Assembly (NCBI GenBank): GCA_965247265.1
Contig: OZ252002.1
Location: 1,962,565 to 2,026,564 of the forward strand
Origin: Gammaproteobacteria bacterium
Lineage (GTDB): Bacteria; Pseudomonadota; Gammaproteobacteria; UBA4575
Direction: 5' to 3'
DNA length: 64,000 nucleotides
Position numbers and translations under genes: made by a program. A model generated the notes under the pieces. The model searched no databases and was not told where the DNA came from. It worked only from the letters and a program-made list of their open reading frames with translations. Numbering within the stretch: position 1 is the first letter of the stretch; the number at the start of each line of letters is the position of its first letter. Positions 1 through 64,000 of the stretch are shown piece after piece.

Positions 1-93
1 TTAATTTTTATAATTTTTCTGTGCAGACAAAATGTAAACACAACTATTTCTTATTCTCTATATAAAAATCTCGATATAATTTTTCTTTTAAAA

Positions 94-130
94 TTAATTT
101 TAATGCCCACTTTCGGCCAAAAGAAGACAT
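94..130. repeat. REP-like palindromic element, subfamily a, reverse orientation (ATGCCCACTTTCGGCCAAAAGAAGACAT)
   Basis: Matches the recurring consensus TGACCGCT(A/T)TTGGCCGAAAGCGGACAT in reverse complement. Imperfect copy. Confidence 0.4.
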
Positions 131-172
131 TTCTTGTAAAGTATAGTTAGTGATTAGGCTTTTCTAAAATAG

Positions 173-376
173 TTATAACATCTTGTAGTTTTGTAATACT
201 TTTTGATTACGCACGTTATTTGTACGTCCCAGCATTATCAGTTTTATCGATACAAGAAGAACACCTGCTTCTAGCAACAAATCATGTACAAAACCTTTTA
301 CAAATAATGCGATAGTAAAAAGGACAAAAGTAACGACAATAACTAATATGGACGCTACATCAAATTGTTTACTCAT
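173..376 (-). CDS. small hydrophobic hypothetical protein (67 aa)
   Basis: ORF with two hydrophobic segments in AT-rich DNA. No recognisable domain. Confidence 0.25.
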   Translation of the reverse strand: MSKQFDVASILVIVVTFVLFTIALFVKGFVHDLLLEAGVLLVSIKLIMLGRTNNVRNQKVLQNYKML

Positions 377-457
377 TTTTTCTTCCTTATTTTTATAAAA
401 TTACAGTTAAAGAACCATATTGCTGCTAAAGTGTAATAATGATATTAGTTAATTACG

Positions 458-484
458 AATGTCCGCATTCGGCCAATAGCTATC
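458..484. repeat. REP-like palindromic element (reverse orientation)
   Basis: ATGTCCGCATTCGGCCAATAGC is the reverse complement of the TGACCGCTATTGGCCGAAAGCGGACAT family consensus. Confidence 0.45.
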
Positions 485-645
485 ATTAAAGATTAGCATA
501 ATAGGTATCTAATGCTTAGATATAGAATCGAAATATTTTTGACTAAGCACATAGTCAACTTCAACTTATGTTTTATAATCTGTAATACAAAAGCAAGTTT
601 TCTGTAATCACATTTTCTTAAAATAGGTTCTTACCTGATTACTGA

Positions 646-969
646 CTAGGGCAAAATTTGTGTGCCTGCTTCACCAACGATTGCAGCGGTTAAGTTTGGT
701 GAATCTGTAATGATAGCTCGAACACCACCATTCTCAACAAAACTGATCGCGGCTTGAACTTTAGGTTCCATACTTCCCTTCCCGAACTGCCTTTCTTCAA
801 TGAGCTGATTCGCCTCATCGATGGTTAATTTATCCAACCATTCCAAGCATGGCTCCAAAACCACCTTCTTCCAAAAAATCCCTTTGCATATCAATAATAA
901 TTAAAGCTGTTGCATCTGTATTTGCTTCTAAGGGATAAGGTTCAGCATTAAATGTTATTTTGCTCATTT
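646..969 (-). pseudogene. chimeric gene remnant: isochorismatase/RutB-like N-terminus (about 30 aa) fused out of frame to a carbamate kinase C-terminal fragment
   Basis: Minus-strand translation from 969 reads MSKITFNAEPYPLEANTDATALIIIDMQRDFLEEGGFG (cysteine-hydrolase family N-terminus) and then hits a stop. The overlapping frame 894..646 reads ...GSMEPKVQAAISFVENGGVRAIITD...GEAGTQI, a carbamate kinase C-terminal signature. Neither part is full length. Confidence 0.5.
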
Positions 970-1306
970 GTAAAATTCCTCAAATAATTAAATTTCAAAT
1001 TACACAACACAAAATATTAGGCATGTAGTTTATTTTAAAACTAACACTGAAAAATATAGTGCGCATGATGATGATTTATTTTAGCTAGATTTATCACTAT
1101 TATTATTGAGTTCTGATTATTATTTTCAGTCTGCTCTGTAGTATAATTTTTAACTTATCTTTATTACGTAAAATTAGTAATTGATATTTATATTAATTTA
1201 TAGGCCTTGTAGCGTAATTGTCAGATAATTTTTGAAGTTGTTATAAATTTTATCAGTAAACGGTTGTTTTGTGATTGAGAATGGTCAATAATTGATCGAT
1301 CTGATA

Positions 1307-1380
1307 TGGAGGCTAGGACCGGAATCGAACCGGTGTCCACGGCTTTGCAGGCCGCTGCATAACCACTCTGCCACCTAGCC
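1307..1380 (-). tRNA. cysT: tRNA-Cys (anticodon GCA)
   Basis: Reverse complement GGCTAGGTGGCAGAGTGGTtATGCAGCGGCCTGCAAAGCCGTGGACACCGGTTCGATTCCGGTCCTAGCCTCCA folds as a cloverleaf with anticodon loop CUGCAAA. Resembles E. coli tRNA-Cys. Confidence 0.85.
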
Positions 1381-1444
1381 TAACTCTTTTTAATATCAAT
1401 CAGATAGTTAACTACTCAACTAACTTTAGACGTGATTTTGGCGA

Positions 1445-1849
1445 TTATGTCTTGGATTGTGACATATCGACTAAACACTCTTGGTACTGTCTTAATCCGC
1501 CATCAGTAAAATGACTATATCTTTTAGCCATCTTCTCAGACTTCCATCCCCCAAGTTCTTGTAGAATCCTGGTTGAGACATTACTTTGAGCAAGCCAGCT
1601 TGCGTATGTATGTTGTAGCGTATGAAACGTCACATCTTTCAGTTTCTCCCTACGTCATGCATTCTCAAACACACTTCGTATAGTCTTTAATCGTTTGCCA
1701 CGATATGAAAACACATACTGTGAGTTATCAGCTAGCTTCCATCGTCTTTGCAAGACATCAAGCGCAGTGAAATTTAACGAAACAGTACGAGCCTGTCCAT
1801 TCTTATGTTGATCGGGATATATCCAGCACACCCCACTCTCTAAATCCAC
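1445..1849 (-). pseudogene. tyrosine recombinase (phage integrase) remnant, two out-of-frame C-terminal fragments
   Basis: ORF 1445..1633 carries ...HTLQHTYASWLAQSNVSTRILQELGGWKSEKMAKRYSHF (integrase catalytic C-terminus with HxxR...Y region). ORF 1655..1849 is an upstream integrase core segment. No N-terminus is present. Confidence 0.55.
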
Positions 1850-2111
1850 TTGCTCCCATTCAAGACCTAGAATATTCGATTTCCTGAGTCCAGCACGGGC
1901 AAATCAGATCAAGTTTGGCAGGTGATAACCACAACGCAACATCGACACTTTGCCTTCTCGATATTGCCTGCGGCGCCGAACCCGAAAGTTGTATCGATGA
2001 CGCGAAAATCATGCCGCCTCAACCAACAAAAGAAACGACCGACTCTAGGTGGTACTTTTGGCATGGCCTGGCTGTCCGGGACACAATATACACATTGTTG
2101 CGGCAAAGCCG

Positions 2112-2687
2112 TTAGCGGATATCTTCATCAATCACCTCTCGCAGCAGCTGCATTAGCGTCTCATCCTGATAGCAGGTCTTGTTGATGAGCTCTTTTGCTC
2201 GTGCGGATAGGCGCCGATAGCCCCAGCTTGATCGCCGTTTGGTCTCGGCCCACCCCTCGCGTTGGTAGTAGAGTGGGAGGTTGACATCGAAATATGAGAT
2301 GCTGTCCGCATCCTTGAGCAGATCGGAGCGGGAATCGCCACCCACCTCATGAACCTCCACCAGGCGGCAGGCCTCATCCGCAATATCCCATGCCACGCCG
2401 CATGCGTTTAGAATCGGGCGCAATATTTTCGCCCCATTGCTGGCATGAGCTGCCTTAAAGGCATCGTAATCGTCGAAGTCAGCACGCTTGACCTTTCTCA
2501 CGTCGTCGGCCCGGTCGATGTCATGTGCCAAGGCCGCCAGTTGCAAGGCATCGCCGGCATCCGGTTCCAGGCGCAACAGCCATTCCAAAGTATTGTCGGC
2601 GTGACGGGGATCTTCAGGCACTCGCGAGCCCGCAATGAGCGCCCGGATCTTGCGTTTCGCACGATCGACGTTACGCATCACGCACAA
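2112..2687 (-). CDS. HD-domain phosphohydrolase-like protein (191 aa), last gene of the inositol-phosphate operon
   Basis: H...(25)...HD motif (RHADNTLEW...LAALAHDIDR). Start overlaps the upstream gene by 17 nt. GC-rich. Confidence 0.45.
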   Translation of the reverse strand: MCVMRNVDRAKRKIRALIAGSRVPEDPRHADNTLEWLLRLEPDAGDALQLAALAHDIDRADDVRKVKRADFDDYDAFKAAHASNGAKILRPILNACGVAWDIADEACRLVEVHEVGGDSRSDLLKDADSISYFDVNLPLYYQREGWAETKRRSSWGYRRLSARAKELINKTCYQDETLMQLLREVIDEDIR

Positions 2688-3996
2688 TCATGACCCGGCG
2701 TAGTGTCTCAACATTCATCACCACGGCGATTATCACCAGTACTGGCAACACCAGATTACTCACCGCACCCAGAAAGATAACGAACACGCGCACATCCCGC
2801 CCCATACGCAACCCGGCCTCGCCGCTAGCCGCAATGCGGTCACGCATCAAGTTGTCATATTTATCTGCCGTGTAACTCAGCATAAACGAGCCGATAATAG
2901 CCATGAAACCAGCTAGCAGAACCCAGCCAATCGCTTGCTCCGCAAGGCAATGCCAGGTCAAGCCGAACAGCAGAAAAGCGTCGGCATACCGGTCCAGCAC
3001 CGCATCGAACCAGCTTCCAAAACCGCTGCTTTGGTATTTGAGTCTGGCCACTTCACCGTCGCAACCGTCGACGATCGATGCGAATTGAGCCAGAACACCA
3101 CCAGTGAGGAGGGCAATATACCCGCCCAACGCAAAAAGTCCGGCTGCTAATAGGGAACACACAAATGAGAACATCGAAATCTGATTAGGGGTAATATCGA
3201 AATTCACCAAATGACGTGACAAACGCGCGGAGATCGGGCGGTTTAAATAACGTGCTACCGGACCGTCGTTTGCCTTGTCGCGGAGACGATTCAGCAAGGC
3301 TTTCTCTGCTCTTTGGAAAGATTGGGAATCATCCACATCAATCCAGAAATCCGACGTCGGGATCGCCTTGGCGTGTCCTTTAGCGGCCAAAATCCGCACA
3401 GCCCCGGACAAACTGTTATCACAATTTCCTTTGCTTTGATCCAGTGCCCTAAATATAGCGGGAGTACATAGGAAAACACCGGTGTCGAAGCCATTGAAGT
3501 CGGACAGTCCCTTACTGATATCATGGATCTTTCCGTCCACCATCTTGACCCGAGTGACATCCCCCATATCGACCAGGGGATTGCAGGTATCGCTGTCCAC
3601 CACCAGTGCAATCTCCTCCCTGGGCAGGGTAAGCGTTGTCAATGTACGAACGAGTGATGGCTCGAACAGATGATCCGCCATTAGCAACAAGAAAGGATCC
3701 TGCAGGTGCTCTCGCGCTTTGAGTACCGAAAGGCCGTTGTCTTTGTCCCAATCGTCATTTACCAGCGGAGTGATCCGAATCGCAAGACGTTCCGCCAGCC
3801 GTTCGAGAAAAAGGCGAACCCGCTCGCCCTGGTAGCCGATAACGACATAAAATTCCTCCCCCCGCCCCACGGCCTCCAGGACAGTGCGGATAACACGTTC
3901 AATCAGGGGGATCCCGAGGATGGGGATGAGAGGCTTGCTGTCACCCCTCTGCTGCAGCCGGCTGCCTTTGCCCGCTGCGATGATCAGGCACTTCAT
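2671..3996 (-). CDS. bifunctional nucleotidyltransferase / CDP-alcohol phosphatidyltransferase (IPCT/DIPPS-like; CTP:inositol-1-phosphate cytidylyltransferase fused to di-myo-inositol-phosphate-phosphate synthase)
   Basis: N-terminus MKCLIIAAGKGSRL... is a sugar-phosphate nucleotidyltransferase fold. The C-terminal 190 aa are a multi-TM CDP-OH transferase with the D-G-x2-AR...G-x3-D-x3-D motif (DGCDGEVAR...FDAVLDRYAD). Same domain order as archaeal IPCT/DIPPS. Confidence 0.65.
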   Translation of the reverse strand: MKCLIIAAGKGSRLQQRGDSKPLIPILGIPLIERVIRTVLEAVGRGEEFYVVIGYQGERVRLFLERLAERLAIRITPLVNDDWDKDNGLSVLKAREHLQDPFLLLMADHLFEPSLVRTLTTLTLPREEIALVVDSDTCNPLVDMGDVTRVKMVDGKIHDISKGLSDFNGFDTGVFLCTPAIFRALDQSKGNCDNSLSGAVRILAAKGHAKAIPTSDFWIDVDDSQSFQRAEKALLNRLRDKANDGPVARYLNRPISARLSRHLVNFDITPNQISMFSFVCSLLAAGLFALGGYIALLTGGVLAQFASIVDGCDGEVARLKYQSSGFGSWFDAVLDRYADAFLLFGLTWHCLAEQAIGWVLLAGFMAIIGSFMLSYTADKYDNLMRDRIAASGEAGLRMGRDVRVFVIFLGAVSNLVLPVLVIIAVVMNVETLRRVMIVRDA

Positions 3997-5116
3997 GCAC
4001 TCTCCCCAGTTTATTATTGATAAAGGCTTCTGTCATACGATGGGCTTCATCATCAGTGAACTGCCGTGACGGATGTTTGCAGAAATAGGCCGATGGTGCT
4101 TCCAGTACGCCACTCTGGCCCCGGTCCAATGCCAGCTTGGCACAACGAATCATATCGATGGCCACGCCCGCCGAGTTGGGCGAATCCTCCACCGACAGAC
4201 GCATCTCGAGATTCATTGGTATGTCGCCAAACAGTTTGCCTTCCATGCGCACGAAGGCGATCTTGTTGTCATTCTGCCAGGGTACATAGTCACTGGGACC
4301 GACATGGATATTGTCGTCGTCTAAACGGCGGTCGGTCACGGCCTGCACCGCCTCGGTCTTGGATTCCTTTTTGGAAGCCAGACGGTGGCGGTTCAGCATG
4401 TTTAGAAAGTCGGTATTGCCGCCAGTATTAAGTTGATAGGTGCGTTCCAGCTTAACCCCTCGTTTGGCAAATAGGTCAGTCAGTACGCGGTGGGTAATGG
4501 TTGCCCCCAACTGGGATTTAATATCATCGCCGATAAGGGGCAGTCCGGCCTCTTTAAAATGATCTGCCCACGCTCCTTCAGGATCGCTGGCGATGAAGAC
4601 CGGGATATTGTTGACAAAGGCCAAACCGGCCTTCAATGCGCAGCCGGCATAAAACCGGGTCGCCTCCTCAGAGCCGACAGGCAAATAGTTCACCAGGACT
4701 TCCGCACCGGATTCCTTGAGCGCTTTGATAATTTCTTCTTCCGCAGGCTCTGGTTCATCGGCCAGAATAAAAGTACGTTTTTCGTCGTAATTTTTCATGT
4801 GGTCCGAAAACCCGTCGAGGATTCTGCCCATCCGTACAGTGACACCGGATTCAGGGAGTTCAGAACAGAAAACCGTCGTGCAGTTGGGTGGGGAATAAAT
4901 GGCCTCGTGCACATCGACGCCGACTTTTCGCTGGTCGGTATCGAAGGCCGCGACGACCTCTATGTCGCCGGGTTTGTATCCGCCAATCTCCCAATGCATC
5001 AGACCGATGGCCTCCAGCGGCGTCTTTTCCCGATAGTAGTGGAGGCCCTGTATTAAAGAGCTCGCACAGTTTCCAATCCCGATGATTGCAATCTTAATCT
5101 TATTCAAATTCATCAC
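3941..5116 (-). CDS. myo-inositol-1-phosphate synthase (archaeal/bacterial short type, 391 aa)
   Basis: N-terminal Rossmann motif IAIIGIGNCASSL. The central region aligns with short archaeal MIPS around GDDIKSQLGATITHRVLTDLFAKRGVKLERTYQLNTGGNTDF. Overlaps the downstream IPCT/DIPPS start. Confidence 0.7.
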   Translation of the reverse strand: MMNLNKIKIAIIGIGNCASSLIQGLHYYREKTPLEAIGLMHWEIGGYKPGDIEVVAAFDTDQRKVGVDVHEAIYSPPNCTTVFCSELPESGVTVRMGRILDGFSDHMKNYDEKRTFILADEPEPAEEEIIKALKESGAEVLVNYLPVGSEEATRFYAGCALKAGLAFVNNIPVFIASDPEGAWADHFKEAGLPLIGDDIKSQLGATITHRVLTDLFAKRGVKLERTYQLNTGGNTDFLNMLNRHRLASKKESKTEAVQAVTDRRLDDDNIHVGPSDYVPWQNDNKIAFVRMEGKLFGDIPMNLEMRLSVEDSPNSAGVAIDMIRCAKLALDRGQSGVLEAPSAYFCKHPSRQFTDDEAHRMTEAFINNKLGRVHEVPDHRSGQRQPAAAEG

Positions 5117-5496
5117 TTGCCTCTCATTATTGTTGTGTTTAGCTAACTGCTATCTTGTCGAAGATAGCATACTCGCGATCACTACCCCGTATGCCGGCAA
5201 AAATGGCGCCAACTTTTTTTGCTGCTGGCACCCCAGCCCAGATCTGCGCCGCGAAAGGTGGTCAGAGTTGGTCCTTTCATCTTTAGTTCTTTGAAAATAA
5301 TAAATTGAAATCTGAACACAATCACGAGGCGCTTTGTGAGTCAGTTCAAAAAATATATCGCTCAGCGAACTGGGCGTGTCACAGCGTGACATCGATACGT
5401 CCATTTAGACGTTATTGACGTCGATTATCGTAGATTTTAATGTAACTGTGTTATATATGATTATGTTCTAATTAAATATATATTTGATACTTGCTG

Positions 5497-5534
5497 TTTT
5501 GCAGGCCGCTACATAACCACTCTGCCATCTAGCC
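5497..5534 (-). repeat. partial tRNA-Cys copy (5' half, about 37 nt, 2 mismatches); candidate att-site remnant
   Basis: TTGCAGGCCGCTACATAACCACTCTGCCATCTAGCC matches positions 1344-1380 of the intact tRNA-Cys. Same orientation. Confidence 0.7.
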
Positions 5535-5586
5535 ATATAAATGTTAATTTTTCTTCAGAGCGTATTAACGATCCATAAAGTAAAAA

Positions 5587-5612
5587 AACCTCGAGAAATT
5601 AATCGAGGTTTT
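5587..5612. terminator. bidirectional rho-independent terminator hairpin
   Basis: AAAAAAACCTCGAgaaattaaTCGAGGTTTTAAAAA: 8-bp stem, A-run before and T-run after. Confidence 0.5.
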
Positions 5613-5853
5613 AAAAATTAATACCATCTAAACGTTAGACTTGTCACTGAATTTGCGATTCAATCATTTAAACAGCGCTATTTCAGGAATCTTTCAATTC
5701 TCACCCATTCTGCGTATTTTTATGAATCTAAAGGTGCGCAAATGTACAAAGATTACAGCCACAGCTAGAATCCGTTGTTCCGGCTTTTCTAAAACTAATG
5801 ACAAGTTTTGAATTAAGAGAAAATTAGACTAATTTTCCCTCAAGATGGCTTTG

Positions 5854-6039
5854 CTAGCCAAATATGCTCATAAACTTCCACACGAGGAAGCCAAGAAGAA
5901 TCAATGAAATCACCACATAGGCTTTGACAAAAAGCCAATCTGAAAATGTGAGAGATGAACCACTCGCCACAGTACCGTGGTTAGGTGCCCCAAGCTCTAA
6001 ATTGATAGGTTTTTGATATGATTGAATTACATCATCCAT
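5854..6039 (-). CDS. small membrane protein, hypothetical (61 aa)
   Basis: ORF with a C-terminal TM segment. Confidence 0.3.
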   Translation of the reverse strand: MDDVIQSYQKPINLELGAPNHGTVASGSSLTFSDWLFVKAYVVISLILLGFLVWKFMSIFG

Positions 6040-6553
6040 ACAGGAAATTATCCTAAACTATGTTCTCAACAAATCTAACCTACATCACAAAAATTAAGGA
6101 TTGATGAAATTTTTCTGAATGTAGATTTATTTATTCTTTAAGCGTGTGCAAAGCCGCTTACATAAGCGGTCAATGACCATAAAAGGATAAAAAAGTAGTA
6201 ACCTGCGAATGTAGCGGTAAGTATCAACATCACAAGCAGTAAAAGCGCTTCAAACATAGGTATTTATACAATTATTTTAAACGGTTAGTTATAAATAATC
6301 GTTCAAATGAATGTTATTATAGGAAAATTACAGCGCCCTATGTGTATCTAGGTTCCAGTTAAGCACACATCGCTTAATTCACAGATATATCGCGTGAGTG
6401 GCAATATGAAAATTGAGTTGAATAACAGTGAATAGATTGCGTCAAAGACAATTACGAGACTGCTATATATTAGTGTGGTTTTAGTACCTATGAATTAGGT
6501 GCTATTGAGTTAATTTGGAACACGCGGAATGTCTGTACGTACAAAATATTTAA

Positions 6554-6928
6554 TCATTCTACTTCTACAATATCTGCTTTTAAGCTAGAAACAAATTCAG
6601 CTATTTCATCGCATTCTTGATTTGGAACATTTAATGCCTGCATGGTATCGCCTGCATGACTCATAAAAATTGACCAATCACTTTCACTTATTCCCATGCC
6701 AATATGTGATGTTTTCATATCTCGTCCTGTGTAATACATTGGCCCTCCCGCACTCGCGCATAAATTATCAATAAGCAGCTGCTTCTCTCGTGCTACGCTA
6801 TCATCCCCCCTATTCTGCCAAAACCGCCCAAGTTGTGCGTCTGCTTCTAAACGAGGAAGCAAATCTTCCACAAAATTGATGATTCCTTCATATCCGCCTA
6901 ACCTTTCGTATAGTGATTTATCACTCAT
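6554..6928 (-). CDS. truncated hemoglobin (group I 2-on-2 globin)
   Basis: LYERLGG...GGPMYYTGRDMKTSHIGMGIS matches the trHbN/GlbN family signature. Confidence 0.7.
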   Translation of the reverse strand: MSDKSLYERLGGYEGIINFVEDLLPRLEADAQLGRFWQNRGDDSVAREKQLLIDNLCASAGGPMYYTGRDMKTSHIGMGISESDWSIFMSHAGDTMQALNVPNQECDEIAEFVSSLKADIVEVE

Positions 6929-7055
6929 ATTGATTCCAACTTAATTGTGTGTCACGCCATGATCTTGGCTTAACACAATCAAGATTGCTAGTGAACAGCA
7001 ATAGTAAATAGTAATTTTTGAGGTGAATAATATTTGGGGATTTTTTATTTTCTCA

Positions 7056-7940
7056 TCAAAGCAGTTGGCCCTGCACAGTGGTAATGACATGCCCACCCAC
7101 ACTCACTTCGCAGCCTTCATCTAGCATGCGTGCACGCAACATTATCAATGAAGGCCGACGAACTTCATGACCTTGCTCAATTCTAATTGACAAACTGGTC
7201 CCTGGGAAAAGTTGATGTTTCATTAAGTAAGCACCTAAAAAGGCGGCACCATTTCCTGTAGCTGGATCTTCTCGTACACCATGCGCTTCAAAGAAAAATC
7301 TAACGCATAGATCGTTTTGTGGTGTATGGGTCTGCTGGCAAAATAAGTAAACAAGAGGAGAAAATCCTTCACGTGCCAATGTGGCAAACTTATTAAGGTT
7401 GAGGTTACAGCGACTAAGCGCTTCCAGGCTTCGAATTGGAACAATTAGAGCCGAAGTGCGGGCAGAAATCATCTGTATGGGTGTGCTTGTCTCAATATCT
7501 TCTTGTGAAATACCAAGTGCTGCGGCCATGGGTCCACATGTAGTCGTTGCACCTAAAGTCATCTGAGGTGCCTGAAACCACGCAACTTGTTTTTCTTTAG
7601 CAGATTTTTCATACGTAACAGGTACCTGTCCTACGGCAATATTAAGAAGTACCTTCGAAGTGGGTTCAGGCAAAATACAGTTTCGAATGATATGAGCCGT
7701 GCCAAGAATGGGATGCCCAGCAAATGCAATTTCTTGTGATGGCGTGAATATTCGAACGCGGTACCCACCATTATCATCGGGTACAGATATCGCAAAGGTC
7801 GTTTCAGAAAAATTCATTTCTGTCGCAATCTTCTGCATTATTTCAGCAGACAATGGCTCTTCGCCCACAACAACAGCCAGCGGATTTCCAGAAAAGGGTT
7901 GTTCTGCGAACACATCCACCAAGTAAAATTGCTGTGTCAT
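7056..7940 (-). CDS. PhzF-family phenazine-biosynthesis-like isomerase
   Basis: N-terminus ...VDVFAEQPFSGNPLAVVVGEE...MQKIATEMNFSETTF is the PhzF/YddE signature. 294 aa. Confidence 0.75.
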   Translation of the reverse strand: MTQQFYLVDVFAEQPFSGNPLAVVVGEEPLSAEIMQKIATEMNFSETTFAISVPDDNGGYRVRIFTPSQEIAFAGHPILGTAHIIRNCILPEPTSKVLLNIAVGQVPVTYEKSAKEKQVAWFQAPQMTLGATTTCGPMAAALGISQEDIETSTPIQMISARTSALIVPIRSLEALSRCNLNLNKFATLAREGFSPLVYLFCQQTHTPQNDLCVRFFFEAHGVREDPATGNGAAFLGAYLMKHQLFPGTSLSIRIEQGHEVRRPSLIMLRARMLDEGCEVSVGGHVITTVQGQLL

Positions 7941-8486
7941 TTTAGTTTGCGCCCATTTGCCATTTCTTTCTTATAACATTGCAATTTTGCCCATGAAGCA
8001 ATCATTACGCGAGAATTAAGTGGCGCATCACAGTAAGTAAAATCTGCCTCTAAAGTTTGCTAACCGTGATAATTTCACAGTGCTAAACCTGCACTCATTC
8101 TATATATACAATTAATTACTATAGATTATTACTATATCTAATTGAATTGTTTGATAAATATTCTTCTGAAAGTATTTTGAGCGGTTTTGGGTAACCCTAG
8201 GCAAAATTTCGTATCCAACTTCGGGATCTGTACCCTCACTATCCATCTACCTCTTTATGGTTAAGCTCTTCGAGCAATTGACCTTTTGTCCCGTCTCATT
8301 GAGGATCGGAATTGATAAGCATTCCGCGAAGTGATTGCAGCTCTGATCGCAATAACTATGACGGGCTTCATTGAGCATGATATGGCACACAAAATTAGTA
8401 GTGTTTTAAGGTACCTATAGGGTAAATTGATAGACATCAACTGCCTAAAAACCAGTCATTAGTAAACCTTTTGGTTAATAATTCAG

Positions 8487-9558
8487 ATGATTGGCGAAGG
8501 CAAACATGGCTTATGGCGCGTTCAAGATAACGGCACCATTCGTGAATACCTTAAAGAAGGCAAAAAAGGCTTACCACCTGATGCAGATTTGTTTAATAAG
8601 AAAAATTTCGCAACCATTAATAATAATTACGCGGCCTACCTGCCTAAAGAAAGCTGGAGTGGATACAAACATCCACATCAAAAAATAGCTGATGATGGTA
8701 ATTTAAACTTTATTGATTTACCACTCAATCATCCAAAGTATAAAGGGAAGTATGCAGACCATGTACCTATCGATCTTCCTCACTTTTACTGCACCATGTC
8801 CGCCAACCGATATCCGTACGCAAAACTTCCGATCGATCATGCATTCAATCAACCTGCAGCAGGAGATATTGGCCCACTTGGAAAACGAGCAGGACTGGAT
8901 GTAAATGAGCTGTACACCAAAGTATTGCGTCTTGAGCAGTTTCCCGATGCACGCGCATGGGTCAATGTTGGCGGAAAAGATGAACACTCGGTTGATTGGC
9001 AACCCGTAAATGTCAGTAAAACTAATACGGAATTTTATTTAATAGAACGTCCATTTTTTAATGAGCCCTATTTGTTTGTGACTGCGGTTTTTGATAATGC
9101 TGATAATCAGGATTTTCAATATGTTCGACCAGATGGCCCCTACTATGACTCTGTAAAATCCAAAAAAGTTAAAACAGAAGTCACTCACGAACCTCGTTTT
9201 CATCTTGAAAACGGTAAGGTAGCCAAAGCAAAAGGATTACCCATTTATGGTGTGCATCATCCTAATCGTGCTGCATTTGGTGGAGGGGCGCATGCCCACT
9301 TAAAGGCGGCGACTGGAGCAACTATCCGAAAACGACAGGTGCTGCAGGTTGGCCTACCAACTACGAAGAAATTACACCATTGTGTGATGGCGTACTGGTC
9401 GATATTAAATTCTTCGCTAATCTATCGGGTCAAGATTGGAATGATCCCACAACTTATCTAGCCAATGCCGGAACAGGTTCAAAAGAAGTTACGTACCACA
9501 TGGAGCCAGGCGAGTATGGCGTCTATACCGATCCGTATAACGTTGAGCGTGGGGTGTG
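8487..9558 (+). pseudogene. hypothetical protein of about 357 aa, frameshifted near 9290 (G-run); no recognisable domain
   Basis: ORF 8487..9461 reads through. A +2 frame continues with coding-like text (GGDWSNYPKTTGAAGWPTNYEEITPLCDGVLVDIKFFANLSGQDWNDPTTYLANAGTGSKEVTYHMEPGEYGVYTDPYNVERGV) to 9558. Sits at the AT/GC compositional boundary. Confidence 0.35.
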
Positions 9559-10019
9559 ATGACCAACCGCCGCAGGGCGTCCAGATCGCATCGATCGAGG
9601 GAAGGAGCGAGAGGGTATCGGGTCCGGCTAGCGAACCCATCCGGATCCGTCGCGGCGCATGGCGGCCCGGCTCCGAACGCCATCATCAAGCGTTTCAAAG
9701 AGGAGGAGTATCCTCAGAAGCAGCGCGTAGTGCTACCGTTACGGCGGCGTCCAGTTCCAAGAGCGCATCAGCCTTGAGCATATCCCTTATGGCTCGCCTC
9801 CTGGACGGCAACGCATGATCCGCACCGGAGTCGCGCAATGCCTGCTGCCGCTCAGATCCGGAAACCGACTACACGATCCCGCTTGAATGCGGGCACAGTA
9901 AGCATGTACGGTGGGGTCGACATCGTAGACTGCCGCCGACGAAGCGAGATGATGGGCAGAAAAGAAACCACGGCACCGCCCGCGCCGTCGCCGTTTATGG
10001 GGGACTACATAATCAGAAT

Positions 10020-11846
10020 CTACTTGTTCCCCGGCAAGAGAACGCAAGGATCGGTGCGCGGAGTCAATATTGTTGTCCTCTGCCTTGCTCTCGTGACACT
10101 GACGCGAAAGTTTTGCCGTGCCTGATCATTGATCTGGTTACGTGAATTGAAGCGTACGATACGGTCGGCATTGAAGGGCGGCTTCCTTCCCCTTTGTTGG
10201 ATCGGCCAGCCCTCGAAAATGATCACCTCGTCGAACTGTTTCCCCTTGACTTTGTGCATGTTCATCGCCACCACGCCGGAGTCGGGCTTGGAATTGGTTG
10301 AGAAGTGCTCCTGCGTGAACGCCTGCCGAACGATCGCCAGCGCGTTACGGTAGGCTCCGTTGTCCCGCCAATCCTGAGATAGATTCTGCCTGAGCTGCAT
10401 CCCGCGCTCCAGCACACGGATGTTCCGAACTTCCTCTGCAATTGCCCTCAGCCGCGAACAGGCCCTGATTCAGATGATGCCGTATCGTGCGCCAGTCCTT
10501 GTCGGGTTCACCCGTGAGTGGCAAGGCGCGTGACTCATCGTAGACAGCGCGCACAGAAACAAGAATGCTATTCTGTTTGATGCCCTTGCCACATGCCTGT
10601 CGGGAAAGCCAGTCGTCGTAAGCGTTCTGAATTTTCCTCGCTTGCGTGAGGTCTCCCTTTGTCGGCTTGTCGCCGCCTTTTCCATGATAGTAGCTCTTTA
10701 TGATCTCGATAAATCGCTCGAAGTGGTGGCCGTCGGTATCGGGCTGCATCAAGAAGGCGACAATCTCCGCGCCAAGAATTGCAGCTTCCATATCAATGGC
10801 AGCCGTATGCCGAATCTCGGTCATTCCGCCCGGTGGTGATCGGAACGTGTCAGAGACGACGCGTGTCAGTTTTTTTGTTGGCACAAGAATGGCAATTGAC
10901 CAATCCTCCCGTGCGCTTTCGACGAGGCGCGTTCTGGCTTGGTATGTAGTCGTAACGAGACCAGATAATGTTTGATTTTGGTTTGGCGGATAGACACATA
11001 CTCGAACCCCCGTATAGGGCTCATTGCGGAATGTACCTTCGAGAATGTCATTACCAAATGCCGCGATGTCGGTGCCAGGACTGCGGTGATTGTCTGTGCC
11101 GAGATCCACCTCGGTCAGAGCGAAAGCCTCCCTGAAGTGGTCCAGGCGTTCAGGGTCCGCGCCAATCCAATCATAGATGCGCTGCTCTGGGTCGGCGAGC
11201 GCGAGCAGAGTGCTAAAATCGCCAAGCGCCTTTACGACATCCCATTGTTTGGCATTCGTGTCCTGGAACTCGTCGAGAATGATGACGGGGTATTTCGCGG
11301 CCACCAAGCGGCGGATGCGCGTGCTGCCATGAAGAATATTCCCGACCAGGGGCGCATAGAGATCGAAGCAGACGCGGCCCTCTTCCGACGCGAGGCGATA
11401 CAGCTCGTTGTTCTCGCGTAATTCCTTTTCCGTTTTTTGGTACGGACTGAGCTTTGCATCAGGGCCATATTCGCTGCGGATCTCGGACAGGGCAACCGCC
11501 TCCCCTGCCGTCGCGAGCACCGAGAGCCGCCTCGCCAGGCCGACGAGATACCCGTGGGCCTTGAGGATGCGCCAGAAGAAGGCGTGGTAGGTATCGACGT
11601 CGAGCCGCTGTTTCTGATCGCGGGGATATGGCGCTCGTGTTCGATGGCCTCGATGACGCGAAAGACGGTCGCTCGGGCGAAGCTGAGAAACAGAACCTGC
11701 TGAGCAGGGCGGAGATCCCGTTCGGCAATTCGCCCCGCTTTCAGGATGGAGACGGTCGTCTTGCCGGAGCCTGGCCCTCCTGTGACGAGGAGATGTCCTT
11801 CGGCTTCCATTATGTCCAGTTGTCTCTCAGAAAGTTGCACTTGCAC
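10020..11846 (-). pseudogene. UvrD/PcrA-family helicase (Gabija GajB-like), split into 3 ORFs by frameshifts
   Basis: Walker A GGPGSGKTT (11232..11846). Motif II VIILDEFQDTN (10345..11520). C-terminal ...[14 protein letters not shown] (10020..10415). The start overlaps the end of the upstream OLD-family gene. Confidence 0.6.
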
Positions 11847-13707
11847 CTACTTCCGGTTCGACCCCAACCGGATCGACCGGCTCCGGCACACCACCGTCGT
11901 CATTGCCAGCCGGAGTAGGCTCGCATATCTCCTTAAGCGAAATGCAGGTATCCCGTAACCATTGCGGGGTTTCGTCCTCGGAACATTGCGCAAGAAAGTC
12001 GGCAATGCCCCATTCAGCCTTCTTCCACTCGAAATAGTCGCGCAGCGCCGCTTGAGCATCAGCTTCCGGATCCGGATGATTTTTCTGAAGGTGTTGCGGC
12101 CAGACAATCAGCCTCACGAAACGCCGCAGAGCGTCATCACGCGTGTTATTCAGGATAAGGTTCTCGAAGCCACTTTCGCCGTGCATGAACAAGGCAACGA
12201 CCTGCGCTCTGATATGATCTCTCCTTTCGTCGGGTTGCCTGTCGCAAAGGGCGAAGGTCTGCTTGTCGAGGCCACTATAGAGATGGGCTAGATCAGCAAT
12301 GTTCGTCTCGCCGCCGGCGTCAATCGTACAGATACCTAGCGCTTCCAGAGAGGAATAGGTGTCGGGATTCAGCTCCGCCATTCGTCGGCACGCGACGGGA
12401 AAAGATGCGGCTTCTGTCGCACCTTCGGCAATGAGAATGCGGCGTGCCAGAAGCCCTCACAAAATCGAGTGTGAAACTCTTGGCGATAGCGCTTTGGCTT
12501 AACGCTCTCGGGAAGAGTGATTGTGGTCTGTCCACGTACCCCGTCTGCATCCCGCGCGAGCACAACTGTCTCGTCGAGAGAAAATTCTTCAAGGACATAC
12601 GGCGAATGGGAAGTAAAAAGTGCCTGCGATGCGAGCTTGCGAACTTCGTGAACAATACGTTTCTGTGCATAGGGTGGAATAGCGGTTTCTGGTTCCTCCA
12701 TTGCAAAAATTACGTTCTGCTTGTCCTCGGCAATTTGGGACAGCATTGCCAGAACAAGCATGTTAATCGTCCCGGTGCCTTGTCGGTAGAATGGTGCTGC
12801 GTGGCTGCCTTCTCCCGTGGCGATAAAGGCCGTGATTACCTTCCGCAGATGCTCGCGCGTAAGGTTGGACACCTTAAGGTGTGGCGTGACTCTCCACTCT
12901 TTCGGCACGTATTTCTTAAGGGCTGCATTGATGCTTTCCAGTACACCGGAGATGCCGAGTTCGGGATCGCTTGCGACGGAAAGGTCTTCGAGCGTACCGA
13001 TCGTATCTTCCCACATCTGCGGCCTGACCTCTTTCAGGCGCAGAATGATGTCAAGGAGACTGCCGCGTTCCAGGCTCAGAGCGCGCGAACCTGTGCGCAG
13101 CGAACGCAGATAGAGGAAGCCGCAGATCTGCTTGTCCCTTTTCGAGAACCCGACGGGCGTGTCATTCTCAGAAAGACTGCGTGTGAAATAGGTCTTCCCC
13201 TCGAAATCGTCTTCCTCCGCCTCGTACCGGCCGATGAAAGTGACCCGTAGCGCGTCGGTGATAGGGGCGGCATCAACCCCCCGCCGGGATGGGATCGTTG
13301 TAGAGCGTGTTGGTCGCCGTATCCCAGAACTCAATGTAGTCGCCGAACCTGTCCCGTTGTTCCTCGGTCAGGGCCGTGATCGTCACCTCAATCTCGATGC
13401 AAGGCGGTTCCATCTCAATGACTTCCGCCGTCGAATCCGCGGGGACACCAGCGTCTCCGGCGTTGACCGCGGCTGGGTTGACGGCAGCATCTGGCGTGTC
13501 AGGAACATACTGCCCTCTAAAGAAATCATGCTCGTCAATAGGCGGCGTACGATTCAGTCGATCCGGCCCGAGCACAAGATCTAGTGCTTCGAAGATTGTG
13601 GTTTTACCAGTATTGTTGTCTCCAATGAAGACTGCGTGATCAGGAAGAAGTAATGTTGCAGATCTTATGCCACGAAAACTTGCTATGTTGATTTGACATA
13701 CTCTCAC
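11827..13707 (-). pseudogene. OLD-family ATP-dependent endonuclease (Gabija GajA-like: ABC-type ATPase plus TOPRIM), split into 3 ORFs by frameshifts
   Basis: N-terminus MRVCQINIASFRGIRSATLLL...IGDNNTGKTTIFEAL (Walker A). Mid ...QGTGTINMLVLAMLSQIAEDKQNVIFAMEEPETAIPPYAQKRIV (signature/Walker B/D-loop). Acidic TOPRIM-like C-terminal ORF 11827..12381. Confidence 0.6.
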
Positions 13708-13753
13708 GAATGCCTCCTTTGGCGTCGGCGATATCGACGGCGGTGTTACTGGT

Positions 13754-14130
13754 TCAAAAACCGATACGTCTGATGCCGTCGACTACGTCGAAATGGCTAT
13801 CGTTGCTCAGAATCGCGAGAGCGTGCTGACGGGCGAGCGCGGCGATCCAGGCGTCATTCGGCGGTATAGGATTGCCGAGCCGCTTCAATTGCAGCCGGAT
13901 ATCTGCATACGCATCCGCCGTCGCTGAGGTGACGGCCGCGATTTCGGCCAGCGGCAAATATCGACGAAGCCATTCCTCGTAGCGGCTTCGATGACGCGAT
14001 TGACGAATGCCGAAAAGTACTCGCCAAGTACGACGCTCGGAACGACCAATCGGTCGGCGGATCGAAGAGGAGCCTCGACGGCCGCGAGCCCTTCCGCCCA
14101 GGCGGAGAGGGCATTGGTATCGAGGATCAT
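13754..14130 (-). pseudogene. vapC: PIN-domain toxin VapC, frameshifted
   Basis: N-terminal ORF MILDTNALSAW... and C-terminal ORF ...NDAWIAALA...DSHFD lie in different frames. Confidence 0.55.
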
Positions 14131-14393
14131 GCGATATCTTCGGGGGCGAGCCTCTCGAATTCCTCCTCGATCACATTAAGGATACGGTGGTTTTCGTCCG
14201 AAAGGTCAGATAGCTCGCCGAACCCGGCCATCCAGGGAGCATCGGTTTCGCCGGCGTGGGTGTCGTTCGCGCATTGGCGGACCTGTGCCTCGAGCGCTTC
14301 GTTGAAAAAGTGTTTCAAAGTGATACCACGGCCGGCGGCAAGAGCCTTGGCCCGGCGGAACGTGGCGTCGGGAACCTCAATGGCCGTTTTCAT
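14127..14393 (-). CDS. vapB: VapB-type antitoxin (88 aa)
   Basis: Small ORF immediately upstream of and overlapping the PIN toxin. N-terminal DNA-binding-like region. Confidence 0.5.
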   Translation of the reverse strand: MKTAIEVPDATFRRAKALAAGRGITLKHFFNEALEAQVRQCANDTHAGETDAPWMAGFGELSDLSDENHRILNVIEEEFERLAPEDIA

Positions 14394-14425
14394 TTCACCA
14401 TATTCCCATATTTACGGATTTGTCG

Positions 14426-15630
14426 TCAATCCGTCCCGGTTGGTGACGCATCGCTGTGCATGGAGGACATTTCGGCGGTGCCCGAGAGATCACCACCGAT
14501 GCTGCCTGTGATGCGTGACGCGGCGTTCCGGATCGAATCCCGCGCCAAGTGAGCATAGCGGGCGGTGGTCTGCACTTGGGTATGACCCAAGAGCTTCCCT
14601 ATCATGGTGAGGCATTCGCCGAGCGCCAGCGCGCGCGAAGCGAACGAATGACGCAAGTCGTGGATGCGCACATCCTCCAAGGCCGGCACGCTTGCGAATG
14701 CGCCGCCAGGGACGTTGCAGGTCGGTCAGATGCGAACCGGGGAGCTTTCCGGCGATGACCCACGGGTTGCCCCGTCGCGGGGAATGGATGACAGTACGGC
14801 GCGGGCCTCTGGCCCGAGCGGCACCACCCTTCCGCCGGTCTTGGTATCCGGCAGCTCAAGGCAGTCTTCCTTGACGTACTCCCAGCGCAGATCTCGGATC
14901 TCCGACATCCGGCAGCCGGTCAGGAGCAGCAGCCGGAAGGCGGACACGGCCGAGAGCATCTCCACCTCGGCCTCGCGAAGAATCTCGCCGAGCCGAGCCG
15001 TCTCTTCCGTCGACAGGAACCGCTCTCGTTGGTGTTCCTTGTACCGCTTCACATGCCGGCAGGGTTTGGAACCATTCCGGCGCCAACCCCACACCTCGGC
15101 AAGGTTAAACATCTTCGACAATACTCCGAGTGTGCGGTTGGCCTGATAGGGCTTGTCCCGAAGGCCGTGATGAAGGACCGCGATGTCCTTGCGTTCGACC
15201 GCTGCGACCTGCAATTCCCCGATCACGGGGTCGATGAAGAGCTTCACCGAGCGGCGGTACTCCGTCTGGGTGCTTGGCTTGCAATGGACCCGGACGTACT
15301 CAACCAGAAACCGGCTGCACAGGCCCGCCATCACTGGCTCGGCCTTGCGCCGCGACCTGGACTCGCGGGGTCGATCCCTTTCTTGGCGTCGGCCAGGATC
15401 TGAAGCGCCTGTCCACGCGCCTCGTCTGGGCTCAACGGGTTGTGTGCCCCGATGGTGAACCAGCGCAGCTTGCCGGCGACACGGGTCTGGACGACGTAAT
15501 ATTTCCGCCCCGATCGCCTTACCCGGACACCGAACCCGGTCAGATCGCCATCCCAATAGACGGCGTCGGAGCCGTTGGCCTTCAGGGCATCGACAGATCG
15601 CTTCGTGAGGCGGTGCAGGCCGTTCGCCAT
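14426..15630 (-). pseudogene. int: P4-type tyrosine integrase, 3 fragments (2 frameshifts)
   Basis: N-terminal arm-binding domain ...SVDALKANGSDAVYWDGDLTGFGVRVRRSGRKYYVVQTRVAGKLRWFTIG (15331..15630). Core (14726..15340). Catalytic C-terminus HDLRHSFAS...LLGHTQVQTTARYAHL (14426..14689). Confidence 0.7.
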
Positions 15631-15807
15631 GACGGAAATCCTCTTGACCGGGAAGAGGGAGTTTGTCAGATTGGCAAACAATTTGTATCAAACCAGAGCG
15701 CGCTCAGGCGTAGCCTTGTCGACACTGAAACACATTAACTACAAGAAATATATGGATTTATTAAACTTCGGAGACTTGTAGAGCATTTCTGTCGTGCATA
15801 GGTGTCG

Positions 15808-15855
15808 AAACTCATAACCTGAAGGTCGTAGGTTCAAATCCTACCCCCGCAACCA
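15808..15855 (+). other. tRNA-fMet 3' fragment (anticodon loop through CCA, about 47 nt); attachment-site remnant
   Basis: CTCATAACCTGAAGGTCGTAGGTTCAAATCCTACCCCCGCAACCA is near-identical to the E. coli tRNA-fMet 3' half. No matching 5' half or acceptor 5' strand lies upstream. Confidence 0.75.
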
Positions 15856-15859
15856 AAAA

Positions 15860-15894
15860 GGCCCGTAACTTCACATGGTTACGGGCTTTTCCCT
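15860..15894 (+). terminator. rho-independent terminator following the tRNA fragment
   Basis: GGCCCGTAACttcacatgGTTACGGGCTTTTCCCTTTT. Confidence 0.6.
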
Positions 15895-16041
15895 TTTCGC
15901 AGCCATGACGCGATTAGCGTCGTGGACGCACAGTGGACGCATGAGGGAGCATAATCCTGCACGTTTCTGCGCGACACCGCGCAGGCCGCCCGACTGAGAT
16001 CGCGCGACGTTGACGGCTTACCCGCTGACCTTGGCAGACGT

Positions 16042-19000
16042 TCAGAACCGCATCTGGCCGCGCAGCATCACGGCATGATCCGCGGCAGCATCGTTGGCCG
16101 GCTCACGGCGCTCGCCCTCGAGGCTGAGGTTGAGCGACGACCCGATCTCGAAGCGGCTGCCGATCCAGTAGCGTTGTGACCCTTCGCCGGCCAGCGAGAA
16201 CCCGCCATAGGGCGTCAGCAGCCCGTGCCCGCCGAGCGCGCCGAAGCCATAGCCAAGCTCGCTGTCCAGCCGCATTTGCGGAACGTTGTCATTGGCCGCC
16301 CTATCGTCGCTCGCCAGTTCGGCGACGTCCTGATCCCACAGCCGATCCACCCCGCTCGCTGTCTCGCCCCAGGTCGGGAAGAGGCTGAACGACAGTCCCC
16401 GCCCTTCGGCGCTCGGGTCGAGGCGGACCGAGCCGCCAAGACCCCATTCCTGGTAATTACTCTGCCCCGTCAGCACCCGGCCGTGTCCCTCGACCGTCAG
16501 GCCCGCGGCTGGGTCGCGATAACGCAAGCTGCCGACGATCTCGATGCCGGTGCCCGTGATCCCGTCGCCCCCGTCATGGCGCAGACCCAGCTCCAGGGAC
16601 GGCGTCAGGGACCCGCCCGAGGCCAGCGCCTGCTCGTGGCTGCCCTCCAGCGCCAACCGCAACCGCCAGGCATTCACCGTCTGCTCTTCGATCAGGCCGT
16701 CGTCGCCCTCGACCTCGACCTGCGCCCACGAGGCCTCGCTCCGGAGCTCGAGCGCCATCGTGCCGCCCGCGATCGGTGATTCATCGGTCATCAAGGGACC
16801 GCTCGCTCCCGCCGCCGCCGTCTTGAGCGTCGTGTCGCTGCGCCTTACCGGGTAGTCGGGGTCGCCATCGCGCACCTGCGCGTCCTCGATCTCGATATCG
16901 CCCCACCCATAGCCCACCGTCGCCCAGAGACCGAGACCCTGTGGCGAGGTCCAGCCCAGATAGGGATGAACGCTGGTCATCCGGCTCTCATAGTCGCCGC
17001 GCACCGGCGACGATCCGGTACCGTCGCTATAGTCGAATTCGCCGATCGAGCGCGACAGCGCGAGCCCGGTCAGGAGATCCTCGCGCAGGCAGCCGTCGAT
17101 GCCGAGCTGGCCGGTCAGCACCGTGCCGTCCCAGGCGAAGGCGGACTCCGTGCTCTCCAGCACCTGCCGCTCGCCCCGGCCCCACACCACCGGCCCGCCG
17201 GCGCCGGGTGCCATGCCGTCATTGGCCGCTGCCGCGAGCGGCAGCCGGAAGGACGAGCCAGCCAGCACATCGGCGAGGGTGAGCGCATCGTCCTCGATCG
17301 CCGGCGCGTTGGATCGCAGCGTGTCATAGAGTGTCGATCCCCCGGCCAGCGTGTAGGCGGCCGCCTGTTTGCCGCACGCCTCGTCCATGCGCGCACCGAT
17401 CGCCCGGTTGGTGACATCGGCGAGGGTCAGCGCGTGCTTGGAGAGAATCTCGTCGTTCAGGCGCCGGAAGCGCGCCTGGACCACGGTGCCTTCAGCGTCG
17501 ACGATGGTCAGGGTGGCCCTGGCCGGTGCGCCTTTCGCCACGTCCGTGGGCAGCGTACCGAAGCCCAGCGCCACCCTCACGTCGTGGAAATTGTCGTCTT
17601 GTTTGGCCTGTTCCGTGGCCTCGATGGTGAAGCTCCTGGTGGTGTCGCCCGTCTCCTCGAATTTGAGCGTGACGGTCCCGGTCGCAGGATCCAAGACATC
17701 CGGATCCGTAACCGTAACCGTATAGTCGGCCGCCACGGTCCGGCCCCGCGGGGTCACCGTGATCGGGATCTCCAGCGCGTCGGCCGCTTGCTTGCTCAGC
17801 GTCACCGTCACCCTGACCGGATCGCCGCCCTCTTCGACCGCATAGGCCGCGGCGCCGAAGCGCACCAAATACACCCGCACCACGCTAATGGCCATGGCGT
17901 ACGCCACGCTGTCGCTCTCGCCGTCACTGACCTTGAACCCGAACGTCGCGAAAGGTTCGCCGTGCGCGTTCTCCGGCGGAGTGTAGAGGAGCTTGCCCGC
18001 TTCAAGGTCGGCCGGCGTCACCTGCCGGGGTAGGATGTCGCTGGTGATGGCCGCGCCGTTAAGCGACAGCGTCCCCCGGTCATTCCCCTCGTCATCCACG
18101 GGCGGCGAGGCGATCTTCACGTGGTGCAGCGTGTCCACTTCGTCGTCTGAATAGGCGAAGTCTTTCATCGTAAAGCGGTACGGTTCGTTGTCGTACGTGG
18201 ACACCTCTTTGCTGGAACCCGTGGGGGGGTTGTTGAACGGCGTGGCGTTCGCGGCGGATGCGTCGCCCTCGCCGGCATCGTTCATCGCGCGCACTGCCAA
18301 CGTGTACTCGGTGCCGTTTTTCAGGCCGGGAACGGTGTATCCGGTGGCATTGGTCTGGTGATGGGCGCTGTTGGGGATGTCGGTGAAGTTATCGTCACCG
18401 TTGATGCTGACCTGGTAGCCGGTGATGGTGCTGTCGTTCGGATCGGCCCAGGTAAGTGTAACCTTGCGGTAACCCGGCCCGACCGAGGAAATCTCCGGGG
18501 CGGCCGGCGGCGCAATTGGCCTGGCGGTCACGGTGGATGCCGGGCCGTTACCGGGATCGTTCACCGCGCGCACCGCAAAGGTGTACTCGGTGCCGTTGGT
18601 CAGGCCGGTCACGGTGTATCCGGTGGGGGGCGCATCGGGGTCGGTGACGGCGATGTTCGCCCACGCAGTGTAGGTGCTGTCGTTGCTGCTCCTCACTTTC
18701 GAGCGGACTTGGTACTTGGTGATCGATCTGTCGCTCGGATCGTTCCACGCAAGCACCACCTGGCCGTCGCCCGGCGTGGCCGAGGAAATCGTCGGGGCGT
18801 CCGGCACCGCAATCGGTGTGGCCCCCACGCTGGAGGCTTCGCCGTCACCGGAAGCGTTCACTGCGCGCAGCTCAAACCCGTACGGGCTGCCGTTAGTCAG
18901 GCCGGTCACGGTGTAGGTGGTGGTGGTCGCACTGCTGCCGCCGATGTCGCTCCAGTCGCCGAAATCGGCGCCGCTCACCCTCTGCCGGTACTGATACCTG

Positions 19001-22000
19001 GTGATGCTGCTGTCGTTCGGATCGTCCCAGGTCAGCACAGCCTGCCCGTTAGCCGGCATGGCCGCGAGGTTCGCCGGGGGGGCCGGCACCGGCACCGGCA
19101 TGGCGTCCACGCTGCCCGCTCTGCCGGTGATCACGGTGTCGTCCCCGGACGTATCCACCGCCTGCACCGTGAAGGTGTAGTCGGTGCGATTGGTCAAGCC
19201 GGGAATGAGCAGGGTCGTCTGATCCCCCGAGCCGGGCGAGAGAAACGTTTCCAAGAGCGGGTCCACGGAGTTGATGGGCGTGTAGTAGGTGCTGACCTTA
19301 TAACGGGCGATCCCGGGGTCGCCCCTGTCCCACGTCAGCATGACCTGGCCCTCGCCCGGCGCCGCCACCAGACCGGTCGGCGCGGGCCAGAGCGGCGTGG
19401 CGGTTTCGGGGGACGCCGCGCCGGCACCGGACAGATTCACCGCCCGCAGCTCGAACGTGTATTCGGTGCCGTTGGTCAGGCGGGTACCGGTGCCGTCGCT
19501 CAGGACGGTCACGGTGTGGGTGGTGGTGGCCGCACCGCTGCTCTCGATATCGATGAAGGTCGTGCCGCCGTCGGTGCTGTACTGGTATCCGCTGACCATG
19601 TTGTTGTCCGGGTCGTCCCAGGACAGTGTGACCTGACGGTCCTCCCCCCCCTCGGCCATGAGGCCCGTCGGGGCGGCCGGAAGCGTCGGCGCGGTCACGG
19701 TAGACGCCGCGCCCACACCGGAAGCGTTCACCGCGCGCAGCTTGAACGTGTACTCGGTGCCGTTGGTCAGGCCGGTCACGGTGTAGGCGAGGGTGTTGTC
19801 CGTATCGTTTTCGCTGATGTCGGTGTCGTCGATATCGGCGAACGTCTCGCCGCCGTCGGTGCTGACCTGGTACCCGGTGATTGTGTCGTCGTCCGGATCG
19901 TCCCAGGCCAGCGCAACCTCGGTGGCGCCCGCCGTGGCCGAGAGCGCCGTCGGAGCGGCCGGCACCGCCATCGGCGTGGCGGTTACGGTGGCTGCGAGGC
20001 CTTTACCCGCATCGTTTTCTGCGCGCACGGCAAACGTGTACTCGGTGCCGTTGGTCAGGCCCATGACCGTGTGTGCGGTGGTCTCCTTGTCGCTGTTCGG
20101 AATCCCGCTGTAGTTGTCGCCGCCGTCGGTGCTGACCTCATAGTCATAGTTGCCGATGGTTGCATCGTTGCTCGGCTTGCTCCAGCTCAGCGCCACCTGG
20201 CCGTCACCCGGCGCGGCCGAGAGGTTCTCCGGGGCGTCCGGGATCGCAATCGGCATGGCGTCCACGGTAGACGCCGGGCCCTCACCGGTACCGTTCCCCG
20301 CGCGCACCTCAAACGTGTAGGTCGTGCCGTTGATCAGGCCGGTCGCGGTGTATGTGGTGGGGTGCGTGGGGGGCGTCGCAAAGGGGTTGGGGCTGGTGAT
20401 GTCCGCCCAGGGGGTGTAGGTGCTGTCGTTGCTGTCCTTCACCTTCCAGCGGACCTGGTACTTGGTGATCGTGATATTGCCCGGATCGTCCCATTTCAGC
20501 ACGACCCGGCTGTCACCCGGCGTGGCCGAGGAAATCGTCGGGTCGGCTGGCAGCGGCGGCGCCACCGGTGTGGCTTTCACGCTGGCTTTCACGCTGGTTT
20601 GGGTGCCGCCGGCTGTGGTCGACCACACCGTGAAGGTATATTCGGTGCCGTTGGCCAACGGATGATTGGGATCGAGGCCAATGGAATCGTCAACCTTCGA
20701 CGGCGATGCGCCAAAGGAGAGGAAAGATGACCAATTTACTCCGGGGCCTTTGGTTGTGAGCGTATAGTCTTTGGCTCCGGGGACGCCCGTCCACTCCAGA
20801 TGGACCCGGCCGTGGTCCGGCGTCGCCACAAGATTCGGCGCGGGCCAGAGCGGCGTAGCTTTATCGCTGGACGCCGCGCCCTCGCCGGAAGCGTTCACCG
20901 CCCGCAGCTCGACCGTGTGCTGCCTGCCGTTGCTCAGGCCGGTCACGGTGTGTGAGACGGTGGTCGCACCGCTGCCGTCGATGTCGGTCCAGTCGCCGAA
21001 AGCGCGGTTGCCCCTCTTCTGCCGGTATTGGTACCCGGTGATCGGGACGTTGCCCGGATCGTCCCAGGTCAGCGCCACCTCGCCCCCGTCGCTGCCCCGC
21101 GTGGCCGCGAAGTTCGCCGGGGCGGCCGGTTTCGCAATCGGCGTGGCGGTCACGGTGGCCCACGGGCCTTTACCGGAAGCGTTCTCTGCGCGCACCGCCA
21201 AGGTGTACTGGGTGCCGTTGATCACGATGTTACCGCCACCATCGCTCAGGAAGACTACGGTGTATTCGGTGGTGGTCGCGCTGCTGTCACCAATGGAGAC
21301 GAAGGTCGTCACGCCGCCGTTGGTGCTGTAGTCGTACCCGCTGATCGTGAGGTTGTTCGGATCGTCCCAGGTAAGCAGAACCTCGCCGTCACCCGCCGTG
21401 GGCATGAGGCCCGTCGGCGCGGCGGGCAGAGCCACCGCCGGTGTGGCGGTCGCGGTAGATGCCGCACCGGTGATCTGGAAATTGGTGAAGGTTCCCGACG
21501 CCGCCCGCACTGTGAAGGTGTAGTTGGTGCCGTCGGTCAACCCGCCAACGGATACGGTCGTCTTATTCCCCGATCCGGACTCGTGCGCATTATCCGAAAC
21601 CTGAGTGTTGGTGCCGGTGAGCGTCGTCCGGACCGCATAACGGGCGATCCCGGAGTCGCCCGTGTCCCACTGCAGCACGACCCGGCCTTTGTCCGGCACC
21701 GCCACCAGACCGGTCGGCGCAGGCCACAGGGGCGTGGCAGTCACGCGGGGCGCCGCGCCGGGACCGGAATCGTTCACCGCGCGCACCGCCAACGTGTACT
21801 CGGTGCCGTTGGTCAGGCCGGTCACGGTGGTGGTGGTGGTGGCCGCGCTGCTGCCCTCGATATCGATGAAGTTCGTGCCGCCGTTGGTGCTGACCTGGTA
21901 TTTGGTGATCGTGTCGTCGTCCGGATCGGCCCAAGTGAGCGCAACCTCCTGGCTACGCGCCGTGGGCGAGAGATTCGCCGGGGGGTCCGGCACCGGCGCC

Positions 22001-24405
22001 GGCGTGGCGATCTTGCTGGAGGGCAGGCCGGTGATGCCGGACGTATCCACCGCCCGCACCGTGAAGGTGTATTCGGTGCCGTTGGTCAAGGTGGAAATGG
22101 TGGTGGTCGTCGTGTTCCCCGATCCGGCCGGGACGTCCAAGATCTCAGGCGTCGCGCCGCTGCTGGTGGCCTGCCAATGGATCCGATAATGGGTGATCAA
22201 GGCGTTGCCCGTATCCCACTGCAATATGGCTTGGCCGTCGCCCGGCTCCGCCGCCAGATTGGTCGGTGCCGGCCACAGTGGCGTGGCGGTAATGGCGGCG
22301 GCCGTACCGCCAGCTAAATCGTTAGCCGCGCGCAGCGCCAACGTGTGTGCGGTTCCGTTGGTCAGGCCGGTCACGGTGTGTTCGAGGGTGTTGTCCGTAT
22401 TGTTTTCGATGATGTCGTTGCTGTCGATATTGGTGAAGATCGTGCCACCGTCGGTGCTCACCTGATATTTGGCGATCGTGCTGTCAGCCGGATTGTCCCA
22501 AGTCAGAGTGGCCTTGCGGTCTTCGCCCTGCGTGACCGAGAGGTTCGCCGGGGCGGGCCACAGGGGAATAGCATCGGCGTTGGCCGGATTGCCGTTTCCG
22601 GAAGCGTTCACCGCGCGTACCCACAATGTGTATTGGGTGCCGTTGGTCAGGCCGGTTACGGTGTAGGTGGTGGTGGTCCGACTGCTGCCGCTGATGTCGG
22701 TGAAGTTCCCGCCGCCGTCGGTTCTGACCTGGTACTTCCTGATGGTGTTGTCGCCCGGATTGATCCAGGACAGCGTGACTTGGCCGTCACCCACCGTAGC
22801 CGAGAGGCCCGTCGGTTCGGCCGGTGGCGCGCGCGGCGTCGCGGTCGCGGTGGATGCCTGGCCGGGACCGGAAATGTTCCTCGCGCGCAACTCGAACGTG
22901 TACTCGGTGCCGTTGGTCAGGCCGGTCACGGTGTGTTCGGTGGTGTCCACACCGCTGCCGTCGATGTCCGTCCACGCAGTGTAGGTGCTGTCGTCGCTGT
23001 CCGTCACCTTCGAGCGGACCTGGTATCTGGCGATCGTGTCGCCGCCCGGATTGGACCAGGACAGCGTGACCGCGCCGTCACCCGGCACGGGCAAGAGGCT
23101 CGTCGGGGCGGCCGGGAGCGTCGCGGCGGTCACGGTGGCTGCTGTGCCGTTGCCACCAACATTCTTCGCACGCACCGCAAACGTGTACGCGGTGCTGCTG
23201 GTGAGGCCGGTCACGGTGTATCCGGTGGGGGGCGCATCGGGGTCGGTGACGGCGATGTTCGCCCACGCAGTGTAGGTGCTGTCGTCGCTGTCCGTCACCT
23301 TCGAGCGGACCTGGTATCTGGTGATCGTGTTGTTGCCCGGATCGCCCCAGTTCAGCGTCACCTCGTCGGTTTCATCCGACGCGGCCGAGAGGTTCGGGGC
23401 GGCCGGAAGCGTCGCGGTGGTCACGGTGGCTGCTGCGCCGTTGCCGCCAACATTCTTCGCACGCACCGCAAACGTGTACGTGGTGCCGCTGGTGAGGCCG
23501 GTCACGGTGTAGCTGTCGGTGCTCGCACCGCTGCCGCCGATATCGGTCCAGTTGCCGTAGTCGCCCGCGCCTGTTTTCCGGCGATACTGGTACTTGGTGA
23601 TCGTGTTGTTGGCCGGATCGTCCCAGGTCAGCGCCACCTCGGTTTCACCCGGCGCGGCCGAGAGGTTCTCCGGCGCCGCCGGGGCCAAGGTGTTCCCCTG
23701 GACCCTGATTTGTATCGAAGTTGAGTACACACCGCCATCATCCTCCCAGCCCCCGGTTCTGTCAGACCGGCGCGTGTAGCGGTGATTGCCGATGCTCCAC
23801 TCTATGGCCTTGCCGGAATCTTCGTTGTCGTTAGCCGTCAGGTTCCAACGAGGTCTGGTTCCGCTACCGTCAAACGTCATGTGCACGAAGTATTGGGTGT
23901 TTCGAGTCAGAGTGGCTACGCCAGGGGCGGTGAATGTCTGGAGTCCCGTCCCTATGTTGGACGGGTTGGTCAAGGTGTATAAGACCGCGTTGCTCGGGCG
24001 ACCCGATCCGGTGGCGGCCCCCACCGTGACCGTCAGGGTTCCACTACCCGGAGCCCCCTGCGTGTCCAACTGGATACTTGATAGGTCGTAGCCCCGCGTA
24101 TTCTGGCCCGTGGTGAACCCCTGAGCACAGTCTAGTTCTATTATTGGTTCAGAACCTTGGACACATGCTGTATGGCCGTGGGTGGTTTGGCCCGTGTTGC
24201 TCACGAGGGTTTGGGCGTGCGCCGGCGCCGTGAAACCGAGCGGCAGCACCACGGCGGCGAGGACTGCGCCGATGATTACCAGCCGTGGGAAAGATCTCAC
24301 GGAAACTATCCCCCTGCACGCGCCTGTTCGACACAACGTCGGGCTACTTGCGTTTTTGGCGTGAATTATATCGTTATTCATGTTCGTCTGCTTGCTTGCA
24401 GTCAC
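16042..24405 (-). CDS. giant autotransporter adhesin (2787 aa): signal peptide, about 18-20 fibronectin type III repeats, Calx-beta-like region, C-terminal outer-membrane beta-barrel
   Basis: N-terminal signal peptide ...LGFTAPAHAQT. Repeats of about 95 aa of pattern LPAAP..L.A.....V.L.W..P....I..YQ.R.......T......TTYTVTGLTNGTEYTF.VRA.N..G.G. C-terminus alternates hydrophobic residues and ends ...AVMLRGQMRF (terminal Phe). About 68% GC. Plus-strand ORFs inside are artefacts. Confidence 0.8.
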   Translation of the reverse strand: MTASKQTNMNNDIIHAKNASSPTLCRTGACRGIVSVRSFPRLVIIGAVLAAVVLPLGFTAPAHAQTLVSNTGQTTHGHTACVQGSEPIIELDCAQGFTTGQNTRGYDLSSIQLDTQGAPGSGTLTVTVGAATGSGRPSNAVLYTLTNPSNIGTGLQTFTAPGVATLTRNTQYFVHMTFDGSGTRPRWNLTANDNEDSGKAIEWSIGNHRYTRRSDRTGGWEDDGGVYSTSIQIRVQGNTLAPAAPENLSAAPGETEVALTWDDPANNTITKYQYRRKTGAGDYGNWTDIGGSGASTDSYTVTGLTSGTTYTFAVRAKNVGGNGAAATVTTATLPAAPNLSAASDETDEVTLNWGDPGNNTITRYQVRSKVTDSDDSTYTAWANIAVTDPDAPPTGYTVTGLTSSTAYTFAVRAKNVGGNGTAATVTAATLPAAPTSLLPVPGDGAVTLSWSNPGGDTIARYQVRSKVTDSDDSTYTAWTDIDGSGVDTTEHTVTGLTNGTEYTFELRARNISGPGQASTATATPRAPPAEPTGLSATVGDGQVTLSWINPGDNTIRKYQVRTDGGGNFTDISGSSRTTTTYTVTGLTNGTQYTLWVRAVNASGNGNPANADAIPLWPAPANLSVTQGEDRKATLTWDNPADSTIAKYQVSTDGGTIFTNIDSNDIIENNTDNTLEHTVTGLTNGTAHTLALRAANDLAGGTAAAITATPLWPAPTNLAAEPGDGQAILQWDTGNALITHYRIHWQATSSGATPEILDVPAGSGNTTTTTISTLTNGTEYTFTVRAVDTSGITGLPSSKIATPAPVPDPPANLSPTARSQEVALTWADPDDDTITKYQVSTNGGTNFIDIEGSSAATTTTTVTGLTNGTEYTLAVRAVNDSGPGAAPRVTATPLWPAPTGLVAVPDKGRVVLQWDTGDSGIARYAVRTTLTGTNTQVSDNAHESGSGNKTTVSVGGLTDGTNYTFTVRAASGTFTNFQITGAASTATATPAVALPAAPTGLMPTAGDGEVLLTWDDPNNLTISGYDYSTNGGVTTFVSIGDSSATTTEYTVVFLSDGGGNIVINGTQYTLAVRAENASGKGPWATVTATPIAKPAAPANFAATRGSDGGEVALTWDDPGNVPITGYQYRQKRGNRAFGDWTDIDGSGATTVSHTVTGLSNGRQHTVELRAVNASGEGAASSDKATPLWPAPNLVATPDHGRVHLEWTGVPGAKDYTLTTKGPGVNWSSFLSFGASPSKVDDSIGLDPNHPLANGTEYTFTVWSTTAGGTQTSVKASVKATPVAPPLPADPTISSATPGDSRVVLKWDDPGNITITKYQVRWKVKDSNDSTYTPWADITSPNPFATPPTHPTTYTATGLINGTTYTFEVRAGNGTGEGPASTVDAMPIAIPDAPENLSAAPGDGQVALSWSKPSNDATIGNYDYEVSTDGGDNYSGIPNSDKETTAHTVMGLTNGTEYTFAVRAENDAGKGLAATVTATPMAVPAAPTALSATAGATEVALAWDDPDDDTITGYQVSTDGGETFADIDDTDISENDTDNTLAYTVTGLTNGTEYTFKLRAVNASGVGAASTVTAPTLPAAPTGLMAEGGEDRQVTLSWDDPDNNMVSGYQYSTDGGTTFIDIESSGAATTTHTVTVLSDGTGTRLTNGTEYTFELRAVNLSGAGAASPETATPLWPAPTGLVAAPGEGQVMLTWDRGDPGIARYKVSTYYTPINSVDPLLETFLSPGSGDQTTLLIPGLTNRTDYTFTVQAVDTSGDDTVITGRAGSVDAMPVPVPAPPANLAAMPANGQAVLTWDDPNDSSITRYQYRQRVSGADFGDWSDIGGSSATTTTYTVTGLTNGSPYGFELRAVNASGDGEASSVGATPIAVPDAPTISSATPGDGQVVLAWNDPSDRSITKYQVRSKVRSSNDSTYTAWANIAVTDPDAPPTGYTVTGLTNGTEYTFAVRAVNDPGNGPASTVTARPIAPPAAPEISSVGPGYRKVTLTWADPNDSTITGYQVSINGDDNFTDIPNSAHHQTNATGYTVPGLKNGTEYTLAVRAMNDAGEGDASAANATPFNNPPTGSSKEVSTYDNEPYRFTMKDFAYSDDEVDTLHHVKIASPPVDDEGNDRGTLSLNGAAITSDILPRQVTPADLEAGKLLYTPPENAHGEPFATFGFKVSDGESDSVAYAMAISVVRVYLVRFGAAAYAVEEGGDPVRVTVTLSKQAADALEIPITVTPRGRTVAADYTVTVTDPDVLDPATGTVTLKFEETGDTTRSFTIEATEQAKQDDNFHDVRVALGFGTLPTDVAKGAPARATLTIVDAEGTVVQARFRRLNDEILSKHALTLADVTNRAIGARMDEACGKQAAAYTLAGGSTLYDTLRSNAPAIEDDALTLADVLAGSSFRLPLAAAANDGMAPGAGGPVVWGRGERQVLESTESAFAWDGTVLTGQLGIDGCLREDLLTGLALSRSIGEFDYSDGTGSSPVRGDYESRMTSVHPYLGWTSPQGLGLWATVGYGWGDIEIEDAQVRDGDPDYPVRRSDTTLKTAAAGASGPLMTDESPIAGGTMALELRSEASWAQVEVEGDDGLIEEQTVNAWRLRLALEGSHEQALASGGSLTPSLELGLRHDGGDGITGTGIEIVGSLRYRDPAAGLTVEGHGRVLTGQSNYQEWGLGGSVRLDPSAEGRGLSFSLFPTWGETASGVDRLWDQDVAELASDDRAANDNVPQMRLDSELGYGFGALGGHGLLTPYGGFSLAGEGSQRYWIGSRFEIGSSLNLSLEGERREPANDAAADHAVMLRGQMRF

Positions 24406-24576
24406 GCTGTCCTACTCACCGGTTACTGGCCCTCGTTATGTGGCCTTCGGCTGGTAATCATACCAAAGGGAGCATTCTCTAGACAGTTCTTAGTCGAACC
24501 TGTCAAGTGTCCTAGCCCCTAAACTTGATCCACATTTTAAGAGAGAATTGTATTTTGTAGTGGCCAAGGGGTTCAT

Positions 24577-24942
24577 ATGCGCAAGCGTTTCAAAGAGACC
24601 GAGATCATCAATCTGTTGCGAGGCATTGAAGTAAAGATAGCCGAAGGCCGGGCCGTGCCGGATGCGTGTCGCAGTGCGGGCGTGAGTGATAAAAGCTATT
24701 ATCGCTGGCGTAAGCTCTACGGCAGTATGGGCAGCAGTGAAGTGAAGAAGTGTAAGGAATTGGAGAAGGAGAACGATCGACTCAAACACATTGTCGCCGA
24801 TTTGGAACTCGATAAATGCATCCTGAAGGAAGCGCTGGATTTTTTAGGACACAAGGGGCAGGTCCCGAACAAGTACGCAAAACGGTCATGCATGTCCGTC
24901 AACGCCTGGGGAGTAGCGAGCGCCGCACCTGTCGTATATTAG
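24577..24942 (+). CDS. IS3-family transposase OrfA
   Basis: MRKRFKETEIINLL...SYYRWRKLYG...ELEKENDRLKHIVADLELDKCILKEAL. Confidence 0.7.
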   Translation: MRKRFKETEIINLLRGIEVKIAEGRAVPDACRSAGVSDKSYYRWRKLYGSMGSSEVKKCKELEKENDRLKHIVADLELDKCILKEALDFLGHKGQVPNKYAKRSCMSVNAWGVASAAPVVY

Positions 24943-25724
24943 ATCAACCTCGCAGCACGCAACGCTATGGTTGCATCCAGAATACTGACAATGAGGATGC
25001 CCTGAGACTAGCCCTGGTTCGTTTGGCCAAGCAGTACGGGTGGTACGGTTATCGCAAGATGACCGCCTTGCTTCGCATCGAAGGTTGGCGCGTCAATCAC
25101 AAAAAAGTCGGACGTTTATGGCGAGAAGAAGGATTGCAAGTACCCAAGCGTCATAAGAAACGTAAACGGCTCTACGACCATAAACATTCCATCATTCGGA
25201 TGCGGCCCCTCTATCCACGACACATCTGGAGTGTTAATTTTGTACAAGATCGACTCATCCATGGTCGCCCCTACAAGATGTTAACGGTAATCGATGAATA
25301 TACCCGGCAGTGTTTAATAGTTGCCACGCAGTTTGCGATGACGTCACAAGAGGTGTTGGAAACACTGAGCCAACTCTTTATTCAACATGGAAAACCCCAC
25401 TATATCCGTAGTGACAATGGCGGCGAATTCAAAGCCAGGCGGTTACAACAGCGGCTCACGCAAGTCGGTGTAGAACCGATTTATATCTACCCCGGCAGTC
25501 CTTGGGAGAATGGATATAACGAACGCTTCAATGGCACCTTACGAAATGAAGTACTTAACCTCGAGGTCTTCTATTCCATCCAAGAAGCACAATCAGTGAT
25601 TAAACAATGGGTGCAACAATACAATCACACCAGGCCCCGTCAATCATTAAACTATCGACCTCCTGTGCCCGAAACCACGACACCTGCTCTCTCACAAGAA
25701 GTGGTACATACCAAGGGGGCTTGA
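24816..25724 (+). CDS. IS3-family transposase OrfB (DDE integrase core)
   Basis: ...RRTCRILDQPRSTQRY...HIWSVNFVQD...LTVIDEYTRQCL...IRSDNGGEFKA...WENGYNERFNGTLRNE. Confidence 0.75.
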   Translation: MHPEGSAGFFRTQGAGPEQVRKTVMHVRQRLGSSERRTCRILDQPRSTQRYGCIQNTDNEDALRLALVRLAKQYGWYGYRKMTALLRIEGWRVNHKKVGRLWREEGLQVPKRHKKRKRLYDHKHSIIRMRPLYPRHIWSVNFVQDRLIHGRPYKMLTVIDEYTRQCLIVATQFAMTSQEVLETLSQLFIQHGKPHYIRSDNGGEFKARRLQQRLTQVGVEPIYIYPGSPWENGYNERFNGTLRNEVLNLEVFYSIQEAQSVIKQWVQQYNHTRPRQSLNYRPPVPETTTPALSQEVVHTKGA

Positions 25725-25759
25725 CATGAGATGGTGACGACTGTGACAGTGAATTTTTA

Positions 25760-26199
25760 TTATCAAAAATTATCTCAATAACTCTTTTACCAGTACCACC
25801 TTTTCGTTTACGAATAATATTTACCCCCATTTTTCGTAAAGCTGGTTGAAGCTCAGTAAGCCTGTTACTAAAAGTAGCTGGAATATTTGGCCATCCTCTT
25901 GGTTTGCGCTTTCCAGCAATTTCCCACTGCATTATTCGATCAATAATTTCTAATAATTCTGATGCCGTACCTATCCATTGATCTTGATTTTTTGAAAATG
26001 TGTATATGGCACTACCTAGTAGAGAGTTTTCAATTGTCACCTGGGCATTATTGACATACTTTTTCATATAAATATTTGTAAATTCATGTTCTTGCCATCC
26101 AAATGCAGGAGAAGCAGCTGTAGCCAATAAAACAAAGTCAGCCATTCGGGGCAGTCTATCTAATCGGGTGTGAGGTAACTCGCGCAGTGCAACAGACAA
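25760..26199 (-). pseudogene. IS-truncated gene fragment (phage/plasmid replication-protein-like; function uncertain)
   Basis: ORF opens just upstream of 26199 and runs into the IS3 right end. No confident domain call. Confidence 0.25.
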
Positions 26200-26271
26200 C
26201 CCTTTTTATAGTGCGCCGAGCATTTTTGGTCTAGCAATATCAAACTCTTTTCAGAAAAGACAATATCTAGT

Positions 26272-26811
26272 TTGTGTGAATCAGGTCATTTTCCTCATGC
26301 AGTTATTGATAGAGCCATTTGGTTTAGAAAATCTATCTCTCAAGCTTGGGTTAATGAAAATTTAACAGAATACTTTGATGGCAAACCTTTTAAACCAATT
26401 GTAATAAATAAAATAAATTACACAGATGGTATCGAATCAATCAAAGATTTAGATTTACATTTCCTGAACGAATTAAGCTGTATAGCAGATCGTTTGTATC
26501 AACTAACTGGTTTACCACCAGGTATTTATTTTTTGATTAAGAGCAGTGAAATTGTCTACATAAGCAAAAGTGTTTGTCCATTTAGTAGAATAAAGTCACA
26601 TAAAACTAACAACAAATTATTTGATCATGCCTATCTATTACCTGCACCAGAAATCTACCATACAGAATTAGAAACTGAATTAATTAAGTTATATCAACCG
26701 CCATTAAATAATGAAATTGCTAAGAAGCTTAAGACTTGGGAAAAGTCTAAATATAAAAATGCACAAACATTAGTTACTAAAGTACTGAAAAATGAAGCTG
26801 TTAAGACTTAA
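26272..26811 (+). CDS. GIY-YIG nuclease-domain protein (phage-associated)
   Basis: ...GIYFLIKSSEIVYISKSVCPFSRIKSHK... is a GIY-YIG-like motif. AT-rich. Confidence 0.45.
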   Translation: MCESGHFPHAVIDRAIWFRKSISQAWVNENLTEYFDGKPFKPIVINKINYTDGIESIKDLDLHFLNELSCIADRLYQLTGLPPGIYFLIKSSEIVYISKSVCPFSRIKSHKTNNKLFDHAYLLPAPEIYHTELETELIKLYQPPLNNEIAKKLKTWEKSKYKNAQTLVTKVLKNEAVKT

Positions 26812-27037
26812 AGATTATCGGTTGCGCTTTTACGAGCATCCAAGACCAGCATTAAAAACGTTAAAAAAATACGTTCGTGATGGCGATTTATCAGGCGGTT
26901 TTATTGATAGTAAAGGATATTATTGGGTAGACTTGGACAAAACCGAAATTGAAAATACTCGTTTAGCAGAAGATATCGAAATCGACGAAATTTTAAAACG
27001 CACTCCTGAAGCAGAAGAACAAATAAAAGGTTTATGA
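26792..27037 (+). CDS. small phage protein upstream of and overlapping the integrase (possible excisionase/regulator)
   Basis: 81-aa ORF overlapping the integrase start by 4 nt. Assigned by position only. Confidence 0.3.
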   Translation: MKLLRLKDYRLRFYEHPRPALKTLKKYVRDGDLSGGFIDSKGYYWVDLDKTEIENTRLAEDIEIDEILKRTPEAEEQIKGL

Positions 27038-28185
27038 ATCCTAGAAAGTGGAAGCACGACTTACCAGATAATTTAACACTGGATGAGTCTAAAGGTCGTT
27101 ATCGTTACTGGCATCCTATTAAAAAAAATCGAACCTGGCTGGGAAAAGATAAAGCCAAAGCTATGCAATTAGCTACAGATTTTAATCTTGCTATTGAATT
27201 ACAATTACAAAAAAGACGAATCGAGAATGGAAATCCATACAAAGTTAAACATCTTGTTAATTTGTTCCGTGCATCTGCGATTCATAACGAGCCGTGGGAT
27301 GATGGCACAAAACGTAATTACGAATTTAAGTTAAATGTAATTAATGATGAATATGGAAATCACCATTTTGTTGCTATTGATCGTTTAGAAATTGATAAGT
27401 TTTTAACACTACGTTGTAAAAATGCTGATACTTGGAATAAATGGCGGTATGTATTCATATTGTTATATCGCTTTGCTATTAGCAAAAAAATAGTCGAATT
27501 TAATGAAGCTGAAGCTGTATTGAAAAGATCGACTAGCAAAAAAATAGCATATAACCGCACTCAGAGAATCCCTTTAACTATAGATCGTTTCTGGAAGATT
27601 CATGATCATGAAGAAACCGAACCTTTTATGAAAGTGGCAATGAAGTTTTCACTGGTAACATTACAATCAAGATTTGAATGTGTAAGTGTAAAATATACAG
27701 ATGAACGAGACGGATTTATTTATATTATTCGCGACAAGACATCTGGTGATTCAGATATGGCCTTTATTCGTATCGAAGTTACCGACCAAATAAAGGAGAT
27801 CATTGGTGAATCACGTAACGATAATGTAGTAACCCCTTACATTGTTCATCGTAAACCTAAATCACGCCAACGTCGACATATAGATAACAAACCACACTGG
27901 ACTTATGTTGAGCCTGATTTTATTACCAAGGAATTTCGCAGAGTAATGTTATTAGCATGTCCTGAATATAAAAATACAGGTCGTCAATGCCCTACTTTTC
28001 ATCAAATACGTAAGCTTGGCGCGAATCTGTATTACGACGGTGGCTACACAAAGGACCAAGTACGCTCACTCATGACTCACACAGACGAGAAAACCACTCA
28101 AATCTATTTAACCACTGGCCAAGTACCAGATAATCGATTTATCAAGGTAAAAGCCTCACTTAAGCTGTCAGATTTTAGAACTTGA
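27034..28185 (+). CDS. int: tyrosine site-specific integrase (383 aa) adjacent to tRNA-Gly
   Basis: C-terminus ...RQCPTFHQIRKLGANLYYDGGYTKDQVRSLMTHTDEKTTQIYL carries the HxxR and catalytic Tyr. Transcribed toward the tRNA-Gly 3' end 127 nt downstream. Confidence 0.8.
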   Translation: MNPRKWKHDLPDNLTLDESKGRYRYWHPIKKNRTWLGKDKAKAMQLATDFNLAIELQLQKRRIENGNPYKVKHLVNLFRASAIHNEPWDDGTKRNYEFKLNVINDEYGNHHFVAIDRLEIDKFLTLRCKNADTWNKWRYVFILLYRFAISKKIVEFNEAEAVLKRSTSKKIAYNRTQRIPLTIDRFWKIHDHEETEPFMKVAMKFSLVTLQSRFECVSVKYTDERDGFIYIIRDKTSGDSDMAFIRIEVTDQIKEIIGESRNDNVVTPYIVHRKPKSRQRRHIDNKPHWTYVEPDFITKEFRRVMLLACPEYKNTGRQCPTFHQIRKLGANLYYDGGYTKDQVRSLMTHTDEKTTQIYLTTGQVPDNRFIKVKASLKLSDFRT

Positions 28186-28216
28186 TCACAGTCGGTGAAC
28201 GGTTGCGCTTTTATAA

Positions 28217-28260
28217 TTTTTGAGTAGACACATAGACACAAAGTTTGTGTCTACTTTGTG
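28217..28260. repeat. nested perfect palindrome between the integrase and tRNA-Gly (GTAGACACA TAGACACAAAG t TTGTGTCTA ctt TGTGTCTAC)
   Basis: 10-bp perfect inverted arms TAGACACAAA / TTTGTGTCTA with an outer 9-bp pair GTAGACACA / TGTGTCTAC. Candidate integrase core-binding site or terminator. Confidence 0.5.
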
Positions 28261-28311
28261 TCTACAGTTTAGAACGTGATTTTTACAAGTGATTGAATTG
28301 TAAAAAGAATA

Positions 28312-28388
28312 ATGGAGCGGGAAACCAGGTTCGAACTGGCGACCTCAACCTTGGCAAGGTTGCGCTCTACCAACTGAGCTATTCCCGC
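28312..28388 (-). tRNA. glyW: tRNA-Gly (anticodon GCC)
   Basis: Reverse complement GCGGGAATAGCTCAGTTGGTAGAGCGCAACCTTGCCAAGGTTGAGGTCGCCAGTTCGAACCTGGTTTCCCCGCTCCA resembles E. coli glyW. The 3' acceptor strand has one extra C (77 nt). Confidence 0.85.
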
Positions 28389-28451
28389 TTAAGAGTGCAC
28401 TATTCTATTGATCAACATCGCTGAGTCAATAAACCTGGTAAATGTAAAATA

Positions 28452-29006
28452 TTAGCTGTTTACCTTAATCGCTCGGCTTATATAAACCACCATTGACCAT
28501 AAAGTAAGTGCTGCAGCAACATATAATAGCCACACACCAATATCAAATATTGGTAGACCGAAAATTGGGTAATAGTAGAGCAAAAGAAATAAAGAAACCA
28601 TTTGCGCAGTTGTTTTTATCTTACCTAACATTGATACCGCAACAGAGCCCCGATGACCAAGCTCGGACATCCATTCTCTTAAGCCAGAAACTGTGATTTC
28701 TCGACCAATTATGATTAGAGAAGGTATTAAAATCGATAACTTTCCGTATTCATCAACAATCATGACCAGGACGGTTACCACAATAAGCTTATCTGCGATG
28801 GGGTCTAAAAATTCTCCAAGTTTGGAGCTTTGATTTAACTTTCGAGCTAGATAGCCATCAAGCCAATCCGTGATTCCTGCTAAACCAAATAAAATTGCCG
28901 CGGCTGGCATTCCAAATTTGTTTGCAGGAAAATAATACACAAGCACTAATAAAGGAATAATTAATATTCTTATTATTGTCAATATATTAGGGATGTTATT
29001 TGACAT
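28452..29006 (-). CDS. pgsA: CDP-diacylglycerol--glycerol-3-phosphate 3-phosphatidyltransferase
   Basis: ...GITDWLDGYLARKLNQSSKLGEFLDPIADKL is the CDP-OH transferase motif. 184 aa. Conserved uvrC-pgsA-tRNA-Gly synteny. Confidence 0.85.
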   Translation of the reverse strand: MSNNIPNILTIIRILIIPLLVLVYYFPANKFGMPAAAILFGLAGITDWLDGYLARKLNQSSKLGEFLDPIADKLIVVTVLVMIVDEYGKLSILIPSLIIIGREITVSGLREWMSELGHRGSVAVSMLGKIKTTAQMVSLFLLLYYYPIFGLPIFDIGVWLLYVAAALTLWSMVVYISRAIKVNS

Positions 29007-29012
29007 TTTAAT

Positions 29013-30842
29013 TTAATTATTCAATGAGTGAAGTGCTTGGTAAACGTCTTTTGCAAGATTCTTACTAATACCCGGCACTGTAGCAAGCTCATCTATACCT
29101 GCACGTGCAATGCCTCGCAAACCTCCAAAATATTTCAGAAGATTTTGTCTGCGCTTAGGGCCTAAACCAGGTATGTCCTCCAGGGATGAAGTAACACGCT
29201 TTTTTGATCGCCTATTTCGATGGCTGGTAATCGCAAATCGATGCGCCTCATCTCTAATTTGTTGCACTAAATGCAACGCTAAGGAGTGTTCTGCTAAATT
29301 AATAACCTGCCCAATATCTCCAATGATTAAAGTCTCGTTGCCAGGCCGCCTTTCCACTCCCTTAGCAACACCTATAACTTTAACACCTTCAACTTGCAAT
29401 TCTTCGAGCGCATGGATTGCTCTACTTACCTGTCCTTTCCCTCCATCAATGAATAAAATATCGGGTAGTTTCCCTTCACCTTTTTTAAGACGTGTGTAAC
29501 GGCGCGTGAGTGCCTGATGCATCGCTGCATAGTCATCCCCAGGTTCAATACCTTCTATATTAAAGCGTCTGTAGTCACTTTTAATGGGTCCCCCCTGCTC
29601 AAATACAACACATGAAGCAACCGTAGCCTCTCCACTCGTATGGCTCACATCAAAACATTCAATACGTGTCGGTTCAAAATCAAGCGTGAGCTCTTCTTGC
29701 AATGCTTCAAATCGTTGCATCAAGCCTGCCTTAGACGCTAATTTGGCATATAAGGCTATCATTACATTTTTATTTGCGATGTCTAGCCATTTTGCACGCC
29801 TACTTTTATGTGAAGACGATAAAATTATGTTTTTACCCGCCTTGATATTTAACATCTCTTGCACAAGCGCATACTCATCTGGTTTAGTATTCACTATTAC
29901 TTCATCAGGTACTGTATGAGTGAGATAATATTGACCTAAAAATGCAGATAGAATTATTTCTTTGCTAAATGCTTCTGGGAGATTTGGGAAATAACTTTTA
30001 TTGCCGAGATTAACACCAGCACGTATATTAAATACTTGCACACACGCATGCTCTCCTTCGCATTGCACTGCAACAATATCTATATTTTCATCTTTTGAAC
30101 TTACATATTGTTGCTCAGAAACAGCTCGAAGCATTTCAATTTTATCTCGATATTCTGCTGCCTTTTCAAAATCTAAATCAGCCGATGCTCCATCCATACT
30201 TTGCACATAACGGTCAATTAGTTGATGACTATTCCCTTCTAAAAATTCGATTGCGGAGTTAATGTCGTTTCGATACTTTTCTTTACTAATATAATCGACA
30301 CAGGGCGCACTACAACGATCAATTTGATGTTGTAAGCACGGTCGACTACGATGGCTGTAAAAATAATCATCGCACTGTCTAACTTTAAATACCTTTTGAA
30401 GAATACTTAGCGCATTTCTTGCGGCACCCACGCTTGCGTAAGGCCCAAAATATTTCCCGACTTTACTACGGCTGCCGCGGTGAAAAGTTATTTGAGGGAA
30501 CTCATGTTTGGAAGAAATGAAAATATAAGGGTAACTTTTATCATCTCTTAATAAAATATTATAACGCGGCCGATGTTGCTTAATGATGTTATTTTCTAAC
30601 AACAAAGCCTCAGCTTCGGTGTTTGTGATTGTTATCTCTATATTAGCTGCCTGCGAAATCATTTTTGCAATTCGAGGACTTTGCTTATTTTTAGAAAAAT
30701 AAGTTGCAACTCGTTTTTTTAAACTTTTTGCTTTACCCACATAGAGCAACTTGCTATCCGCATCTATCATTCGATAGACACCCGGATCAGTCGTGAGTGT
30801 TTGAATAAATTCCTTTGAATTAAAATTATTTTTGTCGCCCAT
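29013..30842 (-). CDS. uvrC: excinuclease ABC subunit C
   Basis: N-terminal GIY-YIG (GVYRMIDADSKLLYVGKAKSLKKRV), UvrBC domain, C-terminal HhH. 609 aa. Confidence 0.9.
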   Translation of the reverse strand: MGDKNNFNSKEFIQTLTTDPGVYRMIDADSKLLYVGKAKSLKKRVATYFSKNKQSPRIAKMISQAANIEITITNTEAEALLLENNIIKQHRPRYNILLRDDKSYPYIFISSKHEFPQITFHRGSRSKVGKYFGPYASVGAARNALSILQKVFKVRQCDDYFYSHRSRPCLQHQIDRCSAPCVDYISKEKYRNDINSAIEFLEGNSHQLIDRYVQSMDGASADLDFEKAAEYRDKIEMLRAVSEQQYVSSKDENIDIVAVQCEGEHACVQVFNIRAGVNLGNKSYFPNLPEAFSKEIILSAFLGQYYLTHTVPDEVIVNTKPDEYALVQEMLNIKAGKNIILSSSHKSRRAKWLDIANKNVMIALYAKLASKAGLMQRFEALQEELTLDFEPTRIECFDVSHTSGEATVASCVVFEQGGPIKSDYRRFNIEGIEPGDDYAAMHQALTRRYTRLKKGEGKLPDILFIDGGKGQVSRAIHALEELQVEGVKVIGVAKGVERRPGNETLIIGDIGQVINLAEHSLALHLVQQIRDEAHRFAITSHRNRRSKKRVTSSLEDIPGLGPKRRQNLLKYFGGLRGIARAGIDELATVPGISKNLAKDVYQALHSLNN

Positions 30843-30858
30843 ATAAAAGTCAGTAAAT

Positions 30859-31509
30859 CTAGTTTTTGTCTAATATGGATTTTGCTTTTCGAAATATTGC
30901 TTCAAATTGTTTTTGCGTGAGTCGCTTTGTTTGCGTGTTATAGCGACTGCAATGATATGAATCCAAAAGATGTATACTGTTATCCAGCTTAAATAAATTT
31001 GCATGGCCAAATGGATATTGGCTTAGCTTTAAATTAAATGCGCGTAATACTGCATCATGTGCAATTTTACCTAATGCCAGAATTACATTTCCATTCTTTA
31101 GTCCCTGCAGTTCATTTTTTAAATAGCTATTACAGGTTTTAATCTCATCGATTGTAGGCTTATTTGCCGGTGGCACACACTTTACCGCATTAGTGATTCT
31201 ACAATTTTTAAGTTTCAAGGAATCATTGCGACTTTTTGATACCGCATGCGATGAAAAATTAAACTTATGCAATGTCTCATATAAGAGCACTCCTGCATAA
31301 TCTCCAGTGAATGGCCTGCCTGTGGCATTGGCGCCATGTAACCCGGGAGCTAACCCTACAATTAATAGACATGCATTTTTGTCGCCAAAAGCAGGAACCG
31401 GCTTACAGTAATAGGAAGGAAATTTTGATTTGGAATTTTTTAAAAATTCAGCAAGACGTGTACACTTTGTGCAATTTTCTTCATAGATTAATGATTTCGA
31501 AATAGCCAA
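30859..31509 (-). CDS. uracil-DNA glycosylase, family 4 (Fe-S type)
   Basis: CxxC (CTKCTRL), ...GDKNACLLIVGLAPG... and ...NAVKCVPP motifs. Confidence 0.75.
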   Translation of the reverse strand: MAISKSLIYEENCTKCTRLAEFLKNSKSKFPSYYCKPVPAFGDKNACLLIVGLAPGLHGANATGRPFTGDYAGVLLYETLHKFNFSSHAVSKSRNDSLKLKNCRITNAVKCVPPANKPTIDEIKTCNSYLKNELQGLKNGNVILALGKIAHDAVLRAFNLKLSQYPFGHANLFKLDNSIHLLDSYHCSRYNTQTKRLTQKQFEAIFRKAKSILDKN

Positions 31510-31527
31510 CAGTGTGTTTAACTACTG

Positions 31528-32496
31528 TTAGAATTTAAGCAGCGCAGAACCCCAGGTGAACCCTCCGCCAAATGCCTCAAACATAAGTGTTTCGCCTTTT
31601 TTAATTCGTCCATCACGAACTGCTACATCTAGTGCAAGTGGTATAGATGCTGCAGAGGTATTCCCATGCTCCATTACAGTTACGACTACTTGCTCCATAG
31701 ACATCTTTAATTTTCTCGCCGTTGCTTCAATGATGCGATTATTTGCCTGGTGCGGCACCAGCCAATCAATATCACTCTTACCAATATTATTTGCCTCTAA
31801 TGTCTCATCGACAATTCTTCCCAAGGTATTAACCGCCATTTTAAAAACTGCATTTCCTTCCATGTGCACATACGCTTCACCAGCTTTTAGCTGCTCATAC
31901 CCCATAGAGATGCCATGAGGAACATGCAGCAAGTGTTCATAACTGCCATCTGCATGTAAATGTGTGGAAAAGATACCGGGCTCTTTTGCTGCTTCAAGAA
32001 TAATAGCACCTGCGCCATCGCCAAATAAAACACATGTACTGCGATCTTTCCAATCTAAAATGCGTGATAATGTTTCAGATCCAACTACTAACGCACATTT
32101 TGCAGCGCCTGTACGAATAAATTTGTCTGCAATTGCTAACGCATACACAAATCCTGTGCAAACTGCTTGTACATCAAAGGCCGCACACCCATGCACATCC
32201 ATGCGTTTTTGCAGCAGACATGCGGTGCTTGGGAAAATTTTATCGGGCGTTGTGGTGGCGACAATGATTAAATCGATATCCGTTTTCGCCCTTTCAGCCA
32301 TTTCTAATGCGCGCCTTGCAGCACCTACCGCAAGATCACATGTGGTTTCACCATCGGCCGCGATATGTCGATTTTTAATTCCTGTACGTTCTTGAATCCA
32401 TTTGTCTGAGGTATCAACTATTTTTTCGAGATCTTTATTTGACAGTGCTTTGTCTGGCAAATAGCCACCCGTCCCTGTGATTTTTGAATAATTCAT
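31528..32496 (-). CDS. fabH: 3-oxoacyl-ACP synthase III
   Basis: ...[16 protein letters not shown] (active-site Cys), His/Asn motifs. 322 aa. Confidence 0.9.
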
Positions 32497-33518
32497 GCTG
32501 CGCTTTTGTGATTTAAATATTCATGTATTCGTGTATCAATTTGTTTGGGCACCTGTTTGATGGATTCTATACGTGCAATGTTAATTGCGTGCTGGAAAGA
32601 GAATGCATCTGCACCCCCATGGCTCTTAATTACAACGCCTCGTAAACCTAAAAAACTTGCACCATTATAACATCTTGGATCTATACGTTTCCTAAATGCT
32701 TTAAGTACGGGCAATGCCATCAACCCACAAAATTTTGTAAAAAGATTACGATTAAATTCTAATTTTGCATAGTGAGATATAATTTTTGCTACACCTTCAC
32801 TAGTTTTTAACGCTACATTTCCTACAAATCCATCACACACCACTACATCCACATCGCCGCAGTAAATATCATCACCTTCAACATAGCCGATATAATTTAA
32901 TCCACTTTGTTTAAGCACATCATTGGCTTCTTTAACTTGCTCATTACCTTTAATTTCTTCTTGACCGATGTTAAGCAAACCAATTCTAGGATTTTTTATT
33001 TCATCAACAGCTGTGGCTAAGACGGCTCCCATCACAGCAAATTGGAGCAGGTGTTTACTTGTGCAACCCACATTTGCACCTAAATCAAGCATGTAGGTCT
33101 GGCCATGAATGGATGGAATTGTGCTTGTGATAGCGGGTCGATCTATGCCAAGTAGCATTTTTAGCACATATCGTGCCGTCGCCATTAATGCGCCCGTGTT
33201 GCCCGCACTAACACATGCATCCGCCGTCCCTTCTTTCACAAGATTAATAGCAACACGCATAGACGAGTCTTTTTTATTCCGCAACGCTTGGGATGGATGC
33301 TCGCCCATCTCCACACATTGGCTTGCGTGATTAATTTTCAGTCGCTCGTAGGGCCTAATATTAAGCTTATTCAGCTCAGTCGTTATCATTTGCTGATCTC
33401 CCACTAAAATTAGCGACGTATCTTGATTGCTTTGCAGGTAATCTACGGCGGCCTTGGCTACTACACCGGGCCCAAAGTCACCACCCATAGCATCTAGCGA
33501 TACCGTAAAATTTGTCAC
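32493..33518 (-). CDS. plsX: phosphate acyltransferase PlsX
   Basis: [17 protein letters not shown].... 341 aa. Overlaps fabH by 4 nt. Confidence 0.9.
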
Positions 33519-33624
33519 TTAAGATTAGAATTCAAATAAATGAATTTGCGTGTTTGGGAAATTAAAATACGTTACTTATCAATGAATTAAAATGTATATT
33601 TAAATTGAGTGCTAATTAAAAATA

Positions 33625-33822
33625 TTATTCTTCATCATCGTCATACTCTTCAGGTTTAGCAATAACTTGTCTGCCTCGATAAAACCCATCTGGTGAAATT
33701 TGGTGGCGCAGGTGTGTTTCGCCTGTTGTACTATCAACGGACAAAGCTGGCGTGATCAGCGAATCGTGTGCTCGACGCATATCTCTCTTTGAACGTGTTT
33801 TTCGGCTTTTTTGCACCGCCAT
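33625..33822 (-). CDS. rpmF: 50S ribosomal protein L32
   Basis: [22 protein letters not shown].... Confidence 0.9.
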
Positions 33823-33840
33823 TTGATTTCTCCATACATT

Positions 33841-34398
33841 CTAGCGTTTCAGTATAGCAAAAGGATTATCCGCTTTTTGAGCTGGCTCCTTGTTCAAGGC
33901 GAGCCAAGCTACCATATCTTGGTTACATAAGGAAATATCCTGATGTTTGGGGGCCAATGGCAGCGCTAGGAGTAATTCATCTTCGATTAAATTGGCTAAT
34001 TCAAGGCTATTGTCAGAATATTCATAAAACTCGTACTCCTCATTCTCTTTAGCCACAGATTCATTTTCAGACTTCAGTAAAACTTGAATTGTTGGTTCTA
34101 GTACAATTTTAACCTCATCTAAACAACGTTCACAGCGCATGCCAAGCGCATAACTTACTTTTCCAGATATTCTAGGCAGGCCATAAAGCCCAAAAGAAAA
34201 TTGCAATTGAACCAAAACTTCCGGCCCCATTGAAAGTGCAACATTTTTTAATCGTGACATCCCGTTAGCAGGAAGGGTCCCCACTAATTCACGATTTTGA
34301 TCCACCATAAGTTTAGGATCAAATTGATGAGGAAAAACCTTTTTTTCAGGCTGTGACATTATTAGTAATATGCCTAAATATTTAAGATAATTATACAA
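33841..34398 (-). CDS. yceD: YceD/DUF177 large-subunit accumulation protein
   Basis: Conserved position upstream of rpmF. CxxC...CxxC pattern (CERCLDE...). Confidence 0.7.
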   Translation of the reverse strand: MYNYLKYLGILLIMSQPEKKVFPHQFDPKLMVDQNRELVGTLPANGMSRLKNVALSMGPEVLVQLQFSFGLYGLPRISGKVSYALGMRCERCLDEVKIVLEPTIQVLLKSENESVAKENEEYEFYEYSDNSLELANLIEDELLLALPLAPKHQDISLCNQDMVAWLALNKEPAQKADNPFAILKR

Positions 34399-34432
34399 AA
34401 GCTTCGAGTCAGTTCAATAATCATCGATTTAT

Positions 34433-35020
34433 ATGAAAATTATTTTGGCATCTAGCTCTCCTTACAGGAAAAAATTGTTAAACACTTTGCTGCCTTCGTT
34501 AACTTGCATCGCTCCAAATATTAATGAATCTTTACATGAAGGAGAATCACCCGCCAAGAATGTAACTCGGCTTTCATTCGAAAAAGCAAAAGCAGTATCA
34601 CATCAATTAGGAAATGCTCTTATTTATTGGTTCAGATCAATGTGCAGAACTAAATGGGAATATAATTTGTAAACCTAATGATCATAATGAAGCATTCAAT
34701 CAACTATCAGCCGTTAGTGGCAAACAAGTTACTTTTTACACTGGCCTATGCCTACTCAATTCAAAAAGTAAGGCCCATCAGGTATGTTGCGAAACATTTC
34801 AAGTCCAATTTCGTGATTTAAAAAACGAACAAATTACAGCTTATTTAAAAAGAGATGAGCCTTATGATTGTGCAGGAAGTTTTAAATCAGAAAGTTTAGG
34901 GTTAAGCACTGTTTAAAAAAATGCAGGGTGATGACCCTAACACACTCATAGGCTTGCCAATGATTAGGCTTATTTCAATGTTGTCCAATGAAGGCATCGA
35001 TGTATTAACAAATTCAGCCT
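34433..35020 (+). pseudogene. maf: Maf-like nucleotide pyrophosphatase with two +1 frameshifts in T-runs
   Basis: MKIILASSSPYRKKLL... shifts to ...IGSDQCAELNGNIICKP...FYTGLCLLN...CAGSFKSESLGL and shifts again to ...DPNTLIGLPMIRL.... The shifts are near 34620 and 34915. Confidence 0.7.
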
Positions 35021-35038
35021 TATAAATTGTTAACTATA

Positions 35039-36013
35039 CTAATTTAAAGTTGGAAACGTAATGACTTCTCGAATAGATTTTACTAGCGCACTACCCAATC
35101 TTTCAGCAAATTGCTGAAAATAATCTTGCCGGTATGTGTAATCATGAATCTCTTCGATACCAACAACCTCACGCGCAACATAGCTTGCACTTCCAAATCC
35201 ATCAACAAGGCCTAATTCTAGTGCTTGCTCCCCAGTCCAAAACAAACCACTAAACATTTTTTCATCTTTAGCAAGCCTGTCACCTCTGCCTTCTTTAACT
35301 ACATCAATAAATTGTTGATGGATATCGTCCAGGAGTGCTTGCACATGTAACTTTTCAAATTCATCTTCTGGTGAAAATGGATCAAGAATTGCCTTATGTT
35401 CACCTGCTGTCATTAATCTTCGTTCAATACCTAGCTTTTCTATTGCGTCCACAAAACCAAAACCATCCATACGCACACCGATTGACCCAACAATACTGGC
35501 TTTGTTAGCATAAATTTTATCAGCAGCAACTGCAGCAAATACGCCTCCTGATGCACAAATATCAGCAACTACTGCATAAAGCGGTTTTCCCGGATGTAGC
35601 TCACGAAGTCTTTTAATTTCATGATTGATATAGCTTGCTTGTACTGGACTTCCACCAGGGCTATTAATTCTTAATATTACCGCGGCAGATTTTTCGCTCT
35701 TAAATGCCTCACGTAATCCAGATACCACGTTACCGGCACTTGCATTTTCACCGTGTGCAATAATGCCTTCGAGCTCGACCAGTGCAGTATGCTGCCCACC
35801 TGAAGACAAGTCCAACATATCCCAGTCAATTAGGCTAATTAGAAAAATTGACACATAGGCAAAACCGAGAATTTTAAAAAAGATTCCCCAGCGACGCGCT
35901 CGACGCTGTTCTTTAAGGGCATTTGTAGCGAGTTTTTCAATAATATCACGCTCCCACTTAGAGGTCGTTCGATCATCGCTTGAGAGCTTGTCTAAACTAA
36001 TTTTTGGCTCCAT
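35039..36013 (-). CDS. S49-family peptidase (SohB/SppA-like)
   Basis: N-terminal TM segment, then ...RINSPGGSPVQAS...DICASGGVFAA... is the ClpP/S49 fold. Confidence 0.7.
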   Translation of the reverse strand: MEPKISLDKLSSDDRTTSKWERDIIEKLATNALKEQRRARRWGIFFKILGFAYVSIFLISLIDWDMLDLSSGGQHTALVELEGIIAHGENASAGNVVSGLREAFKSEKSAAVILRINSPGGSPVQASYINHEIKRLRELHPGKPLYAVVADICASGGVFAAVAADKIYANKASIVGSIGVRMDGFGFVDAIEKLGIERRLMTAGEHKAILDPFSPEDEFEKLHVQALLDDIHQQFIDVVKEGRGDRLAKDEKMFSGLFWTGEQALELGLVDGFGSASYVAREVVGIEEIHDYTYRQDYFQQFAERLGSALVKSIREVITFPTLN

Positions 36014-36137
36014 AGCCTATTTTCACCTTACTACTAATTTATATATAGCTTTCAGTAAACAACATCCTGTGAACCAAATCAAATCCATTCAACATGCAAA
36101 TCAATAATTCCATCTTAAGGTAATTGATGTGATCGTC

Positions 36138-37082
36138 TTATGACGCTAAGCCTTCTAAAAATGACTCTAAATTTATCTCCAGAGGTGCTGAAAAACTGTA
36201 TTTTCTACCACTTTCTTCCATCTGAAATGAAATAGATGCCGCATGCAGAAACATGCGATTCAATCCCATTTTCTTACATTCACGATTAATTGAAAAATCA
36301 CCATGTTTTTGGTCACCAACCACAGGATGATTTAGTCCTGCGGCATGTATACGTATTTGGTGTGTGCGACCTGTGCCAATTTCAACATCTAATAGTGAAA
36401 ATGCCTGATAAATTTTTCGAGGATGAAACTTTGTTTCAGCCTGTTTTTCGAATGAAGTGTGGTTATTATCTTCTGAGAATAATTCAGATTTGTTTTTTAC
36501 ATTTATCGCCGCGTTGACCATTTTAGTGCCTAGTTCCCATTTGCCTTTCACTAGTGCTACGTATTCTTTTCTGATCTTCTTTGCACGCAGCAGATCATGC
36601 AATGCATTCAACATACGTTTATTTTTTGCAATGAGCAGACATCCACTTGTTTGTCGATCAAGCCGATGCACGAGCTCCAAGTACGGTGCTGCTGGTCTTG
36701 AGGCCCTTAGAATATCAATTACACCGAATGAAACACGCGTCCCAGAATGTACGGCAACTCCTGCAGGTTTATTGATAACAATAAGATCTTCATCTTCGTA
36801 CAAAATTGATGAAGTTACTTGATGGCGCGCTTCATTTGTAATTACCACTCCATTTTGCTGTGACGTTGTTACACGTAGATCCGGAATAAATACTTTATCG
36901 TTCGTTTGTAATCGATAAATTTGCTTCACGCGCTTGCCATTTACTCGAATTTTTCTAGTGCGCAATAATTTATATATTAGACTTTTAGGGACTCCTTTAA
37001 GATGAGTAATTAAGAAATTATCAATACGTTGCCCGTCTTTATTAGCATCAACAATTTTAATGGAACCATTCATGACAGACAT
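36138..37082 (-). CDS. rluC: 23S rRNA pseudouridine synthase C
   Basis: S4 domain ...GQRIDNFLITHLKGVPKSLIYKLLR.... Catalytic ...HRLDRQTSGCLLIAK.... Divergent from rne as in E. coli. Confidence 0.85.
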   Translation of the reverse strand: MSVMNGSIKIVDANKDGQRIDNFLITHLKGVPKSLIYKLLRTRKIRVNGKRVKQIYRLQTNDKVFIPDLRVTTSQQNGVVITNEARHQVTSSILYEDEDLIVINKPAGVAVHSGTRVSFGVIDILRASRPAAPYLELVHRLDRQTSGCLLIAKNKRMLNALHDLLRAKKIRKEYVALVKGKWELGTKMVNAAINVKNKSELFSEDNNHTSFEKQAETKFHPRKIYQAFSLLDVEIGTGRTHQIRIHAAGLNHPVVGDQKHGDFSINRECKKMGLNRMFLHAASISFQMEESGRKYSFSAPLEINLESFLEGLAS

Positions 37083-37509
37083 TTGACCGCCAGCTATCGA
37101 TTGAAAACATACTATGGACCTATTTGCTGGACTAGGCAGAGATTGATATAGTTAATCCTGTGAAATTTGAAACAGTTACGCAATATTTTAGCGTACGGTG
37201 CCAAAAAGAGAGCTATTTGTTTCACGTTGGTGCACCTTGATTTCCTACGCTTCATAACATTGATTCAAAATTTTAGTTGTTGTGAAGATAAATTTGAGTG
37301 CGTTTTGAACCCTAGTTGGGTTTCAAACATGCTATTCAAAGAACGTATATACAAAATGATTAGTATTTTAAGTATCACAATTCATTATCTCCTTCGGCAA
37401 TTTTCCGTAGATACAGCAAATCCAACAAACTACTGTTGGCTGAATGTAATGACTGATTCATCTAGGAATAACCATGCTCGAAGGATACACATATCCAATA
37501 GAGTAAATT
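37083..37509 (+). promoter_or_regulatory. rne promoter and long 5' leader
   Basis: 427-nt AT-rich gap between the divergent rluC and rne. In E. coli this leader is autoregulatory. ORF 37167..37628 here is judged spurious. Confidence 0.4.
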
Positions 37510-39504
37510 ATGAAAAGAATTTTAATCAATGCCACACAGCAAGAAGAATTACGTGTGGGGATGGTCGATGGACAGCGACTATACGATCTCGATATCGAAT
37601 TACCCTCTCGAAACCAAAAGAAAGATAACGTATATAAGGGTGAAATCACCCGAATTGAACCTAGCTTAGAAGCAGCTTTTATAAATTATGGTGCAAAACG
37701 CCACGGTTTTTTACCGTTCAAAGAAATTGCGCGTGGCTATTTAGGTAGCTCATCTAGTAATGACAGTGAACGCCAACCTATCAAAGACCTCCTGTCTGAG
37801 GGCCAAAAGCTCATCATTCAAGTTGATCGTGAAGAGCGTGGCAATAAAGGCGCTGCACTAACCACCTATATCAGTCTTGCAGGGCGTTACCTTGTGCTAA
37901 TGCCTAATAATCCTCGTGCTGGTGGTGTATCTCGACGCATTGAAGGTGATGAACGTGAAGAAATCAGAAATACACTTTCTCAGCTAGAAATACCTAATGG
38001 GATGGGTGTCATTGTTCGCACTGTAGGTGTGGGACGTTCAGCAGAAGAATTACAGTGGGACCTAAACTACTTACTACAAATTAACGACGCTATTTTAAAA
38101 GCCTCAGATATACAAGATGAACCATTTTTAATTTATCAGGAAAGTAATGTCATTATCCGAGCGCTGCGCGATCACCTTAGAGATGACATTGGTGAAATCA
38201 TCATTGATGATGAAAACGTCTATGGCGATGCAAAAAAGTTTGTTGAACAGGTTATGCCACACAACCTGAAAAAACTTAAACTTTATGAAGATACTGTTCC
38301 ATTATTTAATCGATATCAAATTGAATCACAAATTGAAACTGCGTTTACTCGAGAAGTCTCCTTACCATCTGGTGGCTCGATTGTTATAGATCTTACCGAA
38401 GCATTAATTTCAATTGATATTAATTCTGCACGTGCCACAAAAGGTAGTGATATTGAAGAAACTGCATTGAACACCAATCTTGAAGCTGCAGATGAAATTA
38501 CAAGGCAACTACGTTTGCGTGATATCGGTGGGCTTATTGTTATCGACTTTATTGACATGATGTCAAACAAAAACCAACGAGATGTTGAAAATCGATTACG
38601 CGATGCACTGCAAATAGACCGTGCACGCGTTCAATTTGGAAGAATATCCCGCTTTGGCTTACTTGAAATGTCACGACAAAGACTTCGACCCTCACTTGAT
38701 GAATCAAGCCAAATTGTATGTCCACGTTGTACAGGTCATGGGACCATACGAAGCATAGAATCACTTGCCTTAGCTGTCCTTCGGCTCATAGAAGATGAAG
38801 CTATGAAAGAAAAAACTGGCAAGGTCATTGCCAAATTGCCGGTTGATGTAACCAGCTTTTTACTCAATGAAAAACGCAGTGTAATTAGTGAAATTGAAGC
38901 GCGCCATACGGTACAGCTAATAATTGTTCCTGATCCTAACTTAGAAACACCTCATTTTTCTGTAGAGCGAATTCGTGATGACGACAAAGAAACCAGTAAA
39001 ACGTCAAGCTATGAGCTAATTCCTCAAGAAGAAGCGACCGTTAACTTATCGAGTCAGCCTGCCGTAGCGGTAGAACAGCCGGCGGTCAAATCAATTCAAG
39101 CTGCGACCCCTGCCCCAATCCCACAAAAACCAGTATCTACTTCTTCTAAGCCTGGCATTTTCACTCGACTATTTGCTTGGCTGTTTGCTAAAGAAGAACC
39201 AAAAAAATCTAAACAACACAATAAAAGTTATAAGCACAGTAGCCGTCAGCGAAATTATCGAAGTAATTCAAATAACCGTAATCGTACTGGTAGTCACAGA
39301 AGACGGGGTCCGCGCGATGCTGGGCGAAACAATAATCGCAGAAGAAATGATAATTCTCGTCGAACATCAAGTCCACGCGGCCAAAATAATAAACAAAATG
39401 GGAAAAATCATAATAGCCAGTCAGATACGAGCAAACCATCATACTCAGAATCTAACGCTAATAAGCAACCTAGCAAACAATCTAATTCTGAAAAAACAAT
39501 TTAA
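37510..39504 (+). CDS. rne: ribonuclease E (664 aa, short form with N/R/S-rich tail)
   Basis: [75 protein letters not shown] is near-identical to the E. coli Rne N-terminus. Confidence 0.9.
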
Positions 39505-39535
39505 AACTAATTGAAAAGAATTGTACATATAGAGT

Positions 39536-40066
39536 TTATTTATGTTTTTTGAACTCTAATGAATGATTCACGTTGATAAATTTAAGCAGCCCTGCACTTG
39601 CTTCTTCAATTACGTCTAAAGCCGTTTCAAACCCACTTAAGCCACCATAATATGGGTCTGGAACTTCTTTGTTTTTAGATTTTGTAGCGTAATATGAAAA
39701 TAGTTTTACTTTTTTTGTATATTTCGAATCACATAATGCTAATAAGTCTTGTTTAACCCCGAGATCCATAGCCAAGACATAGTCAAATCGTAAGAAATCT
39801 TCTTCTTCGATTTTACGCGCACGAATTATGTTCAAATCATAGCCACGATTTGCCGCTGCTGCACATGCGCGCGAATCTGGTTTATCTCCTGCGTGATATG
39901 CATACGTGCCAGCTGAATCAATTCCAATTGAATCATTTAAATGTTGGTCTTTAACGAGCTTTTGAAACACACCATGAGCCGTTGGCGAACGACATATATT
40001 GCCCATGCACACAAATAGCACATTCACCATTTTAGTGTCGCTTTTTTTCGTTTTAAATATTTTCAA
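39536..40066 (-). CDS. low-molecular-weight protein-tyrosine phosphatase
   Basis: P-loop VLFVCMGNICRSPTAHG (CX5R). Confidence 0.8.
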   Translation of the reverse strand: MKIFKTKKSDTKMVNVLFVCMGNICRSPTAHGVFQKLVKDQHLNDSIGIDSAGTYAYHAGDKPDSRACAAAANRGYDLNIIRARKIEEEDFLRFDYVLAMDLGVKQDLLALCDSKYTKKVKLFSYYATKSKNKEVPDPYYGGLSGFETALDVIEEASAGLLKFINVNHSLEFKKHK

Positions 40067-40326
40067 CGCTTGTGCTTTTGATCAATATTGGCGGATGGAT
40101 CTTTTAGAGCTCTAACGATTAACCTTCCACAGGTTAATCCAAGAAACCAAGTAAAAAATATTTTCCATGCATTCATCTTTTCGAGTGTAACTGCATTTTT
40201 ATAATAAGCCTGTACATCATCGTTTGATGCGCCTTCGAAAAACAGCATGTCTACAGGAAACAACACGAAAGTTATGATTAATGCAACAACTAGTAATACT
40301 AAATGAATTTTAACTAGTTGCTTCAC
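40063..40326 (-). CDS. small membrane protein, hypothetical
   Basis: Two TM segments. Overlaps the downstream gene. Confidence 0.35.
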   Translation of the reverse strand: MKQLVKIHLVLLVVALIITFVLFPVDMLFFEGASNDDVQAYYKNAVTLEKMNAWKIFFTWFLGLTCGRLIVRALKDPSANIDQKHKR

Positions 40327-40338
40327 TTTAATTCAAAA

Positions 40339-41676
40339 TTATCGGTCAAATTGTAATTGTTCGCCATAAAATCCTTCCTTAGTAAATTTTCCATCCTCAT
40401 ATACGATCTTTCCATTTAGAATAGTGGCGCTAATTGAAGATCGAAAAGTAAAATTATTAAAAGGCGACCAACCGCATTTGTATAAAATATTTTCAGGTGT
40501 TACATGGAATGATTTTTCGTGGTCTATTAGTACCAAATCTGCAAAATAATCTTCCCGAATATAGCCTCTATCTACAACGCTAAAGCGTTTTGCAACATTA
40601 TGACTTGTTTTTTCAACAATCTTTTCCATGCTAAAAATATTGTTGTGATAGTGTTCTAAAAGGCTTAATAGGGCATGCTGCACCAAAGGCAATCCAGCAG
40701 GCGCTGTTATATAATTTCCATGTTTTTCTTTCATTAAATGCGGAGCATGATCCGTAGCAATTATATCAATTCGATTTTCATTCACCCCATGTAATAGGCC
40801 CTGCTGATCCTGAAGTGTCTTAATAGCTGGATTACATTTAATTAAAGATCCATGTTCGGCATAATCTGCCGCATTGAAAAACAAATAATGCACACAAACT
40901 TCAGCTGTAATATTCTTATTATCTACCTCGGCACTATCAAAAAGATCTAATTCCTTAGCTGTAGACAAATGTAATACATGCAGCTGGGTTCCATGTTTCT
41001 TTGCAAGCGTTACTGCCTTTAATGAAGAGTTATAACATGCCTGTTCTGAGCGAATTATTGGGTGATATTCGACAGGTATATCATCCCCATATTCTTGCTG
41101 AAATTTATGTAGATTTTCATTAATTAAAACTGAATCTTCGCAGTGCGTAATAATGGGTACAGGTGCATTTTTGAATATCCCTTCTAAAACATCATCATCG
41201 TCTACGAGCATGTTACCTGTAGATGCTCCCATAAACACTTTAATTCCACATGCTAAGTTCTTTGGCACCATTTTCAATATTTCTAAATTGTCATTACTGG
41301 CTCCCATGTAAAATGCATAATTTGCTTGTGCACGCTTCGCTGCAACTTCATATTTTTGTTGCAATAGCTCTAAGGTAAGTGTTGGCGGTTTGACATTTGG
41401 CATGTCCATAAAGCTGGTTATACCACCTGCAATAGCAGCATGAGATTCCGTTGCCATATCTGCTTTATGCGTAAGCCCTGGTTCTCTGAAATGCACTTGG
41501 TCATCAATCATGCCGGGGATCAAGCACTTGCCATTAGCATCCAGAATTTGTTTAGCGGTAACGTGTTGTAAATCATTATCAATCTGCGTAATTCTTTGAT
41601 TAGTTATTAGGATATCTTTATTTACAGTTGTACTTTCATTTACAACTCTTGCATTAGTAATTAGTAGATCATGCAT
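40339..41676 (-). CDS. pyrC: dihydroorotase-like cyclic amidohydrolase (class I, 445 aa)
   Basis: ...CLIPGMIDDQVHFREPG...metal-binding His/Asp pattern. Confidence 0.65.
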   Translation of the reverse strand: MHDLLITNARVVNESTTVNKDILITNQRITQIDNDLQHVTAKQILDANGKCLIPGMIDDQVHFREPGLTHKADMATESHAAIAGGITSFMDMPNVKPPTLTLELLQQKYEVAAKRAQANYAFYMGASNDNLEILKMVPKNLACGIKVFMGASTGNMLVDDDDVLEGIFKNAPVPIITHCEDSVLINENLHKFQQEYGDDIPVEYHPIIRSEQACYNSSLKAVTLAKKHGTQLHVLHLSTAKELDLFDSAEVDNKNITAEVCVHYLFFNAADYAEHGSLIKCNPAIKTLQDQQGLLHGVNENRIDIIATDHAPHLMKEKHGNYITAPAGLPLVQHALLSLLEHYHNNIFSMEKIVEKTSHNVAKRFSVVDRGYIREDYFADLVLIDHEKSFHVTPENILYKCGWSPFNNFTFRSSISATILNGKIVYEDGKFTKEGFYGEQLQFDR

Positions 41677-41872
41677 ATGGATTGTATTTATCTTGACTAA
41701 TTGAAAAATTAAATGTCTAAATTTTAACTGACTGATATTAAGTAGGTTAACTTTTTTATCGCTTAATTACACTCAAAAACACGAAAATAATTAATGTTGT
41801 TTTAATAACCAAAATATGAAACCCTTCACATTACGGTGTTTGAAATTATAGACAGCCTTTGCTTAAAAACAC

Positions 41873-42133
41873 TTGAATGAGTTGGAAACATACTGGAGTG
41901 GAGATAGAACGATGAGTCAGATTGGAATTGACTTGGCATACACAAATGATCGCAGACAATGCATTGATCGACGCGAACGCATAATAAAATCTGAATTTCC
42001 TCTTGTAGATAGTGATGGACGCTTCATTAAAGCCGATCGCAGAAATGCGCCTGATCGCAGGCTTGCCAACATTCAAGTCAAAGAAGTGTCGGTAAATGGG
42101 CGAATCTTTAGTTCATTATTTAGCAACCATTAA
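41873..42133 (+). CDS. small basic protein with duplicated DRR-x3-5-DRR motifs (paralogue 1)
   Basis: ...TNDRRQCIDRRERI...ADRRNAPDRRLANIQV...FSSLF. Start may be at Met-14 (MSQIG...). Confidence 0.45.
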   Translation: MNELETYWSGDRTMSQIGIDLAYTNDRRQCIDRRERIIKSEFPLVDSDGRFIKADRRNAPDRRLANIQVKEVSVNGRIFSSLFSNH

Positions 42134-42359
42134 ACTAAGAAACCATTTGCTGCTTCTCGGTGCGCTCATTTTGTATATACAAAATTATTTAGTTACCAAT
42201 TAGCTATTACTTGTTAATCACAAATATTTACTTAAAAAAATTAAGCATTTCTTCCTGTAATTGTGTGAAGTAGATCACATACATATCGAAGTAAATTTCG
42301 ATACGGTATGCACACAAATATGTTACTTATTATTAGAATAAAAATATCGAAGGAATGAA

Positions 42360-42578
42360 ATGAAAATGATCAATAATGGTGATCGCCGTGGTGAAAATGA
42401 CCGAAGGAACTCAATGCAAGGTGCTCAATTTCCAATTATTACGCGCCATGGTGTTTGTGTGCGTAATGATAGGCGCCGACATCCTGATCGAAGAATTTCA
42501 AAAATAGAAGTAGGTGAAAATAATATTGATGAAGACGCATTTGAGCTTCTCTTTCAAACCTATACCGAAAATCGATAA
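42360..42578 (+). CDS. small basic protein with duplicated DRR-x3-5-DRR motifs (paralogue 2)
   Basis: ...GDRRGENDRRNS...NDRRRHPDRRISKIEV...FELLF. Collinear with paralogue 1. Confidence 0.45.
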   Translation: MKMINNGDRRGENDRRNSMQGAQFPIITRHGVCVRNDRRRHPDRRISKIEVGENNIDEDAFELLFQTYTENR

Positions 42579-42647
42579 CAAGTCCGTGTAAACTTCTTTA
42601 TCTTTGAGATGCGATCTCAATCCATTCGTTTTGATTTAATCATGATT

Positions 42648-42845
42648 TCATTCTAAATTTGAAACCAGCCGATATACCGCAATAAGCAACCCAAACCCGA
42701 CATACAGTCCCAGAAGTGAAATAAGCAAAAGCAGCCCCACAGCTGAACTGACTACTTCGGTTCGAACTAAAATAAATACACCAGCCACCAAGCTAGTGAA
42801 TAACGTCATCGTCCCAACAACGATTATAATTTTATTGTGTTTCAT
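42648..42845 (-). CDS. small membrane protein, hypothetical
   Basis: 65 aa with two TM helices. Confidence 0.3.
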   Translation of the reverse strand: MKHNKIIIVVGTMTLFTSLVAGVFILVRTEVVSSAVGLLLLISLLGLYVGFGLLIAVYRLVSNLE

Positions 42846-43027
42846 TAATTACCAATAATATATTCACATAATCTAGTTATCTATATCGTTATAATACTAT
42901 TGCATTCAGTATCATGCCGAGAATTTTTGCCAAAACAAAAATATATATTATGTGTATATTAAAATTTAAAGTAACAAAATATGCTATAAGTTGATAGCCT
43001 TATTAATTCAGATTTTGTTACTTATAT

Positions 43028-43843
43028 TTACTTGGAAATTGCACACCGAAACCCAATAGATCCATAAATCGATTTCCCACTTACTGGCGGTTTAACGTTA
43101 CGATACGAACTACGTAAGTTCTTTTTATTTTCATCCCAAGAACCCCCTCGCACGATTCTTTGTTTTCCTTTTGCAGGGCCTGCTAAATCGCCTTTTGCAT
43201 AATGGTCTTGAATTGCAGTTTTTGAATACCAATTCATGGTCCATTCTCCTGCGTTTCCGTGCATATCGAAAAGATCAAAATTATTAGGTTCTCTACTCGC
43301 TATTTTCCAAGTGCGGTCTTCGCCACATCCATCTGGTTCGTTTGGAACGGATCCAAACGTGACACCATCATCCAAAATTGCGTGTGTACAATCCACATCT
43401 TGACCCCAAGGGTAGCGAGTAATTGATTCTGCTCTCGCTGCTTTTCCCATTCTGCTTCATACGGCAGTCGCCTACCTTTCCATTCACAATAAGAAAGTGC
43501 CTCATCCCAATCAACGCAATTCACAGGATGATTCACACGCGTTGGCTCACCGACATTACAATACTTATTTCGAAAGTGATCTTTTGGTCGTTTGCATACA
43601 CCTTCAGCCATGCATTCTTCATATTGCGAAACCGTAACCTCATATTTATCAATATTAAAACTCGGCACTATTACGCTTTCACCCCCCCCCTTCTCGTCCT
43701 TCATCTTCCAAGCAGAGATCATCAGCAGGTGAACAACCCATATTGAATTTTCCTTCAGAGATCTTAATAGAACTTGAGTCTGCAATAATAGAACTGCTGT
43801 AGAAAATGAAATATAAAATAGTAAAATTTAATAATTTGCTCAT
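43028..43843 (-). pseudogene. formylglycine-generating-enzyme (FGE-sulfatase/SUMF1) family protein with signal peptide; frameshifts at a G9 tract (43682-43690) and an A-run (about 43442)
   Basis: Three frames: MSKLLNFTILYFIFYSSSIIA...KFNMGCSPADDLCLEDEGREGGG | ...ESVIVPSFNIDKYEVT...NHPVNCVDWDEALSYCEWKGRRLPYEAEWEK | AARAESITRYPWG...MHGNAGEWTMNWY...RIVRGGSWDE. Confidence 0.65.
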
Positions 43844-44263
43844 GCTATGTAAATGTAGTGACCACATGATGATATCCTGCCTTTGAATGAATTTTTTTAT
43901 CTTTAACATAGACAGAAATTAGAAGAATTTGATTGCAAATTATTTTGCTGATCTTTTGCAATTATCTATGTTAATACTTGCTGATTTTTCCATTCTACAG
44001 ACTCTTTAGAAGTTGTATTGTTGACTATAAGCATTGCTGAATGCTTGCCTCAATTTTGAACAACTTACCATCGTACAATTTCCTCCATCCATATTAACGA
44101 CATTCTGCCTCCATTAGTCTCACTGGGCATTTTGCACCTCTTATCCAAGTTTAAACGTACTTTGATACGTAATTGTGAAAGTATAGGTCACAGTTTAGAT
44201 ATCTAAACCAATTTTTGAATTGTCTTAGTACAAGAAATTCTTGTAGAAAAAATTGTGCGTTAA

Positions 44264-44608
44264 ATGAGTAGTAAATTTTTCTTTGTGCTTTGGGGTGCTA
44301 CATTAGCATTCATATTACTTATTATAGGGGTTCTAGCTATCCTAGACTTATCTAATTTCGTTACCCTTAACTGGATTCAAAATTTATTTCAAAGCAAACC
44401 AACAAAAATTGCATGGGTGGTTGGGTCTATGTCCTGCTTCATTATTTTTGTAATGCTTGCAACAAATGCATACCGTAAAGAAAAGGATATTTATTTGCTA
44501 AGGGTTGATGAAAATAAAATGGTATTAATGTCCAATTTAAGAAAACCGCAAAACGCACACTCAGCTCAAGTTGCTGACACTTTATTTAAAGAAGATGCAA
44601 TTCAATAG
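44264..44608 (+). CDS. membrane protein, hypothetical (114 aa)
   Basis: Two TM segments. Confidence 0.35.
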   Translation: MSSKFFFVLWGATLAFILLIIGVLAILDLSNFVTLNWIQNLFQSKPTKIAWVVGSMSCFIIFVMLATNAYRKEKDIYLLRVDENKMVLMSNLRKPQNAHSAQVADTLFKEDAIQ

Positions 44609-44663
44609 CACTATTTTATTAGATTAATTTTTTCCCTGTATAAATAACCCTGAGACCAATCTT

Positions 44664-45074
44664 ATGTATCGATTAATAGCAATTATTTTACTTTCCCTAA
44701 TTGCGAGCAGTTCGCAAGCCTATAACTATGAAATTCCTTCATTTTATATTACATCAAACTGCATCGATAACACTGCTGTTGAAAAATCAAATAAGAATGA
44801 CGGCTGGATATTAACACTCAATTTTTCAAGCGAAGGTGCCGCAAAAATCTATAAATTCAGCAAAGAAAACAATGGGAAAATGGTTAAATTTATCTTCAAA
44901 AGTGATGATTATGAATTCAGAACAAAAACTATGCTGCGTAGTGAAATTACTAATCAAATGCGTATCGAAGGTAATATTTCAAATAAAGAAATATTTAAAG
45001 TACAAGATAAAATTCCTACAATACAAGGTGAATGCGGTGTAAAAAAGCTTGATGAACGCTATATGACACCTTGA
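44664..45074 (+). CDS. secreted hypothetical protein (136 aa)
   Basis: Signal peptide MYRLIAIILLSLIASSSQA. Confidence 0.35.
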   Translation: MYRLIAIILLSLIASSSQAYNYEIPSFYITSNCIDNTAVEKSNKNDGWILTLNFSSEGAAKIYKFSKENNGKMVKFIFKSDDYEFRTKTMLRSEITNQMRIEGNISNKEIFKVQDKIPTIQGECGVKKLDERYMTP

Positions 45075-45142
45075 ATTAAAAAGAATTAAATTTTAGACCA
45101 AACAACAGGAACAATCATCAATGAATTTTTGTAGATTTAAAT

Positions 45143-45838
45143 TTAAAAATAATTAATGCTGCTCGGTGGATAAACACACTCTCCATTAATGGCTATACCA
45201 TTCGATATTTCACACACAGATCCGTTACTCATATATATTTTTCCAGACTTTAAAATCAACCCCCTCTCAAAATAACCAATAAACTTTTGTCCGGCTTTAT
45301 CAAAGTAGGTGCCTTTCCCTTGAATAGTGCCAGTGTGGTATTGACCTTCGTACCTGCTACCATTTGGCCAGGTAGTGGTACCAAAACCGTGTCTAAAATC
45401 ATCTTGATAATTACCTTCATAGCGTTGTCCATTCGAAAATTCATAAACACCTAGTCCATTACGCTGATCATCGCGATAACTACCTTTGTATTGATCTCCG
45501 TTAGGCCATTTGTAAACACCTTTCCCTTCACGCATCCCACTACGAAACCCACCCACATACATTTCACCATTAAACCAAATTGTGACGCCTTCTTCATCCT
45601 TTTCACCGTTAACAAAGCTTTCTCTAAATTTGCTGCCGTCTTTATAGATTATTGTTCCCTCTCCGTGAGGGATAGTGCCATCGCATTGGCCATAATACGT
45701 TTCCCCACCATCATTGTCGGTTAACTTTAATTCACAGATATTGAGGTGACTTGCAGATGTTTCTGGCGAGCTTGCGCTTTCTGCATAAGCACGAGTTGAG
45801 ATCAATAAAAAAATAATAATGAAAATATGTATTTTCAT
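45143..45838 (-). CDS. secreted MORN-repeat protein
   Basis: Signal peptide, then about 6 repeats of YxGxxxxGxxxGxGxxxWxNGxxYxG. Confidence 0.65.
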   Translation of the reverse strand: MKIHIFIIIFLLISTRAYAESASSPETSASHLNICELKLTDNDGGETYYGQCDGTIPHGEGTIIYKDGSKFRESFVNGEKDEEGVTIWFNGEMYVGGFRSGMREGKGVYKWPNGDQYKGSYRDDQRNGLGVYEFSNGQRYEGNYQDDFRHGFGTTTWPNGSRYEGQYHTGTIQGKGTYFDKAGQKFIGYFERGLILKSGKIYMSNGSVCEISNGIAINGECVYPPSSINYF

Positions 45839-46283
45839 TACACATCCTCGAATTACGAACCGATATGCTCGATATGAATCTATACTATTAAATTTGATTT
45901 GAGCAGCCTAAAATTTAGAAACACAGCTTACTGTTAATTACAAACTTCAATCAATTAGTATCACACTAATATATTTGAAATGGATTTTTAAATATTCCAA
46001 CCTTACTATTTGTATCACAATTTTTAAAGATAACCTTAATGTTGCGATGTTAATAAAATCGAAATACTGCAATGTTAATAATGTATATAGGTTGTTTTTA
46101 TACGTACAGCACAAAAGTATTAAAATAATTATTCATTATACGTATACATTCGGATACAACACTAGTAATTTGCATGTAAAATGCTATTAATGGTTAGATA
46201 TTTTAGGTAGCTTTTAAACCCTTTATTAACAACCTAGAATAAATGCAGAATCTTAAAATTCTGTTAATAAAGAAATTTGGGGG

Positions 46284-46577
46284 ATGTTCTCAGTGAAATT
46301 TGGAATCACACTTCCTATTGCAGTTGTTGCCTTTACCGTAGGCGCATTTGCACCATATTTCTACCTAAAAGGTAAAATCGAAGATATAAATTCGAAAGTA
46401 GATAGCTTCATTGAATATGTAAAATCTAACAACCAAAGAAATGAAGGTTACCAACCCGTTACTAGCGATAAGATAAAAACAAACATCCTGTCAGAAAAAG
46501 CAAGTGAAGTTGATGTTATGAATCAAAAGTATAACAATAGTGTTGCTGTACAAATTAATGATTCTACAAATTTGTAA
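46284..46577 (+). CDS. membrane-anchored hypothetical protein
   Basis: N-terminal TM segment. Confidence 0.3.
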   Translation: MFSVKFGITLPIAVVAFTVGAFAPYFYLKGKIEDINSKVDSFIEYVKSNNQRNEGYQPVTSDKIKTNILSEKASEVDVMNQKYNNSVAVQINDSTNL

Positions 46578-46586
46578 CTTCCAAAC

Positions 46587-47078
46587 TTAATTAAGCACAT
46601 TCTTTTCCTCTGAGAAAATACAGTGCTTAATTTTTTTCCAAAAATTAAGATCTTCTTGTGTAAGGCGGTTTTCTAAATCACCTAGTATATTCTCATATAA
46701 GGCATAAATTTTATCTCCAATTTCGATACCTTTTGAAGTAATATGAATTTCAACCACGCGCCGATCATTGATCTGGCGTTTGCGTTCAATTAACTGCCTT
46801 TCTTCCAGTCCATCTAACAAACGAGTTATTGTAGTTGCGTCTGCATTCATCAAATTTGCTATCTTTGTAGGTGTATCAGCACGCTTAAGATAAATAATCT
46901 TCAGCACTAACCATTGATTAATGGAAAGATTAACACTCCGCAGTGGCTTAATGAGCTGACGCTTTGCCTCATTTACCACGCTCATACCAAGAAAAACTGT
47001 AGATACATATATCTCTAAACAACGTTTTTTAACGGGTAATTTACTTTCACGCTCTAATATGTTTACTGTTCTGTTCAT
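46587..47078 (-). CDS. MarR-family transcriptional regulator
   Basis: Winged HTH ...PTKIANLMNADATTITRLLDGLEERQLIERKRQINDRRVVEIHITSKG. Confidence 0.7.
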   Translation of the reverse strand: MNRTVNILERESKLPVKKRCLEIYVSTVFLGMSVVNEAKRQLIKPLRSVNLSINQWLVLKIIYLKRADTPTKIANLMNADATTITRLLDGLEERQLIERKRQINDRRVVEIHITSKGIEIGDKIYALYENILGDLENRLTQEDLNFWKKIKHCIFSEEKNVLN

Positions 47079-47261
47079 CTTTGTCCCTCTACTTTACGTA
47101 TTCAATGTCATAAAATTCAAATCAGCCCTTTCTCTCTAGTCATTGGCTATATTTATCATTTATTATAGTTGCAGCTGACAATTACCGATCCCAGTTTTTT
47201 ACGGTAATTAACGTGTTAAATATGAAATTACATCGCGCGCCTGGTTGAGCGCAAAAAATAC

Positions 47262-48882
47262 ATGAGCACAACAGATTCAATAGATCGAACAGGTGTGGAA
47301 CCAAGTGAAGATGAGATAAAAATCCAACTCACTTCAATTCTAGAAGATCCTGAATTCAAACGATCCCCAAAAATACAAATGTTTTTGGAATATGTTGTTG
47401 TAGAAACATTAGATAATAAGCAACAATATTTAAAAGCCTACGCCATTGCTGTAGCGGTATTTCAAAAAAGTGATGATTTTGACCCGCAGACTGACCCAAT
47501 TGTCCGCGTACAAGCTGTCCGATTACGGCGTATGCTACAGCAATTTTATTTGTCGTCAGGGCGCGATGATAAAGTGATCATAGAAATTCAAAAAGGCAGC
47601 TATATCCCAAAATTTTATTACCGTAATACTCAAAATCATCAAAAATCCATTTCGCCAGAATTTATAAAAGAAGGTTCATTCCCAAGCATTGCAATACTAA
47701 ACTTTAAAGACCTCAGCACTCACTTTGCGCATGAAAATTTTGTAGATGGAATCTCACAGGAAATATTCCATCAATAATCCAAATTTAAAGGGCTAATTGT
47801 TATTGCAAGAACTTCAATTAATGTTGATGAAAATAAATATTTAGCTACTAAAAACCTTCATAAAATTACAGATGTCCGCTATGTATTGAGTGGTAGTGTT
47901 CACATACTAGAGGATGCCATTCGTGTTTATGTAGAACTTGATGACACCTATACGCATACTAATGTTTGGACGCATACTTTTGATAAAAAGATGAGTGTAA
48001 GTAGCATAATTGCAATACAAGACGATATTGCACATCAGGCTGCTGCAGCCATTGCACAACCATATGGAGTAATAATCCGCAATGAACTCGCAAATTTAAA
48101 TCGTAAGTCTACAAATGACCTAACTGCATATGAACTTTACTTACACTACTATAAATGGCGCCTGACTTTATCACCAAAGGATCATTTGCTAGCACGCGAA
48201 TCACTGGAACAAGCTGTTCAATTAGATCAAGATTTTTCCGATGCATGGGCAGCGCTTGCAATGATCTATGCTGCAGAGCACTTTTTATCATGCAATATTG
48301 TGAAGCGAGATCGTGAAATCCAGCAACTCACTTTTGAAACAGCACGCAAGGCTTGTCAAAATCAGCCCAGAAAATGCTCGCGCGCACTACGCTTTATACT
48401 ATGCCGACCTCATGACCCGTGGGGCACAATCAAGTACAGCGCAAGCAGAAAAAGCCTTTAACCTAAATCCAAATGATTCGCTGTTACTGGCAGGATACGG
48501 AATTCGATTAGCATTCAGTGGGAAATGGAATAGAGGCTTAGAAATGATCGAGCATGCGATGATTTTGAACCCTGCCCATCCAGATTTTTTTCATATTCCC
48601 TTTGTCATTGATTTTTATCATCGCGGCGAACTTGATAACGCACTACGCGAAGCAAGAGAAATTGACATGCCAGACTTTTATTGGACTTATATGATATTAA
48701 CTGCCATCTATGCAGATATGAATGATTCAAACAAAGCGCAGGAAACAGCAAAACACTTATCCACGCTATATCCAGATATTGAGCACCATGCCCGAAGTGA
48801 ACTAGAGAAATGGCAATTGCCCACAGGCCTTATTGATAAAATTTTAAATGGGCTGAAAAAATCAGGCTTACAAATTACTTGA
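47262..48882 (+). pseudogene. CadC/ToxR-like winged-helix transcriptional activator with TolB_N-like and TPR domains; in-frame TAA at 47775-47777 plus a frameshift near 48313-48461
   Basis: wHTH ...PKIQMFLEYVVVE...RVQAVRLRRML. Reading continues in the same frame through TAA into ...LIVIARTS...VRYVLSGSV.... TPR-like C-terminus in a third ORF. Confidence 0.55.
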
Positions 48883-48925
48883 TTAAATTATTATAACCTT
48901 TTATTTATTAAGTAATTTATTAAAT

Positions 48926-48939
48926 TGGCGGAGAGGGAG
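48926..48939 (+). repeat. candidate att direct repeat TGGCGGAGAGGGAG (tRNA-Ser-like 3' end, reverse complement)
   Basis: 14/15 match with 57855-57868. The reverse complement CTCTCCGCCA equals the 3' end of enterobacterial tRNA-Ser. Confidence 0.4.
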
Positions 48940-49080
48940 TCCGTCATAGTCTAATCTAATACAACCCTATATAATCCAAAAAATAGCTGTATTACAGCAG
49001 TTAAACTAAGATTATAGTCTAATGCTGTCCGATTCAATATTCTTGAATCCGTATATAAGACGTATATAGGAACGTATATA

Positions 49081-50280
49081 GATGCCTAAGACGATTGAGC
49101 GTTTAAGCGCACTGAAGAAGGGTCCAAAAGTTAAAGAAAAGTGACTGGTACGCTGATGGAGACGGCCTGTATCTACAAATAAGCCTTTCTGGATCAAAGT
49201 CTTGTGTATTCGCTATGTGCTGCATGGGAAAGAGCATCGACATGGGCTTGCTCATTTGACACCATCGACTTATCAACGGCTCGAAAGCATGCCAAAGAAT
49301 GCAGAGGGCTTAAAAAAGAAGGCATTGACCCCATTCAGTTTAAAAGGGCGCGCAACGCTAAAACCGCATTAAAGCAAGCCAAGAGCAAAACTTTTAAAGA
49401 TTGCGCACTAGCATATATTGATGCGCATAAAGCAGGTTGGAAAAGCCGGAAACACGAATCCCAGTGGCGCAACACACTCGAAACCTACGCATATCCAGTT
49501 ATTGGAAATATATCTATCCAAAGCATTGATGTTGCGTTTGTACTAAAAGTACTTGAACCCATTTGGTATGAGAAAACTGAAACGGCAACACGAGTAAGGC
49601 AACGTATCGAGAATATTCTAGATTGGGCTACCGCACGCAGATACCGAACTGGTGAAAACCCTGCAAGATGGCGAGGTCATTTAGATAAACTCCTGCCAAA
49701 ACGCACAAAGATACAAAAAGTAAAGCATTTCAGTGCAATGCCGTATACAGAATTACCTAAGTATTATGCAAAGCTAAGAAAGAAAGACACCATTGCAGCA
49801 CAAGCATTAGCTTTTACTATCCTTACTGCTACGAGAATAAGCGAGTCAAGAAACGCTGCATGGAAAGAAATTAACCTGAAAACTAAAGAATGGAATATCC
49901 CAGATGTGCGCATGAAAGCGGGTCGACCCCATCGTATACCGTTATCAAAAGAAACTATTACAATATTAAAGAAGGCAAAAATACTTTCACCTGATCAACT
50001 TTTATTTGAGGGAAATATTTTAGGCAGACCAATAAGTGATTCATCCATTAGATCATTGTTGCAAGAAGACTATCCTGATGTAACGGTGCACGGATTTCGT
50101 TCTACTTTTCGCGATTGGTGTGCAGAAATGACTTCGTATCCACGAGAAGTAGCGGAAGCCGCCCTTGCTCACACTATAAAAGATGCAACAGAAAGAGCGT
50201 ATCAACGTGGTGATATATTTAGGAAACGACAACGGTTGATGAATGCATGGGCTAGTTATATATGCGGAGTTAAGGCATGA
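49081..50280 (+). pseudogene. int: P4-type tyrosine integrase with two N-terminal frameshifts
   Basis: MPKTIERLSALKKGPKVKEK | ...WYADGDGLYLQISLSGSKSCVF... | ...AKECRGLKKEGIDP...HGFRSTFRDW...LAH.... Confidence 0.65.
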
Positions 50281-51062
50281 GACTGATGGCAAAACTCCCA
50301 CTGCTGAAGTATTGGAAGCTTGAAGAAGTTTTTAAGAAGAATGAGGGTAAATATTTACTTGATCTTGATGACGAAGAATATAAAACATCAACTTCTGGCT
50401 TCAAAAATAAGCTCTTTCGCGCAATTGATTTAGAAGAAATAGAAACACACAAGTTTAAAAATGATGCTGCTGTTTACTTGCTTAAAGATGACGTTTATGA
50501 ATGGTTTTTTTCTATATACCGCGTAACACTTGACAATTTATTAGATTTACAAATGGGGTATTACACAGATGATAAACCTGATTACATAGCATTTTCTAAT
50601 GCGGCGCATAACCAGAGTGACCCACACAATGAAAGTGCTTTGAATATTCATACTGCATTTTGCTATTTAGTAGGAATACCTATAACTCGTGGTAAGTCAT
50701 TGTGGTCTAAAGAAGAGAAAGAGGAATTTGGTAAATTTAATGAATTTACAGATGGTCGAGAATTTATTTCTCCAAACAGAATAAAATTTATATCAGAAAA
50801 AACAAATATTCCTATGCCTGAAGAAATGATTATTGTGTTCGACGAATATGAGTTTTTGAAGGAAAATAACCCACAAAAAAGAAAACACCCTTTAAAAAAG
50901 TTTATACAAGAGAAGCGTAAAGAGATGTATCAGGAAATTGGGAAAGACCCTGATAAAGAAGCATTATGGAAACGATTTAAAAAGATTCAGACTGAAAATA
51001 ATTTACTTGAAAAGGTTTGGGATGATGTTTTTAGCTGGAAAACCCAAACACATTTATTATAA
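50277..51062 (+). CDS. hypothetical protein (261 aa), start overlaps the integrase stop (ATGA)
   Basis: AT-rich. Lys/Glu-rich. No recognisable domain. Confidence 0.35.
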   Translation: MRLMAKLPLLKYWKLEEVFKKNEGKYLLDLDDEEYKTSTSGFKNKLFRAIDLEEIETHKFKNDAAVYLLKDDVYEWFFSIYRVTLDNLLDLQMGYYTDDKPDYIAFSNAAHNQSDPHNESALNIHTAFCYLVGIPITRGKSLWSKEEKEEFGKFNEFTDGREFISPNRIKFISEKTNIPMPEEMIIVFDEYEFLKENNPQKRKHPLKKFIQEKRKEMYQEIGKDPDKEALWKRFKKIQTENNLLEKVWDDVFSWKTQTHLL

Positions 51063-51244
51063 AAGAAGTTCCATTTAAAAATTTTGATAGACTAGTAAGA
51101 GAAGTTAAAAAAATTACCCACCACCATAATATTTTCATTTTTTTTCATATATTTTCTTAGCCGTCCCTTAGCCGTCTTTAGCTGTAAATTTATTGTGGGA
51201 TAATCTCTCCGGTGGAGACAAACTTAATCCGATGGAGATCAAAA

Positions 51245-51517
51245 ATGGCGAATAATCCTGAAACTGGCTTTATACGTGTAAAGCATATAGTTGGCGACCC
51301 AAATGCAGAGCCACCAATACCCGCAATTACCCCTGTTTCAAAATCCACTTGGTGGGACGGTGTCAAAACAGGCCACTTCCCACAGCCTGTGAAACTTGGC
51401 GTTAATACTACAGCGTGGCGAGCTGAAGACATTCGGAAAAGGAGTTTAAAACAAGCTGGGTTGGATAATTCAAAAACAAGATGTTTAATGTCCGCTAACG
51501 ACCCAAAGCGGACATAG
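51245..51517 (+). CDS. alpA: AlpA-family phage regulatory protein (excisionase-like DNA-binding)
   Basis: ...ITPVSKSTWWDGVKTGHFPQPVKLGVNTTAWRAEDI.... The C-terminus is encoded by a REP-like element. Confidence 0.65.
   Translation: MANNPETGFIRVKHIVGDPNAEPPIPAITPVSKSTWWDGVKTGHFPQPVKLGVNTTAWRAEDIRKRSLKQAGLDNSKTRCLMSANDPKRT
51488..51515. repeat. REP-like palindrome, subfamily b (ATGTCCGCTAACGACCCAAAGCGGACAT)
   Basis: 9-bp perfect stem, 10-nt loop. Identical cores at 55196 and 56114. Confidence 0.6.
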
Positions 51518-51688
51518 GAACTAGTTCAAGACTTGGTTGGCCCAGTCTGAATTGGTTGATTCTTGTTGCGAGGTATTTTGTACAAATAAGGCGTACACTT
51601 CACATCCCTTTCATATCGTTTCTATCGAGTCTGTCGGCAATCCTGCCCACACCCTCTTGAGCGGTTATCAAACCTTTAGGAGGTTACT

Positions 51689-51970
51689 ATGGGCAATAAA
51701 CTTTACATCGGAAATTTACCGTACTCAGCAAATCAACAAACACTTCAGGACGCATTTGGCAAGTGTGGCACAGTCGATTCGGTTAATGTAATCATGGATC
51801 GTCAAACTGGTCAGAGCAAAGGCTTTGGTTTTGTCGAGATGTCGAGTAGTGCCGAGGCGCAAAAGGCTATCCAAGAAATCAATGGATCTAGCATTGACGG
51901 GCGCGAGGTAAAAGTCAATGAGGCAAAACCCAAAGAGAAGAGATCTGGCGGCGGTGGAAAGCGCTGGTAA
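51689..51970 (+). CDS. RRM-domain RNA-binding protein (93 aa)
   Basis: RNP-2 LYIGNL, RNP-1 KGFGFVEM, glycine-rich tail. Confidence 0.75.
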   Translation: MGNKLYIGNLPYSANQQTLQDAFGKCGTVDSVNVIMDRQTGQSKGFGFVEMSSSAEAQKAIQEINGSSIDGREVKVNEAKPKEKRSGGGGKRW

Positions 51971-52059
51971 GCACTATCCGCTTAACATGTGATGATTTTA
52001 AGACATCATATTCTATTCAGCTTCGAGCTAGTGCACGAAGTCTGTTTAAGTGAACACGC

Positions 52060-52326
52060 ATGACAGATGAACCCTCAGTGGTTCGTAAACAGTACGAGAT
52101 CGTATCGATCCTGCGAACAGTGTCACCGCCCGGTGCGGATGGCTCTGATTGGCACCGTTATGAGATTGCATATGGCACGAATATCATCAACGGTTACAAA
52201 CAAGGAAGTCTCGACGCCGTGACAACAGCAGTGGAAGTAAATGTCGCCCAATTAAACGAACGCCAACGGGGCAATTGTGGCCACGTTAACATTTGGCCGT
52301 CGTCGAAAAATAAACCCAGCAACTGA
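52060..52326 (+). CDS. hypothetical protein (88 aa)
   Basis: ORF followed by a REP-like element. Confidence 0.3.
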   Translation: MTDEPSVVRKQYEIVSILRTVSPPGADGSDWHRYEIAYGTNIINGYKQGSLDAVTTAVEVNVAQLNERQRGNCGHVNIWPSSKNKPSN

Positions 52327-52360
52327 CATTTCAGATCGCTGCCGACTGAGTGGTTATGAA

Positions 52361-52388
52361 TGACCGCTATTGGCCGAAAGCAGACAAA
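52361..52388. repeat. REP-like palindrome, subfamily a (TGACCGCTATTGGCCGAAAGCAGACA)
   Basis: Family consensus. Confidence 0.55.
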
Positions 52389-52504
52389 TCTAATCTTCAG
52401 GTAAATGTTCACTTCCTATACTGTTCAAATCACAAGTTGTGTTTTTTATTTATGTACACAATTGGGTCAATAAATTTGGACAGACCTATTAATTTGAAAA
52501 GTCA

Positions 52505-53008
52505 TTAGTTATTAATTATTAATTTAATTGTGACGGGCATTTTATTGTCGCCCGAAAAATATGACTTGACGGCGATACGAAATCTAGAAACATCTATACC
52601 AAGGTAAGTACCTTTTATACGTTTCATCTTTTCAAGTCCTTCAGTCGCCATGCGCTTTGCAACATCGTTAAATCCCTGGAATTTCTTAAGATGGGCGGCA
52701 GAGATCTGGATCAAGCCCTGTATAAACAACCCCGTTTCGGTTTGTCTTCCTGCTGCGACCCAGACTACTTCAAGTGCTTCATGCGCCTCCCACCAATAAC
52801 CGTAATTGAATAAATCGATACCATATAAATACTCATTACAAGATTGCCACTGCTTGTTTTCAAATGATGTGAGCTTTTCTAAAGGTTTCTCATATGAATG
52901 TCCATTTGGATCGCGGGTCGGATGCGGTGATTTTTTTGGAATAAAACGATATGGCGGAAATGGTCGGTCAGTGTAACGAGAGGTAGATTTTTTTACAGGT
53001 GACTTCAT
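52505..53008 (-). CDS. DUF309-domain protein
   Basis: ...LFNYGYWWEAHEALEVVW...GLIQISAAHL.... The true start is probably MKSPVKK; the longer ORF overlaps the upstream gene. Confidence 0.45.
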   Translation of the reverse strand: MKSPVKKSTSRYTDRPFPPYRFIPKKSPHPTRDPNGHSYEKPLEKLTSFENKQWQSCNEYLYGIDLFNYGYWWEAHEALEVVWVAAGRQTETGLFIQGLIQISAAHLKKFQGFNDVAKRMATEGLEKMKRIKGTYLGIDVSRFRIAVKSYFSGDNKMPVTIKLIINN

Positions 53009-53022
53009 TTTTGCAGGATAAA

Positions 53023-54702
53023 TTAATTCAGGTGCCAATAAGCAGGTAGTGGCTGTAGACGAGGATCGTCTACTGGTGCACCGACAGTAAAATGGTACAA
53101 ACTCTGCCAACTGTGATCACTAATGCCAAGTACCTCATGCATGGCATCATCAAAAAAGCAGCCGATCCCTGTAGATCGAATTCCAGCTGCTTCGGCTTCC
53201 AGGTACAGGATTTGTCCTATCAATCCCGTTTCCCAAAACAGACGCGTATAAAATAATGCACCGTGTTGTTCAAGACTGGCATCGAACTCCGCCAGCATCC
53301 CCAGTGCAAAGGCACCGTCTGCAGCAATATCTTGATGACAACTAATTATTTTTGCGACCTCACATGCATCGGCTTCTTGTAGCATATACAGAGGGAGAAT
53401 CTCTGGACAACCTTCGGGTTTTTTCCAACATAGCTCAGAACGCAATGACTTTTTTAAAGAAGGTTCGTGACTAGGATCGCGAACGAGCATATACAATCCA
53501 GTTGGTAAATCTTCTACACGGTGAACGAAAATTGCGAGTGAAACGGTTGCCTGCCAAGGCAGTACTTCTATTATATTTTTTCCCATATGCGGAGAGGCAT
53601 GTGCCATCATTCTATAAAAGGTATCTTTACTAATCGTGTTACGCCCATCCATCGCCAGTGCGCTTCGACGTTCCCTTATAATTTTTCGCGCTGATATTTG
53701 CCTGTCTTCAACAAATTCAATTTTATTATTATGTTCTATTAGTGAATACAATTTGTGATCCAATGGACAATGACTATCGAAACGGCATGCTTCAGCAACG
53801 CGCTCAATGATCGGCCAATCATGATGATCATTACTTAATGTATTTGGACAACCTTCAAATTCGATTGTTTTAAGCCGTTCAAGTAATGCAGTAGAGAGAT
53901 TAACGATGTGATCTGTTAGTGTTATGCCTTCATCAAACGGGAAAATTGCGAGCAGGCAATCTGGATGTTCCGCCTCGATGCCTTCTTGTTGGCGCAGCCC
54001 TAATAGCGTTTCTAGTTCGTCATCAGTTACAGAGTTTATCAACTTGGTTTTCCAACCGAGTGCCGCTGCGGCAAAAGTAACTGCACCAATCGCATGTCCA
54101 ACATCGTGATGACAATAACGAAAGGCACGTTCACCATATTTCCATGATTCACGCCAATAGATCGAGGTCAGTGAAATTAACAGGGAATCTGTTGGTAGAT
54201 TCTGGCTTATGGCATTCCATTCCGTATTCGTCAGGATGGCTCGATTTTCTAATGCATGTTCTTGGGTAGAATAATGGTAGACAGCTGTTGCTTCACTTAA
54301 ATCTTCTATGGGACCAGCTATTAAATACGCTTCAGTGGGATGGAGATTGCCGCTTGAAGGATTAACACGTAAGGACCAGCGATTCCCGCCCGCCTGTTTC
54401 CAGGCAGAGATTGCGAGGCTCTCGTATAAGAGATGACTGATTGAATCCCTATTTATTGGGGCCACAGGTTCCTTACATGTATTAAATAATGAGTCATAGG
54501 TTGGTGTTTCAGTGATCTGCGGATGGTCAAGTGGAATTGTTAATGATGGGTTGTAACGCCGGAATGGATCGGGTTGACTCTTCCAGTCCAGGTAGCCCAA
54601 TGAACGTGAGTAGCGTTGAAGTTGATGCTTAGTTTGATTGTGATACTCGTATACGAGATCAAGTTTAGTGGTGTTACGATGATTCTTGGACATTTTTGTC
54701 AA
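53023..54702 (-). CDS. SagB/ThcOx-family dehydrogenase (tandem nitroreductase-like domains, 559 aa)
   Basis: N-terminal YHxxTKH signature (VYEYHNQTKHQLQRY) and two nitroreductase-like halves. Confidence 0.55.
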   Translation of the reverse strand: MTKMSKNHRNTTKLDLVYEYHNQTKHQLQRYSRSLGYLDWKSQPDPFRRYNPSLTIPLDHPQITETPTYDSLFNTCKEPVAPINRDSISHLLYESLAISAWKQAGGNRWSLRVNPSSGNLHPTEAYLIAGPIEDLSEATAVYHYSTQEHALENRAILTNTEWNAISQNLPTDSLLISLTSIYWRESWKYGERAFRYCHHDVGHAIGAVTFAAAALGWKTKLINSVTDDELETLLGLRQQEGIEAEHPDCLLAIFPFDEGITLTDHIVNLSTALLERLKTIEFEGCPNTLSNDHHDWPIIERVAEACRFDSHCPLDHKLYSLIEHNNKIEFVEDRQISARKIIRERRSALAMDGRNTISKDTFYRMMAHASPHMGKNIIEVLPWQATVSLAIFVHRVEDLPTGLYMLVRDPSHEPSLKKSLRSELCWKKPEGCPEILPLYMLQEADACEVAKIISCHQDIAADGAFALGMLAEFDASLEQHGALFYTRLFWETGLIGQILYLEAEAAGIRSTGIGCFFDDAMHEVLGISDHSWQSLYHFTVGAPVDDPRLQPLPAYWHLN

Positions 54703-54849
54703 GCCGATTATTTAGACAGTACGCATTCAAATACTGCATTCGACATCACTAATATACTCTAGTCAAGTGACCACTTTTCAGCCGAAAGCAGGCGTTTTAT
54801 AATTACATTTTGTGCAATATAAAAATGCACAGGCCCTTCGTAGCAGAGG

Positions 54850-55164
54850 GTGTTTATGATCGACACAGAAAAGCTTTCTCGAATCTCAGATTATCTAAAA
54901 TCTATTTGGCTATCAGATAATGTTGAATACGAATATCTGACAAGCAGAGAATTACATAAATTTACATTTACAGGACCTGGCCACAAACAAGCTTTTTTAG
55001 TAAGCGATACTTATCTCAGTGATCACAGAATAGACGTAATACTAACTGATATGGATACTCGGCATGTTGAAGACATATTAATGAGTAGAAATAGTCACAA
55101 TGAGTATTATCTGGGTTACAACTCAAGCGGTGCAGTTACATTTTCCGTAGTAGAGAAAGAGTGA
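54850..55164 (+). CDS. hypothetical protein (104 aa)
   Basis: ORF in a small-gene array. No domain recognised. Confidence 0.3.
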   Translation: MFMIDTEKLSRISDYLKSIWLSDNVEYEYLTSRELHKFTFTGPGHKQAFLVSDTYLSDHRIDVILTDMDTRHVEDILMSRNSHNEYYLGYNSSGAVTFSVVEKE

Positions 55165-55195
55165 GGCCGTGGGAAATGAGGAAGAAGTAAAATGT

Positions 55196-55223
55196 ATAAC
55201 CGCTAACGACCCAAAGCGGACAT
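55196..55223. repeat. REP-like palindrome, subfamily b
   Basis: ATAACCGCTAACGACCCAAAGCGGACAT. Confidence 0.55.
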
Positions 55224-55253
55224 TATAGTTAAAAAATTTATTTTAAAATTCCT

Positions 55254-55544
55254 ATGAATGAAATAAATAAGTTGTGGGAAGAATTTCAGAATATACCATT
55301 CCCGAAGGACTTAGCAGGAGAAGAAATTGACGGAGTTGATTTAATGTCGATTGATACTTTTGCTGCTAGTTGTATAAGTACTTATATAGAGAATCGAGGT
55401 AAATTAGATAATCATAGGCACGCTGTATTACGAGAATGCATGTCTGATTTAGATAAAGTAATAAATAAAATCAGAGAGGAAGGAGAAAAATCGTTCTCGC
55501 TTCTATATAAATTAGGGACAATGATTCTAGATGAGCTTAAATGA
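55254..55544 (+). CDS. hypothetical protein (96 aa); the TGA stop lies inside a REP-like element
   Basis: ...DELK-TGA-CCGCAATTGGCCGAAAGCAGACAC. Confidence 0.3.
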   Translation: MNEINKLWEEFQNIPFPKDLAGEEIDGVDLMSIDTFAASCISTYIENRGKLDNHRHAVLRECMSDLDKVINKIREEGEKSFSLLYKLGTMILDELK

Positions 55545-55568
55545 CCGCAATTGGCCGAAAGCAGACAC
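55542..55568. repeat. REP-like palindrome, subfamily a
   Basis: TGACCGCAATTGGCCGAAAGCAGACAC. Confidence 0.55.
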
Positions 55569-55597
55569 ACGCTTTAAAAATTATGGTTAGATGCTAG

Positions 55598-56116
55598 ATG
55601 GGTAATATTTTATACGCAGCATATGGTTCAAATCTTCACCCAATACGATTATCGGAACGTGTTCCATCAGCAAAATTCTTAGGAAAAGGGATTCTTAATA
55701 AAAAGGTTCTTCGATTTCATAAACTCAGCAAAGATGGTTCCGGGAAATGCAATATTGTTAATGACGACAAACAGAACATCTATCTTGCAGTATATAAAAT
55801 AGATCCATCTGAAAAACTGTTATTGGATAATATTGAAGGCGTTGGATATGGCTACCGAACTGAAGAAGTTAAGGTAGCTGGTTTTGGTACATGTTTCACC
55901 TACATTGCGCAGGAATCTCATATAGTCGACTCACTCAACCCTTACACGTGGTATAAGGAGTTGGTCCTTGTCGGATGTATAAATTTGGAGTTCCCACCAG
56001 ATTATATTGAACGAATTCGTGATGTTGAGGCTGATGTTGATATAGATAAGCAAAGACATTCAAAACACATGCAGTTGGTCGCGAATGCAAAAAATAATCA
56101 TATAGATTTTTTATGA
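55598..56116 (+). CDS. gamma-glutamyl cyclotransferase-like (AIG2/GGCT fold) protein
   Basis: N-terminus LYAAYGSNLHPIRL matches the YGSNL signature. The stop TGA is the first three bases of a REP-like element. Confidence 0.45.
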   Translation: MGNILYAAYGSNLHPIRLSERVPSAKFLGKGILNKKVLRFHKLSKDGSGKCNIVNDDKQNIYLAVYKIDPSEKLLLDNIEGVGYGYRTEEVKVAGFGTCFTYIAQESHIVDSLNPYTWYKELVLVGCINLEFPPDYIERIRDVEADVDIDKQRHSKHMQLVANAKNNHIDFL

Positions 56117-56140
56117 CCGCTAACGACCCAAAGCGGACAT
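56114..56140. repeat. REP-like palindrome, subfamily b
   Basis: TGACCGCTAACGACCCAAAGCGGACAT. Confidence 0.55.
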
Positions 56141-56214
56141 TTTATAATTGAAAAGTCGTTTCTTTAAGCCAGTAAAGTAGCTTAATTATCTTCTGCATTA
56201 AATACCGCTGTGAC

Positions 56215-56463
56215 GTGCTGATAAGAGAGTGTTACGAGAGTTTGTATTACCTACCCAAACAAAAGCGTATCATTTTAATTGTGGATGCTATACGCAGACA
56301 AAGAAGAAAGTGTAAAGTGCAAAGTTATTCGCCTACATTTGAATTATGGTTCAACAAACTCATTGCAGTGATGGATCAGCTAGGAGCTGCCGAGTACTCG
56401 TATGAAACGATCAGGAAAGCGGCACACAATCCTTTACTAACTTATTACAGTGACGGTTACTGA
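56215..56463 (+). CDS. hypothetical protein (82 aa)
   Basis: ORF only. Confidence 0.25.
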   Translation: MLIRECYESLYYLPKQKRIILIVDAIRRQRRKCKVQSYSPTFELWFNKLIAVMDQLGAAEYSYETIRKAAHNPLLTYYSDGY

Positions 56464-56465
56464 AC

Positions 56466-56663
56466 GTGATGAAACAATTACAGAATTGCAGAGCGTGCAA
56501 ACACCATGAAAAAATCTTGAACAGCACGCATATTAACTGCGCCAGCGTCAAAGCCAGCCCTACACCCATGACGCGTGCAAGCAATTCAAATTATTGGAAC
56601 TGGCCAACCGATTTTGATCCGATCTGGTTACAAAGTTGCAATGATTTTAAAAAAGGACGTTAA
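56466..56663 (+). CDS. hypothetical Cys-rich small protein (65 aa)
   Basis: CRACKHH...C...C pattern. Confidence 0.25.
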   Translation: MMKQLQNCRACKHHEKILNSTHINCASVKASPTPMTRASNSNYWNWPTDFDPIWLQSCNDFKKGR

Positions 56664-56690
56664 TTTAGTTTAAAAAAATAGCAAGAAAAT

Positions 56691-57498
56691 GGCACTAGTT
56701 GAGACGGTACTGACAAGTTAACTTTCATGCGTCTGCGAGTTCCAGTAAATACATATTCTATAATGCCGTAACGCAATTCCAAGACGCAAAGGCGTTCTCT
56801 CTAAATATTCGGTAATGCTTTGCTGATACTAAATGACGACCAAGATTGAACAGATTGTATACCGCTGCATGAGCATTTAAAAATCGTTGCGCTTGTTGCA
56901 TCGATTTGAATCGCCGCATGCCTCGCTCTCGAACGCGTGTCGGTTGACGTGAAACTTCGGCTCGGTTATTCGCATACTGAGTGGTATCGTGAATGGACTC
57001 TGGAATGAGTTCTCGGTGCGCGACACCATAACTTCTCAATTTATCCGTCACGATCTTTCTGGGCTCACTGCCATGCTTTTTTATTAGGCGCTTGAAAAAA
57101 TGCTTGGCTGCTTTACCATCGCGCCGTGCCTGTAAAAATACATCGACAACTTCGCCATCCTGGTCCACTGCACGCCACAAGTATTTCTGTTGTCCATGAA
57201 TCTTAACGAAAACTTCATCTATATAAAGTGTATCGCCATACCCTCGGTGTCGACGCTTCAATTGCCTGGCGTATTGAGGACCAAATTTGTTACACCACAA
57301 ACGAATGGACTCATAGCTGACTTCAACGCCTCGTTCAGTTAACAGATCTTCAATATCGCGATGACTTACATTGAATCGATAGTAAAGCCATACAGCATAT
57401 TGAATAATTTCAGAAGGAAAGCGATGACGTTTATATGAACTGATTGATGTATTCATCTAGACATTGTCGCGCAGATGCACTTAACTTGTCAGTACCGT
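56691..57498 (-). mobile_element. IS6-family insertion sequence (IS26-like)
   Basis: Transposase flanked by inverted repeats ACGGTACTGACAAGTTAA (56704-56721) and TTAACTTGTCAGTACCGT (57481-57498). The left flank GGCACTAGTTGAG resembles the IS26 terminus. Confidence 0.7.
56758..57456 (-). CDS. IS6-family DDE transposase (232 aa)
   Basis: MNTSISSYKRHRFPSEIIQYAVWLYYRFNVSHRDIEDLL...LYIDEVFVKIHGQQKYLWRAVDQDG.... Confidence 0.8.
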   Translation of the reverse strand: MNTSISSYKRHRFPSEIIQYAVWLYYRFNVSHRDIEDLLTERGVEVSYESIRLWCNKFGPQYARQLKRRHRGYGDTLYIDEVFVKIHGQQKYLWRAVDQDGEVVDVFLQARRDGKAAKHFFKRLIKKHGSEPRKIVTDKLRSYGVAHRELIPESIHDTTQYANNRAEVSRQPTRVRERGMRRFKSMQQAQRFLNAHAAVYNLFNLGRHLVSAKHYRIFRENAFASWNCVTAL

Positions 57499-57854
57499 AA
57501 GCAGACATTAAAAAAATATTTATAAAAAAATATAAAAATATATTTTGAGGGTGACACTAAAGCCTAGATTTAGCAGACCCCGATCGGATGCACTCCCACC
57601 TTTCTAAATAGACACAACTCTAGATTAAAAACTCCACCACATGCGCAAACCCATGAAGTCGAAATCCCCAGCAGTGGGAAGATCGAATTGCGCGAGCAAA
57701 TCATACTTATATATAAGTAGCCGACCACATGTGCAGATCAATGTTAAAATGCTGACAAAGACTCAGAAATTAAAAGAGACTTGTATATAGATACGTATAT
57801 AGAGATTATCTATGAAGTATATATTTATATATATCATACAGTTGTAGTTGTATC

Positions 57855-57868
57855 TGGCGGAGAGTGAG
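57855..57868 (+). repeat. candidate att direct repeat TGGCGGAGAGTGAG (partner of 48926-48939)
   Basis: 14/15 identity. Preceded at 57781-57810 by two ACGTATATAG repeats that also occur at 49051-49082. Confidence 0.4.
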
Positions 57869-58100
57869 GGATTCGATACATCTCGCACTATTTAGCCCCT
57901 AATATGTTCAATCACTTATATTAGCTTCCTCAGAGCATAGTTGTATTTGATGGGGCTGGATGGGGGGTAAACGCGACAGATTTCGTGACACCTCAATAAG
58001 CACTTACTACCCATATATTAGATTCTGAATATCACTACCTCAGAAATATAATTTCCACAACGAGGACATTTCATGAACGGCTATGATAGCTTGTCAGATC

Positions 58101-58685
58101 ATGTGTGGCCGCTTTTCACTAGATCATTATCCTAAGTCCATCATCGATGCATTAGATGTGGGCCCTGTTCAATTTTCCCCTCGAACACAAGTCTATCCGA
58201 CCCAGCAAGTCGATGTCATTTTCCGTAGCGATTACGGTAACGAAGTTGCTGGAATGACATGGGGTTGGGAACGACCATTCACCAAAAGACCATTAATTAA
58301 TGCCCGTGGATTCGATGCATGGGAAAAACGTACATGGTCTAAAGCCATGCGTGAACGTCGTTGCATAATTCCTACAAGTGGATTCTTTGAGTGGAATGAG
58401 AATCAACCAAAAGGTAATCGGGACCGTTACAGAATAAATCCAACGTTTGATGATGGCTTTGCATTTGGTGGATTGTATGAAATCAATTCCGAATCAGGCG
58501 AAATGTTTACATCTATTCTTACAACAGATCCAAATAAAAAGATGGCAAAGATCCATCATCGTATGCCTGTAATCCTAGATAATCATGAATATGACAATTG
58601 GTTTAAGTCAGATGATCGAGAATTGATTAATCATCTAATGAGCCCTGCAAATGAAAAATGGATAGAAGTAGTAAAAGGTATATGA
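58101..58685 (+). CDS. yedK: SOS-response-associated peptidase (SRAP/YedK, abasic-site processing)
   Basis: MCGRFSL... N-terminus with catalytic Cys2. About 195 aa. Confidence 0.75.
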   Translation: MCGRFSLDHYPKSIIDALDVGPVQFSPRTQVYPTQQVDVIFRSDYGNEVAGMTWGWERPFTKRPLINARGFDAWEKRTWSKAMRERRCIIPTSGFFEWNENQPKGNRDRYRINPTFDDGFAFGGLYEINSESGEMFTSILTTDPNKKMAKIHHRMPVILDNHEYDNWFKSDDRELINHLMSPANEKWIEVVKGI

Positions 58686-58940
58686 ACTATTTCTGTTTGC
58701 AGTCCCTTATTGAGAATATGTAATGGATATTGGCCAGCTTATAACATTAGTCTTAATGCTCATGTTTGCAGCTTATATTTGTTTAGGAAAAAGTAATGAA
58801 TATAGAAACGCAATTATTAGTCTATTTAATATTGTTGATGTTATCTGACACCGTAATTCCATTACCAATTACAGCGAGCATATTATTTTTTGTCGTATTA
58901 AAGCGTCCTGAATGGTTTAGAGATTTATATCATCAAGTAT

Positions 58941-59390
58941 ATGAATAAGTTCTTGCCACTCATTTTAATTGTATGCGCAACGATATATTTTTATCCGATT
59001 ACTTCCTTAGCGCAAAAATTCGATCCTGATAGCGAAGAAGGCAAAGCCTTTAATAATGAATCTAGTGAATTTGTTACCTGCTCCAGCTTTTATGGAGTGC
59101 TTAATGAAGCCGCAAAAAGATCCGAGAGTGAAGATGCGGCTGAATTAGCTGTCAAGTCAGTACATTTCAGTGAAGAGGCTTTTGATTATGCTTTACTTTA
59201 TGCTGAGACAACGCGTAGTGAAGATCTAGCAATGAAAGTTACGCTCGCAAGACTTAAGTTGGAAATAGATGATATGAAAAAAGAAATTGAAGGAGATTTT
59301 AGCAACACACCTATTCTAATGGCCAAATATCTTGAACCATGCAAGGAAAAAATGGAACACCCTACTGCTGTTATTGAAAAGTGGCAATAA
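58941..59390 (+). CDS. secreted hypothetical protein (149 aa)
   Basis: Signal peptide MNKFLPLILIVCATIYFYPITSLA. Confidence 0.35.
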   Translation: MNKFLPLILIVCATIYFYPITSLAQKFDPDSEEGKAFNNESSEFVTCSSFYGVLNEAAKRSESEDAAELAVKSVHFSEEAFDYALLYAETTRSEDLAMKVTLARLKLEIDDMKKEIEGDFSNTPILMAKYLEPCKEKMEHPTAVIEKWQ

Positions 59391-59496
59391 ATAACATAAA
59401 TTTAAACATATTTTATTTTGGATTAGCACTATGCGTCTAATCCCACTCATTTTAATTTATTTGCAACATCTACGTTGTGATTTAGCGAGGTAGCTT

Positions 59497-59682
59497 ATGT
59501 GCAATTACGATCTAATTGAATATTATCAACTATTACAAGAAGACTCTGAAAAAATTGATAAAGAATTATCAAAGCTAGACGATATAATTAGTGAAATACA
59601 TCGCGATAATTCTTTGGAAACAAGTTACGCAGAGAAACTAACAGAAACGGCCAGATTACAAACAAAATTCCAGGAGTCGTAA
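59497..59682 (+). CDS. small hypothetical protein (61 aa)
   Basis: Coiled-coil-like. Immediately upstream of the VOC gene. Confidence 0.25.
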   Translation: MCNYDLIEYYQLLQEDSEKIDKELSKLDDIISEIHRDNSLETSYAEKLTETARLQTKFQES

Positions 59683-59684
59683 TC

Positions 59685-60062
59685 ATGCCTAATACTAAAA
59701 GCTATGACATTTTATCAATTAACGCTGTAACACTTGCTACTTCTAATATGATGCAAGCAATAAAGTTTTACAAGAAAATTGGTTTTGTATTGTTTCAAGG
59801 TGGTATAGAGGAAATGTTTACTAGTTTTAAAGTCGGGGAATCACAAATACTAAACATAACAATAGAAAGACCAGATTTTAGAGGTTTATGGTGGGGTCGT
59901 ATAATTTTTTATGTCTCTAATGTTGATATTTTATATCAGCATATTATTAAGCATGGATTAAATCCAGATTTTGCTCCTCGAGATGCTGCGTGGAATGAAC
60001 GCTATTTCCATATTACCGATCCAGATGGTCATGAACTAAGTTTTGCCCAACGAATCACTTAA
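59685..60062 (+). CDS. VOC-family (glyoxalase/bleomycin-resistance fold) protein
   Basis: ...FHITDPDGHELSF... C-terminal VOC signature. Confidence 0.55.
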   Translation: MPNTKSYDILSINAVTLATSNMMQAIKFYKKIGFVLFQGGIEEMFTSFKVGESQILNITIERPDFRGLWWGRIIFYVSNVDILYQHIIKHGLNPDFAPRDAAWNERYFHITDPDGHELSFAQRIT

Positions 60063-60434
60063 TAATTACCTTAATTGTTATGAAAATATTGATAAACCTA
60101 TGCGCATCATCCAATCCTTTAACGACCTTGACCTATTAGAACAACTGTAACCGTACTGCACCGATTGCGGTCACTGTGGGGATGTGGTTGATGAATACTA
60201 CTTAACATAAAATGATTTATTAATAACTGACTTGCTGCACAAGCTTAAATGCAATCAGTGTGGCAGCAAGGATGTAACCTTCAAGCTTGTGTCCAATGAA
60301 GCAATGGCGTTTCTGGATAAGTCTAATGTTGCATTCTTTTCGGATAATTTGAGGACGGCATGAATGCCCGCTTTGGGTCGTAAGCGGTCATTCATTATTC
60401 CTACTAGCTTTTATTTATTACGTCGAACCGTGAT

Positions 60435-60940
60435 TCACTCACAGTTCAATGTTCCCCCCGCAACATTGAGGAAGGCACTCAAAGTCGTGTTATTTACACA
60501 GATGAGATTACCTGCTGCAATGTTCTTCTGGACAAGCGCTTTTGCATTCCTATTTACTGTGATCCTGCCGCTTAAGGTCTCATTTTCAATGACGTTCGCG
60601 GGTTGCATGCTCAAGCACAACGAGATCCCCTGTGAACACGGTGTTGGCGATGACATTAGCAACGGCCGATGCCTTCCTGCCCATCAGTACGAACTACCCG
60701 GATCCTGCCACCAACCTTATTGTTCAGCAGTAAAACGTTATCAGTGTCTCTTATAGTAAGATTTCCCTTGATGGTGCTTGATATAATGGCACAAGAACTT
60801 TCAAGGCTAACTAATAAGTTATTTTCAAATGTTTCATTTTCAAGCACGCCGTCGCCACAACCCTCTGCCATGGCGGCACTTGATGTAATTACCAATAACA
60901 AAGAGACCGCGAAATTTACTATGAGCTGCTTTACTTTCAT
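60435..60940 (-). pseudogene. secreted repeat (beta-helix-like) protein, frameshifted near 60660
   Basis: Signal peptide MKVKQLIVNFAVSLLLVITSSAAMA. Two ORFs with parallel repeat text (LENETFENNLLVSL... / IENETLSGRITVN...). Confidence 0.4.
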
Positions 60941-61330
60941 TATTATTCTCCTCAGCTAACGGAAACTCTAGCTAAATAAGCTAAAAAAGTTCCAGATCAT
61001 AATACCAAAAAACAAAAGCGCTCCACATACGAATGTATAAATAAACAACCTATCAGCAAGTAAGAGTGGGGCTTTTTGTCCCTTCAAGATGATTGATTCG
61101 ATTTTGATCTTTTCTCGGTCTGTAGTCTCTCTCATTCTGATTATTCCCAATCCTTATATTCAGTAAAAAAACACCACTCACACATTAAGATCTTAAGGAA
61201 AAAATATCGAACAATTATTGATTTAGATCAATATAAATTTGAACCCTAAAGCGAGGGAGATAAAACTGTGGCAGCAGAGAAAAAATAAGTTATAAAACTG
61301 ATCTAAAGAAGCGTCTTTTAAATCATAGAA

Positions 61331-61356
61331 TGACCGCTTTTGGCCGAAAGCGGACA
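61331..61356. repeat. REP-like palindrome, subfamily a (TGACCGCTTTTGGCCGAAAGCGGACAT)
   Basis: Closest to the family consensus. Confidence 0.55.
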
Positions 61357-61364
61357 TTGCGTAA

Positions 61365-61643
61365 CTAATTTTGTATTAACCTTTCACTAAACTCCACCGA
61401 CACCTCCTCATACAACCAAGCATCTTGAGGTTCCTTCCATTCCTTAACTATCGTCTTCCTTCTTTCATATTCTCTATATTCAATAAGTCCCTCTTCCTTT
61501 AGCTTTGCGTAAATGGCTCTTAATGATAAGCATGCATCTGCTACATGCACCACATCTACTGGCTCCCATTCCACATATGGCTTCTTCATTATCTGATCAG
61601 CCTTGATAATCTCTTCTTTTATATTGGCGTGGATTTCAATCAA
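61365..61643 (-). CDS. hypothetical protein (92 aa)
   Basis: ORF only. Acidic. Confidence 0.3.
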   Translation of the reverse strand: MIEIHANIKEEIIKADQIMKKPYVEWEPVDVVHVADACLSLRAIYAKLKEEGLIEYREYERRKTIVKEWKEPQDAWLYEEVSVEFSERLIQN

Positions 61644-62004
61644 AATTGATCCTTCTTGATGTTAAAATGGCCTATATCGACTAACCCCTACCCTTACCCT
61701 TACTTACCCATATATAAGCGATTTTCCCCTCTGAAAGCCGCATAGAATAGGGCCGAAATTCAAGTTTTTAAGGGTCTTAGGTATCTATAAATAGCTAGAA
61801 ACTTGGTCTTATTATTCAGGTCTAAAGTCATACCTATTGTTTGGTTAGCTCCATTACCAATGGATGGGTTATAGAAGTTATTCAGTAGGTGCTCGCCATC
61901 GTAGGCTTGTGTGGTTTCCCCTATCACGCACACGCTCTTAAGCTGGCGGTGGCGGGTTTAACTAAAAGGCCTATTATATTTTTTAGTCATAAGTATAGAA
62001 ATAT

Positions 62005-62643
62005 TCAAAATCGTGGCGGATTCTTTTTCCAATATAAAATAAGAACAAAACCAAATAACATTCCACCTAAGTGTGCAAAATGCGCAATGCCTTCAGCTGT
62101 TCCAGTAATTCCAAACCATAATTCAATTGCGCCAAAGACTATGACAAACCATCTTGCCTCCATTGGTATAGGTGGGAAAATGAGAATGATTCGCTCTCGT
62201 GGGTAAAACATGCCAAAAGCTAGCAACAAACCAAAAACACCACCCGAAGCACCTACCGTTGGATAGATATTTTCACCCTGAGAAGAAACCAATAACTGCA
62301 TTAAGCCCGCACCCACTACACAGACAAAATAATAAACAGCGAAAACTTTAGAACCCCATAAATTTTCAATGCGTGAGCCAAACATCCACAAGGCATACAT
62401 GTTCAACAACAAATGCATTACACCACCATGCAAAAATGCATACGTCACCAATTGAGAAATGCCAAACTGTGGTTGTGTTGTCGCTATGTTTGGGCTGGGC
62501 GAAAGATCCAACGGCCACAATGCCAATTCTGCAATCATGGCATTACCCATATACATTTGAAGCAAGAAAGTTACTCCAATCACAATTAGCAGTGACTTGA
62601 CGACGGGTGTAACCGAGGCATATGGGATGGAAAAACCTGTCAC
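62005..62643 (-). CDS. rhomboid-family intramembrane serine protease
   Basis: ...GASGGVFGLLLAF... (catalytic Ser) and ...AHLGGMLFG... (catalytic His). Six TM segments. Confidence 0.75.
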   Translation of the reverse strand: MTGFSIPYASVTPVVKSLLIVIGVTFLLQMYMGNAMIAELALWPLDLSPSPNIATTQPQFGISQLVTYAFLHGGVMHLLLNMYALWMFGSRIENLWGSKVFAVYYFVCVVGAGLMQLLVSSQGENIYPTVGASGGVFGLLLAFGMFYPRERIILIFPPIPMEARWFVIVFGAIELWFGITGTAEGIAHFAHLGGMLFGFVLILYWKKNPPRF

Positions 62644-62733
62644 ACGTATCCTTACTTATAAATCATAATAGTTATATACACTCACTCATAAATTTTATAT
62701 TACATGAGTTTTCATATAAATATGAACTCTAAT

Positions 62734-63597
62734 CTACAAAGCCTTCTCAATAACTCCAGCAATTTCTTTAAAAGACATATCATCCAATGCAGCAACAGTT
62801 GCTTCAGCAACACCCACATTGCTTTCGTTCCCGCAATCGTTATCTGCAGCAATGATAAATTCTATGTTTGGATGTCTTTCTCTTAAATGTCTAGCAACAG
62901 ATTCTAAGTTACCCGCATCAAAGGCAACCGCAACCACATCATTTGTTAATTCATGAATGGTTGCACCTGTTGCAAAGCCTTCGCAGACATATAAAACATT
63001 CTTTAGTTTCCCCAACAGACAATAAGATCCTTTCTTCTTTGTTCCTGGTAGAAACTTCTTGCTTCCATCGGGTTTAATAAACTGAAGTCCTGTCAAAGCT
63101 CCATCTCGATACAAAGGAATGATTAATTCAAAACCATTTGAACGTATACCGTGTGGTTTAATTCTCTTATCTCTTAAATAGCGATGCAGCCCACTTTCTG
63201 CTGCAGATGTTTCCCATATTCTTTTTGCTTCCTTTACTGCTTGCTGGTGCTTTCGTTCTTGTTCTGTTTCTAATCGTTTTTGTTCTTGCTTGATACGTTC
63301 ATGGACCACAGGGTCATATGTTTTTGTTTTGGTTTTATCATTGCCAAACCATCGATGTTTTACATCTGGCTCCTTCCATGACCCAAACGCACCAAAGGGA
63401 TTAGGATGTAAGCTAAACACATACCACCCATTCAGTGTCCCTGGTTTATCACTCTCTATATGGAATCTATGAATCTTCTGATCCGCAATAGGCATACCAT
63501 TAAATGGAATTCCTGCACGGTGCATCTCATCTAGAAATTTTTGTTCAGGACTCATCAAGCTGCTCGGCAATTGCCATTTGCCATTCCTTTGTTTCAT
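62734..63597 (-). CDS. TOPRIM-domain DNA primase (phage/plasmid TraC/P4-alpha-like)
   Basis: ...VLYVCEGFATGATIHEL...AVAFDAGNL...IIAADND... TOPRIM acidic motifs. Confidence 0.6.
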   Translation of the reverse strand: MKQRNGKWQLPSSLMSPEQKFLDEMHRAGIPFNGMPIADQKIHRFHIESDKPGTLNGWYVFSLHPNPFGAFGSWKEPDVKHRWFGNDKTKTKTYDPVVHERIKQEQKRLETEQERKHQQAVKEAKRIWETSAAESGLHRYLRDKRIKPHGIRSNGFELIIPLYRDGALTGLQFIKPDGSKKFLPGTKKKGSYCLLGKLKNVLYVCEGFATGATIHELTNDVVAVAFDAGNLESVARHLRERHPNIEFIIAADNDCGNESNVGVAEATVAALDDMSFKEIAGVIEKAL

Positions 63598-63772
63598 CCG
63601 TTACCAGATACAGAGCCTCAAGTCGGTCCTTATCAATAAATTTAGGTGCAGTTACATCTTTTATCATAGTGCTGATTACATCCATGTAATGAATGTTCTG
63701 TTCCCATATTTCTTTAAACTCTTTTTTAATCATCTCGTTTTCTCGTTTTAGTGATGGTGTAATTAAATCCAT
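63545..63772 (-). CDS. hypothetical protein (75 aa) overlapping the primase start
   Basis: ORF only. Confidence 0.3.
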   Translation of the reverse strand: MDLITPSLKRENEMIKKEFKEIWEQNIHYMDVISTMIKDVTAPKFIDKDRLEALYLVTDETKEWQMAIAEQLDES

Positions 63773-64000
63773 AGAAATTCCTCATGCAGAAATAGGCCTC
63801 TGCAGCAACAGCAGCGACCAATCAATGTATTGATTGAATAATTGCCGAGAACTCGGCTGATAAAGAAAAACCTCCCTCTCTTACCCATATAGAACGAAAT
63901 GTTTGCAAGCTTTTGAATGTACTAATAAAGCTGAATTTCACGCTTGTTGATTCCACTCATGTACAAAGGAATATAAAGAAATTCTCCTGTACGAATATTG

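Follow-up and report, generated by a model that had tools for sequence, protein, structure and literature searches.

A probable composite genomic island at the ancestral tRNA-Gly/tRNA-Cys junction of an uncultured gammaproteobacterium

The 26.9 kb that separate tRNA-Cys from tRNA-Gly in the chromosome of an uncultured, low-GC gammaproteobacterium very probably form a composite genomic island, made of DNA of at least five origins or events, at the ancestral glyW-cysT junction. The two tRNAs, the only ones that ARAGORN and Rfam detect within positions 1–34 kb of the 64,000-nucleotide stretch analysed here (the window), lie on one strand next to pgsA-uvrC (Table 1). An initial annotation had placed them about 27 kb apart in the same orientation and had described uvrC-pgsA-tRNA-Gly as conserved in order and strand, and the coordinates bear out both points. 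The wide GC spread that it reported (35% to 68%) is also real, with 0.30 to 0.70 measured against 0.38 in the backbone, while its count of at least four integrase genes or fragments resolves into three tyrosine-recombinase genes or remnants and one IS3-family element. Both of the partial tRNA copies that it listed are present as well, one from tRNA-Cys and one from an initiator-type tRNA-Met; neither derives from tRNA-Gly. What needs revision is the picture of a serially colonised, partly decayed tRNA hotspot: the decayed mobile DNA is indeed of several origins, but the largest block entered through neither tRNA, and integration is demonstrable at tRNA-Cys (a flanking repeat and an empty site in a related contig, L092) and only plausible at tRNA-Gly.

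Table 1. Features of the tRNA-Cys to tRNA-Gly interval and its flank (positions in the window; strand given where assigned)
Feature	Positions	Strand	Basis or remark
tRNA-Cys(GCA), intact	1307-1380	-	ARAGORN + Rfam
E1, 4117 bp	1381-5497		direct repeat of tRNA nt 1-38; L092 empty site
Tyrosine-recombinase pseudogene	1445-1903	-	C-terminal catalytic half only
Inositol-phosphate cassette, GC 0.535	1882-5173	-	Pfam
HD/DUF4202	2112-2687	-	Pfam
Bifunctional IPCT/DIPPS-like protein	2671-3996	-	Pfam + PDB 4MND match
myo-Inositol-1-phosphate synthase (MIPS)	3941-5116	-	Pfam
Displaced tRNA-Cys 5' half (nt 1-38)	5498-5535	-	homology ends directly after anticodon loop
Native tRNA-Cys upstream flank	5536-5620	-	conserved 5' of intact tRNA-Cys in L092
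Intrinsic terminator inside native flank	5585-5612	-	terminator scan
Host-like segment, GC 0.40	5621-9559		tetranucleotide correlation with backbone 0.96
Truncated-haemoglobin-type globin	6554-6928		Pfam
PhzF-family protein	7056-7940		Pfam
Frameshifted ORF of unknown function	8487-9559		sequence
Decayed high-GC island, GC 0.576	9560-15810	-	Pfam on stop-masked frames, PADLOC
GajB pseudogene, at least 3 pieces	10020-11846	-	PADLOC PDLC00104
GajA pseudogene, 3 pieces	11827-13707	-	PADLOC PDLC00086
PIN/VapC, frameshifted	13754-14130	-	Pfam on stop-masked frames
Antitoxin-like ORF (VapBC)	14127-14393	-	coordinates from sequence
P4-type (Arm-DNA-bind_3) integrase pseudogene	~14480-15630	-	one frameshift + one stop
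Initiator-type tRNA-Met 3' half	15811-15855	+	CUCAUAA loop to ...CGCAACCA
Intact type-V autotransporter, 2787 aa, GC 0.66	16042-24405	-	Pfam, translation
IS3-family element	24508-25726	+	Pfam rve/HTH_21
IS3 orfA	24577-24942	+	Pfam
IS3 orfB	24816-25724	+	Pfam
tRNA-Gly element remnant, GC 0.346	25727-28312	+	Pfam, PHROGs, sequence
ORF cut by IS3	25727-26199	-	sequence
ORF of unknown function	26272-26811	+	sequence
Excisionase (xis), intact	26792-27037	+	PHROGs
Lambda-type integrase (int), 383 aa, intact	27034-28185	+	Pfam, PHROGs
Nested palindrome	28226-28268		sequence
tRNA-Gly(GCC)	28313-28388	-	ARAGORN + Rfam
pgsA, backbone	28452-29006	-	same strand as tRNA-Gly
uvrC, backbone	29013-30842	-	same strand as tRNA-Gly

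Islands and hotspots associated with tRNA genes are well known, for example at leuX, pheV, selC and asnT in Enterobacteriaceae, and the tRNA sublocations that integrases use were reportedly classified by Williams in 2002. Since stacked tRNA islands are textbook material, the locus alters no concept; islands of this type are ordinary, and it is the record of each piece's arrival that is unusually readable here. As in other tRNA islands, tyrosine recombinases lie beside tRNAs, a crossover falls in an anticodon loop, unrelated elements of atypical composition are stacked, and integrases are decaying. Unlike the usual case, two adjacent tRNAs of one operon appear to have been used, and the largest insert used neither.

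The ancestral adjacency of the two tRNAs, which had been argued from the E. coli gene order, was tested on relatives and stands: tRNA-Cys lies at most 300 nt from tRNA-Gly in 43 of 56 gamma- and betaproteobacterial loci, the denominator being the loci that have tRNA-Gly(GCC) after pgsA. The assumption of an E. coli-like host fails, as the nearest pgsA loci belong to uncultured Gammaproteobacteria and Thiotrichales MAGs and the organism (chromosome 2.76 Mb) is not enteric. On the pgsA-uvrC side the window is collinear with five relatives (L001–L005) out to about 39 kb. Synteny stops at the 3' end of tRNA-Gly in L001–L003, and the alignments with L004 and L005 extend a few nucleotides beyond it. 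In the T-stem of the window's tRNA-Gly a G:C pair is swapped for C:G, a change not seen in the five nearest relatives. In all close relatives sampled (L001–L004 and L092), the Cys and Gly tRNAs are already separated, each time by different content, which indicates that the split is old and that its content has been turning over. The 27-kb interval thus did not arise by recent filling of an intact tRNA pair, so that of the serial filling proposed earlier the original adjacency holds and an intact pair in this close lineage does not.

At the tRNA-Cys end, a small element that we call E1 sits in the anticodon loop of the gene with reversed (5'-distal) polarity. The duplicated stretch begins at nucleotide 1 of the tRNA and ends at the crossover; downstream of E1 lies the intact gene. 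The tRNA-Cys 5' half on the E1 side (1343–1380, nt 1–38) and the displaced half form a direct repeat of 37–38 nt, in which 35 of 37 aligned positions are identical; the displaced half carries two substitutions (A7 and T24). The corresponding empty site is present in L092, a contig of a sister strain, where the window's flanks 1250–1306 and 5535–5615 are joined through one intact tRNA-Cys (L092 positions 1650–1836) identical to the intact tRNA-Cys of the window. A small integrative element recombined in the anticodon loop, bringing a replacement 5' half and displacing the native one to its present position. Directly upstream of the restored tRNA-Cys lies the remnant of the E1 integrase, which retains box I (ARAGLR), box II (HTLQHT) and the Tyr, lacks the N-terminal domain and is interrupted by an in-frame stop near 1655. 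This remnant is the only tyrosine recombinase next to the E1 att site, and no functional one was found there; with the N-terminal domain missing, E1 is fixed in place and is a fossil element. As a promoter for the restored tRNA-Cys, a weak TTGAGT-N18-TATTAA match upstream of 1380 could be seen by eye, and a consensus scan performed no better there than on shuffled sequence.

A passage in PMC6563490, citing Zhao and Williams (2002, J Bacteriol 184:859), describes 5' integration in tRNA and tmRNA genes as 'considerably less frequent' than the 3' kind. Like other 5'-distal integrators, E1 provides the gene with its 5' part, displaces the native one and has its integrase upstream of the restored gene; what sets it apart is a gammaproteobacterial tRNA-Cys as target, a very small size (4.1 kb) and an integrase that no longer works. 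E1 is therefore a bacterial example of rare reversed tRNA integration that comes with an empty-site control.

The largest insert, the high-GC block at 9560–24500, integrated at neither tRNA and is a second-hand piece of a high-GC donor chromosome with its own fMet scar. Its left part is a decayed island whose closest DNA relatives lie on alphaproteobacterial plasmids (66–70% identity). Gabija anti-phage systems consist of GajA, an OLD-family ATPase-TOPRIM protein, and GajB, a UvrD-like helicase. As in these systems, gajA and gajB are adjacent and in canonical order, with strong PADLOC matches (E 1e-45 to 1e-145 for the three GajA fragments; 4e-28 and 3e-115 for GajB fragments) and the Pfam domains AAA_15, OLD-like_TOPRIM and UvrD-helicase. 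Unlike in a working system, frameshifts break each gene into at least three ORFs (GajA into three), and no uninterrupted Gabija reading frame was found; with both genes frameshifted, the system is presumably inactive.

The right part of the block is a single open gene for a giant autotransporter, with a signal-peptide-like N-terminus, about 20 FN3 repeats (17 stretches matched by the Pfam fn3 model) and a C-terminal β-barrel ending in Phe (...GQMRF). The β-domain scores 43.4 bits against the Autotransporter family PF03797 (cut-off 26), which together with the terminal aromatic residue places the protein in type Va. It shares with type Va adhesins and repeat-rich 'eukaryote-like' surface proteins the signal peptide, the long repetitive passenger, PF03797 and the terminal Phe, and differs from them in a passenger of about 20 FN3 repeats within 2,787 residues and in a gene acquired across a 28-point GC gap. 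A high-GC contig, L081, matches window positions 16060–24157 (8.1 kb) at 93.5% nucleotide identity; its GC content is 0.62–0.69 all along the 23.7-kb stretch read, of 2.6 Mb. Four others (L082, L083, L084 and L094) match the gene at 92.5–94.4%. Since these identities are not close to 100%, the direct donor is not among the high-GC genomes sampled, and among the copies found only the window's is full length.

Between the two parts lies the 3' half of an initiator-type tRNA-Met, with a terminator hairpin and a T-tract behind it (~15857–15895). The tRNA half aligns with the corresponding halves of L083, L084, L094 and a Ruegeria megaplasmid (L093), and the T-stem changes are compensatory. In L083 and L094, homology extends from the 3' end of the gene across terminator and tRNA half and ends at the anticodon loop, so that the chromosome side is conserved and the element side variable. 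Beyond the scar in L094 a different, DUF4102-type integrase begins, so the donor lineage shares this architecture. The reverse holds for the Ruegeria megaplasmid, where a homologous integrase and the same tRNA half (46 of 47 nt) are retained and the right flank is different, as expected of attR. Judged from these alignments, the tRNA half is the attR scar of the decayed P4-type island, and the comparisons as a whole establish, at the level of sequence, the block's donor ancestry and its architecture as a junction. At the left junction (~9560) no IS, repeat or att site was found. No donor contig with this Gabija island beside the adhesin gene was found either, the best GajB relative being only 74% identical, and the case for en-bloc transfer of 9560–24500 therefore rests on this architecture.

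The donor's P4-type/VapBC/Gabija island sat in an initiator tRNA-Met gene, and the block is the junction with that chromosome: the integrase-proximal end of the island, the tRNA 3' half with its terminator, and the adhesin gene, which would have arrived as 15 kb inside the composite island. The most economical route may be aberrant excision of the donor island with its flank, transfer, and then illegitimate or IS-assisted recombination. Decay came later, frameshifting the imported integrase, vapC, gajA and gajB and leaving the 8.4-kb adhesin gene open. Aberrant excision with flanking host genes is familiar from specialised transduction (lambda gal and bio) and from imprecise excision of islands and ICEs. 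The block follows the same logic in that element end, att scar and adjacent donor gene are contiguous; unlike specialised transduction, it has no phage or conjugation genes and probably landed by non-att recombination beside an IS3 element. Donor-lineage high-GC contigs and the recipient's sister strain share one metagenome sample (ERZ26167216). It is possible, if somewhat doubtful, that an island in the fMet gene of a high-GC and probably alphaproteobacterial member of the community underwent aberrant excision together with the adhesin gene and that the fragment became fixed in the co-resident gammaproteobacterium, the adhesin being kept by selection while the rest decays. If so, a surface or host-interaction trait has been shared across bacterial classes through a 'specialised-transduction-like' island accident that can be read directly. 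The locus records how a very large repeat adhesin was recently transferred across nearly 30 GC points, with donor lineage and the recipient's sister strain sampled in one metagenome. It also illustrates how an att scar within an island can reveal a previous host context, distinguishing 'integrated here' from 'arrived second-hand', and cautions that programs which call islands automatically from numbers of integrases and tRNA fragments would report too many integrations here.

The right-hand junction of the block is a resident IS3 element, which cuts a gene of the neighbouring tRNA-Gly element. Its orfA and orfB overlap in the -1 frame, it encodes a DDE 'rve' domain, and it is bounded by terminal inverted repeats (TGTCCTAGCCCC / GGGGGCTTGACA) with TG...CA ends. 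Further copies lie on the host's 2.76-Mb contig and three, at 95–97%, in L092; neither the window copy nor any of the three in L092 has a 3–4 bp target-site duplication. Beyond the IS3, an intact xis-int module adjoins the 3' end of tRNA-Gly. Integration at tRNA-Gly is plausible: a xis-int element may have entered the 3' end of the gene, with only its tRNA-proximal 2.6 kb surviving intact. No partial repeat of tRNA-Gly that could mark a distal attR was found anywhere in the window. The segment at 5.6–9.6 kb, absent from L092 and L001–L004, may be the far end of that element, or could be native DNA instead of an islet. Segmentation by GC and tetranucleotide profile, which the initial annotation had proposed, does separate the segments, and it sets this one with the backbone; the claim of foreign DNA throughout thus holds for most of the interval and is not borne out for 5536–9559 (~4 kb), which composition does not distinguish from the backbone.

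We considered whether the tRNA-Cys fragment, instead of being an att repeat, is a stump left when a non-specific insertion or deletion cut a second tRNA-Cys gene. By chance, a break would fall within or beside the 7-nt anticodon loop with a probability of about 0.1, and with a dead integrase the activity of E1 is undemonstrable. Nevertheless, the L092 site joins exactly the two window flanks via one tRNA, the integrase remnant adjoins the restored gene, tandem Cys genes occur in 0 of 80 loci, and the break is at the classical anticodon-loop crossover position, all of which makes a stump quite improbable. The high-GC block (9.5–24.5 kb) might be an assembly chimera with reads of a co-occurring high-GC organism, given that the genome is a single metagenome-derived 2.76-Mb contig, that very similar high-GC sequence occurs in the sister strain's sample and that GC changes abruptly at each end of the block. 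This we regard as very improbable: low-GC DNA on both flanks in one contig would require two independent false joins, a host-resident IS3, which truncates a low-GC gene as well, forms the right junction, the block's copy, the sole full-length one, is about 6% off every high-GC contig found, and pseudogenes beside an intact 8.4-kb ORF are unlike random error.

For the interval as a whole, arrival in one event as an already mosaic island is very improbable. Mosaic islands can move as units and every piece lies between two att-capable tRNAs, but L092 has the empty E1 site and yet carries the cassette and IS3 at other places, the cassette stands by itself in three further contexts, and the IS3 is multi-copy and independent; moreover, the displaced tRNA-Cys half has accumulated changes, whereas no drift to host composition is apparent in the high-GC block. 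More weight, although still the lesser share, goes to a split that owes most to rearrangement of the chromosome, through inversion or translocation at tRNA or IS sites, part of the interval then being relocated native DNA. Genes of the L004 Gly-Cys spacer have homologues at window 46.6–48.9 kb, L001–L004 each have different backbone-like DNA after tRNA-Gly, the 5.6–9.6 kb segment is native by composition, and IS3 copies without target duplications suggest IS-mediated rearrangement. Against this, about 20 of the 27 kb are foreign by composition and have near-identical relatives in other lineages, and both tRNAs retain the ancestral order and strand, which favours the composite island.

The cargo of E1 is an inositol-phosphate cassette, whose genes remain open. 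IPCT/DIPPS and MIPS constitute the di-myo-inositol-phosphate pathway of hyperthermophiles. The IPCT/DIPPS-like protein matches that of Archaeoglobus fulgidus (PDB 4MND) over its full length (E 3.7e-49); as in that protein, a cytidylyltransferase at the N-terminus is joined to a CDP-alcohol phosphotransferase bearing the motif DGxxAR..G...D...D, and a MIPS gene lies alongside. The cassette is accordingly of DIP type by its domain layout, and its predicted product is di-myo-inositol phosphate, with an inositol lipid as the alternative. Unlike in A. fulgidus, the host is a low-GC and probably mesophilic gammaproteobacterium and the cassette is mobile: four low-GC contigs carry it, each in a different genomic context, three at 88–91% nucleotide identity (L085, L090 and L091) and L092 at 94% over a 1.9-kb part (window 3421–5360). 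It is widespread in metagenomes, at 77–92% protein identity.

ARAGORN and Rfam, applied to the first 34 kb, agreed on two minus-strand tRNA genes, tRNA-Cys(GCA) and tRNA-Gly(GCC), separated by 26,932 nt, with pgsA and uvrC following tRNA-Gly on the same strand; Rfam found no further RNA genes in this region (1-34 kb), even at permissive thresholds. GC content varies from 0.30 to 0.70 in the interval between the tRNAs, as compared with 0.38 in the other 35.6 kb of the window. Since the tRNA calls, pgsA-uvrC, the gap and the GC swings all agree with the initial annotation, the coordinates and features it described are real. The window proteins are carried by a single 2,764,221-bp contig (NCBI/ENA). 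The host is a non-enteric bacterium, and its nearest pgsA loci belong to uncultured Gammaproteobacteria and Thiotrichales MAGs (80-83% protein and ~70-73% DNA identity).

In E. coli, tRNA-Gly and tRNA-Cys are adjacent. Among 80 fetched pgsA loci (one genome per species), tRNA-Gly(GCC) follows pgsA in 56, and in 43 of these tRNA-Cys lies no more than 300 nt away, with tRNA-Leu usually next. For a broad spread of gamma- and betaproteobacteria, this adjacency is thus ancestral. The window is collinear with three of its nearest relatives (L001-L003) up to the 3′ end of tRNA-Gly, and alignments to two others (L004, L005) extend only a few nucleotides more; beyond tRNA-Gly the DNA is unlike from genome to genome. 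No tRNA-Cys was found within 10 kb of tRNA-Gly in L001-L003, and in L004 the two tRNAs are separated by 2.6 kb containing a gene for a MarR regulator and two further genes, both unknowns. Given this variable content among the nearest relatives, the Gly-Cys junction has long been unstable in the host clade.

Several minor features of these neighbourhoods were noted. The L004 spacer genes (10702-13170) have homologues at window positions 46587-48882, 18 kb off, in the same order and at 45-55% amino acid identity. The two unknowns (235 and 331 aa), one of which has TPR repeats, correspond there to three shorter ORFs (171, 191 and 189 aa), and the window copies may therefore be frameshifted. In L001 (OZ244982.1, the closest sequenced relative), an IS3-family transposase (11093-11899) lies ~400 nt after tRNA-Gly and is distinct from that of the window (42-55% amino acid identity).

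GC change-points and tetranucleotide distance to the backbone, with edges refined by homology breakpoints, split the interval and its flank past tRNA-Cys into segments ranging in GC from 0.30 to 0.657, which are listed below with the features they contain. The description of the 27 kb as foreign DNA holds for the high-GC block (9560-24500) and for the inositol-phosphate cassette; the segment at 5.6-9.6 kb is host-like by tetranucleotide correlation. The genes of this segment encode a globin, a PhzF-family protein and a frameshifted unknown; it could be the far end of the tRNA-Gly element, a further islet contributed by some low-GC donor, or native DNA that has been relocated.

Segments of the tRNA-Cys to tRNA-Gly interval and features within and around them (window coordinates)
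Feature	Position	GC	Remarks
Gene remnants past tRNA-Cys	1-1306	0.30	
tRNA-Cys(GCA)	1307-1380		minus strand
E1 integrase remnant	1381-1881	0.40	
Tyrosine recombinase, C-terminal catalytic half	1445-1903		same strand as tRNA-Cys
Inositol-phosphate cassette	1882-5173	0.535	
HD/DUF4202 protein	2112-2687		
Two-domain NTP-transferase/CDP-alcohol phosphotransferase	2671-3996		
MIPS	3941-5116		
Spacer, left end of E1	5174-5497	0.41	
Partial tRNA-Cys repeat	5498-5534(5)		
Host-like segment	5535-9559	0.40	tetranucleotide correlation with backbone 0.96
Decayed high-GC island	9560-15810	0.576	
tRNA-fMet scar and giant autotransporter gene	15811-24500	0.657	
tRNA-fMet 3′ half	15811-15855		
Giant ORF	16042-24405		2787 codons
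IS3 element and 7 nt of left flank	24501-25726	0.49	true IS3 ends 24508-25726
tRNA-Gly-adjacent remnant	25727-28312	0.346	
Excisionase (phrog_629)	26792-27037		
Lambda-type integrase	27034-28185		383 aa, intact
Nested palindrome	28226-28268		
tRNA-Gly(GCC)	28313-28388		minus strand
pgsA	28452-29006		minus strand
uvrC	29013-30842		minus strand

The element at tRNA-Cys, E1, has an empty-site control. The sole repeat of either resident tRNA corresponds to nt 1-38 of tRNA-Cys (its 5′ half; 35 of 37 aligned positions identical), and the homology stops straight after the anticodon loop. L092, a contig of a sister strain of the host (ENA sample ERZ26167216), carries one intact tRNA-Cys identical to that of the window, flanked downstream by the equivalent of window 1250-1306 and upstream by that of 5535-5615, including a conserved terminator. 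The L092 locus is an unoccupied E1 site, and window 1381-5497 (4,117 bp) was therefore inserted, with duplication of the tRNA-Cys 5′ half. The polarity of E1 is the reverse of the usual one, with intact tRNA-Cys on the downstream side. The displaced native half has two substitutions (nt 7 and nt 24), consistent with drift following displacement. Directly upstream of intact tRNA-Cys is the remnant of a tyrosine recombinase. Its catalytic Tyr region and boxes I (ARAGLR) and II (HTLQHT) are still present, an in-frame stop interrupts it, and the N-terminal domain is gone. A scan of viral contigs with this remnant yielded only 30-36% relatives, and a promoter scan around tRNA-Cys gave scores no higher than those of shuffled sequence.

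E1 carries a cassette of three genes, for MIPS, an HD/DUF4202 protein and a two-domain protein that aligns full-length with the A. fulgidus IPCT/DIPPS structure 4MND (E 3.7e-49), conserves the DGxxAR..G...D...D motif and has homologues labelled by JGI as CDP-L-myo-inositol myo-inositolphosphotransferase. The cassette is also present in three low-GC contigs (L085, L090 and L091) at 88-91% DNA identity, and 1.9 kb of it (window 3421-5360) in L092 at 94%; its GC of 0.53-0.55 stands out in all four. Its settings differ: near tRNA-Met, rpoD and dnaG in L090 and L091, beside a different integrase in L085, and cut by an IS3 in L092. L085 has in common with the window a backbone gene (83% identity) and short repeats, which assigns the cassette-bearing contigs to relatives of the host. 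Judged by this distribution, the cassette is a mobile unit circulating in the host clade. In the window, L085, L090 and L091 the cassette homology breaks off at one and the same nucleotide (1882, 12104, 3356 and 2155, respectively), inside the integrase box I (A-G-L-R) codons; different integrase genes may have recombined at this end. Past it, a recognisable integrase continues in the window only, and L085 and L090/L091 agree for 7 nt more (9 of the next 10) before parting.

For the high-GC block, we translated the three minus-strand frames of 9800-16050, masked the stops and scanned them with Pfam and PADLOC. The segment begins with a UvrD-type helicase matching Gabija GajB (PDLC00104) and an OLD-family ATPase-TOPRIM protein matching GajA (PDLC00086), each broken into at least three ORFs, followed by a frameshifted PIN toxin with an antitoxin-like ORF upstream, and then by a P4-type integrase (Arm-DNA-bind_3 and Phage_integrase) with one frameshift and one stop. 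When a nearly identical source of the Gabija island was sought, only relatives at no more than 74% were found. On the opposite strand, ~180 nt past the integrase start, lies CTCATAACCTGAAGGTCGTAGGTTCAAATCCTACCCCCGCAACCA. This is half of an initiator-type tRNA-Met, namely the 3′ one, and it runs from the anticodon loop through CCA, with a terminator hairpin behind it. Of the two partial tRNA copies reported initially, only the one at 5498-5535 derives from a resident tRNA, as the 5′ half of tRNA-Cys; the one at 15811-15855 is this tRNA-Met half.

Homology to two high-GC contigs, L083 (92.5%) and L094 (94.4%), passes the 3′ end of the giant gene, the terminator and the fMet half, and halts exactly at the anticodon loop. 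Beyond it L083 has unrelated DNA, and in L094 another integrase, of DUF4102 type (MPKITKRLVD...), begins. The arrangement integrase/fMet 3′ half/terminator/giant gene is thus shared by the donor lineage, occupied there by different elements. The converse case also fits: the megaplasmid of Ruegeria sp. TM1040 carries a homologue of the window's integrase pseudogene (66-67% nucleotide identity) and, behind it, the same fMet half at 46 of 47 nt, but then a different right flank. T-stem differences among the fMet-half copies are compensatory. Taken together, the donor-contig and Ruegeria comparisons establish 15811-15855 as an attR, the attachment scar of an integrated island, with the end of an alphaproteobacterial-type island on its left and donor chromosome on its right. 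For this reason the 15-kb block is a second-hand junction fragment that entered through neither resident tRNA, and the reading of the interval as a serially colonised tRNA hotspot, while broadly right, needs correcting on this point.

The giant ORF is convergent with the fMet half. Its product has ~20 FN3 repeats, 17 of which score individually, behind a signal-peptide-like N-terminus; the autotransporter beta-domain (PF03797) scores 43.4 bits, and the last residue is Phe. When the non-repetitive C-terminus (730 residues) was used as query, the relatives retrieved were 90-91% identical, and every retrieved context of these was a high-GC contig of sample ERZ26167216, the sample that also contains L092. 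Window 16060-24157 matches L081, from the 2.6-Mb contig ctg495700, at 93.5% over 8.1 kb, and high GC is native there, as it is 0.62-0.69 throughout the 23.7 kb read. The full-length copy is in the window only; those on high-GC contigs are split, IS-cut or run off the contig end. In high-GC genomes (L081 5702-13696, L082 10001-12244, L084 10001-12622 and L094 5493-8507) the family occurs as several split or 5′-truncated copies, and their neighbours are IS elements, integrases, relaxase genes and Mu-like prophage genes. Some more distant homologues bear sponge-symbiont MAG names (P0092, P0120), a hint that the community is host-associated.

The left junction of the block (~9560) falls just past the frameshifted host-like ORF, and no repeat was found at it. 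The right junction is an IS3 element, its ends set against three L092 copies; it interrupts an ORF of the tRNA-Gly-proximal segment, the other part of which is missing. The host has multiple copies of this IS3, and no target-site duplication was found in any of the four examined (the window copy and three in L092). Our best inference is that a donor island was aberrantly excised, taking flanking DNA along, and that the fragment then would have recombined, IS-assisted or illegitimately, into a pre-existing island at tRNA-Gly.

Just outside the left end of the IS3, 24501-24507 (TGTCAAG) is the reverse complement of the right terminus (CTTGACA), the residue expected of an abutted-ends junction (IS3 circle or tandem dimer). 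A composite transposon with a second IS3 at 9.5 kb flanking the block was rejected, as the left part of the block has just 16 nt (CAAGCGTTTCAAAGAG; 9687-9702 and 24582-24597) in common with the start of the IS3 orfA coding sequence. Around this identity no protein similarity and no longer DNA match was found; it could have arisen by chance or be all that is left of another IS copy. L092 has three copies of the window IS3 within 11 kb (ERZ26167216 ctg412996, 276-10911), one of which has an internal deletion and interrupts the IPCT/DIPPS gene; between tRNA-Cys and the cassette it carries two repeat-like unknown ORFs and part of a Ser/Thr kinase gene. The locus appears to be undergoing remodelling by IS activity within the population.

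At the other end of the interval, an excisionase gene and an intact lambda-type integrase gene point toward the 3′ end of tRNA-Gly. The T-stem of this tRNA has a compensatory G:C to C:G swap. None of the five nearest relatives has it, and among the 56 tRNA-Gly genes of the fetched loci just 3 do; this would agree with, though not prove, an element having supplied the 3′ part. No distal partial repeat of tRNA-Gly was found, the integrase had no match among viral contigs, and 25727-28312 had none in a phage collection. Between the integrase stop codon and tRNA-Gly, a nested palindrome with repeated GTAGACAC / GTGTCTAC motifs could contain binding sites for the integrase or an accessory protein, or serve as a terminator.

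Could the interval have another origin? Arrival in a single event conflicts with the E1 empty site, and also with the cassette and the IS each having a distribution of its own. The same empty site contradicts the 5′ tRNA-Cys fragment being the stump of a second tRNA-Cys. That the high-GC block was produced by chimeric assembly is very improbable: two false joins would be required, and both the IS junction and the 6% divergence from every sampled high-GC copy would be left unexplained. Chromosomal rearrangement is unlikely as the main cause, and likely contributed to part of the interval and to the older history of the locus. We regard the locus, in kind, as an ordinary tRNA-linked mosaic island. 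What is worth keeping is the reversed-polarity element backed by an empty-site control, the internal tRNA-fMet scar that exposes the previous chromosomal context of imported DNA, and the intact giant FN3 autotransporter, captured recently across ~28 GC points, the donor lineage of which was sampled in the same metagenome as the recipient's sister strain.

The flank past tRNA-Cys (1-1306) is likewise decayed. It has a 67-aa membrane ORF (~170-375) and an isochorismatase-like N-terminal fragment (~45 aa), followed in another frame by a carbamate/amino-acid-kinase-like C-terminal end (646-894, ~830-965, minus strand); the tRNA-Leu present at this position in most other lineages is absent. Dispersed short repeats (~35-57 nt), REP- or MITE-like in look, occur in the window backbone (51459-51515, 52356-52394, 55195-55235, 56104-56154, 60363-60399 and 61315-61372), and none was found inside the 27-kb interval. 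They are shared with the related low-GC contig L085 (many sites, 80-97%), and L090 and L091 have short matches of 29-57 nt at 81-97%.

Follow-up and report, generated by a model that had tools for sequence, protein, structure and literature searches.

The islet described here probably derives from a high-GC proteobacterial donor, where it formed the integrase-proximal end of an integrative island with tRNA-fMet as its target. It carried a Gabija system, a vapBC pair and its own integrase, was recently inactivated, and probably reached its present host as part of a longer stretch of donor DNA. As a defence islet inactivated not long ago it is of an ordinary kind, and does not represent a new system. 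We examined it within the window (the whole 64-kb stretch of DNA analysed) and against a set of 86 loci that included the five closest integrase loci (L081-L085) and a sister gajAB locus (L086). An earlier reading made from the sequence alone had given its layout and gene content almost to the base. The features are as follows.

~9556-24450 (15 kb), high-GC block, bounded by abrupt GC steps at ~9550 and ~24450
9560-15895, genes on the minus strand, defence islet: integrase, antitoxin, PIN toxin, GajA, GajB
9560-10019, spacer of 460 nt (61% GC) from the left junction to the gajB stop
11846 to 10020, minus strand, gajB pseudogene: UvrD-like SF1 helicase, PADLOC GajB PDLC00104
13707 to 11827, minus strand, gajA pseudogene: class-2 OLD protein with ABC ATPase and TOPRIM, PADLOC GajA PDLC00086
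14130 to 13754, minus strand, vapC-type PIN toxin pseudogene: PIN domain
14393 to 14127, minus strand, antitoxin in the vapB position: intact, 88 aa, ribbon-helix-helix (RHH)
15630 to 14426, minus strand, tyrosine integrase pseudogene: Arm-DNA-bind_3 and Phage_integrase domains
15631-15810, minus strand, integrase leader or island arm, conserved with L081-L084
15811-15855, plus strand, tRNA-fMet 3' fragment, anticodon loop to CCA: attR-type core
15857-15890, hairpin rich in G+C, with A-runs and T-runs on its flanks: -21.3 kcal/mol, z = -5.7
15921-15958, strand not given, 38-nt remnant containing GTGGACGCA twice, resembling L081 sequence directly upstream of that locus's second, different integrase

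The four enzyme genes (integrase, vapC, gajA and gajB) were broken by eight indels of 1-2 nt, so that none can give a full-length product, and the antitoxin was the only whole ORF among the islet genes. This agrees with the sequence-only reading, in which all genes except vapB were pseudogenised.

As judged from profile searches, the two genes at the left of the islet belong squarely to the GajA and GajB families. They had been read as an OLD ATPase/TOPRIM gene and a UvrD-like helicase gene, each in three fragments, in the GajA/GajB arrangement, and both matched single PADLOC Gabija models end to end. The three gajA pieces spanned positions 1-112, 114-392 and 416-580 of the 600 in PDLC00086, and the three gajB pieces positions 2-70, 112-440 and 457-572 of the 574 in PDLC00104; when frame-corrected, GajA scored 858 bits over positions 1-580 and GajB 750 bits over positions 2-572. 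Pfam models AAA_15 (75.7 bits), AAA_21 (53 bits) and OLD-like_TOPRIM (PF20469; 32.9 bits versus a cut-off of 23.2) were matched by frame-corrected GajA, the TOPRIM model scoring 19.1 bits, under its cut-off, with the third gajA fragment by itself. Frame-corrected GajB matched UvrD-helicase at 91 bits. The GajA motif GDNNTGKTT, invariant across the family, was present, and GajB kept GGPGSGKT and DEFQD. The lesions in gajA were a G gained in a G-run at ~13282 and a G lost at ~12457, and those in gajB a T lost at ~11627 and a GT lost at ~10464. Taking GTG 11846 as the gajB start gives the 20-nt overlap between the genes that had been noted earlier; a start as in L086 gives 14 nt. Pairing of gajA with gajB was kept in nearly all of 80 related genome loci, the exceptions being a few truncated contigs.

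Between these genes and the integrase lies the toxin-antitoxin pair, recognized earlier as a PIN toxin in two pieces with an intact antitoxin. The last 4 nt of the antitoxin gene, which include its stop, overlap the start of vapC, and vapC carries one frameshift within a T-run at ~14013-14021; its C-terminal piece matched the PIN model at 37 bits and the joined sequence at 66 bits, over positions 1-119 of 120. All VapC models in NCBIfam, including curated equivalogs such as tRNA(fMet)-specific VapC, scored below their cut-offs (best 54 bits versus 140). The antitoxin alone matched no Pfam or NCBIfam model. It has 438 full-length relatives of ~85 aa in a representative library, family members of which matched the Pfam models ParD, CopG_antitoxin and RHH, and the family profile matched RHH antitoxins in the PDB (MazE6 at 4e-6, CopG, VapB26 and VapB30). 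The intactness of vapB carries no signal, since a 267-nt target escapes the islet indel rate with P = 0.67.

The joined integrase matched Phage_integrase at 72.7 bits and Arm-DNA-bind_3 (DUF4102) at 53.4 bits, and its translation contained the catalytic R, HxxR and Y motifs (TGCRMSEI, HDLRHS and ARYAH). It had been described as a P4-type integrase in three fragments. The gene is indeed broken, by loss of a C at ~15371, loss of one nucleotide at ~14772 and gain of an A at ~14676, and these three indels divide it into four segments rather than three. The P4 label comes from the domain architecture; the best phage match was 35.5% (Aeromonas phage ST4), P4 was absent among the best matches listed, and the score against NCBIfam PRK09692 was 17.7 bits versus a cut-off of 434. 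The nearest intact relatives were P0010 (90%) and P0011 (87%), and the gene was 87.5% identical to that of L081 at the nucleotide level. The leader was 91% identical to that of L081 across 160 nt, and carried an 11-nt deletion at ~15671 in which one of two tandem GTTTGCCA repeats was lost.

On sequence grounds the inactivation is recent, because the broken genes have neither stop codons nor AT drift, and their conserved sites show no excess of amino acid change. Translation in frame revealed no in-frame stop codon in any of them. Changes at conserved columns were similar in number whether unique to the islet or to its sister (GajA 17 versus 15, GajB 27 versus 25, integrase 12 versus 9), and the GC content of gajAB was 55.7% in the islet and 54.3% in the sister locus. 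To call the islet decayed, as was done from the sequence alone, therefore overstates its condition: the lesions consist of eight small indels and one leader deletion only.

Such a mild pattern could also arise if the frameshifts were sequencing or assembly errors and the integrase-vapBC-Gabija island were intact and working, a reading that we consider unlikely. It would account for the restriction of lesions to 1-2-nt indels, three or four of them in short G, C or T runs, for the retention of all catalytic motifs, and for the lack of stop codons and of excess amino acid change, in that errors would likewise leave no substitutional decay; the lineage is also seemingly uncultured, its UvrC relatives being from uncultured Gammaproteobacteria, and the assembly may be a long-read metagenome. 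An internal control argues otherwise. The adjoining 8364-nt ORF (66% GC) contained no frameshift despite 21 homopolymer runs of at least 5 nt, twice the 10 in the islet, and would remain unhit at the islet indel rate with P = 4e-6, which makes sequencing error an unlikely source of the indels and favours pseudogenisation; under a uniform rate, the probability that all eight of eight indels would fall in the islet is 5e-4. UvrC, dihydroorotase and other host housekeeping genes were full length. Of the seven indels placed by comparison with relatives, four were not length changes in homopolymer runs of at least 4 nt, and homopolymer miscalls do not typically look like the GT deletion, the A gained between Gs, the change from T2 to T1 or the loss of an 11-nt repeat unit. 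The preferred explanation of the frameshifts is thus recent inactivation.

The tRNA-fMet fragment lies ~180 nt upstream of the integrase start codon. It was identical at 45 of 45 positions to positions 33-77 of the initiator tRNA-Met(CAT) of Rhodobacter aestuarii (L064), which has a CGCGGGG...CCCCGCA acceptor. Neither ARAGORN nor Rfam called a tRNA there. Only positions 33-77 are present, and the full cloverleaf of an initiator tRNA, with its CAU anticodon and C1-A72 acceptor end, is lacking. The fragment is thus the tRNA-fMet 3' half of the sequence-only reading, at 45 nt instead of 47. That reading had found no other copy in the window, and we too found no second copy in the 64 kb; neither an attL nor an intact tRNA-fMet is present. 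It had also given the fragment a terminator of its own, which corresponds to the hairpin at 15857-15890 and the T-run downstream; none of 200 shuffled sequences was equally stable, and the hairpin would serve as an intrinsic terminator in both directions, on the plus strand for the tRNA fragment and on the minus strand for a 2787-aa gene.

The comparison supports the interpretation of the islet as part of a tRNA-fMet island, based on the fragment shared with L081-L085 and on three Gabija loci in or adjoining intact tRNA-fMet genes. In all five of L081-L085, whose integrases are 77-90% identical in amino acid sequence, this fMet 3' fragment again lay antisense to the integrase gene, ~190-230 nt upstream, and none of the five had a full tRNA. 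An intact tRNA-fMet lies ~140 nt past gajB in L064 and in L055 (Tabrizicola), and ~5.6 kb upstream of gajA in L005 (Phreatobacter).

These loci support one of two histories previously offered for the block, that it once sat at a tRNA-fMet locus. The other, that it was an excised element carrying attP, is less well served by the geometry of the fragment, which fits attR better than a captured attP. Were the fragment an attP, an excised circular element would have been captured by illegitimate or IS-mediated recombination, and the fMet core would be flanked on either side by DNA of the element. We regard this as quite improbable. The 38 nt past the terminator resemble the upstream region of another island integrase (25-nt exact match, 32/38 overall, to L081), so what lies to the right of the fragment is not simply donor chromosome, and there is an IS3-family element at the right edge of the block. 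The remnant, however, comes from a different integrase type and is consistent with islands having accumulated in tandem in the donor, as in L081 and L085. In addition, a strong tRNA-type terminator follows the CCA end directly, as at chromosomal tRNA loci, similarity to L081 ends precisely where the tRNA does, at its 3' end, and the five relatives have the same integrated-state geometry with unrelated DNA past the fragment. An attR-type junction is therefore preferred.

The islet appears to be a three-module mosaic of att-integrase, vapBC and gajAB, because similarity to L086 was limited to 13707-10033 and similarity to L081 to 15854-14480, and the vapBC pair was absent from all 86 comparison loci. 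No locus among the tRNA-fMet-associated relatives (L081-L085, L064, L055 and L005) combined the integrase, vapBC and gajAB of the islet.

The islet has 52-63% GC, a genuine departure from the ~38% of the host. The attR-type fragment is inside the 15-kb block and not at its edge, which suggests that the block entered the ~38% GC gammaproteobacterial genome as a larger donor piece and not via its own integrase. The block may also be trapped in a larger tRNA-Cys/tRNA-Gly mosaic, as proposed from the sequence alone; the composition between these two tRNAs was heterogeneous. The left-hand spacer resembled none of the 86 loci at the nucleotide or translated level beyond two weak tblastx matches, and contained a weak terminator-like hairpin at 9970-9988 (minus strand; z = -1.4). 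Over 16 nt, 9687-9702 is identical to the beginning of IS3 orfA (at 24582), which hints weakly at a possible IS remnant in the spacer.

It is very improbable that the block is foreign to the genome altogether, having been joined to it as a chimera or brought in with a contaminant contig during assembly. The abrupt GC jumps at ~9550 and ~24450 would be expected of such a join, and the nearest integrase and gajAB relatives both come from one unrelated metagenome assembly; the block genes are nevertheless only 82-90% identical to these relatives, so the block does not duplicate any known co-assembled genome. Both junctions lie within one 2.76-Mb contig, at the left one (~9556-9562) an ORF resembling those of the host is cut in frame and meets stop codons at 9557-9562, and the same tRNA-flanked region holds other foreign islands and an IS element. 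Entry of the block as donor DNA remains the favoured account.

In the proposed history, an intact integrase would have recombined the tRNA gene with a 45-nt attP core equal to the 3' portion of tRNA-fMet. The fMet fragment would be an attR-type junction, with a terminator of tRNA type after it. The RHH/PIN pair would have stabilised the island, and intact GajA and GajB would, by analogy with studied systems, have formed a Gabija nuclease-helicase complex against phage DNA.

Compared with its relatives, the islet shares with L081-L085 the 44-45-nt fMet core, the position of that core antisense to and upstream of the integrase, and the leader repeats, and L083 also has a toxin-antitoxin-like pair straight after the integrase. 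These loci differ in that their integrases are intact and their cargo consists of SIR2, GmrSD, TrwC relaxase and other defence genes. Gabija of the islet's type occurs in or adjoining the tRNA-fMet gene in L064, L055 and L005. The sister locus L086 (ENA ERZ26167216 ctg426199) is collinear with the islet gajAB over 3.68 kb at 83% nucleotide identity, spanning both genes from the start of gajA to the end of gajB, and encodes the closest intact GajA relative (P0130, 82% amino acid identity). Unlike the islet, L086 is intact, has an Eco57I-type restriction-modification gene and transposases at its flanks, and is without integrase, vapBC or tRNA fragment.

Type II VapBC modules with RHH antitoxins, such as VapBC26 and VapBC30 of M. 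tuberculosis, show the same small RHH gene overlapping a PIN toxin gene by 4 nt, whereas the islet toxin is frameshifted and its antitoxin family falls outside Pfam and NCBIfam thresholds. Features expected of a Gabija system include a 4:4 GajA:GajB complex, nucleotide-regulated DNA nicking and protection against phage. In the B. cereus system, GajA and GajB form a nuclease-helicase complex that cuts phage DNA (PMC10781630, PMC8136825, PMC10568477). The islet sequences are distant from these B. cereus proteins: the GajA family profile matched the B. cereus GajA chains at E ~6e-7 in a match confined to residues 1-48, GajB matched PDB GajB at E ~1e-7 over ~70 residues only, and an AlphaFold model of the sister GajA P0130 had a pLDDT of 54, too low for fold comparison. 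While the islet gajA and gajB differ from known Gabija in carrying two frameshifts each and giving no full-length product, they keep the same organization, in which a gene for an ABC ATPase with TOPRIM is followed by a directly overlapping gene for an SF1 UvrD-like helicase.

Every element that the sequence-only reading had listed between 9560 and 15895 (a broken Gabija pair, vapBC, an integrase and a tRNA-fMet 3' fragment) was found, with all genes on the minus strand:

13707 to 11827, minus strand: gajA, three ORF pieces lying on segments 1-112, 114-392 and 416-580 of 600 in the PADLOC GajA profile PDLC00086
11846 to 10020, minus strand: gajB, three pieces lying on segments 2-70, 112-440 and 457-572 of 574 in the GajB profile PDLC00104
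14130 to 13754, minus strand: vapC, two pieces that together make up a full-length PIN domain (66 bits)
14393 to 14127, minus strand: vapB, whole, overlapping vapC by 4 nt
15630 to 14426, minus strand: integrase with Arm-DNA-bind_3 and Phage_integrase domains
15811-15855, plus strand: tRNA-fMet 3' fragment, 45/45 identity to initiator tRNA positions 33-77
Directly after the tRNA fragment: terminator, a hairpin of -21.3 kcal/mol with a T-run

The proposed GajA/GajB assignment was borne out by the PADLOC profiles, which the frame-corrected proteins covered nearly whole at 858 and 750 bits, respectively, and matches to AAA_15, OLD-like_TOPRIM and UvrD-helicase all exceeded their Pfam thresholds. 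VapB alone had no Pfam or NCBIfam match. Its family comprises proteins of about 85 aa (438 representatives), and the family profile matches the ribbon-helix-helix antitoxins MazE6, CopG, VapB26 and VapB30; tblastn against plasmids found no relatives, and a metagenome scan gave a single match of 24 residues. We also considered a functional tie between a tRNA(fMet)-cleaving VapC and the adjoining tRNA-fMet att site, and dropped it because the NCBIfam score fell far under the cut-off.

Lesions were mapped by frameshift-aware alignment to intact relatives and then by nucleotide alignment to the closest ones, namely L086 for gajAB (the closest intact locus, 83% nucleotide identity) and L081 for the integrase and its leader (87.5%):

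gajA: one G inserted near 13282; one G lost near 12457
gajB: one T lost near 11627; GT lost near 10464
integrase: one C lost near 15371; one nucleotide lost near 14772; one A inserted near 14676
vapC: one frameshift within a T-run near 14015
integrase leader: 11-nt deletion near 15671, with loss of one of two tandem GTTTGCCA repeats

In-frame stop codons and large deletions were absent from the islet genes, and the Walker A, DEFQD and TOPRIM acidic motifs and the integrase R/HxxR/Y residues were all retained. The tandem GTTTGCCA(A/G) repeats lie just 5' of the integrase start (about 15660-15680) and are kept in the leaders of four relatives, L081-L084; they are candidate arm-type or operator sites of the integrase.

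These changes very probably represent true pseudogenisation. Errors in the consensus sequence would be equally expected to leave an all-indel, substitution-free pattern, yet several observations make them a quite unlikely source of the frameshifts. The adjoining 8364-nt ORF (16042-24405, 66% GC) is uninterrupted despite containing 21 homopolymer runs of at least 5 nt compared to 10 in the islet; at the islet indel rate the probability of no hit in this ORF is 4e-6, and at a uniform rate that of all eight hits falling within the islet is 5e-4. The host housekeeping genes have their full length. Of the seven indels placed by comparison with relatives, four do something other than lengthen or shorten a run of at least 4 nt, and the 11-nt leader deletion is the loss of a repeat unit.

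To date the lesions we counted, at columns conserved in outgroups, the changes unique to the window and those unique to the closest intact sister. Counts were similar for GajA (17 window-only, 15 sister-only), GajB (27 and 25) and the integrase (12 and 9), giving no excess change in the window lineage for these three proteins. A test for AT-amelioration was likewise negative, with gajAB at 55.7% GC compared to 54.3% in L086 and no drift toward the host. On these sequence comparisons, the islet genes appear to have been broken recently relative to the approximately 17% divergence from their nearest relative. The islet had been described as decayed, and its enzyme genes are indeed broken; given neither excess change nor GC drift, however, the word overstates damage that amounts to eight small indels with no substitutional decay. 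The intactness of vapB is statistically meaningless because the probability of no hit in its 267 nt is 0.67. The islet thus offers a clean, datable case of a defence islet just after inactivation.

The proposed origin as a tRNA-fMet island was supported by related loci. Intact relatives of the frame-corrected integrase number in the thousands at about 81% identity, and two reach 87-90%. In all five integrase contexts fetched (L081-L085), the same fMet 3' fragment precedes the integrase gene by about 190-230 nt, in antisense orientation to it; ARAGORN found no complete tRNA within 10 kb, and homology between the window and L081 ends exactly at the tRNA 3' end. Cargo of these loci includes defence genes (SIR2, GmrSD and a HEPN/DUF499 protein) and TrwC relaxases, with a toxin-antitoxin-like pair right after the integrase in L083; the tandem integrases and repeated fragments of L081 and L085 show accretion at the fMet site. 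Using the middle fragment of GajA, we recovered 80 genome loci from several phyla at 78-88% identity, nearly all of which keep gajA followed by gajB, bar a few truncated contigs. L064 (Rhodobacter aestuarii) and L055 (Tabrizicola) each have an intact tRNA-fMet about 140 nt beyond gajB; in L005 (Phreatobacter) it is found about 5.6 kb upstream of gajA, within the same island. The high-GC Gabija subtype and the integrase family of the islet are therefore both recurrent at tRNA-fMet sites. Eight alphaproteobacterial loci (L013, L016, L018, L019, L021, L024, L026 and L052) carry an integrase of about 40% identity on the strand opposite to gajB and roughly 200 nt downstream of it, a compact integrase-plus-Gabija island with a layout other than that of the window.

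Read with the plus strand as the tRNA sense, the order is cargo, integrase reading away, fragment and terminator, from which we infer the attR end of an integrated island. Where the sequence-only reading had left a choice between a former tRNA-fMet locus and an excised element carrying attP, the tRNA-fMet island stands, and the layout fits an integrated-island end better than a captured attP. The intact tRNA (attL) would sit beyond gajB, as in L064. That region instead holds 460 nt of 61% GC DNA without assignable origin, ending at about 9556-9562 where a host-like ORF is cut; searches with 9560-10019 gave two weak tblastx matches and a 16-nt identity to the start of the IS3 orfA, and the stretch could conceivably be an IS remnant. 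Smith-Waterman searches of both strands of the window found no attL and, in agreement with the earlier reading, no second fMet copy.

The attR junction lies in the interior of the high-GC block. Foreign DNA continues to its right with a short remnant and a giant ORF, and an IS3-family element follows at the block edge:

15921-15958: 38-nt remnant of another integrase's upstream region, containing GTGGACGCA twice; 32 of 38 positions match, 25 contiguously, the region upstream of a second, different integrase in L081
16042-24405, minus strand: 2787-aa ORF, 66% GC, with at least 17 fibronectin type III repeats, a signal-like N-terminus and an autotransporter-like C-terminus with terminal Phe; uninterrupted
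24577-25724: IS3-family element at the right edge of the block, orfA and orfB overlapping in the usual programmed-frameshift layout; no terminal inverted repeats detected

The 38-nt remnant may be an arm or operator site left orphaned when islands accreted in tandem in the donor. An attR inside the block with foreign DNA on its right suggests that the block came as one larger donor fragment, presumably entering by a route that did not use the islet's own integrase; an island end can thus travel as passive cargo of a larger transferred fragment. Homology to L086 is confined to gajAB and that to L081 to the att-integrase module, and the vapBC pair occurs in none of the 86 fetched loci; the islet is therefore a three-module mosaic. 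A plasmid DNA search with the whole islet returned only gajAB matches of about 68-70% and tRNA-length matches. The closest relatives of the integrase (L081 at 90% and L082 at 87% aa identity) and of gajAB (L086; 82% aa, 83% nt) all come from the ENA metagenome assembly ERZ26167216, which hints at a habitat shared with the donor lineage.

The rest of the window is mostly 32-43% GC, compared to 52-69% at about 9.55-24.45 kb. UvrC, RNase E and dihydroorotase are gammaproteobacterial host genes; the closest UvrC relatives have 66-83% identity, some labelled "MAG: Gammaproteobacteria bacterium", and the window proteins are singletons at 90% identity. The UvrC comparison puts the host in an uncultured gammaproteobacterial lineage. 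ARAGORN detected only tRNA-Cys (1307-1380) and tRNA-Gly (28313-28388), in agreement with Rfam. The minus-strand tRNA-Cys and a second, 95% copy of its 5' half (5498-5534, 37 nt) flank a separate block of 53-56% GC with no integrase, which contains:

Within 1307-5534: HD-domain ORF
2671-3996: bifunctional IPCT/DIPPS-like gene
3941-5116: inositol-3-phosphate synthase

Duplication of a tRNA 5' half is unusual, and one would not expect genes of the di-myo-inositol-phosphate type in a low-GC gammaproteobacterium. The host-like ORF that the high-GC block interrupts at its left junction (8487-9562, 324 aa, 42% GC, no family match) seems to run on in another frame at 9380-9559, and stop codons lie at 9557-9562. 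A formylglycine-generating-enzyme/EgtB-like gene (43028-43785, minus strand) is split into two overlapping ORFs that match successive stretches of the same profiles. This host pseudogene lies outside the foreign block, and pseudogenes therefore occur elsewhere in the host genome. A peptide dehydrogenase of the SagB family is encoded at 53023-54702, close to ORFs weakly matching a peptide-modification cyclase and TPR proteins; the region (47886-54702) is possibly a gene cluster for a modified peptide, and several of its ORFs overlap in pairs as though frameshifted.

The 8.4-kb adhesin-like gene transferred together with the islet is intact beside nuclease, recombinase and toxin genes that are all broken by indels. 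It is conceivable, if improbable, that the host selected for loss of Gabija, the PIN toxin and the integrase (through autoimmunity, toxicity or instability) and that the block was domesticated for the surface protein it encodes, in which case the indels would have knocked out these genes soon after arrival; plain neutral decay is the alternative. The islet is a recently inactivated integrase-vapBC-Gabija mosaic of donor origin, an island end carried passively in a larger horizontally acquired block. Working from called ORFs, defence-finder tools would either miss its system or, if frames were naively corrected, call Gabija active.

Gabija ranks with the commonest defence systems, and it is routine to find defence islands pseudogenised. 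Architecture, synteny and curated profiles all fit the islet to the definition of Gabija as a class-2 OLD protein with a UvrD-like helicase (PMC10568477). The mechanism was worked out on the B. cereus proteins (PMC10781630, PMC8136825), from which the window sequences are remote: residues 1-48 are the only part of the GajA chains that the family profile reaches, and the GajB match spans about 70 residues. A PDB sequence search with frame-corrected GajA alone matched only T. scotoductus OLD, weakly, and an AlphaFold2 model of P0130, the intact GajA of L086, built on 38 homologues, had a pLDDT of 54, with the TOPRIM region below 50. The integrase, previously termed P4-type, resembles that of P4 in domain architecture and tRNA association only, its best phage integrase match being 35.5%. 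The islet adds a new, inactive member to known kinds and is ordinary, with little new biology.

Follow-up and report, generated by a model that had tools for sequence, protein, structure and literature searches.

The window considered here, by which we mean the whole stretch of 64,000 nucleotides that was analyzed, comes from the genome of a gammaproteobacterium and carries a very long gene for a putative autotransporter. The gene lies within a compositionally foreign segment of about 15 kb, which also contains a tRNA-Met att remnant, an integrase pseudogene, and a decayed Gabija system, and an IS3-family insertion sequence separates this high-GC DNA from a low-GC island (Table 1). From the N-terminus, the domain order of the predicted protein is a Sec signal peptide, a choice-of-anchor R head, 19 fibronectin type III (FN3) modules, a cadherin/Big_9-like domain, a beta-sandwich, and a C-terminal barrel preceded by a long helix.

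Table 1. Features in and around the putative autotransporter gene
Feature	Position	Strand	Description
Compositionally foreign high-GC segment	9480–24500		52–69% GC inside a 32–43% GC genome
Decayed Gabija system	10020–13707	−	GajA 11827–13707, GajB 10020–11846; three frames each; GC3 about 0.60
Tyrosine integrase pseudogene	14535–15691	−	Frame-shifted and truncated; Arm-DNA-bind_3/DUF4102 + Phage_int_M + Phage_integrase
tRNA-Met 3′ half, att remnant	15811–15857	+	CAT anticodon loop to CCA; read from the sequence
Bidirectional intrinsic terminator	15861–15886		GC-rich hairpin with T/A runs flanking both sides; from the sequence
Autotransporter gene, likely CDS	16042–24300	−	GTG 24300 to stop 16042–16044; 2752 aa
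Outer-membrane beta-barrel translocator	16045–17205	−	aa 2401–2787; ends in Phe
Linker with long alpha-helix	17206–17505	−	Helix about aa 2306–2340; motif RFRRLNDEILSKHAL
Second beta-sandwich	17506–17835	−	aa 2191–2300; without family match
Cadherin-like/Big_9 beta-sandwich	17836–18240	−	aa 2056–2190
Array of 19 FN3 modules	18241–23685	−	aa 241–2055; PF00041 and own HMM
291-bp tandem array, modules 1–3	22877–23511		TRF: 2.2 copies, 84% matches; 59-nt exact repeat
N-terminal head, choice-of-anchor R	23686–24213	−	aa 65–240; lectin/jelly-roll-like beta-sandwich
Sec signal peptide	24214–24300	−	aa 36–64 of the long ORF; MRSFPRLVIIGAVLAAVVLPLGFTAPAHA/QT
IS3-family insertion sequence	24501–25726	+	orfA 24577–24942 (HTH_Tnp_1), orfB 24816–25724 (rve)

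The gene and its neighborhood

A preliminary description of this DNA placed a 2787-aa ORF at 16042–24405, and this frame was recovered; read from the minus strand, it is the longest possible ORF and begins at GTG 24405. The protein itself is likely to begin at GTG 24300 and to comprise 2752 amino acids because an AGGGGG Shine-Dalgarno sequence precedes this codon with a spacing of 9 nt and because most homologue gene calls begin at a methionine equivalent to it. About 175 to 200 bp of native upstream DNA are kept. No sigma-70-like promoter was found upstream of the gene, a result that says nothing where the gene comes from Alphaproteobacteria.

The upstream region is interrupted by the IS3 element, which had been described as lying 115 bp from the start codon and pointing away from the gene. 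Its orientation is as described, but the distance is 95 bp from the GTG of the long ORF and about 200 bp from the likely start. The element measures 1226 bp and runs from TGTCAAG to CTTGACA, with terminal repeats that match over about 7 nt plus a C-rich patch; orfA scored 54 bits, and orfB scored 62 bits against rve and 89 bits against rve_3. It is present as a single copy in the window, and homology to a related locus (L012) ends immediately before it, at 24499. No target-site duplication was found at the element, whose flanks read GTCGAACC and TGAGATGG, and it is therefore a junction formed by rearrangement rather than a simple insertion.

On the other side of the gene, the tRNA-Met fragment marks the end of an 8.7-kb block (15811–24499) that is common to other genomes. 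The fragment, 47 nt long, recurs at 91–100% identity about 30–250 bp (mostly about 190 bp) beyond the stop codon of homologues; at least 12 loci show it, again accompanied by an integrase downstream of the gene. It is an incomplete tRNA and was not called by ARAGORN; an Rfam search of 13.5–29 kb returned tRNA-Gly only, and a tRNA scan of 11 donor loci found none in 10 of them and a tRNA-Leu in the remaining one (L008). The integrase pseudogene is 66–70% identical at the nucleotide level to integrases beside homologues in loci L031, L015, L061, L022, L017, and L012. A tyrosine integrase adjoining a tRNA-derived att site is the arrangement by which a tRNA-integrated genomic island is recognized. 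The present location, however, was not made by site-specific integration at tRNA-Met, since the window holds neither a second copy of the fragment nor an intact tRNA-Met gene.

Beyond the integrase lies the Gabija system. PADLOC matched GajA (PDLC00086) at profile positions 1–112, 114–392, and 416–580, and GajB (PDLC00104) at positions 2–70, 112–440, and 457–572. The block that contains it has a different, and probably older, history than the autotransporter gene because its GC3 falls well below the value of 0.84 in the gene.

Architecture of the predicted protein

The N-terminus carries the signal peptide that had been proposed for it, with n-, h-, and c-regions and an AHA cleavage motif that are conserved in 21 homologues. 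As read from the sequence, the n-region is positive, the core is hydrophobic (mean Kyte-Doolittle value up to 3.1), and the cleavage site is of the AXA type. The head that follows scored 80.2 bits against NCBIfam NF041539 (cutoff 30), and residues 28–168 of the 177-aa head domain matched profile positions 19–153 of 155. Its predicted fold resembles receptor-binding domains and carbohydrate-binding modules (CBMs).

The main body of the protein is the FN3 array. Pfam PF00041 matched in 17 stretches (E = 2.6e-180), and a self-built HMM resolved 19 contiguous modules of 87–100 aa, each scoring 69–118 bits, in agreement with the 18–20 tandem modules first estimated; the same HMM also gave one weak Ig/FN3-like segment at aa 2194–2279. 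The modules had further been credited with near-identical DNA repeats, a claim that proved overstated. Between modules, DNA identity is 69% at the median and reaches 82% at most. The two longest stretches of DNA repeated exactly measure 82 nt (copies 4602 nt apart) and 59 nt (copies 291 nt apart), and none within the gene attains 100 nt. At the peptide level, TAWANIAVTDPDAPPTGYTVTGLT occurs twice, as had been reported, and RYQVRSKVTDSDDSTYTAW, reported three times, has two exact copies, the third copy reading KYQVRSKVRSSNDSTYTAW. Expansion and contraction of the repeats, proposed for the array in general, was seen for one 291-bp unit in modules 1–3 and not elsewhere. TRF found its sole 291-bp array there. 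One unit of 97–99 aa within Q292–427 is missing in 18 of 32 relatives, one of which, P0037, is without 159 aa (Q253–411); the remaining 16 modules are collinear in all 32. Within the family, the number of modules thus varies only in the array of modules 1–3.

Two further domains separate the FN3 array from the barrel. The first forms a beta-sandwich in the predicted model and matched Big_9 with 23.6 bits, a score equal to the cutoff, while Cadherin_3 and Cadherin_5 stayed under threshold. The second, which the preliminary description called Calx-beta-like, gave no PF03160 match at E ≤ 10 whether the segment was scanned in context or alone. It is also a beta-sandwich in the model and weakly matched the self-built FN3 HMM, and its likeness to Calx-beta appears to reduce to a general resemblance of fold only. 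The linker helix that follows corresponds to model residues 251–285 (pLDDT 65–86), and its motif is invariant in alignment A1.

The C-terminal beta-barrel ending in phenylalanine was borne out by PF03797, TIGR01414, and fold comparison. With the C-terminus scanned alone, PF03797 scored 44.1 bits (cutoff 26) over profile positions 1–205 of 255, and TIGR01414 scored 19 bits (cutoff 16); PF03797 was absent from the Pfam scan of the whole 2787-aa protein. The protein terminates in ...MLRGQMRF, and full-length homologues end in F or W. An AF2 model of the C-terminus shows a helix and then a barrel at moderate confidence (mean pLDDT 61.7, with the last 125 aa below 50), with 12 strands at pLDDT 50–90 and 5 more, of low confidence, in that final stretch. 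The top 13 Foldseek matches for this model were all autotransporter beta-domains. The best was BrkA (3QQ2; E = 1.8e-5, TM 0.59–0.62), followed by EstA, AIDA-I, EspP, Hbp, and NalP, with TM-scores to the solved barrels that are moderate (0.4–0.62). Searches of PDB sequences with the C-terminus, as a single sequence and as a profile, gave chance matches only and no autotransporter. Collectively, these sequence and fold hallmarks support a classical autotransporter with an FN3-repeat passenger.

Compared to the type Va autotransporters AIDA-I, BrkA, EspP, Hbp, and NalP, the protein shares the signal peptide, the PF03797/TIGR01414 barrel, the pre-barrel helix, the terminal aromatic residue, and the predicted fold. 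It differs in three respects. First, its passenger is a string of FN3/Ig-type beta-sandwiches, whereas the usual type Va passenger is a beta-helix. Second, its translocator unit spans about 480 aa, compared to about 280–300 aa in classical type Va proteins. Third, no similarity of its sequence to autotransporters of solved structure could be detected.

Composition, relatives, and mosaicism

The foreign composition of the gene, suggested at the outset together with a probable high-GC donor, was corroborated. The gene has 64–69% GC compared to 32–43% in the host flanks, and host genes have a GC3 of only 0.27–0.33. The host is an uncultured gammaproteobacterium; a Legionella-like organism, which its GC and gene content had first brought to mind, was rejected, the closest relatives of its UvrC being found in Gammaproteobacteria MAGs. 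Its closest relatives occur in Alphaproteobacteria MAGs with flanks of mostly 60–70% GC. Nucleotide identity reaches 92–95% over 8.1–8.7 kb to loci in high-GC Alphaproteobacteria and Rhodospirillales MAGs, and is 88% to copies in Paracoccaceae and 83% to copies in Nitrospira (MAGs; range 83–88%). The gene has about 66–67% GC in most copies, while the flanks range from 51% to 72%. About 40 relatives share 60–92% amino acid identity and a common domain order, and 66 loci were found in GTDB representative MAGs, frequently several per genome. The contig of the closest homologue (P0002) also has TrbC, VirB4, and Tn3 genes. A tblastn search of 72,556 plasmids with the translocator gave no match.

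Identity along the gene is mosaic. In 300-nt bins it varies from 74% to 100%, in a pattern specific to each relative, and the longest perfect runs against the relatives are 413–479 nt. The actual donor is not among the sampled copies.

Substitutions private to the window were GC→AT in 48 cases and AT→GC in 10. Two control copies were also skewed (3.4 and 11, from small numbers), and the skew is suggestive only as a sign of residence in an AT-biased genome. The synonymous fraction of these private substitutions was 49%, compared to a neutral expectation of 34% (95% range 22–47%); this signal is weak, and the substitutions may have arisen before the transfer. From its sequence, the copy in the window appears to be a very recent import of an intact gene that is common to other classes and phyla. 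We infer both the direction of transfer (from high GC to the low-GC host, on composition) and its vehicle.

Proposed origin and function

The reading that we favor, with a probability of about 80%, is that the gene encodes a type Va-like autotransporter that is not native to its host, arrived recently as the 8.7-kb block from a high-GC pool of Alphaproteobacteria, is linked to an att site and integrase, and belongs to a mosaic family. The 29-aa signal peptide would direct the protein through Sec, BAM would insert the C-terminal barrel in the outer membrane, and the long helix would thread the pore. The passenger would then be exposed at the surface as a stalk composed of 19 FN3 modules and two further beta-sandwiches, roughly 70 nm long by our estimate, with the lectin-like choice-of-anchor R head at its tip as a putative ligand-binding domain. 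Most likely, the protein would attach the cell to other cells or to the matrix of an animal host. Surface display, adhesion, and a ligand are all suggested by the architecture, and it is from this that the term "adhesin" derives. The gene would have reached its 38%-GC gammaproteobacterial host very recently from high-GC Alphaproteobacteria of the same community, as a block ending in the tRNA-Met att remnant beside a tyrosine integrase, and this block would now be fixed in a chromosomal island region beside IS3. Family copies would recombine to yield mosaic alleles and would gain or lose a single 291-bp FN3 unit toward the 5′ end.

It is possible, though we think it doubtful, that the gene, although correctly identified, has no function in this host, where it would have arrived recently, would be expressed not at all or translated poorly, and would be decaying like its neighbors. 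GajA, GajB, and the integrase of the same foreign segment are all frame-shifted, a GC3 of 0.84 in a host with a GC3 of about 0.3 implies a severe codon mismatch, the insertion sequence lies close upstream where a promoter-like site was not found, 12 of 25 related loci are without an intact full-length ORF, and constraint on the private substitutions is weak. However, the 8.26-kb frame is fully intact, and the signal peptide, Shine-Dalgarno sequence, terminator, and native upstream DNA have all been kept. The synonymous fraction lies just over the neutral 97.5th percentile, and the GC3 of the neighboring block indicates a different, probably older history for the decayed genes.

A surface-displayed autotransporter could also serve another role, such as bacterial aggregation or biofilm matrix formation, polysaccharide feeding, or action as a decoy or shield against phage or phagocytosis; we consider such roles rather unlikely. 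The best structural matches of the head are phage receptor-binding domains and the carbohydrate-binding modules of esterases, "choice-of-anchor" domains are defined by NCBIfam solely by their presence in surface proteins, and mosaic diversification would suit an arms race with phage or host equally well as adhesion. On the other hand, the published view of symbiont-enriched FN3 and cadherin proteins favors host attachment (PMC6506613, PMC8163846).

A tentative extension concerns how the gene moves. The gene, its tRNA-Met pseudo-att site, and its terminator might together form a discrete cis-mobilizable cassette, beside which tRNA-Met-specific integrative elements land and whose imprecise or tandem excision moves it between genomes. 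We rate this as unlikely on present evidence, but it would explain the occurrence of two integrase types, in both orientations, beside the gene. Accretion of cis-mobilizable elements (CIMEs) and integrative and conjugative elements (ICEs) has been described in Streptococcus thermophilus, and a gene–att–int order is the look of an attP junction or a tandem island array. The locus resembles these accretion systems and tRNA-targeting islands with P4-type integrases in having a DUF4102-type tyrosine integrase next to a tRNA 3′-half repeat. Unlike such islands, the window has one att copy, a dead integrase, and an insertion at a site other than a tRNA-Met gene. If the cassette exists, a host-attachment factor would be passing between classes and phyla of a single animal microbiome, and recombination of resident copies would keep producing mosaic surface variants.

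It is improbable that the C-terminal unit belongs to another kind of outer-membrane translocator, with more than 12 strands or of another type V subclass, rather than being a classical type Va barrel. The length of the unit, which is C-terminal among the matches listed and conserved end to end in the best 150 of thousands of relatives, would fit such a translocator, as would the total of up to 17 modeled strands, the Pfam alignment confined to the first 205 positions, and the moderate TM-scores. Against this, the top fold matches are all type Va barrels, which outrank BamA, TpsB, and TonB-dependent receptors, two curated autotransporter HMMs exceed their cutoffs, and the barrel follows a helix, as type Va barrels do. 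No POTRA domain turned up in the protein, and the barrel is C-terminal, not N-terminal as in type Ve.

It is highly improbable that the high-GC segment arose as a chimera during metagenome assembly and does not belong to the low-GC genome. A chimera would be in keeping with a MAG-type assembly as the source, with the extreme change in composition, and with the position of one junction at an IS element, a typical place for mis-joins, and the exact protein with the long-ORF start is not on record. However, host-like low-GC DNA on both sides (1–9.4 kb and 25.7–64 kb) would require two independent mis-joins, the contig spans 2.76 Mb, the lone IS3 copy offers no local repeat for mis-joining, no repeat lies at the left junction (about 9480), and the GC→AT skew, shared though it is by the control copies, fits residence in an AT-biased genome.

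The favored reading, a recent import of an autotransporter gene, places the locus beside two published observations. Burgsdorf et al. (2019; PMC6506613) described proteins combining FN3, cadherin, and autotransporter domains in a sponge cyanobacterial symbiont, for example 277cV_123 of "Ca. Synechococcus feldmannii". The likeness consists of many FN3 modules, cadherin-like domains, a C-terminal autotransporter domain, and occurrence in symbiont-type MAGs, and a protein of Aphanocapsa feldmannii 277cV (P0077) is among the relatives found here, at 41% identity. The window protein differs in belonging to a tight subfamily whose domain order is fixed (choice-of-anchor R, 18–19 FN3 modules, a Big_9/cadherin-like domain, a beta-sandwich, and a translocator of about 480 aa) and in being, on our reading, a recent import in a low-GC gammaproteobacterium. 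Mobility, att/integrase linkage, and mosaicism are not described for the sponge-symbiont proteins in the available portion of the 2019 report. Robbins et al. (2021; PMC8163846) used MAG sets to infer statistically that FN3 and cadherin genes are transferred laterally between sponge symbionts. The window shows the same cross-lineage sharing at high identity, presumably within one community (83–95% at the nucleotide level across Gammaproteobacteria, Alphaproteobacteria, and Nitrospirota); unlike in that study, the block can be followed here nucleotide by nucleotide, including its boundaries (the tRNA-Met att remnant and the IS3 junction), the composition that it has kept without amelioration, and its mosaicism. 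A sponge setting is suggested for the window as well, by UUID-style isolate names of the related MAGs, like those in sponge metagenome data notes, and by the named sponge-symbiont relative. The name "Porisulfidus" is linked just loosely to a sponge data note.

The locus is a clear example of already recognized gene sharing and not a new kind of system. Its interest is threefold. First, it is an unusually clean nucleotide-level case of an 8.3-kb surface-protein gene crossing classes and phyla that lie about 30 percentage points apart in GC, with the gene intact and unameliorated and with att remnant, integrase, and IS junction still visible at its boundaries. Second, it offers a concrete locus for how the "eukaryotic-like" attachment proteins of symbionts may spread and diversify. 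Third, it points to a large, as yet unnamed subfamily of long autotransporter translocators that routine whole-protein Pfam annotation misses: the 482-aa translocator unit was found in 7,305 representative clusters (50% identity).

Foreign composition and mosaic alleles

The FN3-stalk autotransporter is encoded on the minus strand by an open reading frame of 2787 aa with a GTG start (window 16042-24405); the preliminary description placed it correctly but omitted the strand. Translation from another GTG at 24300, with an AGGGGG Shine-Dalgarno sequence 9 nt before it, yields the signal peptide MRSFPRLVIIGAVLAAVVLPLGFTAPAHA (followed by QT), which is conserved in 21 homologues, and most homologue gene calls start at the equivalent residue. 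The actual product is therefore probably the 2752-aa protein. No promoter-like site was found upstream of the gene. The GC content is 64-69% in the gene and 32-43% in the flanking genome of the host, an uncultured gammaproteobacterium with a 2.76-Mb contig. GC3 is 0.84, compared to 0.27-0.33 in host genes (uvrC, fabH, plsX and others). The nearest relatives of the host UvrC are at 73-83%, some of them labelled "MAG: Gammaproteobacteria bacterium".

By blastn, a shared block (window 15811-24499) has 94% identity along 8.7 kb with locus L012 of an Alphaproteobacteria MAG. Other related loci reach 95% (L002), 92-94% (L001, L005, L007, L008, L023, L025), 88% (a Paracoccaceae locus) and 83% (a Nitrospira locus). 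Identity per 300-nt bin ranges from 74% to 100% in a pattern that differs for each relative, and the longest stretches without a mismatch measure 413-479 nt. These swings and stretches indicate that the copies are mosaics of each other and that no sampled copy is the donor. The gene has about 66-67% GC in most copies, whatever the flanks, which are at 51-58% in Nitrospirales, one Gammaproteobacteria MAG and parts of Paracoccaceae and at 60-72% in most Alphaproteobacteria MAGs. The fit of the gene to the latter flanks points to high-GC Alphaproteobacteria MAGs as the most probable source pool, and the proposal of a foreign, high-GC origin is supported. L002, the closest homologue by nucleotide identity, lies on a short low-coverage contig (ctg463775, 28 kb) that also encodes TrbC, VirB4/TrbE-like genes, a Tn3 transposase fragment, a multicopper oxidase and a phage-type lysozyme; this contig may be a conjugative element and a potential transfer vehicle.

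Some 40 close relatives came out of a search of 5.8 billion proteins; they are 60-92% identical, mostly 2,600-2,790 aa long, and have a common order of N-terminal lectin-like head, 17-19 FN3 modules, cadherin-like domain, beta-sandwich, linker and barrel. Per-domain identity varies sharply within the same protein pair, as in the homologue P0012 (head 92%, cadherin-like domain 65%, beta-sandwich 56%, barrel 86%). The contigs of three close relatives were traced (P0002, P0005, P0013), all to one ENA assembly. Across GTDB, with each species represented by one genome, 66 loci were found, among whose hosts are Alphaproteobacteria MAGs (as many as six loci in a single MAG), Paracoccaceae, Rhodospirillales, Nitrospira/Nitrospirales, Acidobacteria, Binatia, Thermoanaerobaculia, Pseudohongiella, 'Ca. 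Porisulfidus' and 'Ca. Multivorans'.

Burgsdorf et al. (2019; PMC6506613) described proteins of 'Ca. Synechococcus feldmannii' 277cV, a sponge symbiont, in which FN3 occurs alongside cadherin, cadherin-like and autotransporter domains. According to Robbins et al. (2021; PMC8163846), attachment genes of the cadherin and fibronectin III types are among those transferred laterally between sponge-associated MAGs. Therefore, both the architecture and the sharing of such genes across lineages are already known. One match to the window protein, P0077, comes from strain 277cV. We infer a sponge setting for the window. The window contributes a sharply resolved case, with its block boundaries, att/integrase linkage, allele mosaicism and single unstable module, and with a composition that is unameliorated although the host lies about 30 GC points below it. 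The size of the translocator subfamily is a further addition.

Protein architecture and module number

Pfam reported fn3 in 17 stretches of the whole protein (E 2.6e-180), and an HMM built from the protein itself resolved 19 contiguous modules (aa 241-2055) and gave a weak match to an Ig/FN3-like segment (aa 2194-2279). Residues are numbered here on the 2787-aa frame. The array is followed by a Big_9/cadherin-like domain, scoring at threshold, and by a second beta-sandwich. The latter had been called Calx-beta-like; no Calx-beta match was obtained for it, even at E<=10.

The last 482 aa (translocator, window 16045-17490), scanned alone, scored 44.1 bits against PF03797 Autotransporter (cutoff 26) and 19 bits against TIGR01414 (cutoff 16). 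The alignment to PF03797 covers just a portion of this unit, and PF03797 was neither reported in the whole-protein scan nor present in precomputed Pfam lists of homologues. The AF2 model of the C-terminal 732 aa, derived from a 12-sequence family alignment, has moderate confidence (mean pLDDT 61.7) and contains two beta-sandwiches, a helix of 35 residues and many successive antiparallel strands (12 confident and 5 low-confidence strands in the translocator of about 480 aa). Its top Foldseek PDB matches were the translocators of BrkA, EstA, AIDA-I, EspP, Hbp and NalP (E 2e-5 to 7e-4, TM to target 0.4-0.62), which rank above TonB-dependent receptors and BamA. The terminal residue is Phe, and F or W in relatives. 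The autotransporter reading of the preliminary description holds, with a C-terminal barrel predicted by both sequence and fold, subject to two caveats: the length of the translocator unit and a strand count in the model that goes beyond the 12 confident strands to 5 low-confidence ones.

The translocator matched 7,305 representative clusters at 50% identity (E<=1e-3). In all of the best 150 of these it is found at or close to the C-terminal end; the proteins measure 194-7,796 aa, and some are fragments. The translocator belongs to a very large subfamily that is effectively unannotated and overlooked by standard annotation.

After export of the protein by Sec, BAM would place the barrel in the outer membrane, the helix occupying its pore, and the passenger would be displayed as an FN3 stalk of an estimated 70 nm (3.5-4 nm per module), with the lectin-like head binding a ligand at its tip. 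The most probable role, as proposed in the literature for symbiont FN3/cadherin proteins, is attachment to host matrix or to other cells.

The repeats had been described as near-identical, which is an overstatement. Pairwise DNA identity between the 19 modules is 69% at the median and 82% at most, the two longest exact repeats measure 82 nt (between modules 2 and 18) and 59 nt (between modules 2 and 3, at a distance of 291 nt), and no exact repeat of at least 100 nt was found within the gene; a peptide quoted as occurring three times was found twice. TRF detected a single 291-bp array (22877-23511, 2.2 copies, 84% matches). In pairwise alignments to 32 full-length relatives, 14 were collinear with the window protein and 18 lacked exactly one unit of 97-99 aa (159 aa in one) inside residues 292-427, in modules 1-3, the site of the array. 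No other module-sized gap (>=40 aa) was found among the 32. Thus, the suggested repeat-mediated expansion and contraction is real but limited to one unit, and the remaining stalk is of stable length. The preliminary description was partly confirmed in its observation and partly supported in its interpretation.

Block ends and state of the gene

Features at and beyond the ends of the shared block
Feature	Position	Sequence or length	Remark
tRNA-Met 3' half, anticodon loop to CCA	15811-15857	ACTCATAACCTGAAGGTCGTAGGTTCAAATCCTACCCCCGCAACCA	ends shared block
Bidirectional terminator hairpin	15861-15886		adjoins tRNA-Met fragment
Tyrosine integrase, Arm-DNA-bind_3 + Phage_integrase	14535-15691		frame-shifted and truncated in window
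IS3-family element	starts 24501	1226 bp	single copy in window
Decayed Gabija system	10020-13707		left of integrase; GC3 ~0.60, unlike host and autotransporter gene

The same 47-nt tRNA-Met fragment (91-100% identity) occurs in at least 12 other loci, including Nitrospira, about 30-250 bp past the stop codon (mostly about 190 bp); a tyrosine integrase, which belongs to one of two types and may point either way, usually comes next. The gene-att-integrase order matches that of an attP junction or of tandemly inserted islands. No second att copy or tRNA-Met gene was found within the window, so the present site was not produced by site-specific integration there. A possible but rather unlikely reading is a cis-mobilisable cassette, made up of the gene and its pseudo-att site, that hitch-hikes with tRNA-Met-specific integrases. 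Inverted pairs of the fragment occur in two Alphaproteobacteria MAGs and are not accounted for by simple island integration: one pair (L017, 12554-14561) flanks an integrase gene alone, about 2 kb, and the other (L061, 3104-11242) flanks a decayed autotransporter gene copy with outward-facing integrases on both sides.

At the other end, homology to L012 stops at 24499, next to the IS3 element, which has no target-site duplication and truncates a low-GC ORF (25600-26199). This ORF and another at 26272-26811, both without a Pfam match, belong to a low-GC island (25600-28388, 29-40% GC) with a lambda-type integrase (27034-28185), adjoining tRNA-Gly(GCC) at 28313-28388. The Gabija system is complete but decayed, with GajA (PADLOC profile positions 1-112, 114-392, 416-580) and GajB (2-70, 112-440, 457-572) each broken into three frames. 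High-GC DNA ends abruptly on the left near 9480. With one block at GC3 0.84 and one at 0.60, the foreign segment is composite. A 324-aa ORF of host-like composition (8487-9461, no Pfam match) adjoins the left junction, and its last ~40 C-terminal residues resemble read-through into junction sequence.

The 8.26-kb frame is intact, and all other genes of the foreign segment are broken. An intact full-length ORF is missing in 12 of 25 related loci. Frame-shifted or fragmented copies occur in high-GC MAGs, among the most similar (L012 3872-12185, L015, L023, L061); L012, the best nucleotide match, consists of two separate ORFs, one of 2256 and one of 537 aa. Even in the genomes that are probably its home, the family has a rapid turnover. 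Among 61 substitutions private to the window copy, 48 are GC to AT and 10 AT to GC, a ratio of 4.8 (controls: 1.3-1.7 in four, 3.4 and 11 in two with small samples), and 30 (49%) are synonymous, where 34% would be expected under neutrality (95% range 22-47%). This skew and synonymous excess suggest, not decisively, some time under AT-biased mutation with weak purifying selection.

A second foreign island (1307-5534), a segment of about 4 kb with 53-56% GC, GC3 0.60 and no integrase, is bracketed by tRNA-Cys (1307-1380, minus strand) and a 37-nt partial copy of it (95%, 5498-5534). It encodes myo-inositol-1-phosphate synthase (3941-5116), an HD/DUF4202 protein (2112-2687) and a fused nucleotidyltransferase/CDP-alcohol phosphatidyltransferase (2671-3996), which we take to be di-myo-inositol-phosphate-synthase-like.

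Follow-up and report, generated by a model that had tools for sequence, protein, structure and literature searches.

A tandem pair of genes from an unannotated four-DRR protein family, with CRP-type boxes upstream and a possible role in guanine-nucleotide binding

Two neighboring short ORFs, designated A and B, in a 64-kb window (the whole stretch of DNA that was analysed) were found to belong to a conserved, unannotated protein family, which has no Pfam, NCBIfam or PDB entry and includes newly recognized fusions to the FHA domain. Comparison with their relatives indicates that A and B are real, selected and ancient tandem paralogous genes. Both proteins carry four Asp-Arg-Arg (DRR) triads and, by analogy to the c-di-GMP-binding peptide of CleD, they are proposed to be induced-fit binders of a guanine nucleotide such as c-di-GMP, a proposal to which we give a probability of roughly one in three.

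The two genes and the four-DRR family

ORF B (42360..42578, + strand) encodes 72 aa, excluding the stop codon. For ORF A, on the same strand, the ORF list gave a version starting with TTG (41873-42133, 86 aa), and this start had been taken over in an earlier note on this DNA. However, the N-termini of the orthologues (MSQIGIDL...) match an ATG at 41912, situated 7 nt downstream of GGAG/GGAGA; the likely product of ORF A is therefore 73 aa plus stop (41912..42133), and the ATG was adopted as the better start. As read from the sequence, a Shine-Dalgarno-like element, GGAGTGGAGA (41895..41904, + strand), lies 7 nt before the ATG of ORF A, and another, AAGGAA (42350..42355, + strand), lies 4 nt before that of ORF B.

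The triads of A are located at residues 13-15, 19-21 and 42-44 (DRR) and 47-50 (PDRR), and those of B at residues 8-10, 14-16 and 37-39 (DRR) and 42-45 (PDRR). In order, the motifs are NDRRQCIDRR, FPLVDSDGRFIK, DRRNAPDRR-LANIQV and FSSLF in A, and GDRRGENDRR, FPIITRHGVCV, DRRRHPDRR-ISKIEV and FELLF in B. The spacing of the second motif, previously given as DRR-x3-PDRR, is thus corrected to DRR-x2-PDRR; of the C-terminal F-x-[S/E]-LLF described before, F-x2-L-F is common to both proteins and LLF is present in B only. Each protein contains 4 [DE]RR triplets, compared with 0.064 expected per 72 aa from the long ORFs of the window (Poisson P ~7e-7). The calculated pI was 9.99 for A and 9.18 for B.

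BLASTP aligned A and B without gaps over 61 residues with 36% identity (E=7e-13), and the N-terminal half of the family profile aligned in register with its C-terminal half (hhalign E=2.7e-5, 16 columns), indicating an internal repeat. These results bear out the earlier description of tandem paralogues with a duplicated DRR motif sharing less than 40% identity. Orthologues, all from uncultured bacteria, fell into 9 clusters for A (69-100% identity) and 9 clusters for B (63-100% identity). A-type and B-type sequences were 32-38% identical to each other and 62-96% identical within one type. In codon comparisons of orthologues, synonymous sites were saturated (pS 0.6-0.85), with pN of 0.15-0.26; for A in the L005 and L006 loci, pS was 0.23 and pN was 0.00. 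Where estimable, dN/dS was approximately 0.1 for both genes. The reading frames are thus kept under purifying selection in relatives, and both genes are expressed-looking.

A family profile built from both types and searched against 1.84 billion proteins (clustered at 50% identity) matched 337 representative clusters at E<=1e-3 and 30 at E<=1e-10. The members are nearly all 55-115 aa long (median, 72 aa), mildly basic, and recorded as "hypothetical proteins" of uncultured bacteria. A second search gave 387 matches, among which no functional name (most being unnamed and the rest 'hypothetical protein') and no precomputed Pfam domain were found. Homologues with conserved DRR spacing, which the earlier note had proposed to look for, are therefore present elsewhere, and they share the signature [DE]RR-x3-[DE]RR, x7, FP-x2-D-x2-G-x2-V, x2, DRR-x2-P-[DE]RR-[LI]-x-N-I-x-V. 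In B numbering, the column frequencies were 98% and 99% for the Arg pair at 15-16, 78% for F24, 97% for P25, 86% for G31, 89%, 99% and 99% for D, R and R at 37-39, and 83%, 78%, 95% and 96% for P, D, R and R at 42-45. Other conserved columns were [DE]14, D28, V/I34, L/I46, N48, I49 and V51, while the first triad, [DE]8 R9 R10, was conserved more weakly than the others. Each RR pair has a conserved acidic residue directly in front of it. The segment [DE]RR-x2-P[DE]RR was present in 236 of 282 family sequences, and the C-terminal F..LF helix was found in part of the family only.

Pfam, NCBIfam, PADLOC and PHROGs returned noise only for A and B, and 137 relatives scanned with Pfam and NCBIfam likewise showed nothing above noise. 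The family profile had no match at E<=10 among PDB sequences. Fold searches (Foldseek) gave no match either, the only rows being extended ribosomal proteins at E>5. The earlier view that no known family is involved therefore holds. Literature searches with the motif and for links to arginine-rich regions, FHA and c-di-GMP found no description of a four-DRR family among the papers covered, and brought up the CleD papers alone, as a chemical analogy. Small proteins are under-annotated, and with hundreds of clusters and an unusually sharp signature, this family deserves a name and a profile. Two other candidates were rejected. A Tat signal was considered only on account of the RR pairs, and no hydrophobic segment was seen after the pairs when the sequences were read. 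The zinc-ribbon-like unit raised in the earlier note was dismissed because neither Cys nor His forms a conserved column in A-type, B-type or wider family sequences.

Several members have composite architectures. In four proteins (P0042, P0071, P0123 and P0128), the DRR module is followed on its C-terminal side by FHA (PF00498, E 1e-11 to 1e-13); A and B themselves had no PF00498 match. Contig L023 carries a DRR-FHA gene followed by a second FHA gene, which is preceded in another frame by a DRR module; the frame break is probably a frameshift on this 3x long-read contig. A single chain, P0055, contains the module twice, and tandem gene pairs were found in L003, L005, L006 and L008, the last of which is located between ExbD/TonB-like and type II secretion genes as read from their translations. 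Based on the tandem genes, the two-module chain and the tandem DRR-FHA genes, the module appears to work in twos as a rule and to be capable of coupling to a phosphopeptide-binding domain.

In AlphaFold2 models computed with 125-137 homologues, A and B alike have two strands paired as a hairpin over F-P...G..V, and a helix at the C-terminus. The predicted hairpin spans FPLVDSDGRFIK (residues 29-40) in A and FPIITRHGVCV (24-34) in B; a helix is predicted at approximately 63-70 in A, and helices at 58-70 in B. Mean pLDDT was 75.6 for A and 77.9 for B, with a pTM of only 0.35-0.37. Block by block, pLDDT was 51, 68, 84, 94, 70, 76 and 89 in A and 62, 69, 89, 85, 66, 92 and 85 in B, and the DRR arms were the least confident parts of both models. 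These models suggest a small core with flexible Arg/Asp arms that may need a ligand or partner to become ordered.

Genomic setting and upstream regions

The pair lies between a divergent amidohydrolase gene (40339-41676, - strand) and a convergent gene for a 65-aa membrane protein (42648-42845, - strand) located 3' of ORF B. By Pfam, the neighbors in the window include the amidohydrolase (pyrC-like), a low-molecular-weight phosphatase (LMWPc), RNase E/G, an RluC-like protein and an S49 peptidase. The order rluC-like, rne, LMWPc, amidohydrolase, A where present, B, the 65-aa membrane protein gene and FGE was kept in five related MAG species, and tblastn against plasmids and phages gave no match. 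The core-gene setting described before, as opposed to an island, is thereby supported. B was present in every orthologous locus, while A occupied its slot in L003, L005 and L006 and was missing from it in L001/L004 and L007. L001 also has a third, degenerate and divergent copy on the opposite strand, in which PDRR is changed to PVED. The synteny with rne is restricted to one clade, the neighbors in other clades being unrelated, and no shared operon partner was found across approximately 10 independent contexts. The family member of one clade is directly preceded by a conserved 88-aa gene.

The intergenic spacers before A and B are 235 and 226 nt long, respectively, with a G+C content of 28% compared with 44.6% for the window. 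Each contains a CRP-type box. The box of B, TGTGAAGTAGATCACA (42264..42279), is a perfect match to TGTGA-N6-TCACA, the only one in the 64-kb window, and is centered 88.5 nt before the ATG; that of A, TATGAAACCCTTCACA (41815..41830), has 1 mismatch and is centered approximately 89.5 nt before the ATG. When the two upstream regions were aligned, which required no gaps, both boxes fell in the same register with respect to the start codon. Among six orthologous regions upstream of B (alignment otherwise 49% identical), TGTGA-N6-TCAC(A/G) was almost the sole invariant block, and the A box was conserved, with 1 mismatch, upstream of the A-type genes of L003, L005 and L006. A box with 0-1 mismatch is present in each of 11 upstream regions from the window's clade, that of the third L001 copy included, the chance expectation being 1.8 such boxes per 64 kb.

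A conserved block, [TA]AGATAC[TG], was observed 20-22 nt after the B box, reading GATACT in 4 of 5 orthologous regions and degenerate in L001. In the window, it provides a putative -10-like hexamer, GATACG (42300..42305, + strand), 20 nt after the box. Class II CRP promoters have the box centered near -41.5 from the transcription start. Relative to the start site predicted from this hexamer, the center of the B box would be near -40.5, and for spacings of 20-22 nt it would be near -40.5 to -42.5, which suggests a class II-like geometry. No clear -10 hexamer was found upstream of ORF A. As the A box is palindromic, it could also serve the divergent amidohydrolase gene.

From the conservation of these boxes, it is probable that each gene is under its own CRP-family-dependent promoter, with that of B being class II-like, and the pair would then be switched on by a cAMP/CRP (starvation) signal. 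The factor acting on the boxes could be CRP/Vfr or one of the Clp-like CRP homologues, which have the same site preference. Searching with E. coli CRP (tblastn) gave no match in the window, which, covering 64 kb or approximately 2% of the 2.76-Mb genome, is uninformative on this point. CRP boxes were absent upstream of the distant members in L008, L010, L016 and L019; such control is thus particular to the window's clade and reveals little of what the family does.

Each gene had also been described as preceded by a long AT-rich leader. The AT-richness of the spacers was confirmed, whereas the leaders appear to be mainly promoter regions with conserved CRP-type boxes. Rfam searches of the leaders, both at the gathering threshold and at E<=10, gave nothing real, and when the predicted 5' UTRs and the 3' regions were folded, their stability did not exceed that of shuffles (z-scores of 0.2 to 1.8). 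A structured or riboswitch-like leader RNA was rejected on these grounds. No convincing intrinsic terminator was found on the + strand.

Possible functions of A and B

The composition of A and B suggests binding of nucleic acid or phosphate. The more specific proposal of a guanine nucleotide comes from a chemical argument, namely the acidic residue conserved before every RR pair: guanine is read by an acid together with RR in the GGDEF I-site and, most notably, by the CleD peptide. The four D-R-R triads would form flexible arms on the small hairpin/helix core and would become ordered around an anionic, guanine-containing ligand, the most plausible being intercalated c-di-GMP, or possibly some other nucleotide second messenger. 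The Hoogsteen edges and the phosphates would be contacted by Arg and the Watson-Crick edge by Asp, a chemistry also found in the CleD peptide (DRR ... [R/K]RxxD), the GGDEF I-site (RxxD) and BldD (RxD/RxxD). The free-standing proteins may be small receptors, adaptors or buffers, while in the fusions the FHA domain would supply the output or the partner contact. The conserved Asp beside Arg could equally serve internal salt bridges.

The genomic context gives a weak hint toward c-di-GMP. A GGDEF-EAL gene was located immediately upstream of and divergent from the family member in L010, L012 and L013, and c-di-GMP genes were found within approximately 6 kb in L016 (GGDEF-EAL), L019 (PilZ) and L031 (HD-GYP); these are raw counts. 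Six of the approximately 10 independent contexts, including that of the window's clade, had no c-di-GMP gene nearby. A regex screen of the 64-kb window found no GGDEF motif. The same screen flagged two EALxR candidates in the window.

A more far-reaching version, which we hold only tentatively and by analogy, is that the family represents a new class of free-standing second-messenger receptor or buffer that folds on binding, most likely, oligomeric c-di-GMP, and that gates FHA domains elsewhere; its module would be unrelated in sequence to PilZ, the I-site, MshEN and the Cle arginine-rich region (ARR). If so, the two diverged copies under cAMP-CRP control in the window's clade would make a direct node of cross-talk from cAMP to c-di-GMP. 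If c-di-GMP or a related messenger is bound, the family would be a new minimal type of receptor and a natural counterpart to engineered c-di-GMP-sequestering peptides, the DRR-FHA fusions would be explained, and the CRP boxes would tie cAMP signalling to c-di-GMP signalling in an uncultured lineage of Gammaproteobacteria.

The main rival to a nucleotide ligand is binding to RNA or the ribosome, which we consider rather unlikely. A and B would then be starvation-induced proteins like RMF or Sra, modulating translation or RNA turnover, with Arg-rich arms that bind the rRNA or mRNA backbone when cAMP-CRP is active, and a new starvation factor would be at hand. The E. coli rmf gene has a CRP-dependent promoter, and the CRP-dependent-looking promoters of A and B fit this explanation, as do their pI of 9.2-10.0, their partly disordered, extended models and the location of the genes near rne and rluC in the window's clade. 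However, that synteny is confined to one clade, the net charge of the proteins is only +2 to +4, and an acid before every RR pair is unusual for arginine-rich RNA-binding motifs. Moreover, there was no Pfam match to RMF or to any ribosomal family, the ribosomal rows from Foldseek at E>5 are no evidence, and the FHA fusions suggest signalling rather than ribosome binding.

About as improbable is that the proteins are protein-protein adaptors or regulators, possibly acting as an A-B hetero-pair, whose docking partner would be acidic or phosphorylated, for example a kinase, a component of secretion or motility, or a factor of RNA polymerase. The recurrence of the module in pairs (tandem genes, the two-module chain and the tandem DRR-FHA genes), its fusion to FHA, a phosphothreonine-peptide binding domain, and the conserved 88-aa gene immediately upstream in one clade are consistent with such a role, and low pTM combined with a confident core suggests an obligate partner; on the other hand, no partner gene was conserved across clades and no similarity to known adaptor or anti-sigma families was detected.

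Small DNA-binding proteins, either nucleoid-associated or repressor-like, with Arg pairs contacting the groove or backbone, are less likely still. Both proteins are basic, small and rich in Arg, and a beta-hairpin could in principle enter a groove. Nevertheless, there was no match to HTH, RHH or any other family or fold that binds DNA, the conserved Asp disfavors backbone binding, and besides the CRP boxes, no repeated operator-like sequence was noticed in the adjoining regions that were inspected. Finally, chance ORFs in AT-rich intergenic DNA or leader peptides of regulatory RNAs deserve almost no credence, since, although these ORFs are short, have no annotation in any library and lie between long AT-rich spacers, they show a dN/dS of about 0.1 with saturated synonymous sites, share invariant residues with hundreds of homologues, have good Shine-Dalgarno sites and lack, in their leaders, any Rfam match or folding more stable than that of shuffles; an artefact is excluded by the conservation.

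Comparison with known systems

RMF and other starvation-induced small basic proteins resemble A and B in size, basic charge and the probable cAMP-CRP-dependent promoter. They differ in that the present family has an Asp in every triad and FHA fusions, and no sequence or family match was found, the RMF profile being without a Pfam/NCBIfam match for A, B or the 137 relatives.

Among the c-di-GMP receptors, PilZ proteins (PF07238) are similar to the family in that an N-terminal arm rich in Arg precedes a beta element with D..G, and they too are often small single-domain proteins, sometimes fused to output domains. However, RRxxxR occurs in only 77 of 282 family sequences, and in B only by way of a third Arg. 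The family has D-S-x-G approximately 12 residues after the arm, compared with [DN]xSxxG at 20-30 residues in PilZ. At 45-70 residues, it is too short for the six-stranded PilZ barrel, and no fold match was found. With no PF07238 match in 137 members in addition to these differences in motifs and length, membership in PilZ was rejected.

BldD binds with RxD-x8-RxxD, several motifs cooperating around an oligomeric ligand. The BldD C-terminal domain and the GGDEF I-site share with the family paired Arg and Asp in short motifs; the family differs in its R-x3-D spacing and its fold context, and no homology was detected. The c-di-GMP motif of the GGDEF I-site is RxxD (PMC7382256).

The closest parallel in chemistry is offered by the Cle proteins, CheY-like proteins of Caulobacter. 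The consensus of their ARR is a tandem [Y/F]xGP[D/E][R/K]R (PMC5677366). The CleD peptide, with the motif DRR-x11-[R/K]RxxD, is unfolded when free and folds round a c-di-GMP dimer by means of DRR and [R/K]RxxD (PMC7382256). In CSP1, the peptide derived from CleD (PDB 6SFT), Asp and Arg of the triad contact the c-di-GMP dimer, and the peptide can be transferred between carriers (PMC5677366, PMC7382256).

Neither DRR-x11-[RK]RxxD nor [YF]xGP[DE][RK]R was found in any of the 282 family sequences, including A and B for the former. CleD residues 140-174 scored 2.3 bits against the family profile (hmmsearch, all filters off), and the PDB sequences without a match to this profile at E<=10 included 6SFT. 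The family has DRR-x3-DRR twice, approximately 20 residues apart, in place of the CleD spacing; it is without G-P or a conserved stacking Tyr, its invariant aromatic residue being the Phe of F-P. Family modules are free-standing or N-terminal to FHA, whereas the ARR is C-terminal to a receiver domain, and no CheY-like receiver (Response_reg) was present in A, B or any member scanned. The family occurs in uncultured Gammaproteobacteria-type MAGs and metagenomes, in contrast to the ARR, which occurs in Alphaproteobacteria. Membership in the Cle ARR group was thus rejected on every sequence criterion tested, and because the Cle motifs failed, the family is said to possibly work like, not to be, such a region.

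The likeness consists of short D-R-R and P-[DE]-[RK]-R repeats beside a small beta-hairpin, and the core P-[DE]-R-R recurs in the family (236/282). In the CleD CSP class, each chain takes up two c-di-GMP, with a Kd in the nanomolar to micromolar range, and folding accompanies binding. By analogy, the four-DRR module of A and B is a short arginine-rich module that may bind its ligand as the CleD peptide does.

Sequence features of the window outside the pair

A second conserved block was located in the spacer between the amidohydrolase gene and ORF A, the first of the two tandem DRR genes, at 41722-41745 (columns ~48-73 of alignment A6, which includes this spacer); it reads TAACTnAnTGATATnnAGTAnnTTA, then AAAAACAnG and TGTTGTnTT. 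This block may act as the promoter of the divergent amidohydrolase gene or as a site for another regulator. Two further CRP-like boxes, each with one mismatch, were found in the window: TGTGAACCAAATCAAA at 36068-36083, in the intergenic region that separates the S49 peptidase gene from the rluC-like gene, and TGTGAGTCAGTTCAAA at 5335-5350. The total of 4 CRP-like sites is within the chance range for the window, 4 being reached in 12 of 100 shuffles. At the gathering level, Rfam matched only two tRNA genes in the window (1310-1380 and 28316-28388, both on the minus strand).

The FGE-sulfatase (formylglycine-generating-enzyme-like) gene, at 43028-43909 on the minus strand, consists of overlapping ORFs in different frames, with 43300-43785 covering positions 24-120 of the Pfam profile and 43028-43450 covering positions 120-254. 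The two parts share one frame at the related loci L005, L006, and L007; the split in the window is a frameshift, which either marks the gene as a pseudogene or stems from an error in the assembly.

Additional copies in relatives

Locus L001 (MAG OZ241890) carries a third family copy at 8512-8742 on the minus strand. This copy lacks the last triad, having PVED in place of PDRR, retains an upstream CRP-like box with one mismatch, and is a diverging paralogue. L005 and L006 belong to one MAG (CBDCUI01 contig_6 and contig_9), in which the entire rne-to-FGE region is present twice, with synonymous divergence of approximately 17-23% between the two; this probably stems from the co-assembly of two strains and not from a genuine duplication.

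Fusions and neighbours of distant DRR genes

An FHA domain lies C-terminal to the DRR module in proteins P0071, P0123, and P0128 and on L023, where two DRR-FHA genes (5508-6008 and 6118-6940) stand in tandem, adjoining pcnB/folK/panBC. The second appears to be frameshifted; the contig is a long-read assembly at 3x coverage.

In L010, L012, and L013, which are related marine MAGs or contigs, a GGDEF-EAL gene (4465-5785, minus strand) is divergent from the DRR gene at a distance of ~216 nt, and a conserved gene for a 107-aa protein lacking a Pfam match comes after the DRR gene. In the "MYxQRKK[DE]RR" subfamily, with neighbourhoods otherwise differing, a conserved 88-aa gene lies directly 5' of the DRR gene (L019, 5616-5882; L028, 6520-6786; and upstream of 9032-9340 on L016). 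Its product, which ends in ...HLLLVKYDRNCYSSQDVLASIKSHKINAKLVGPV and has no Pfam match, may be a dedicated partner.
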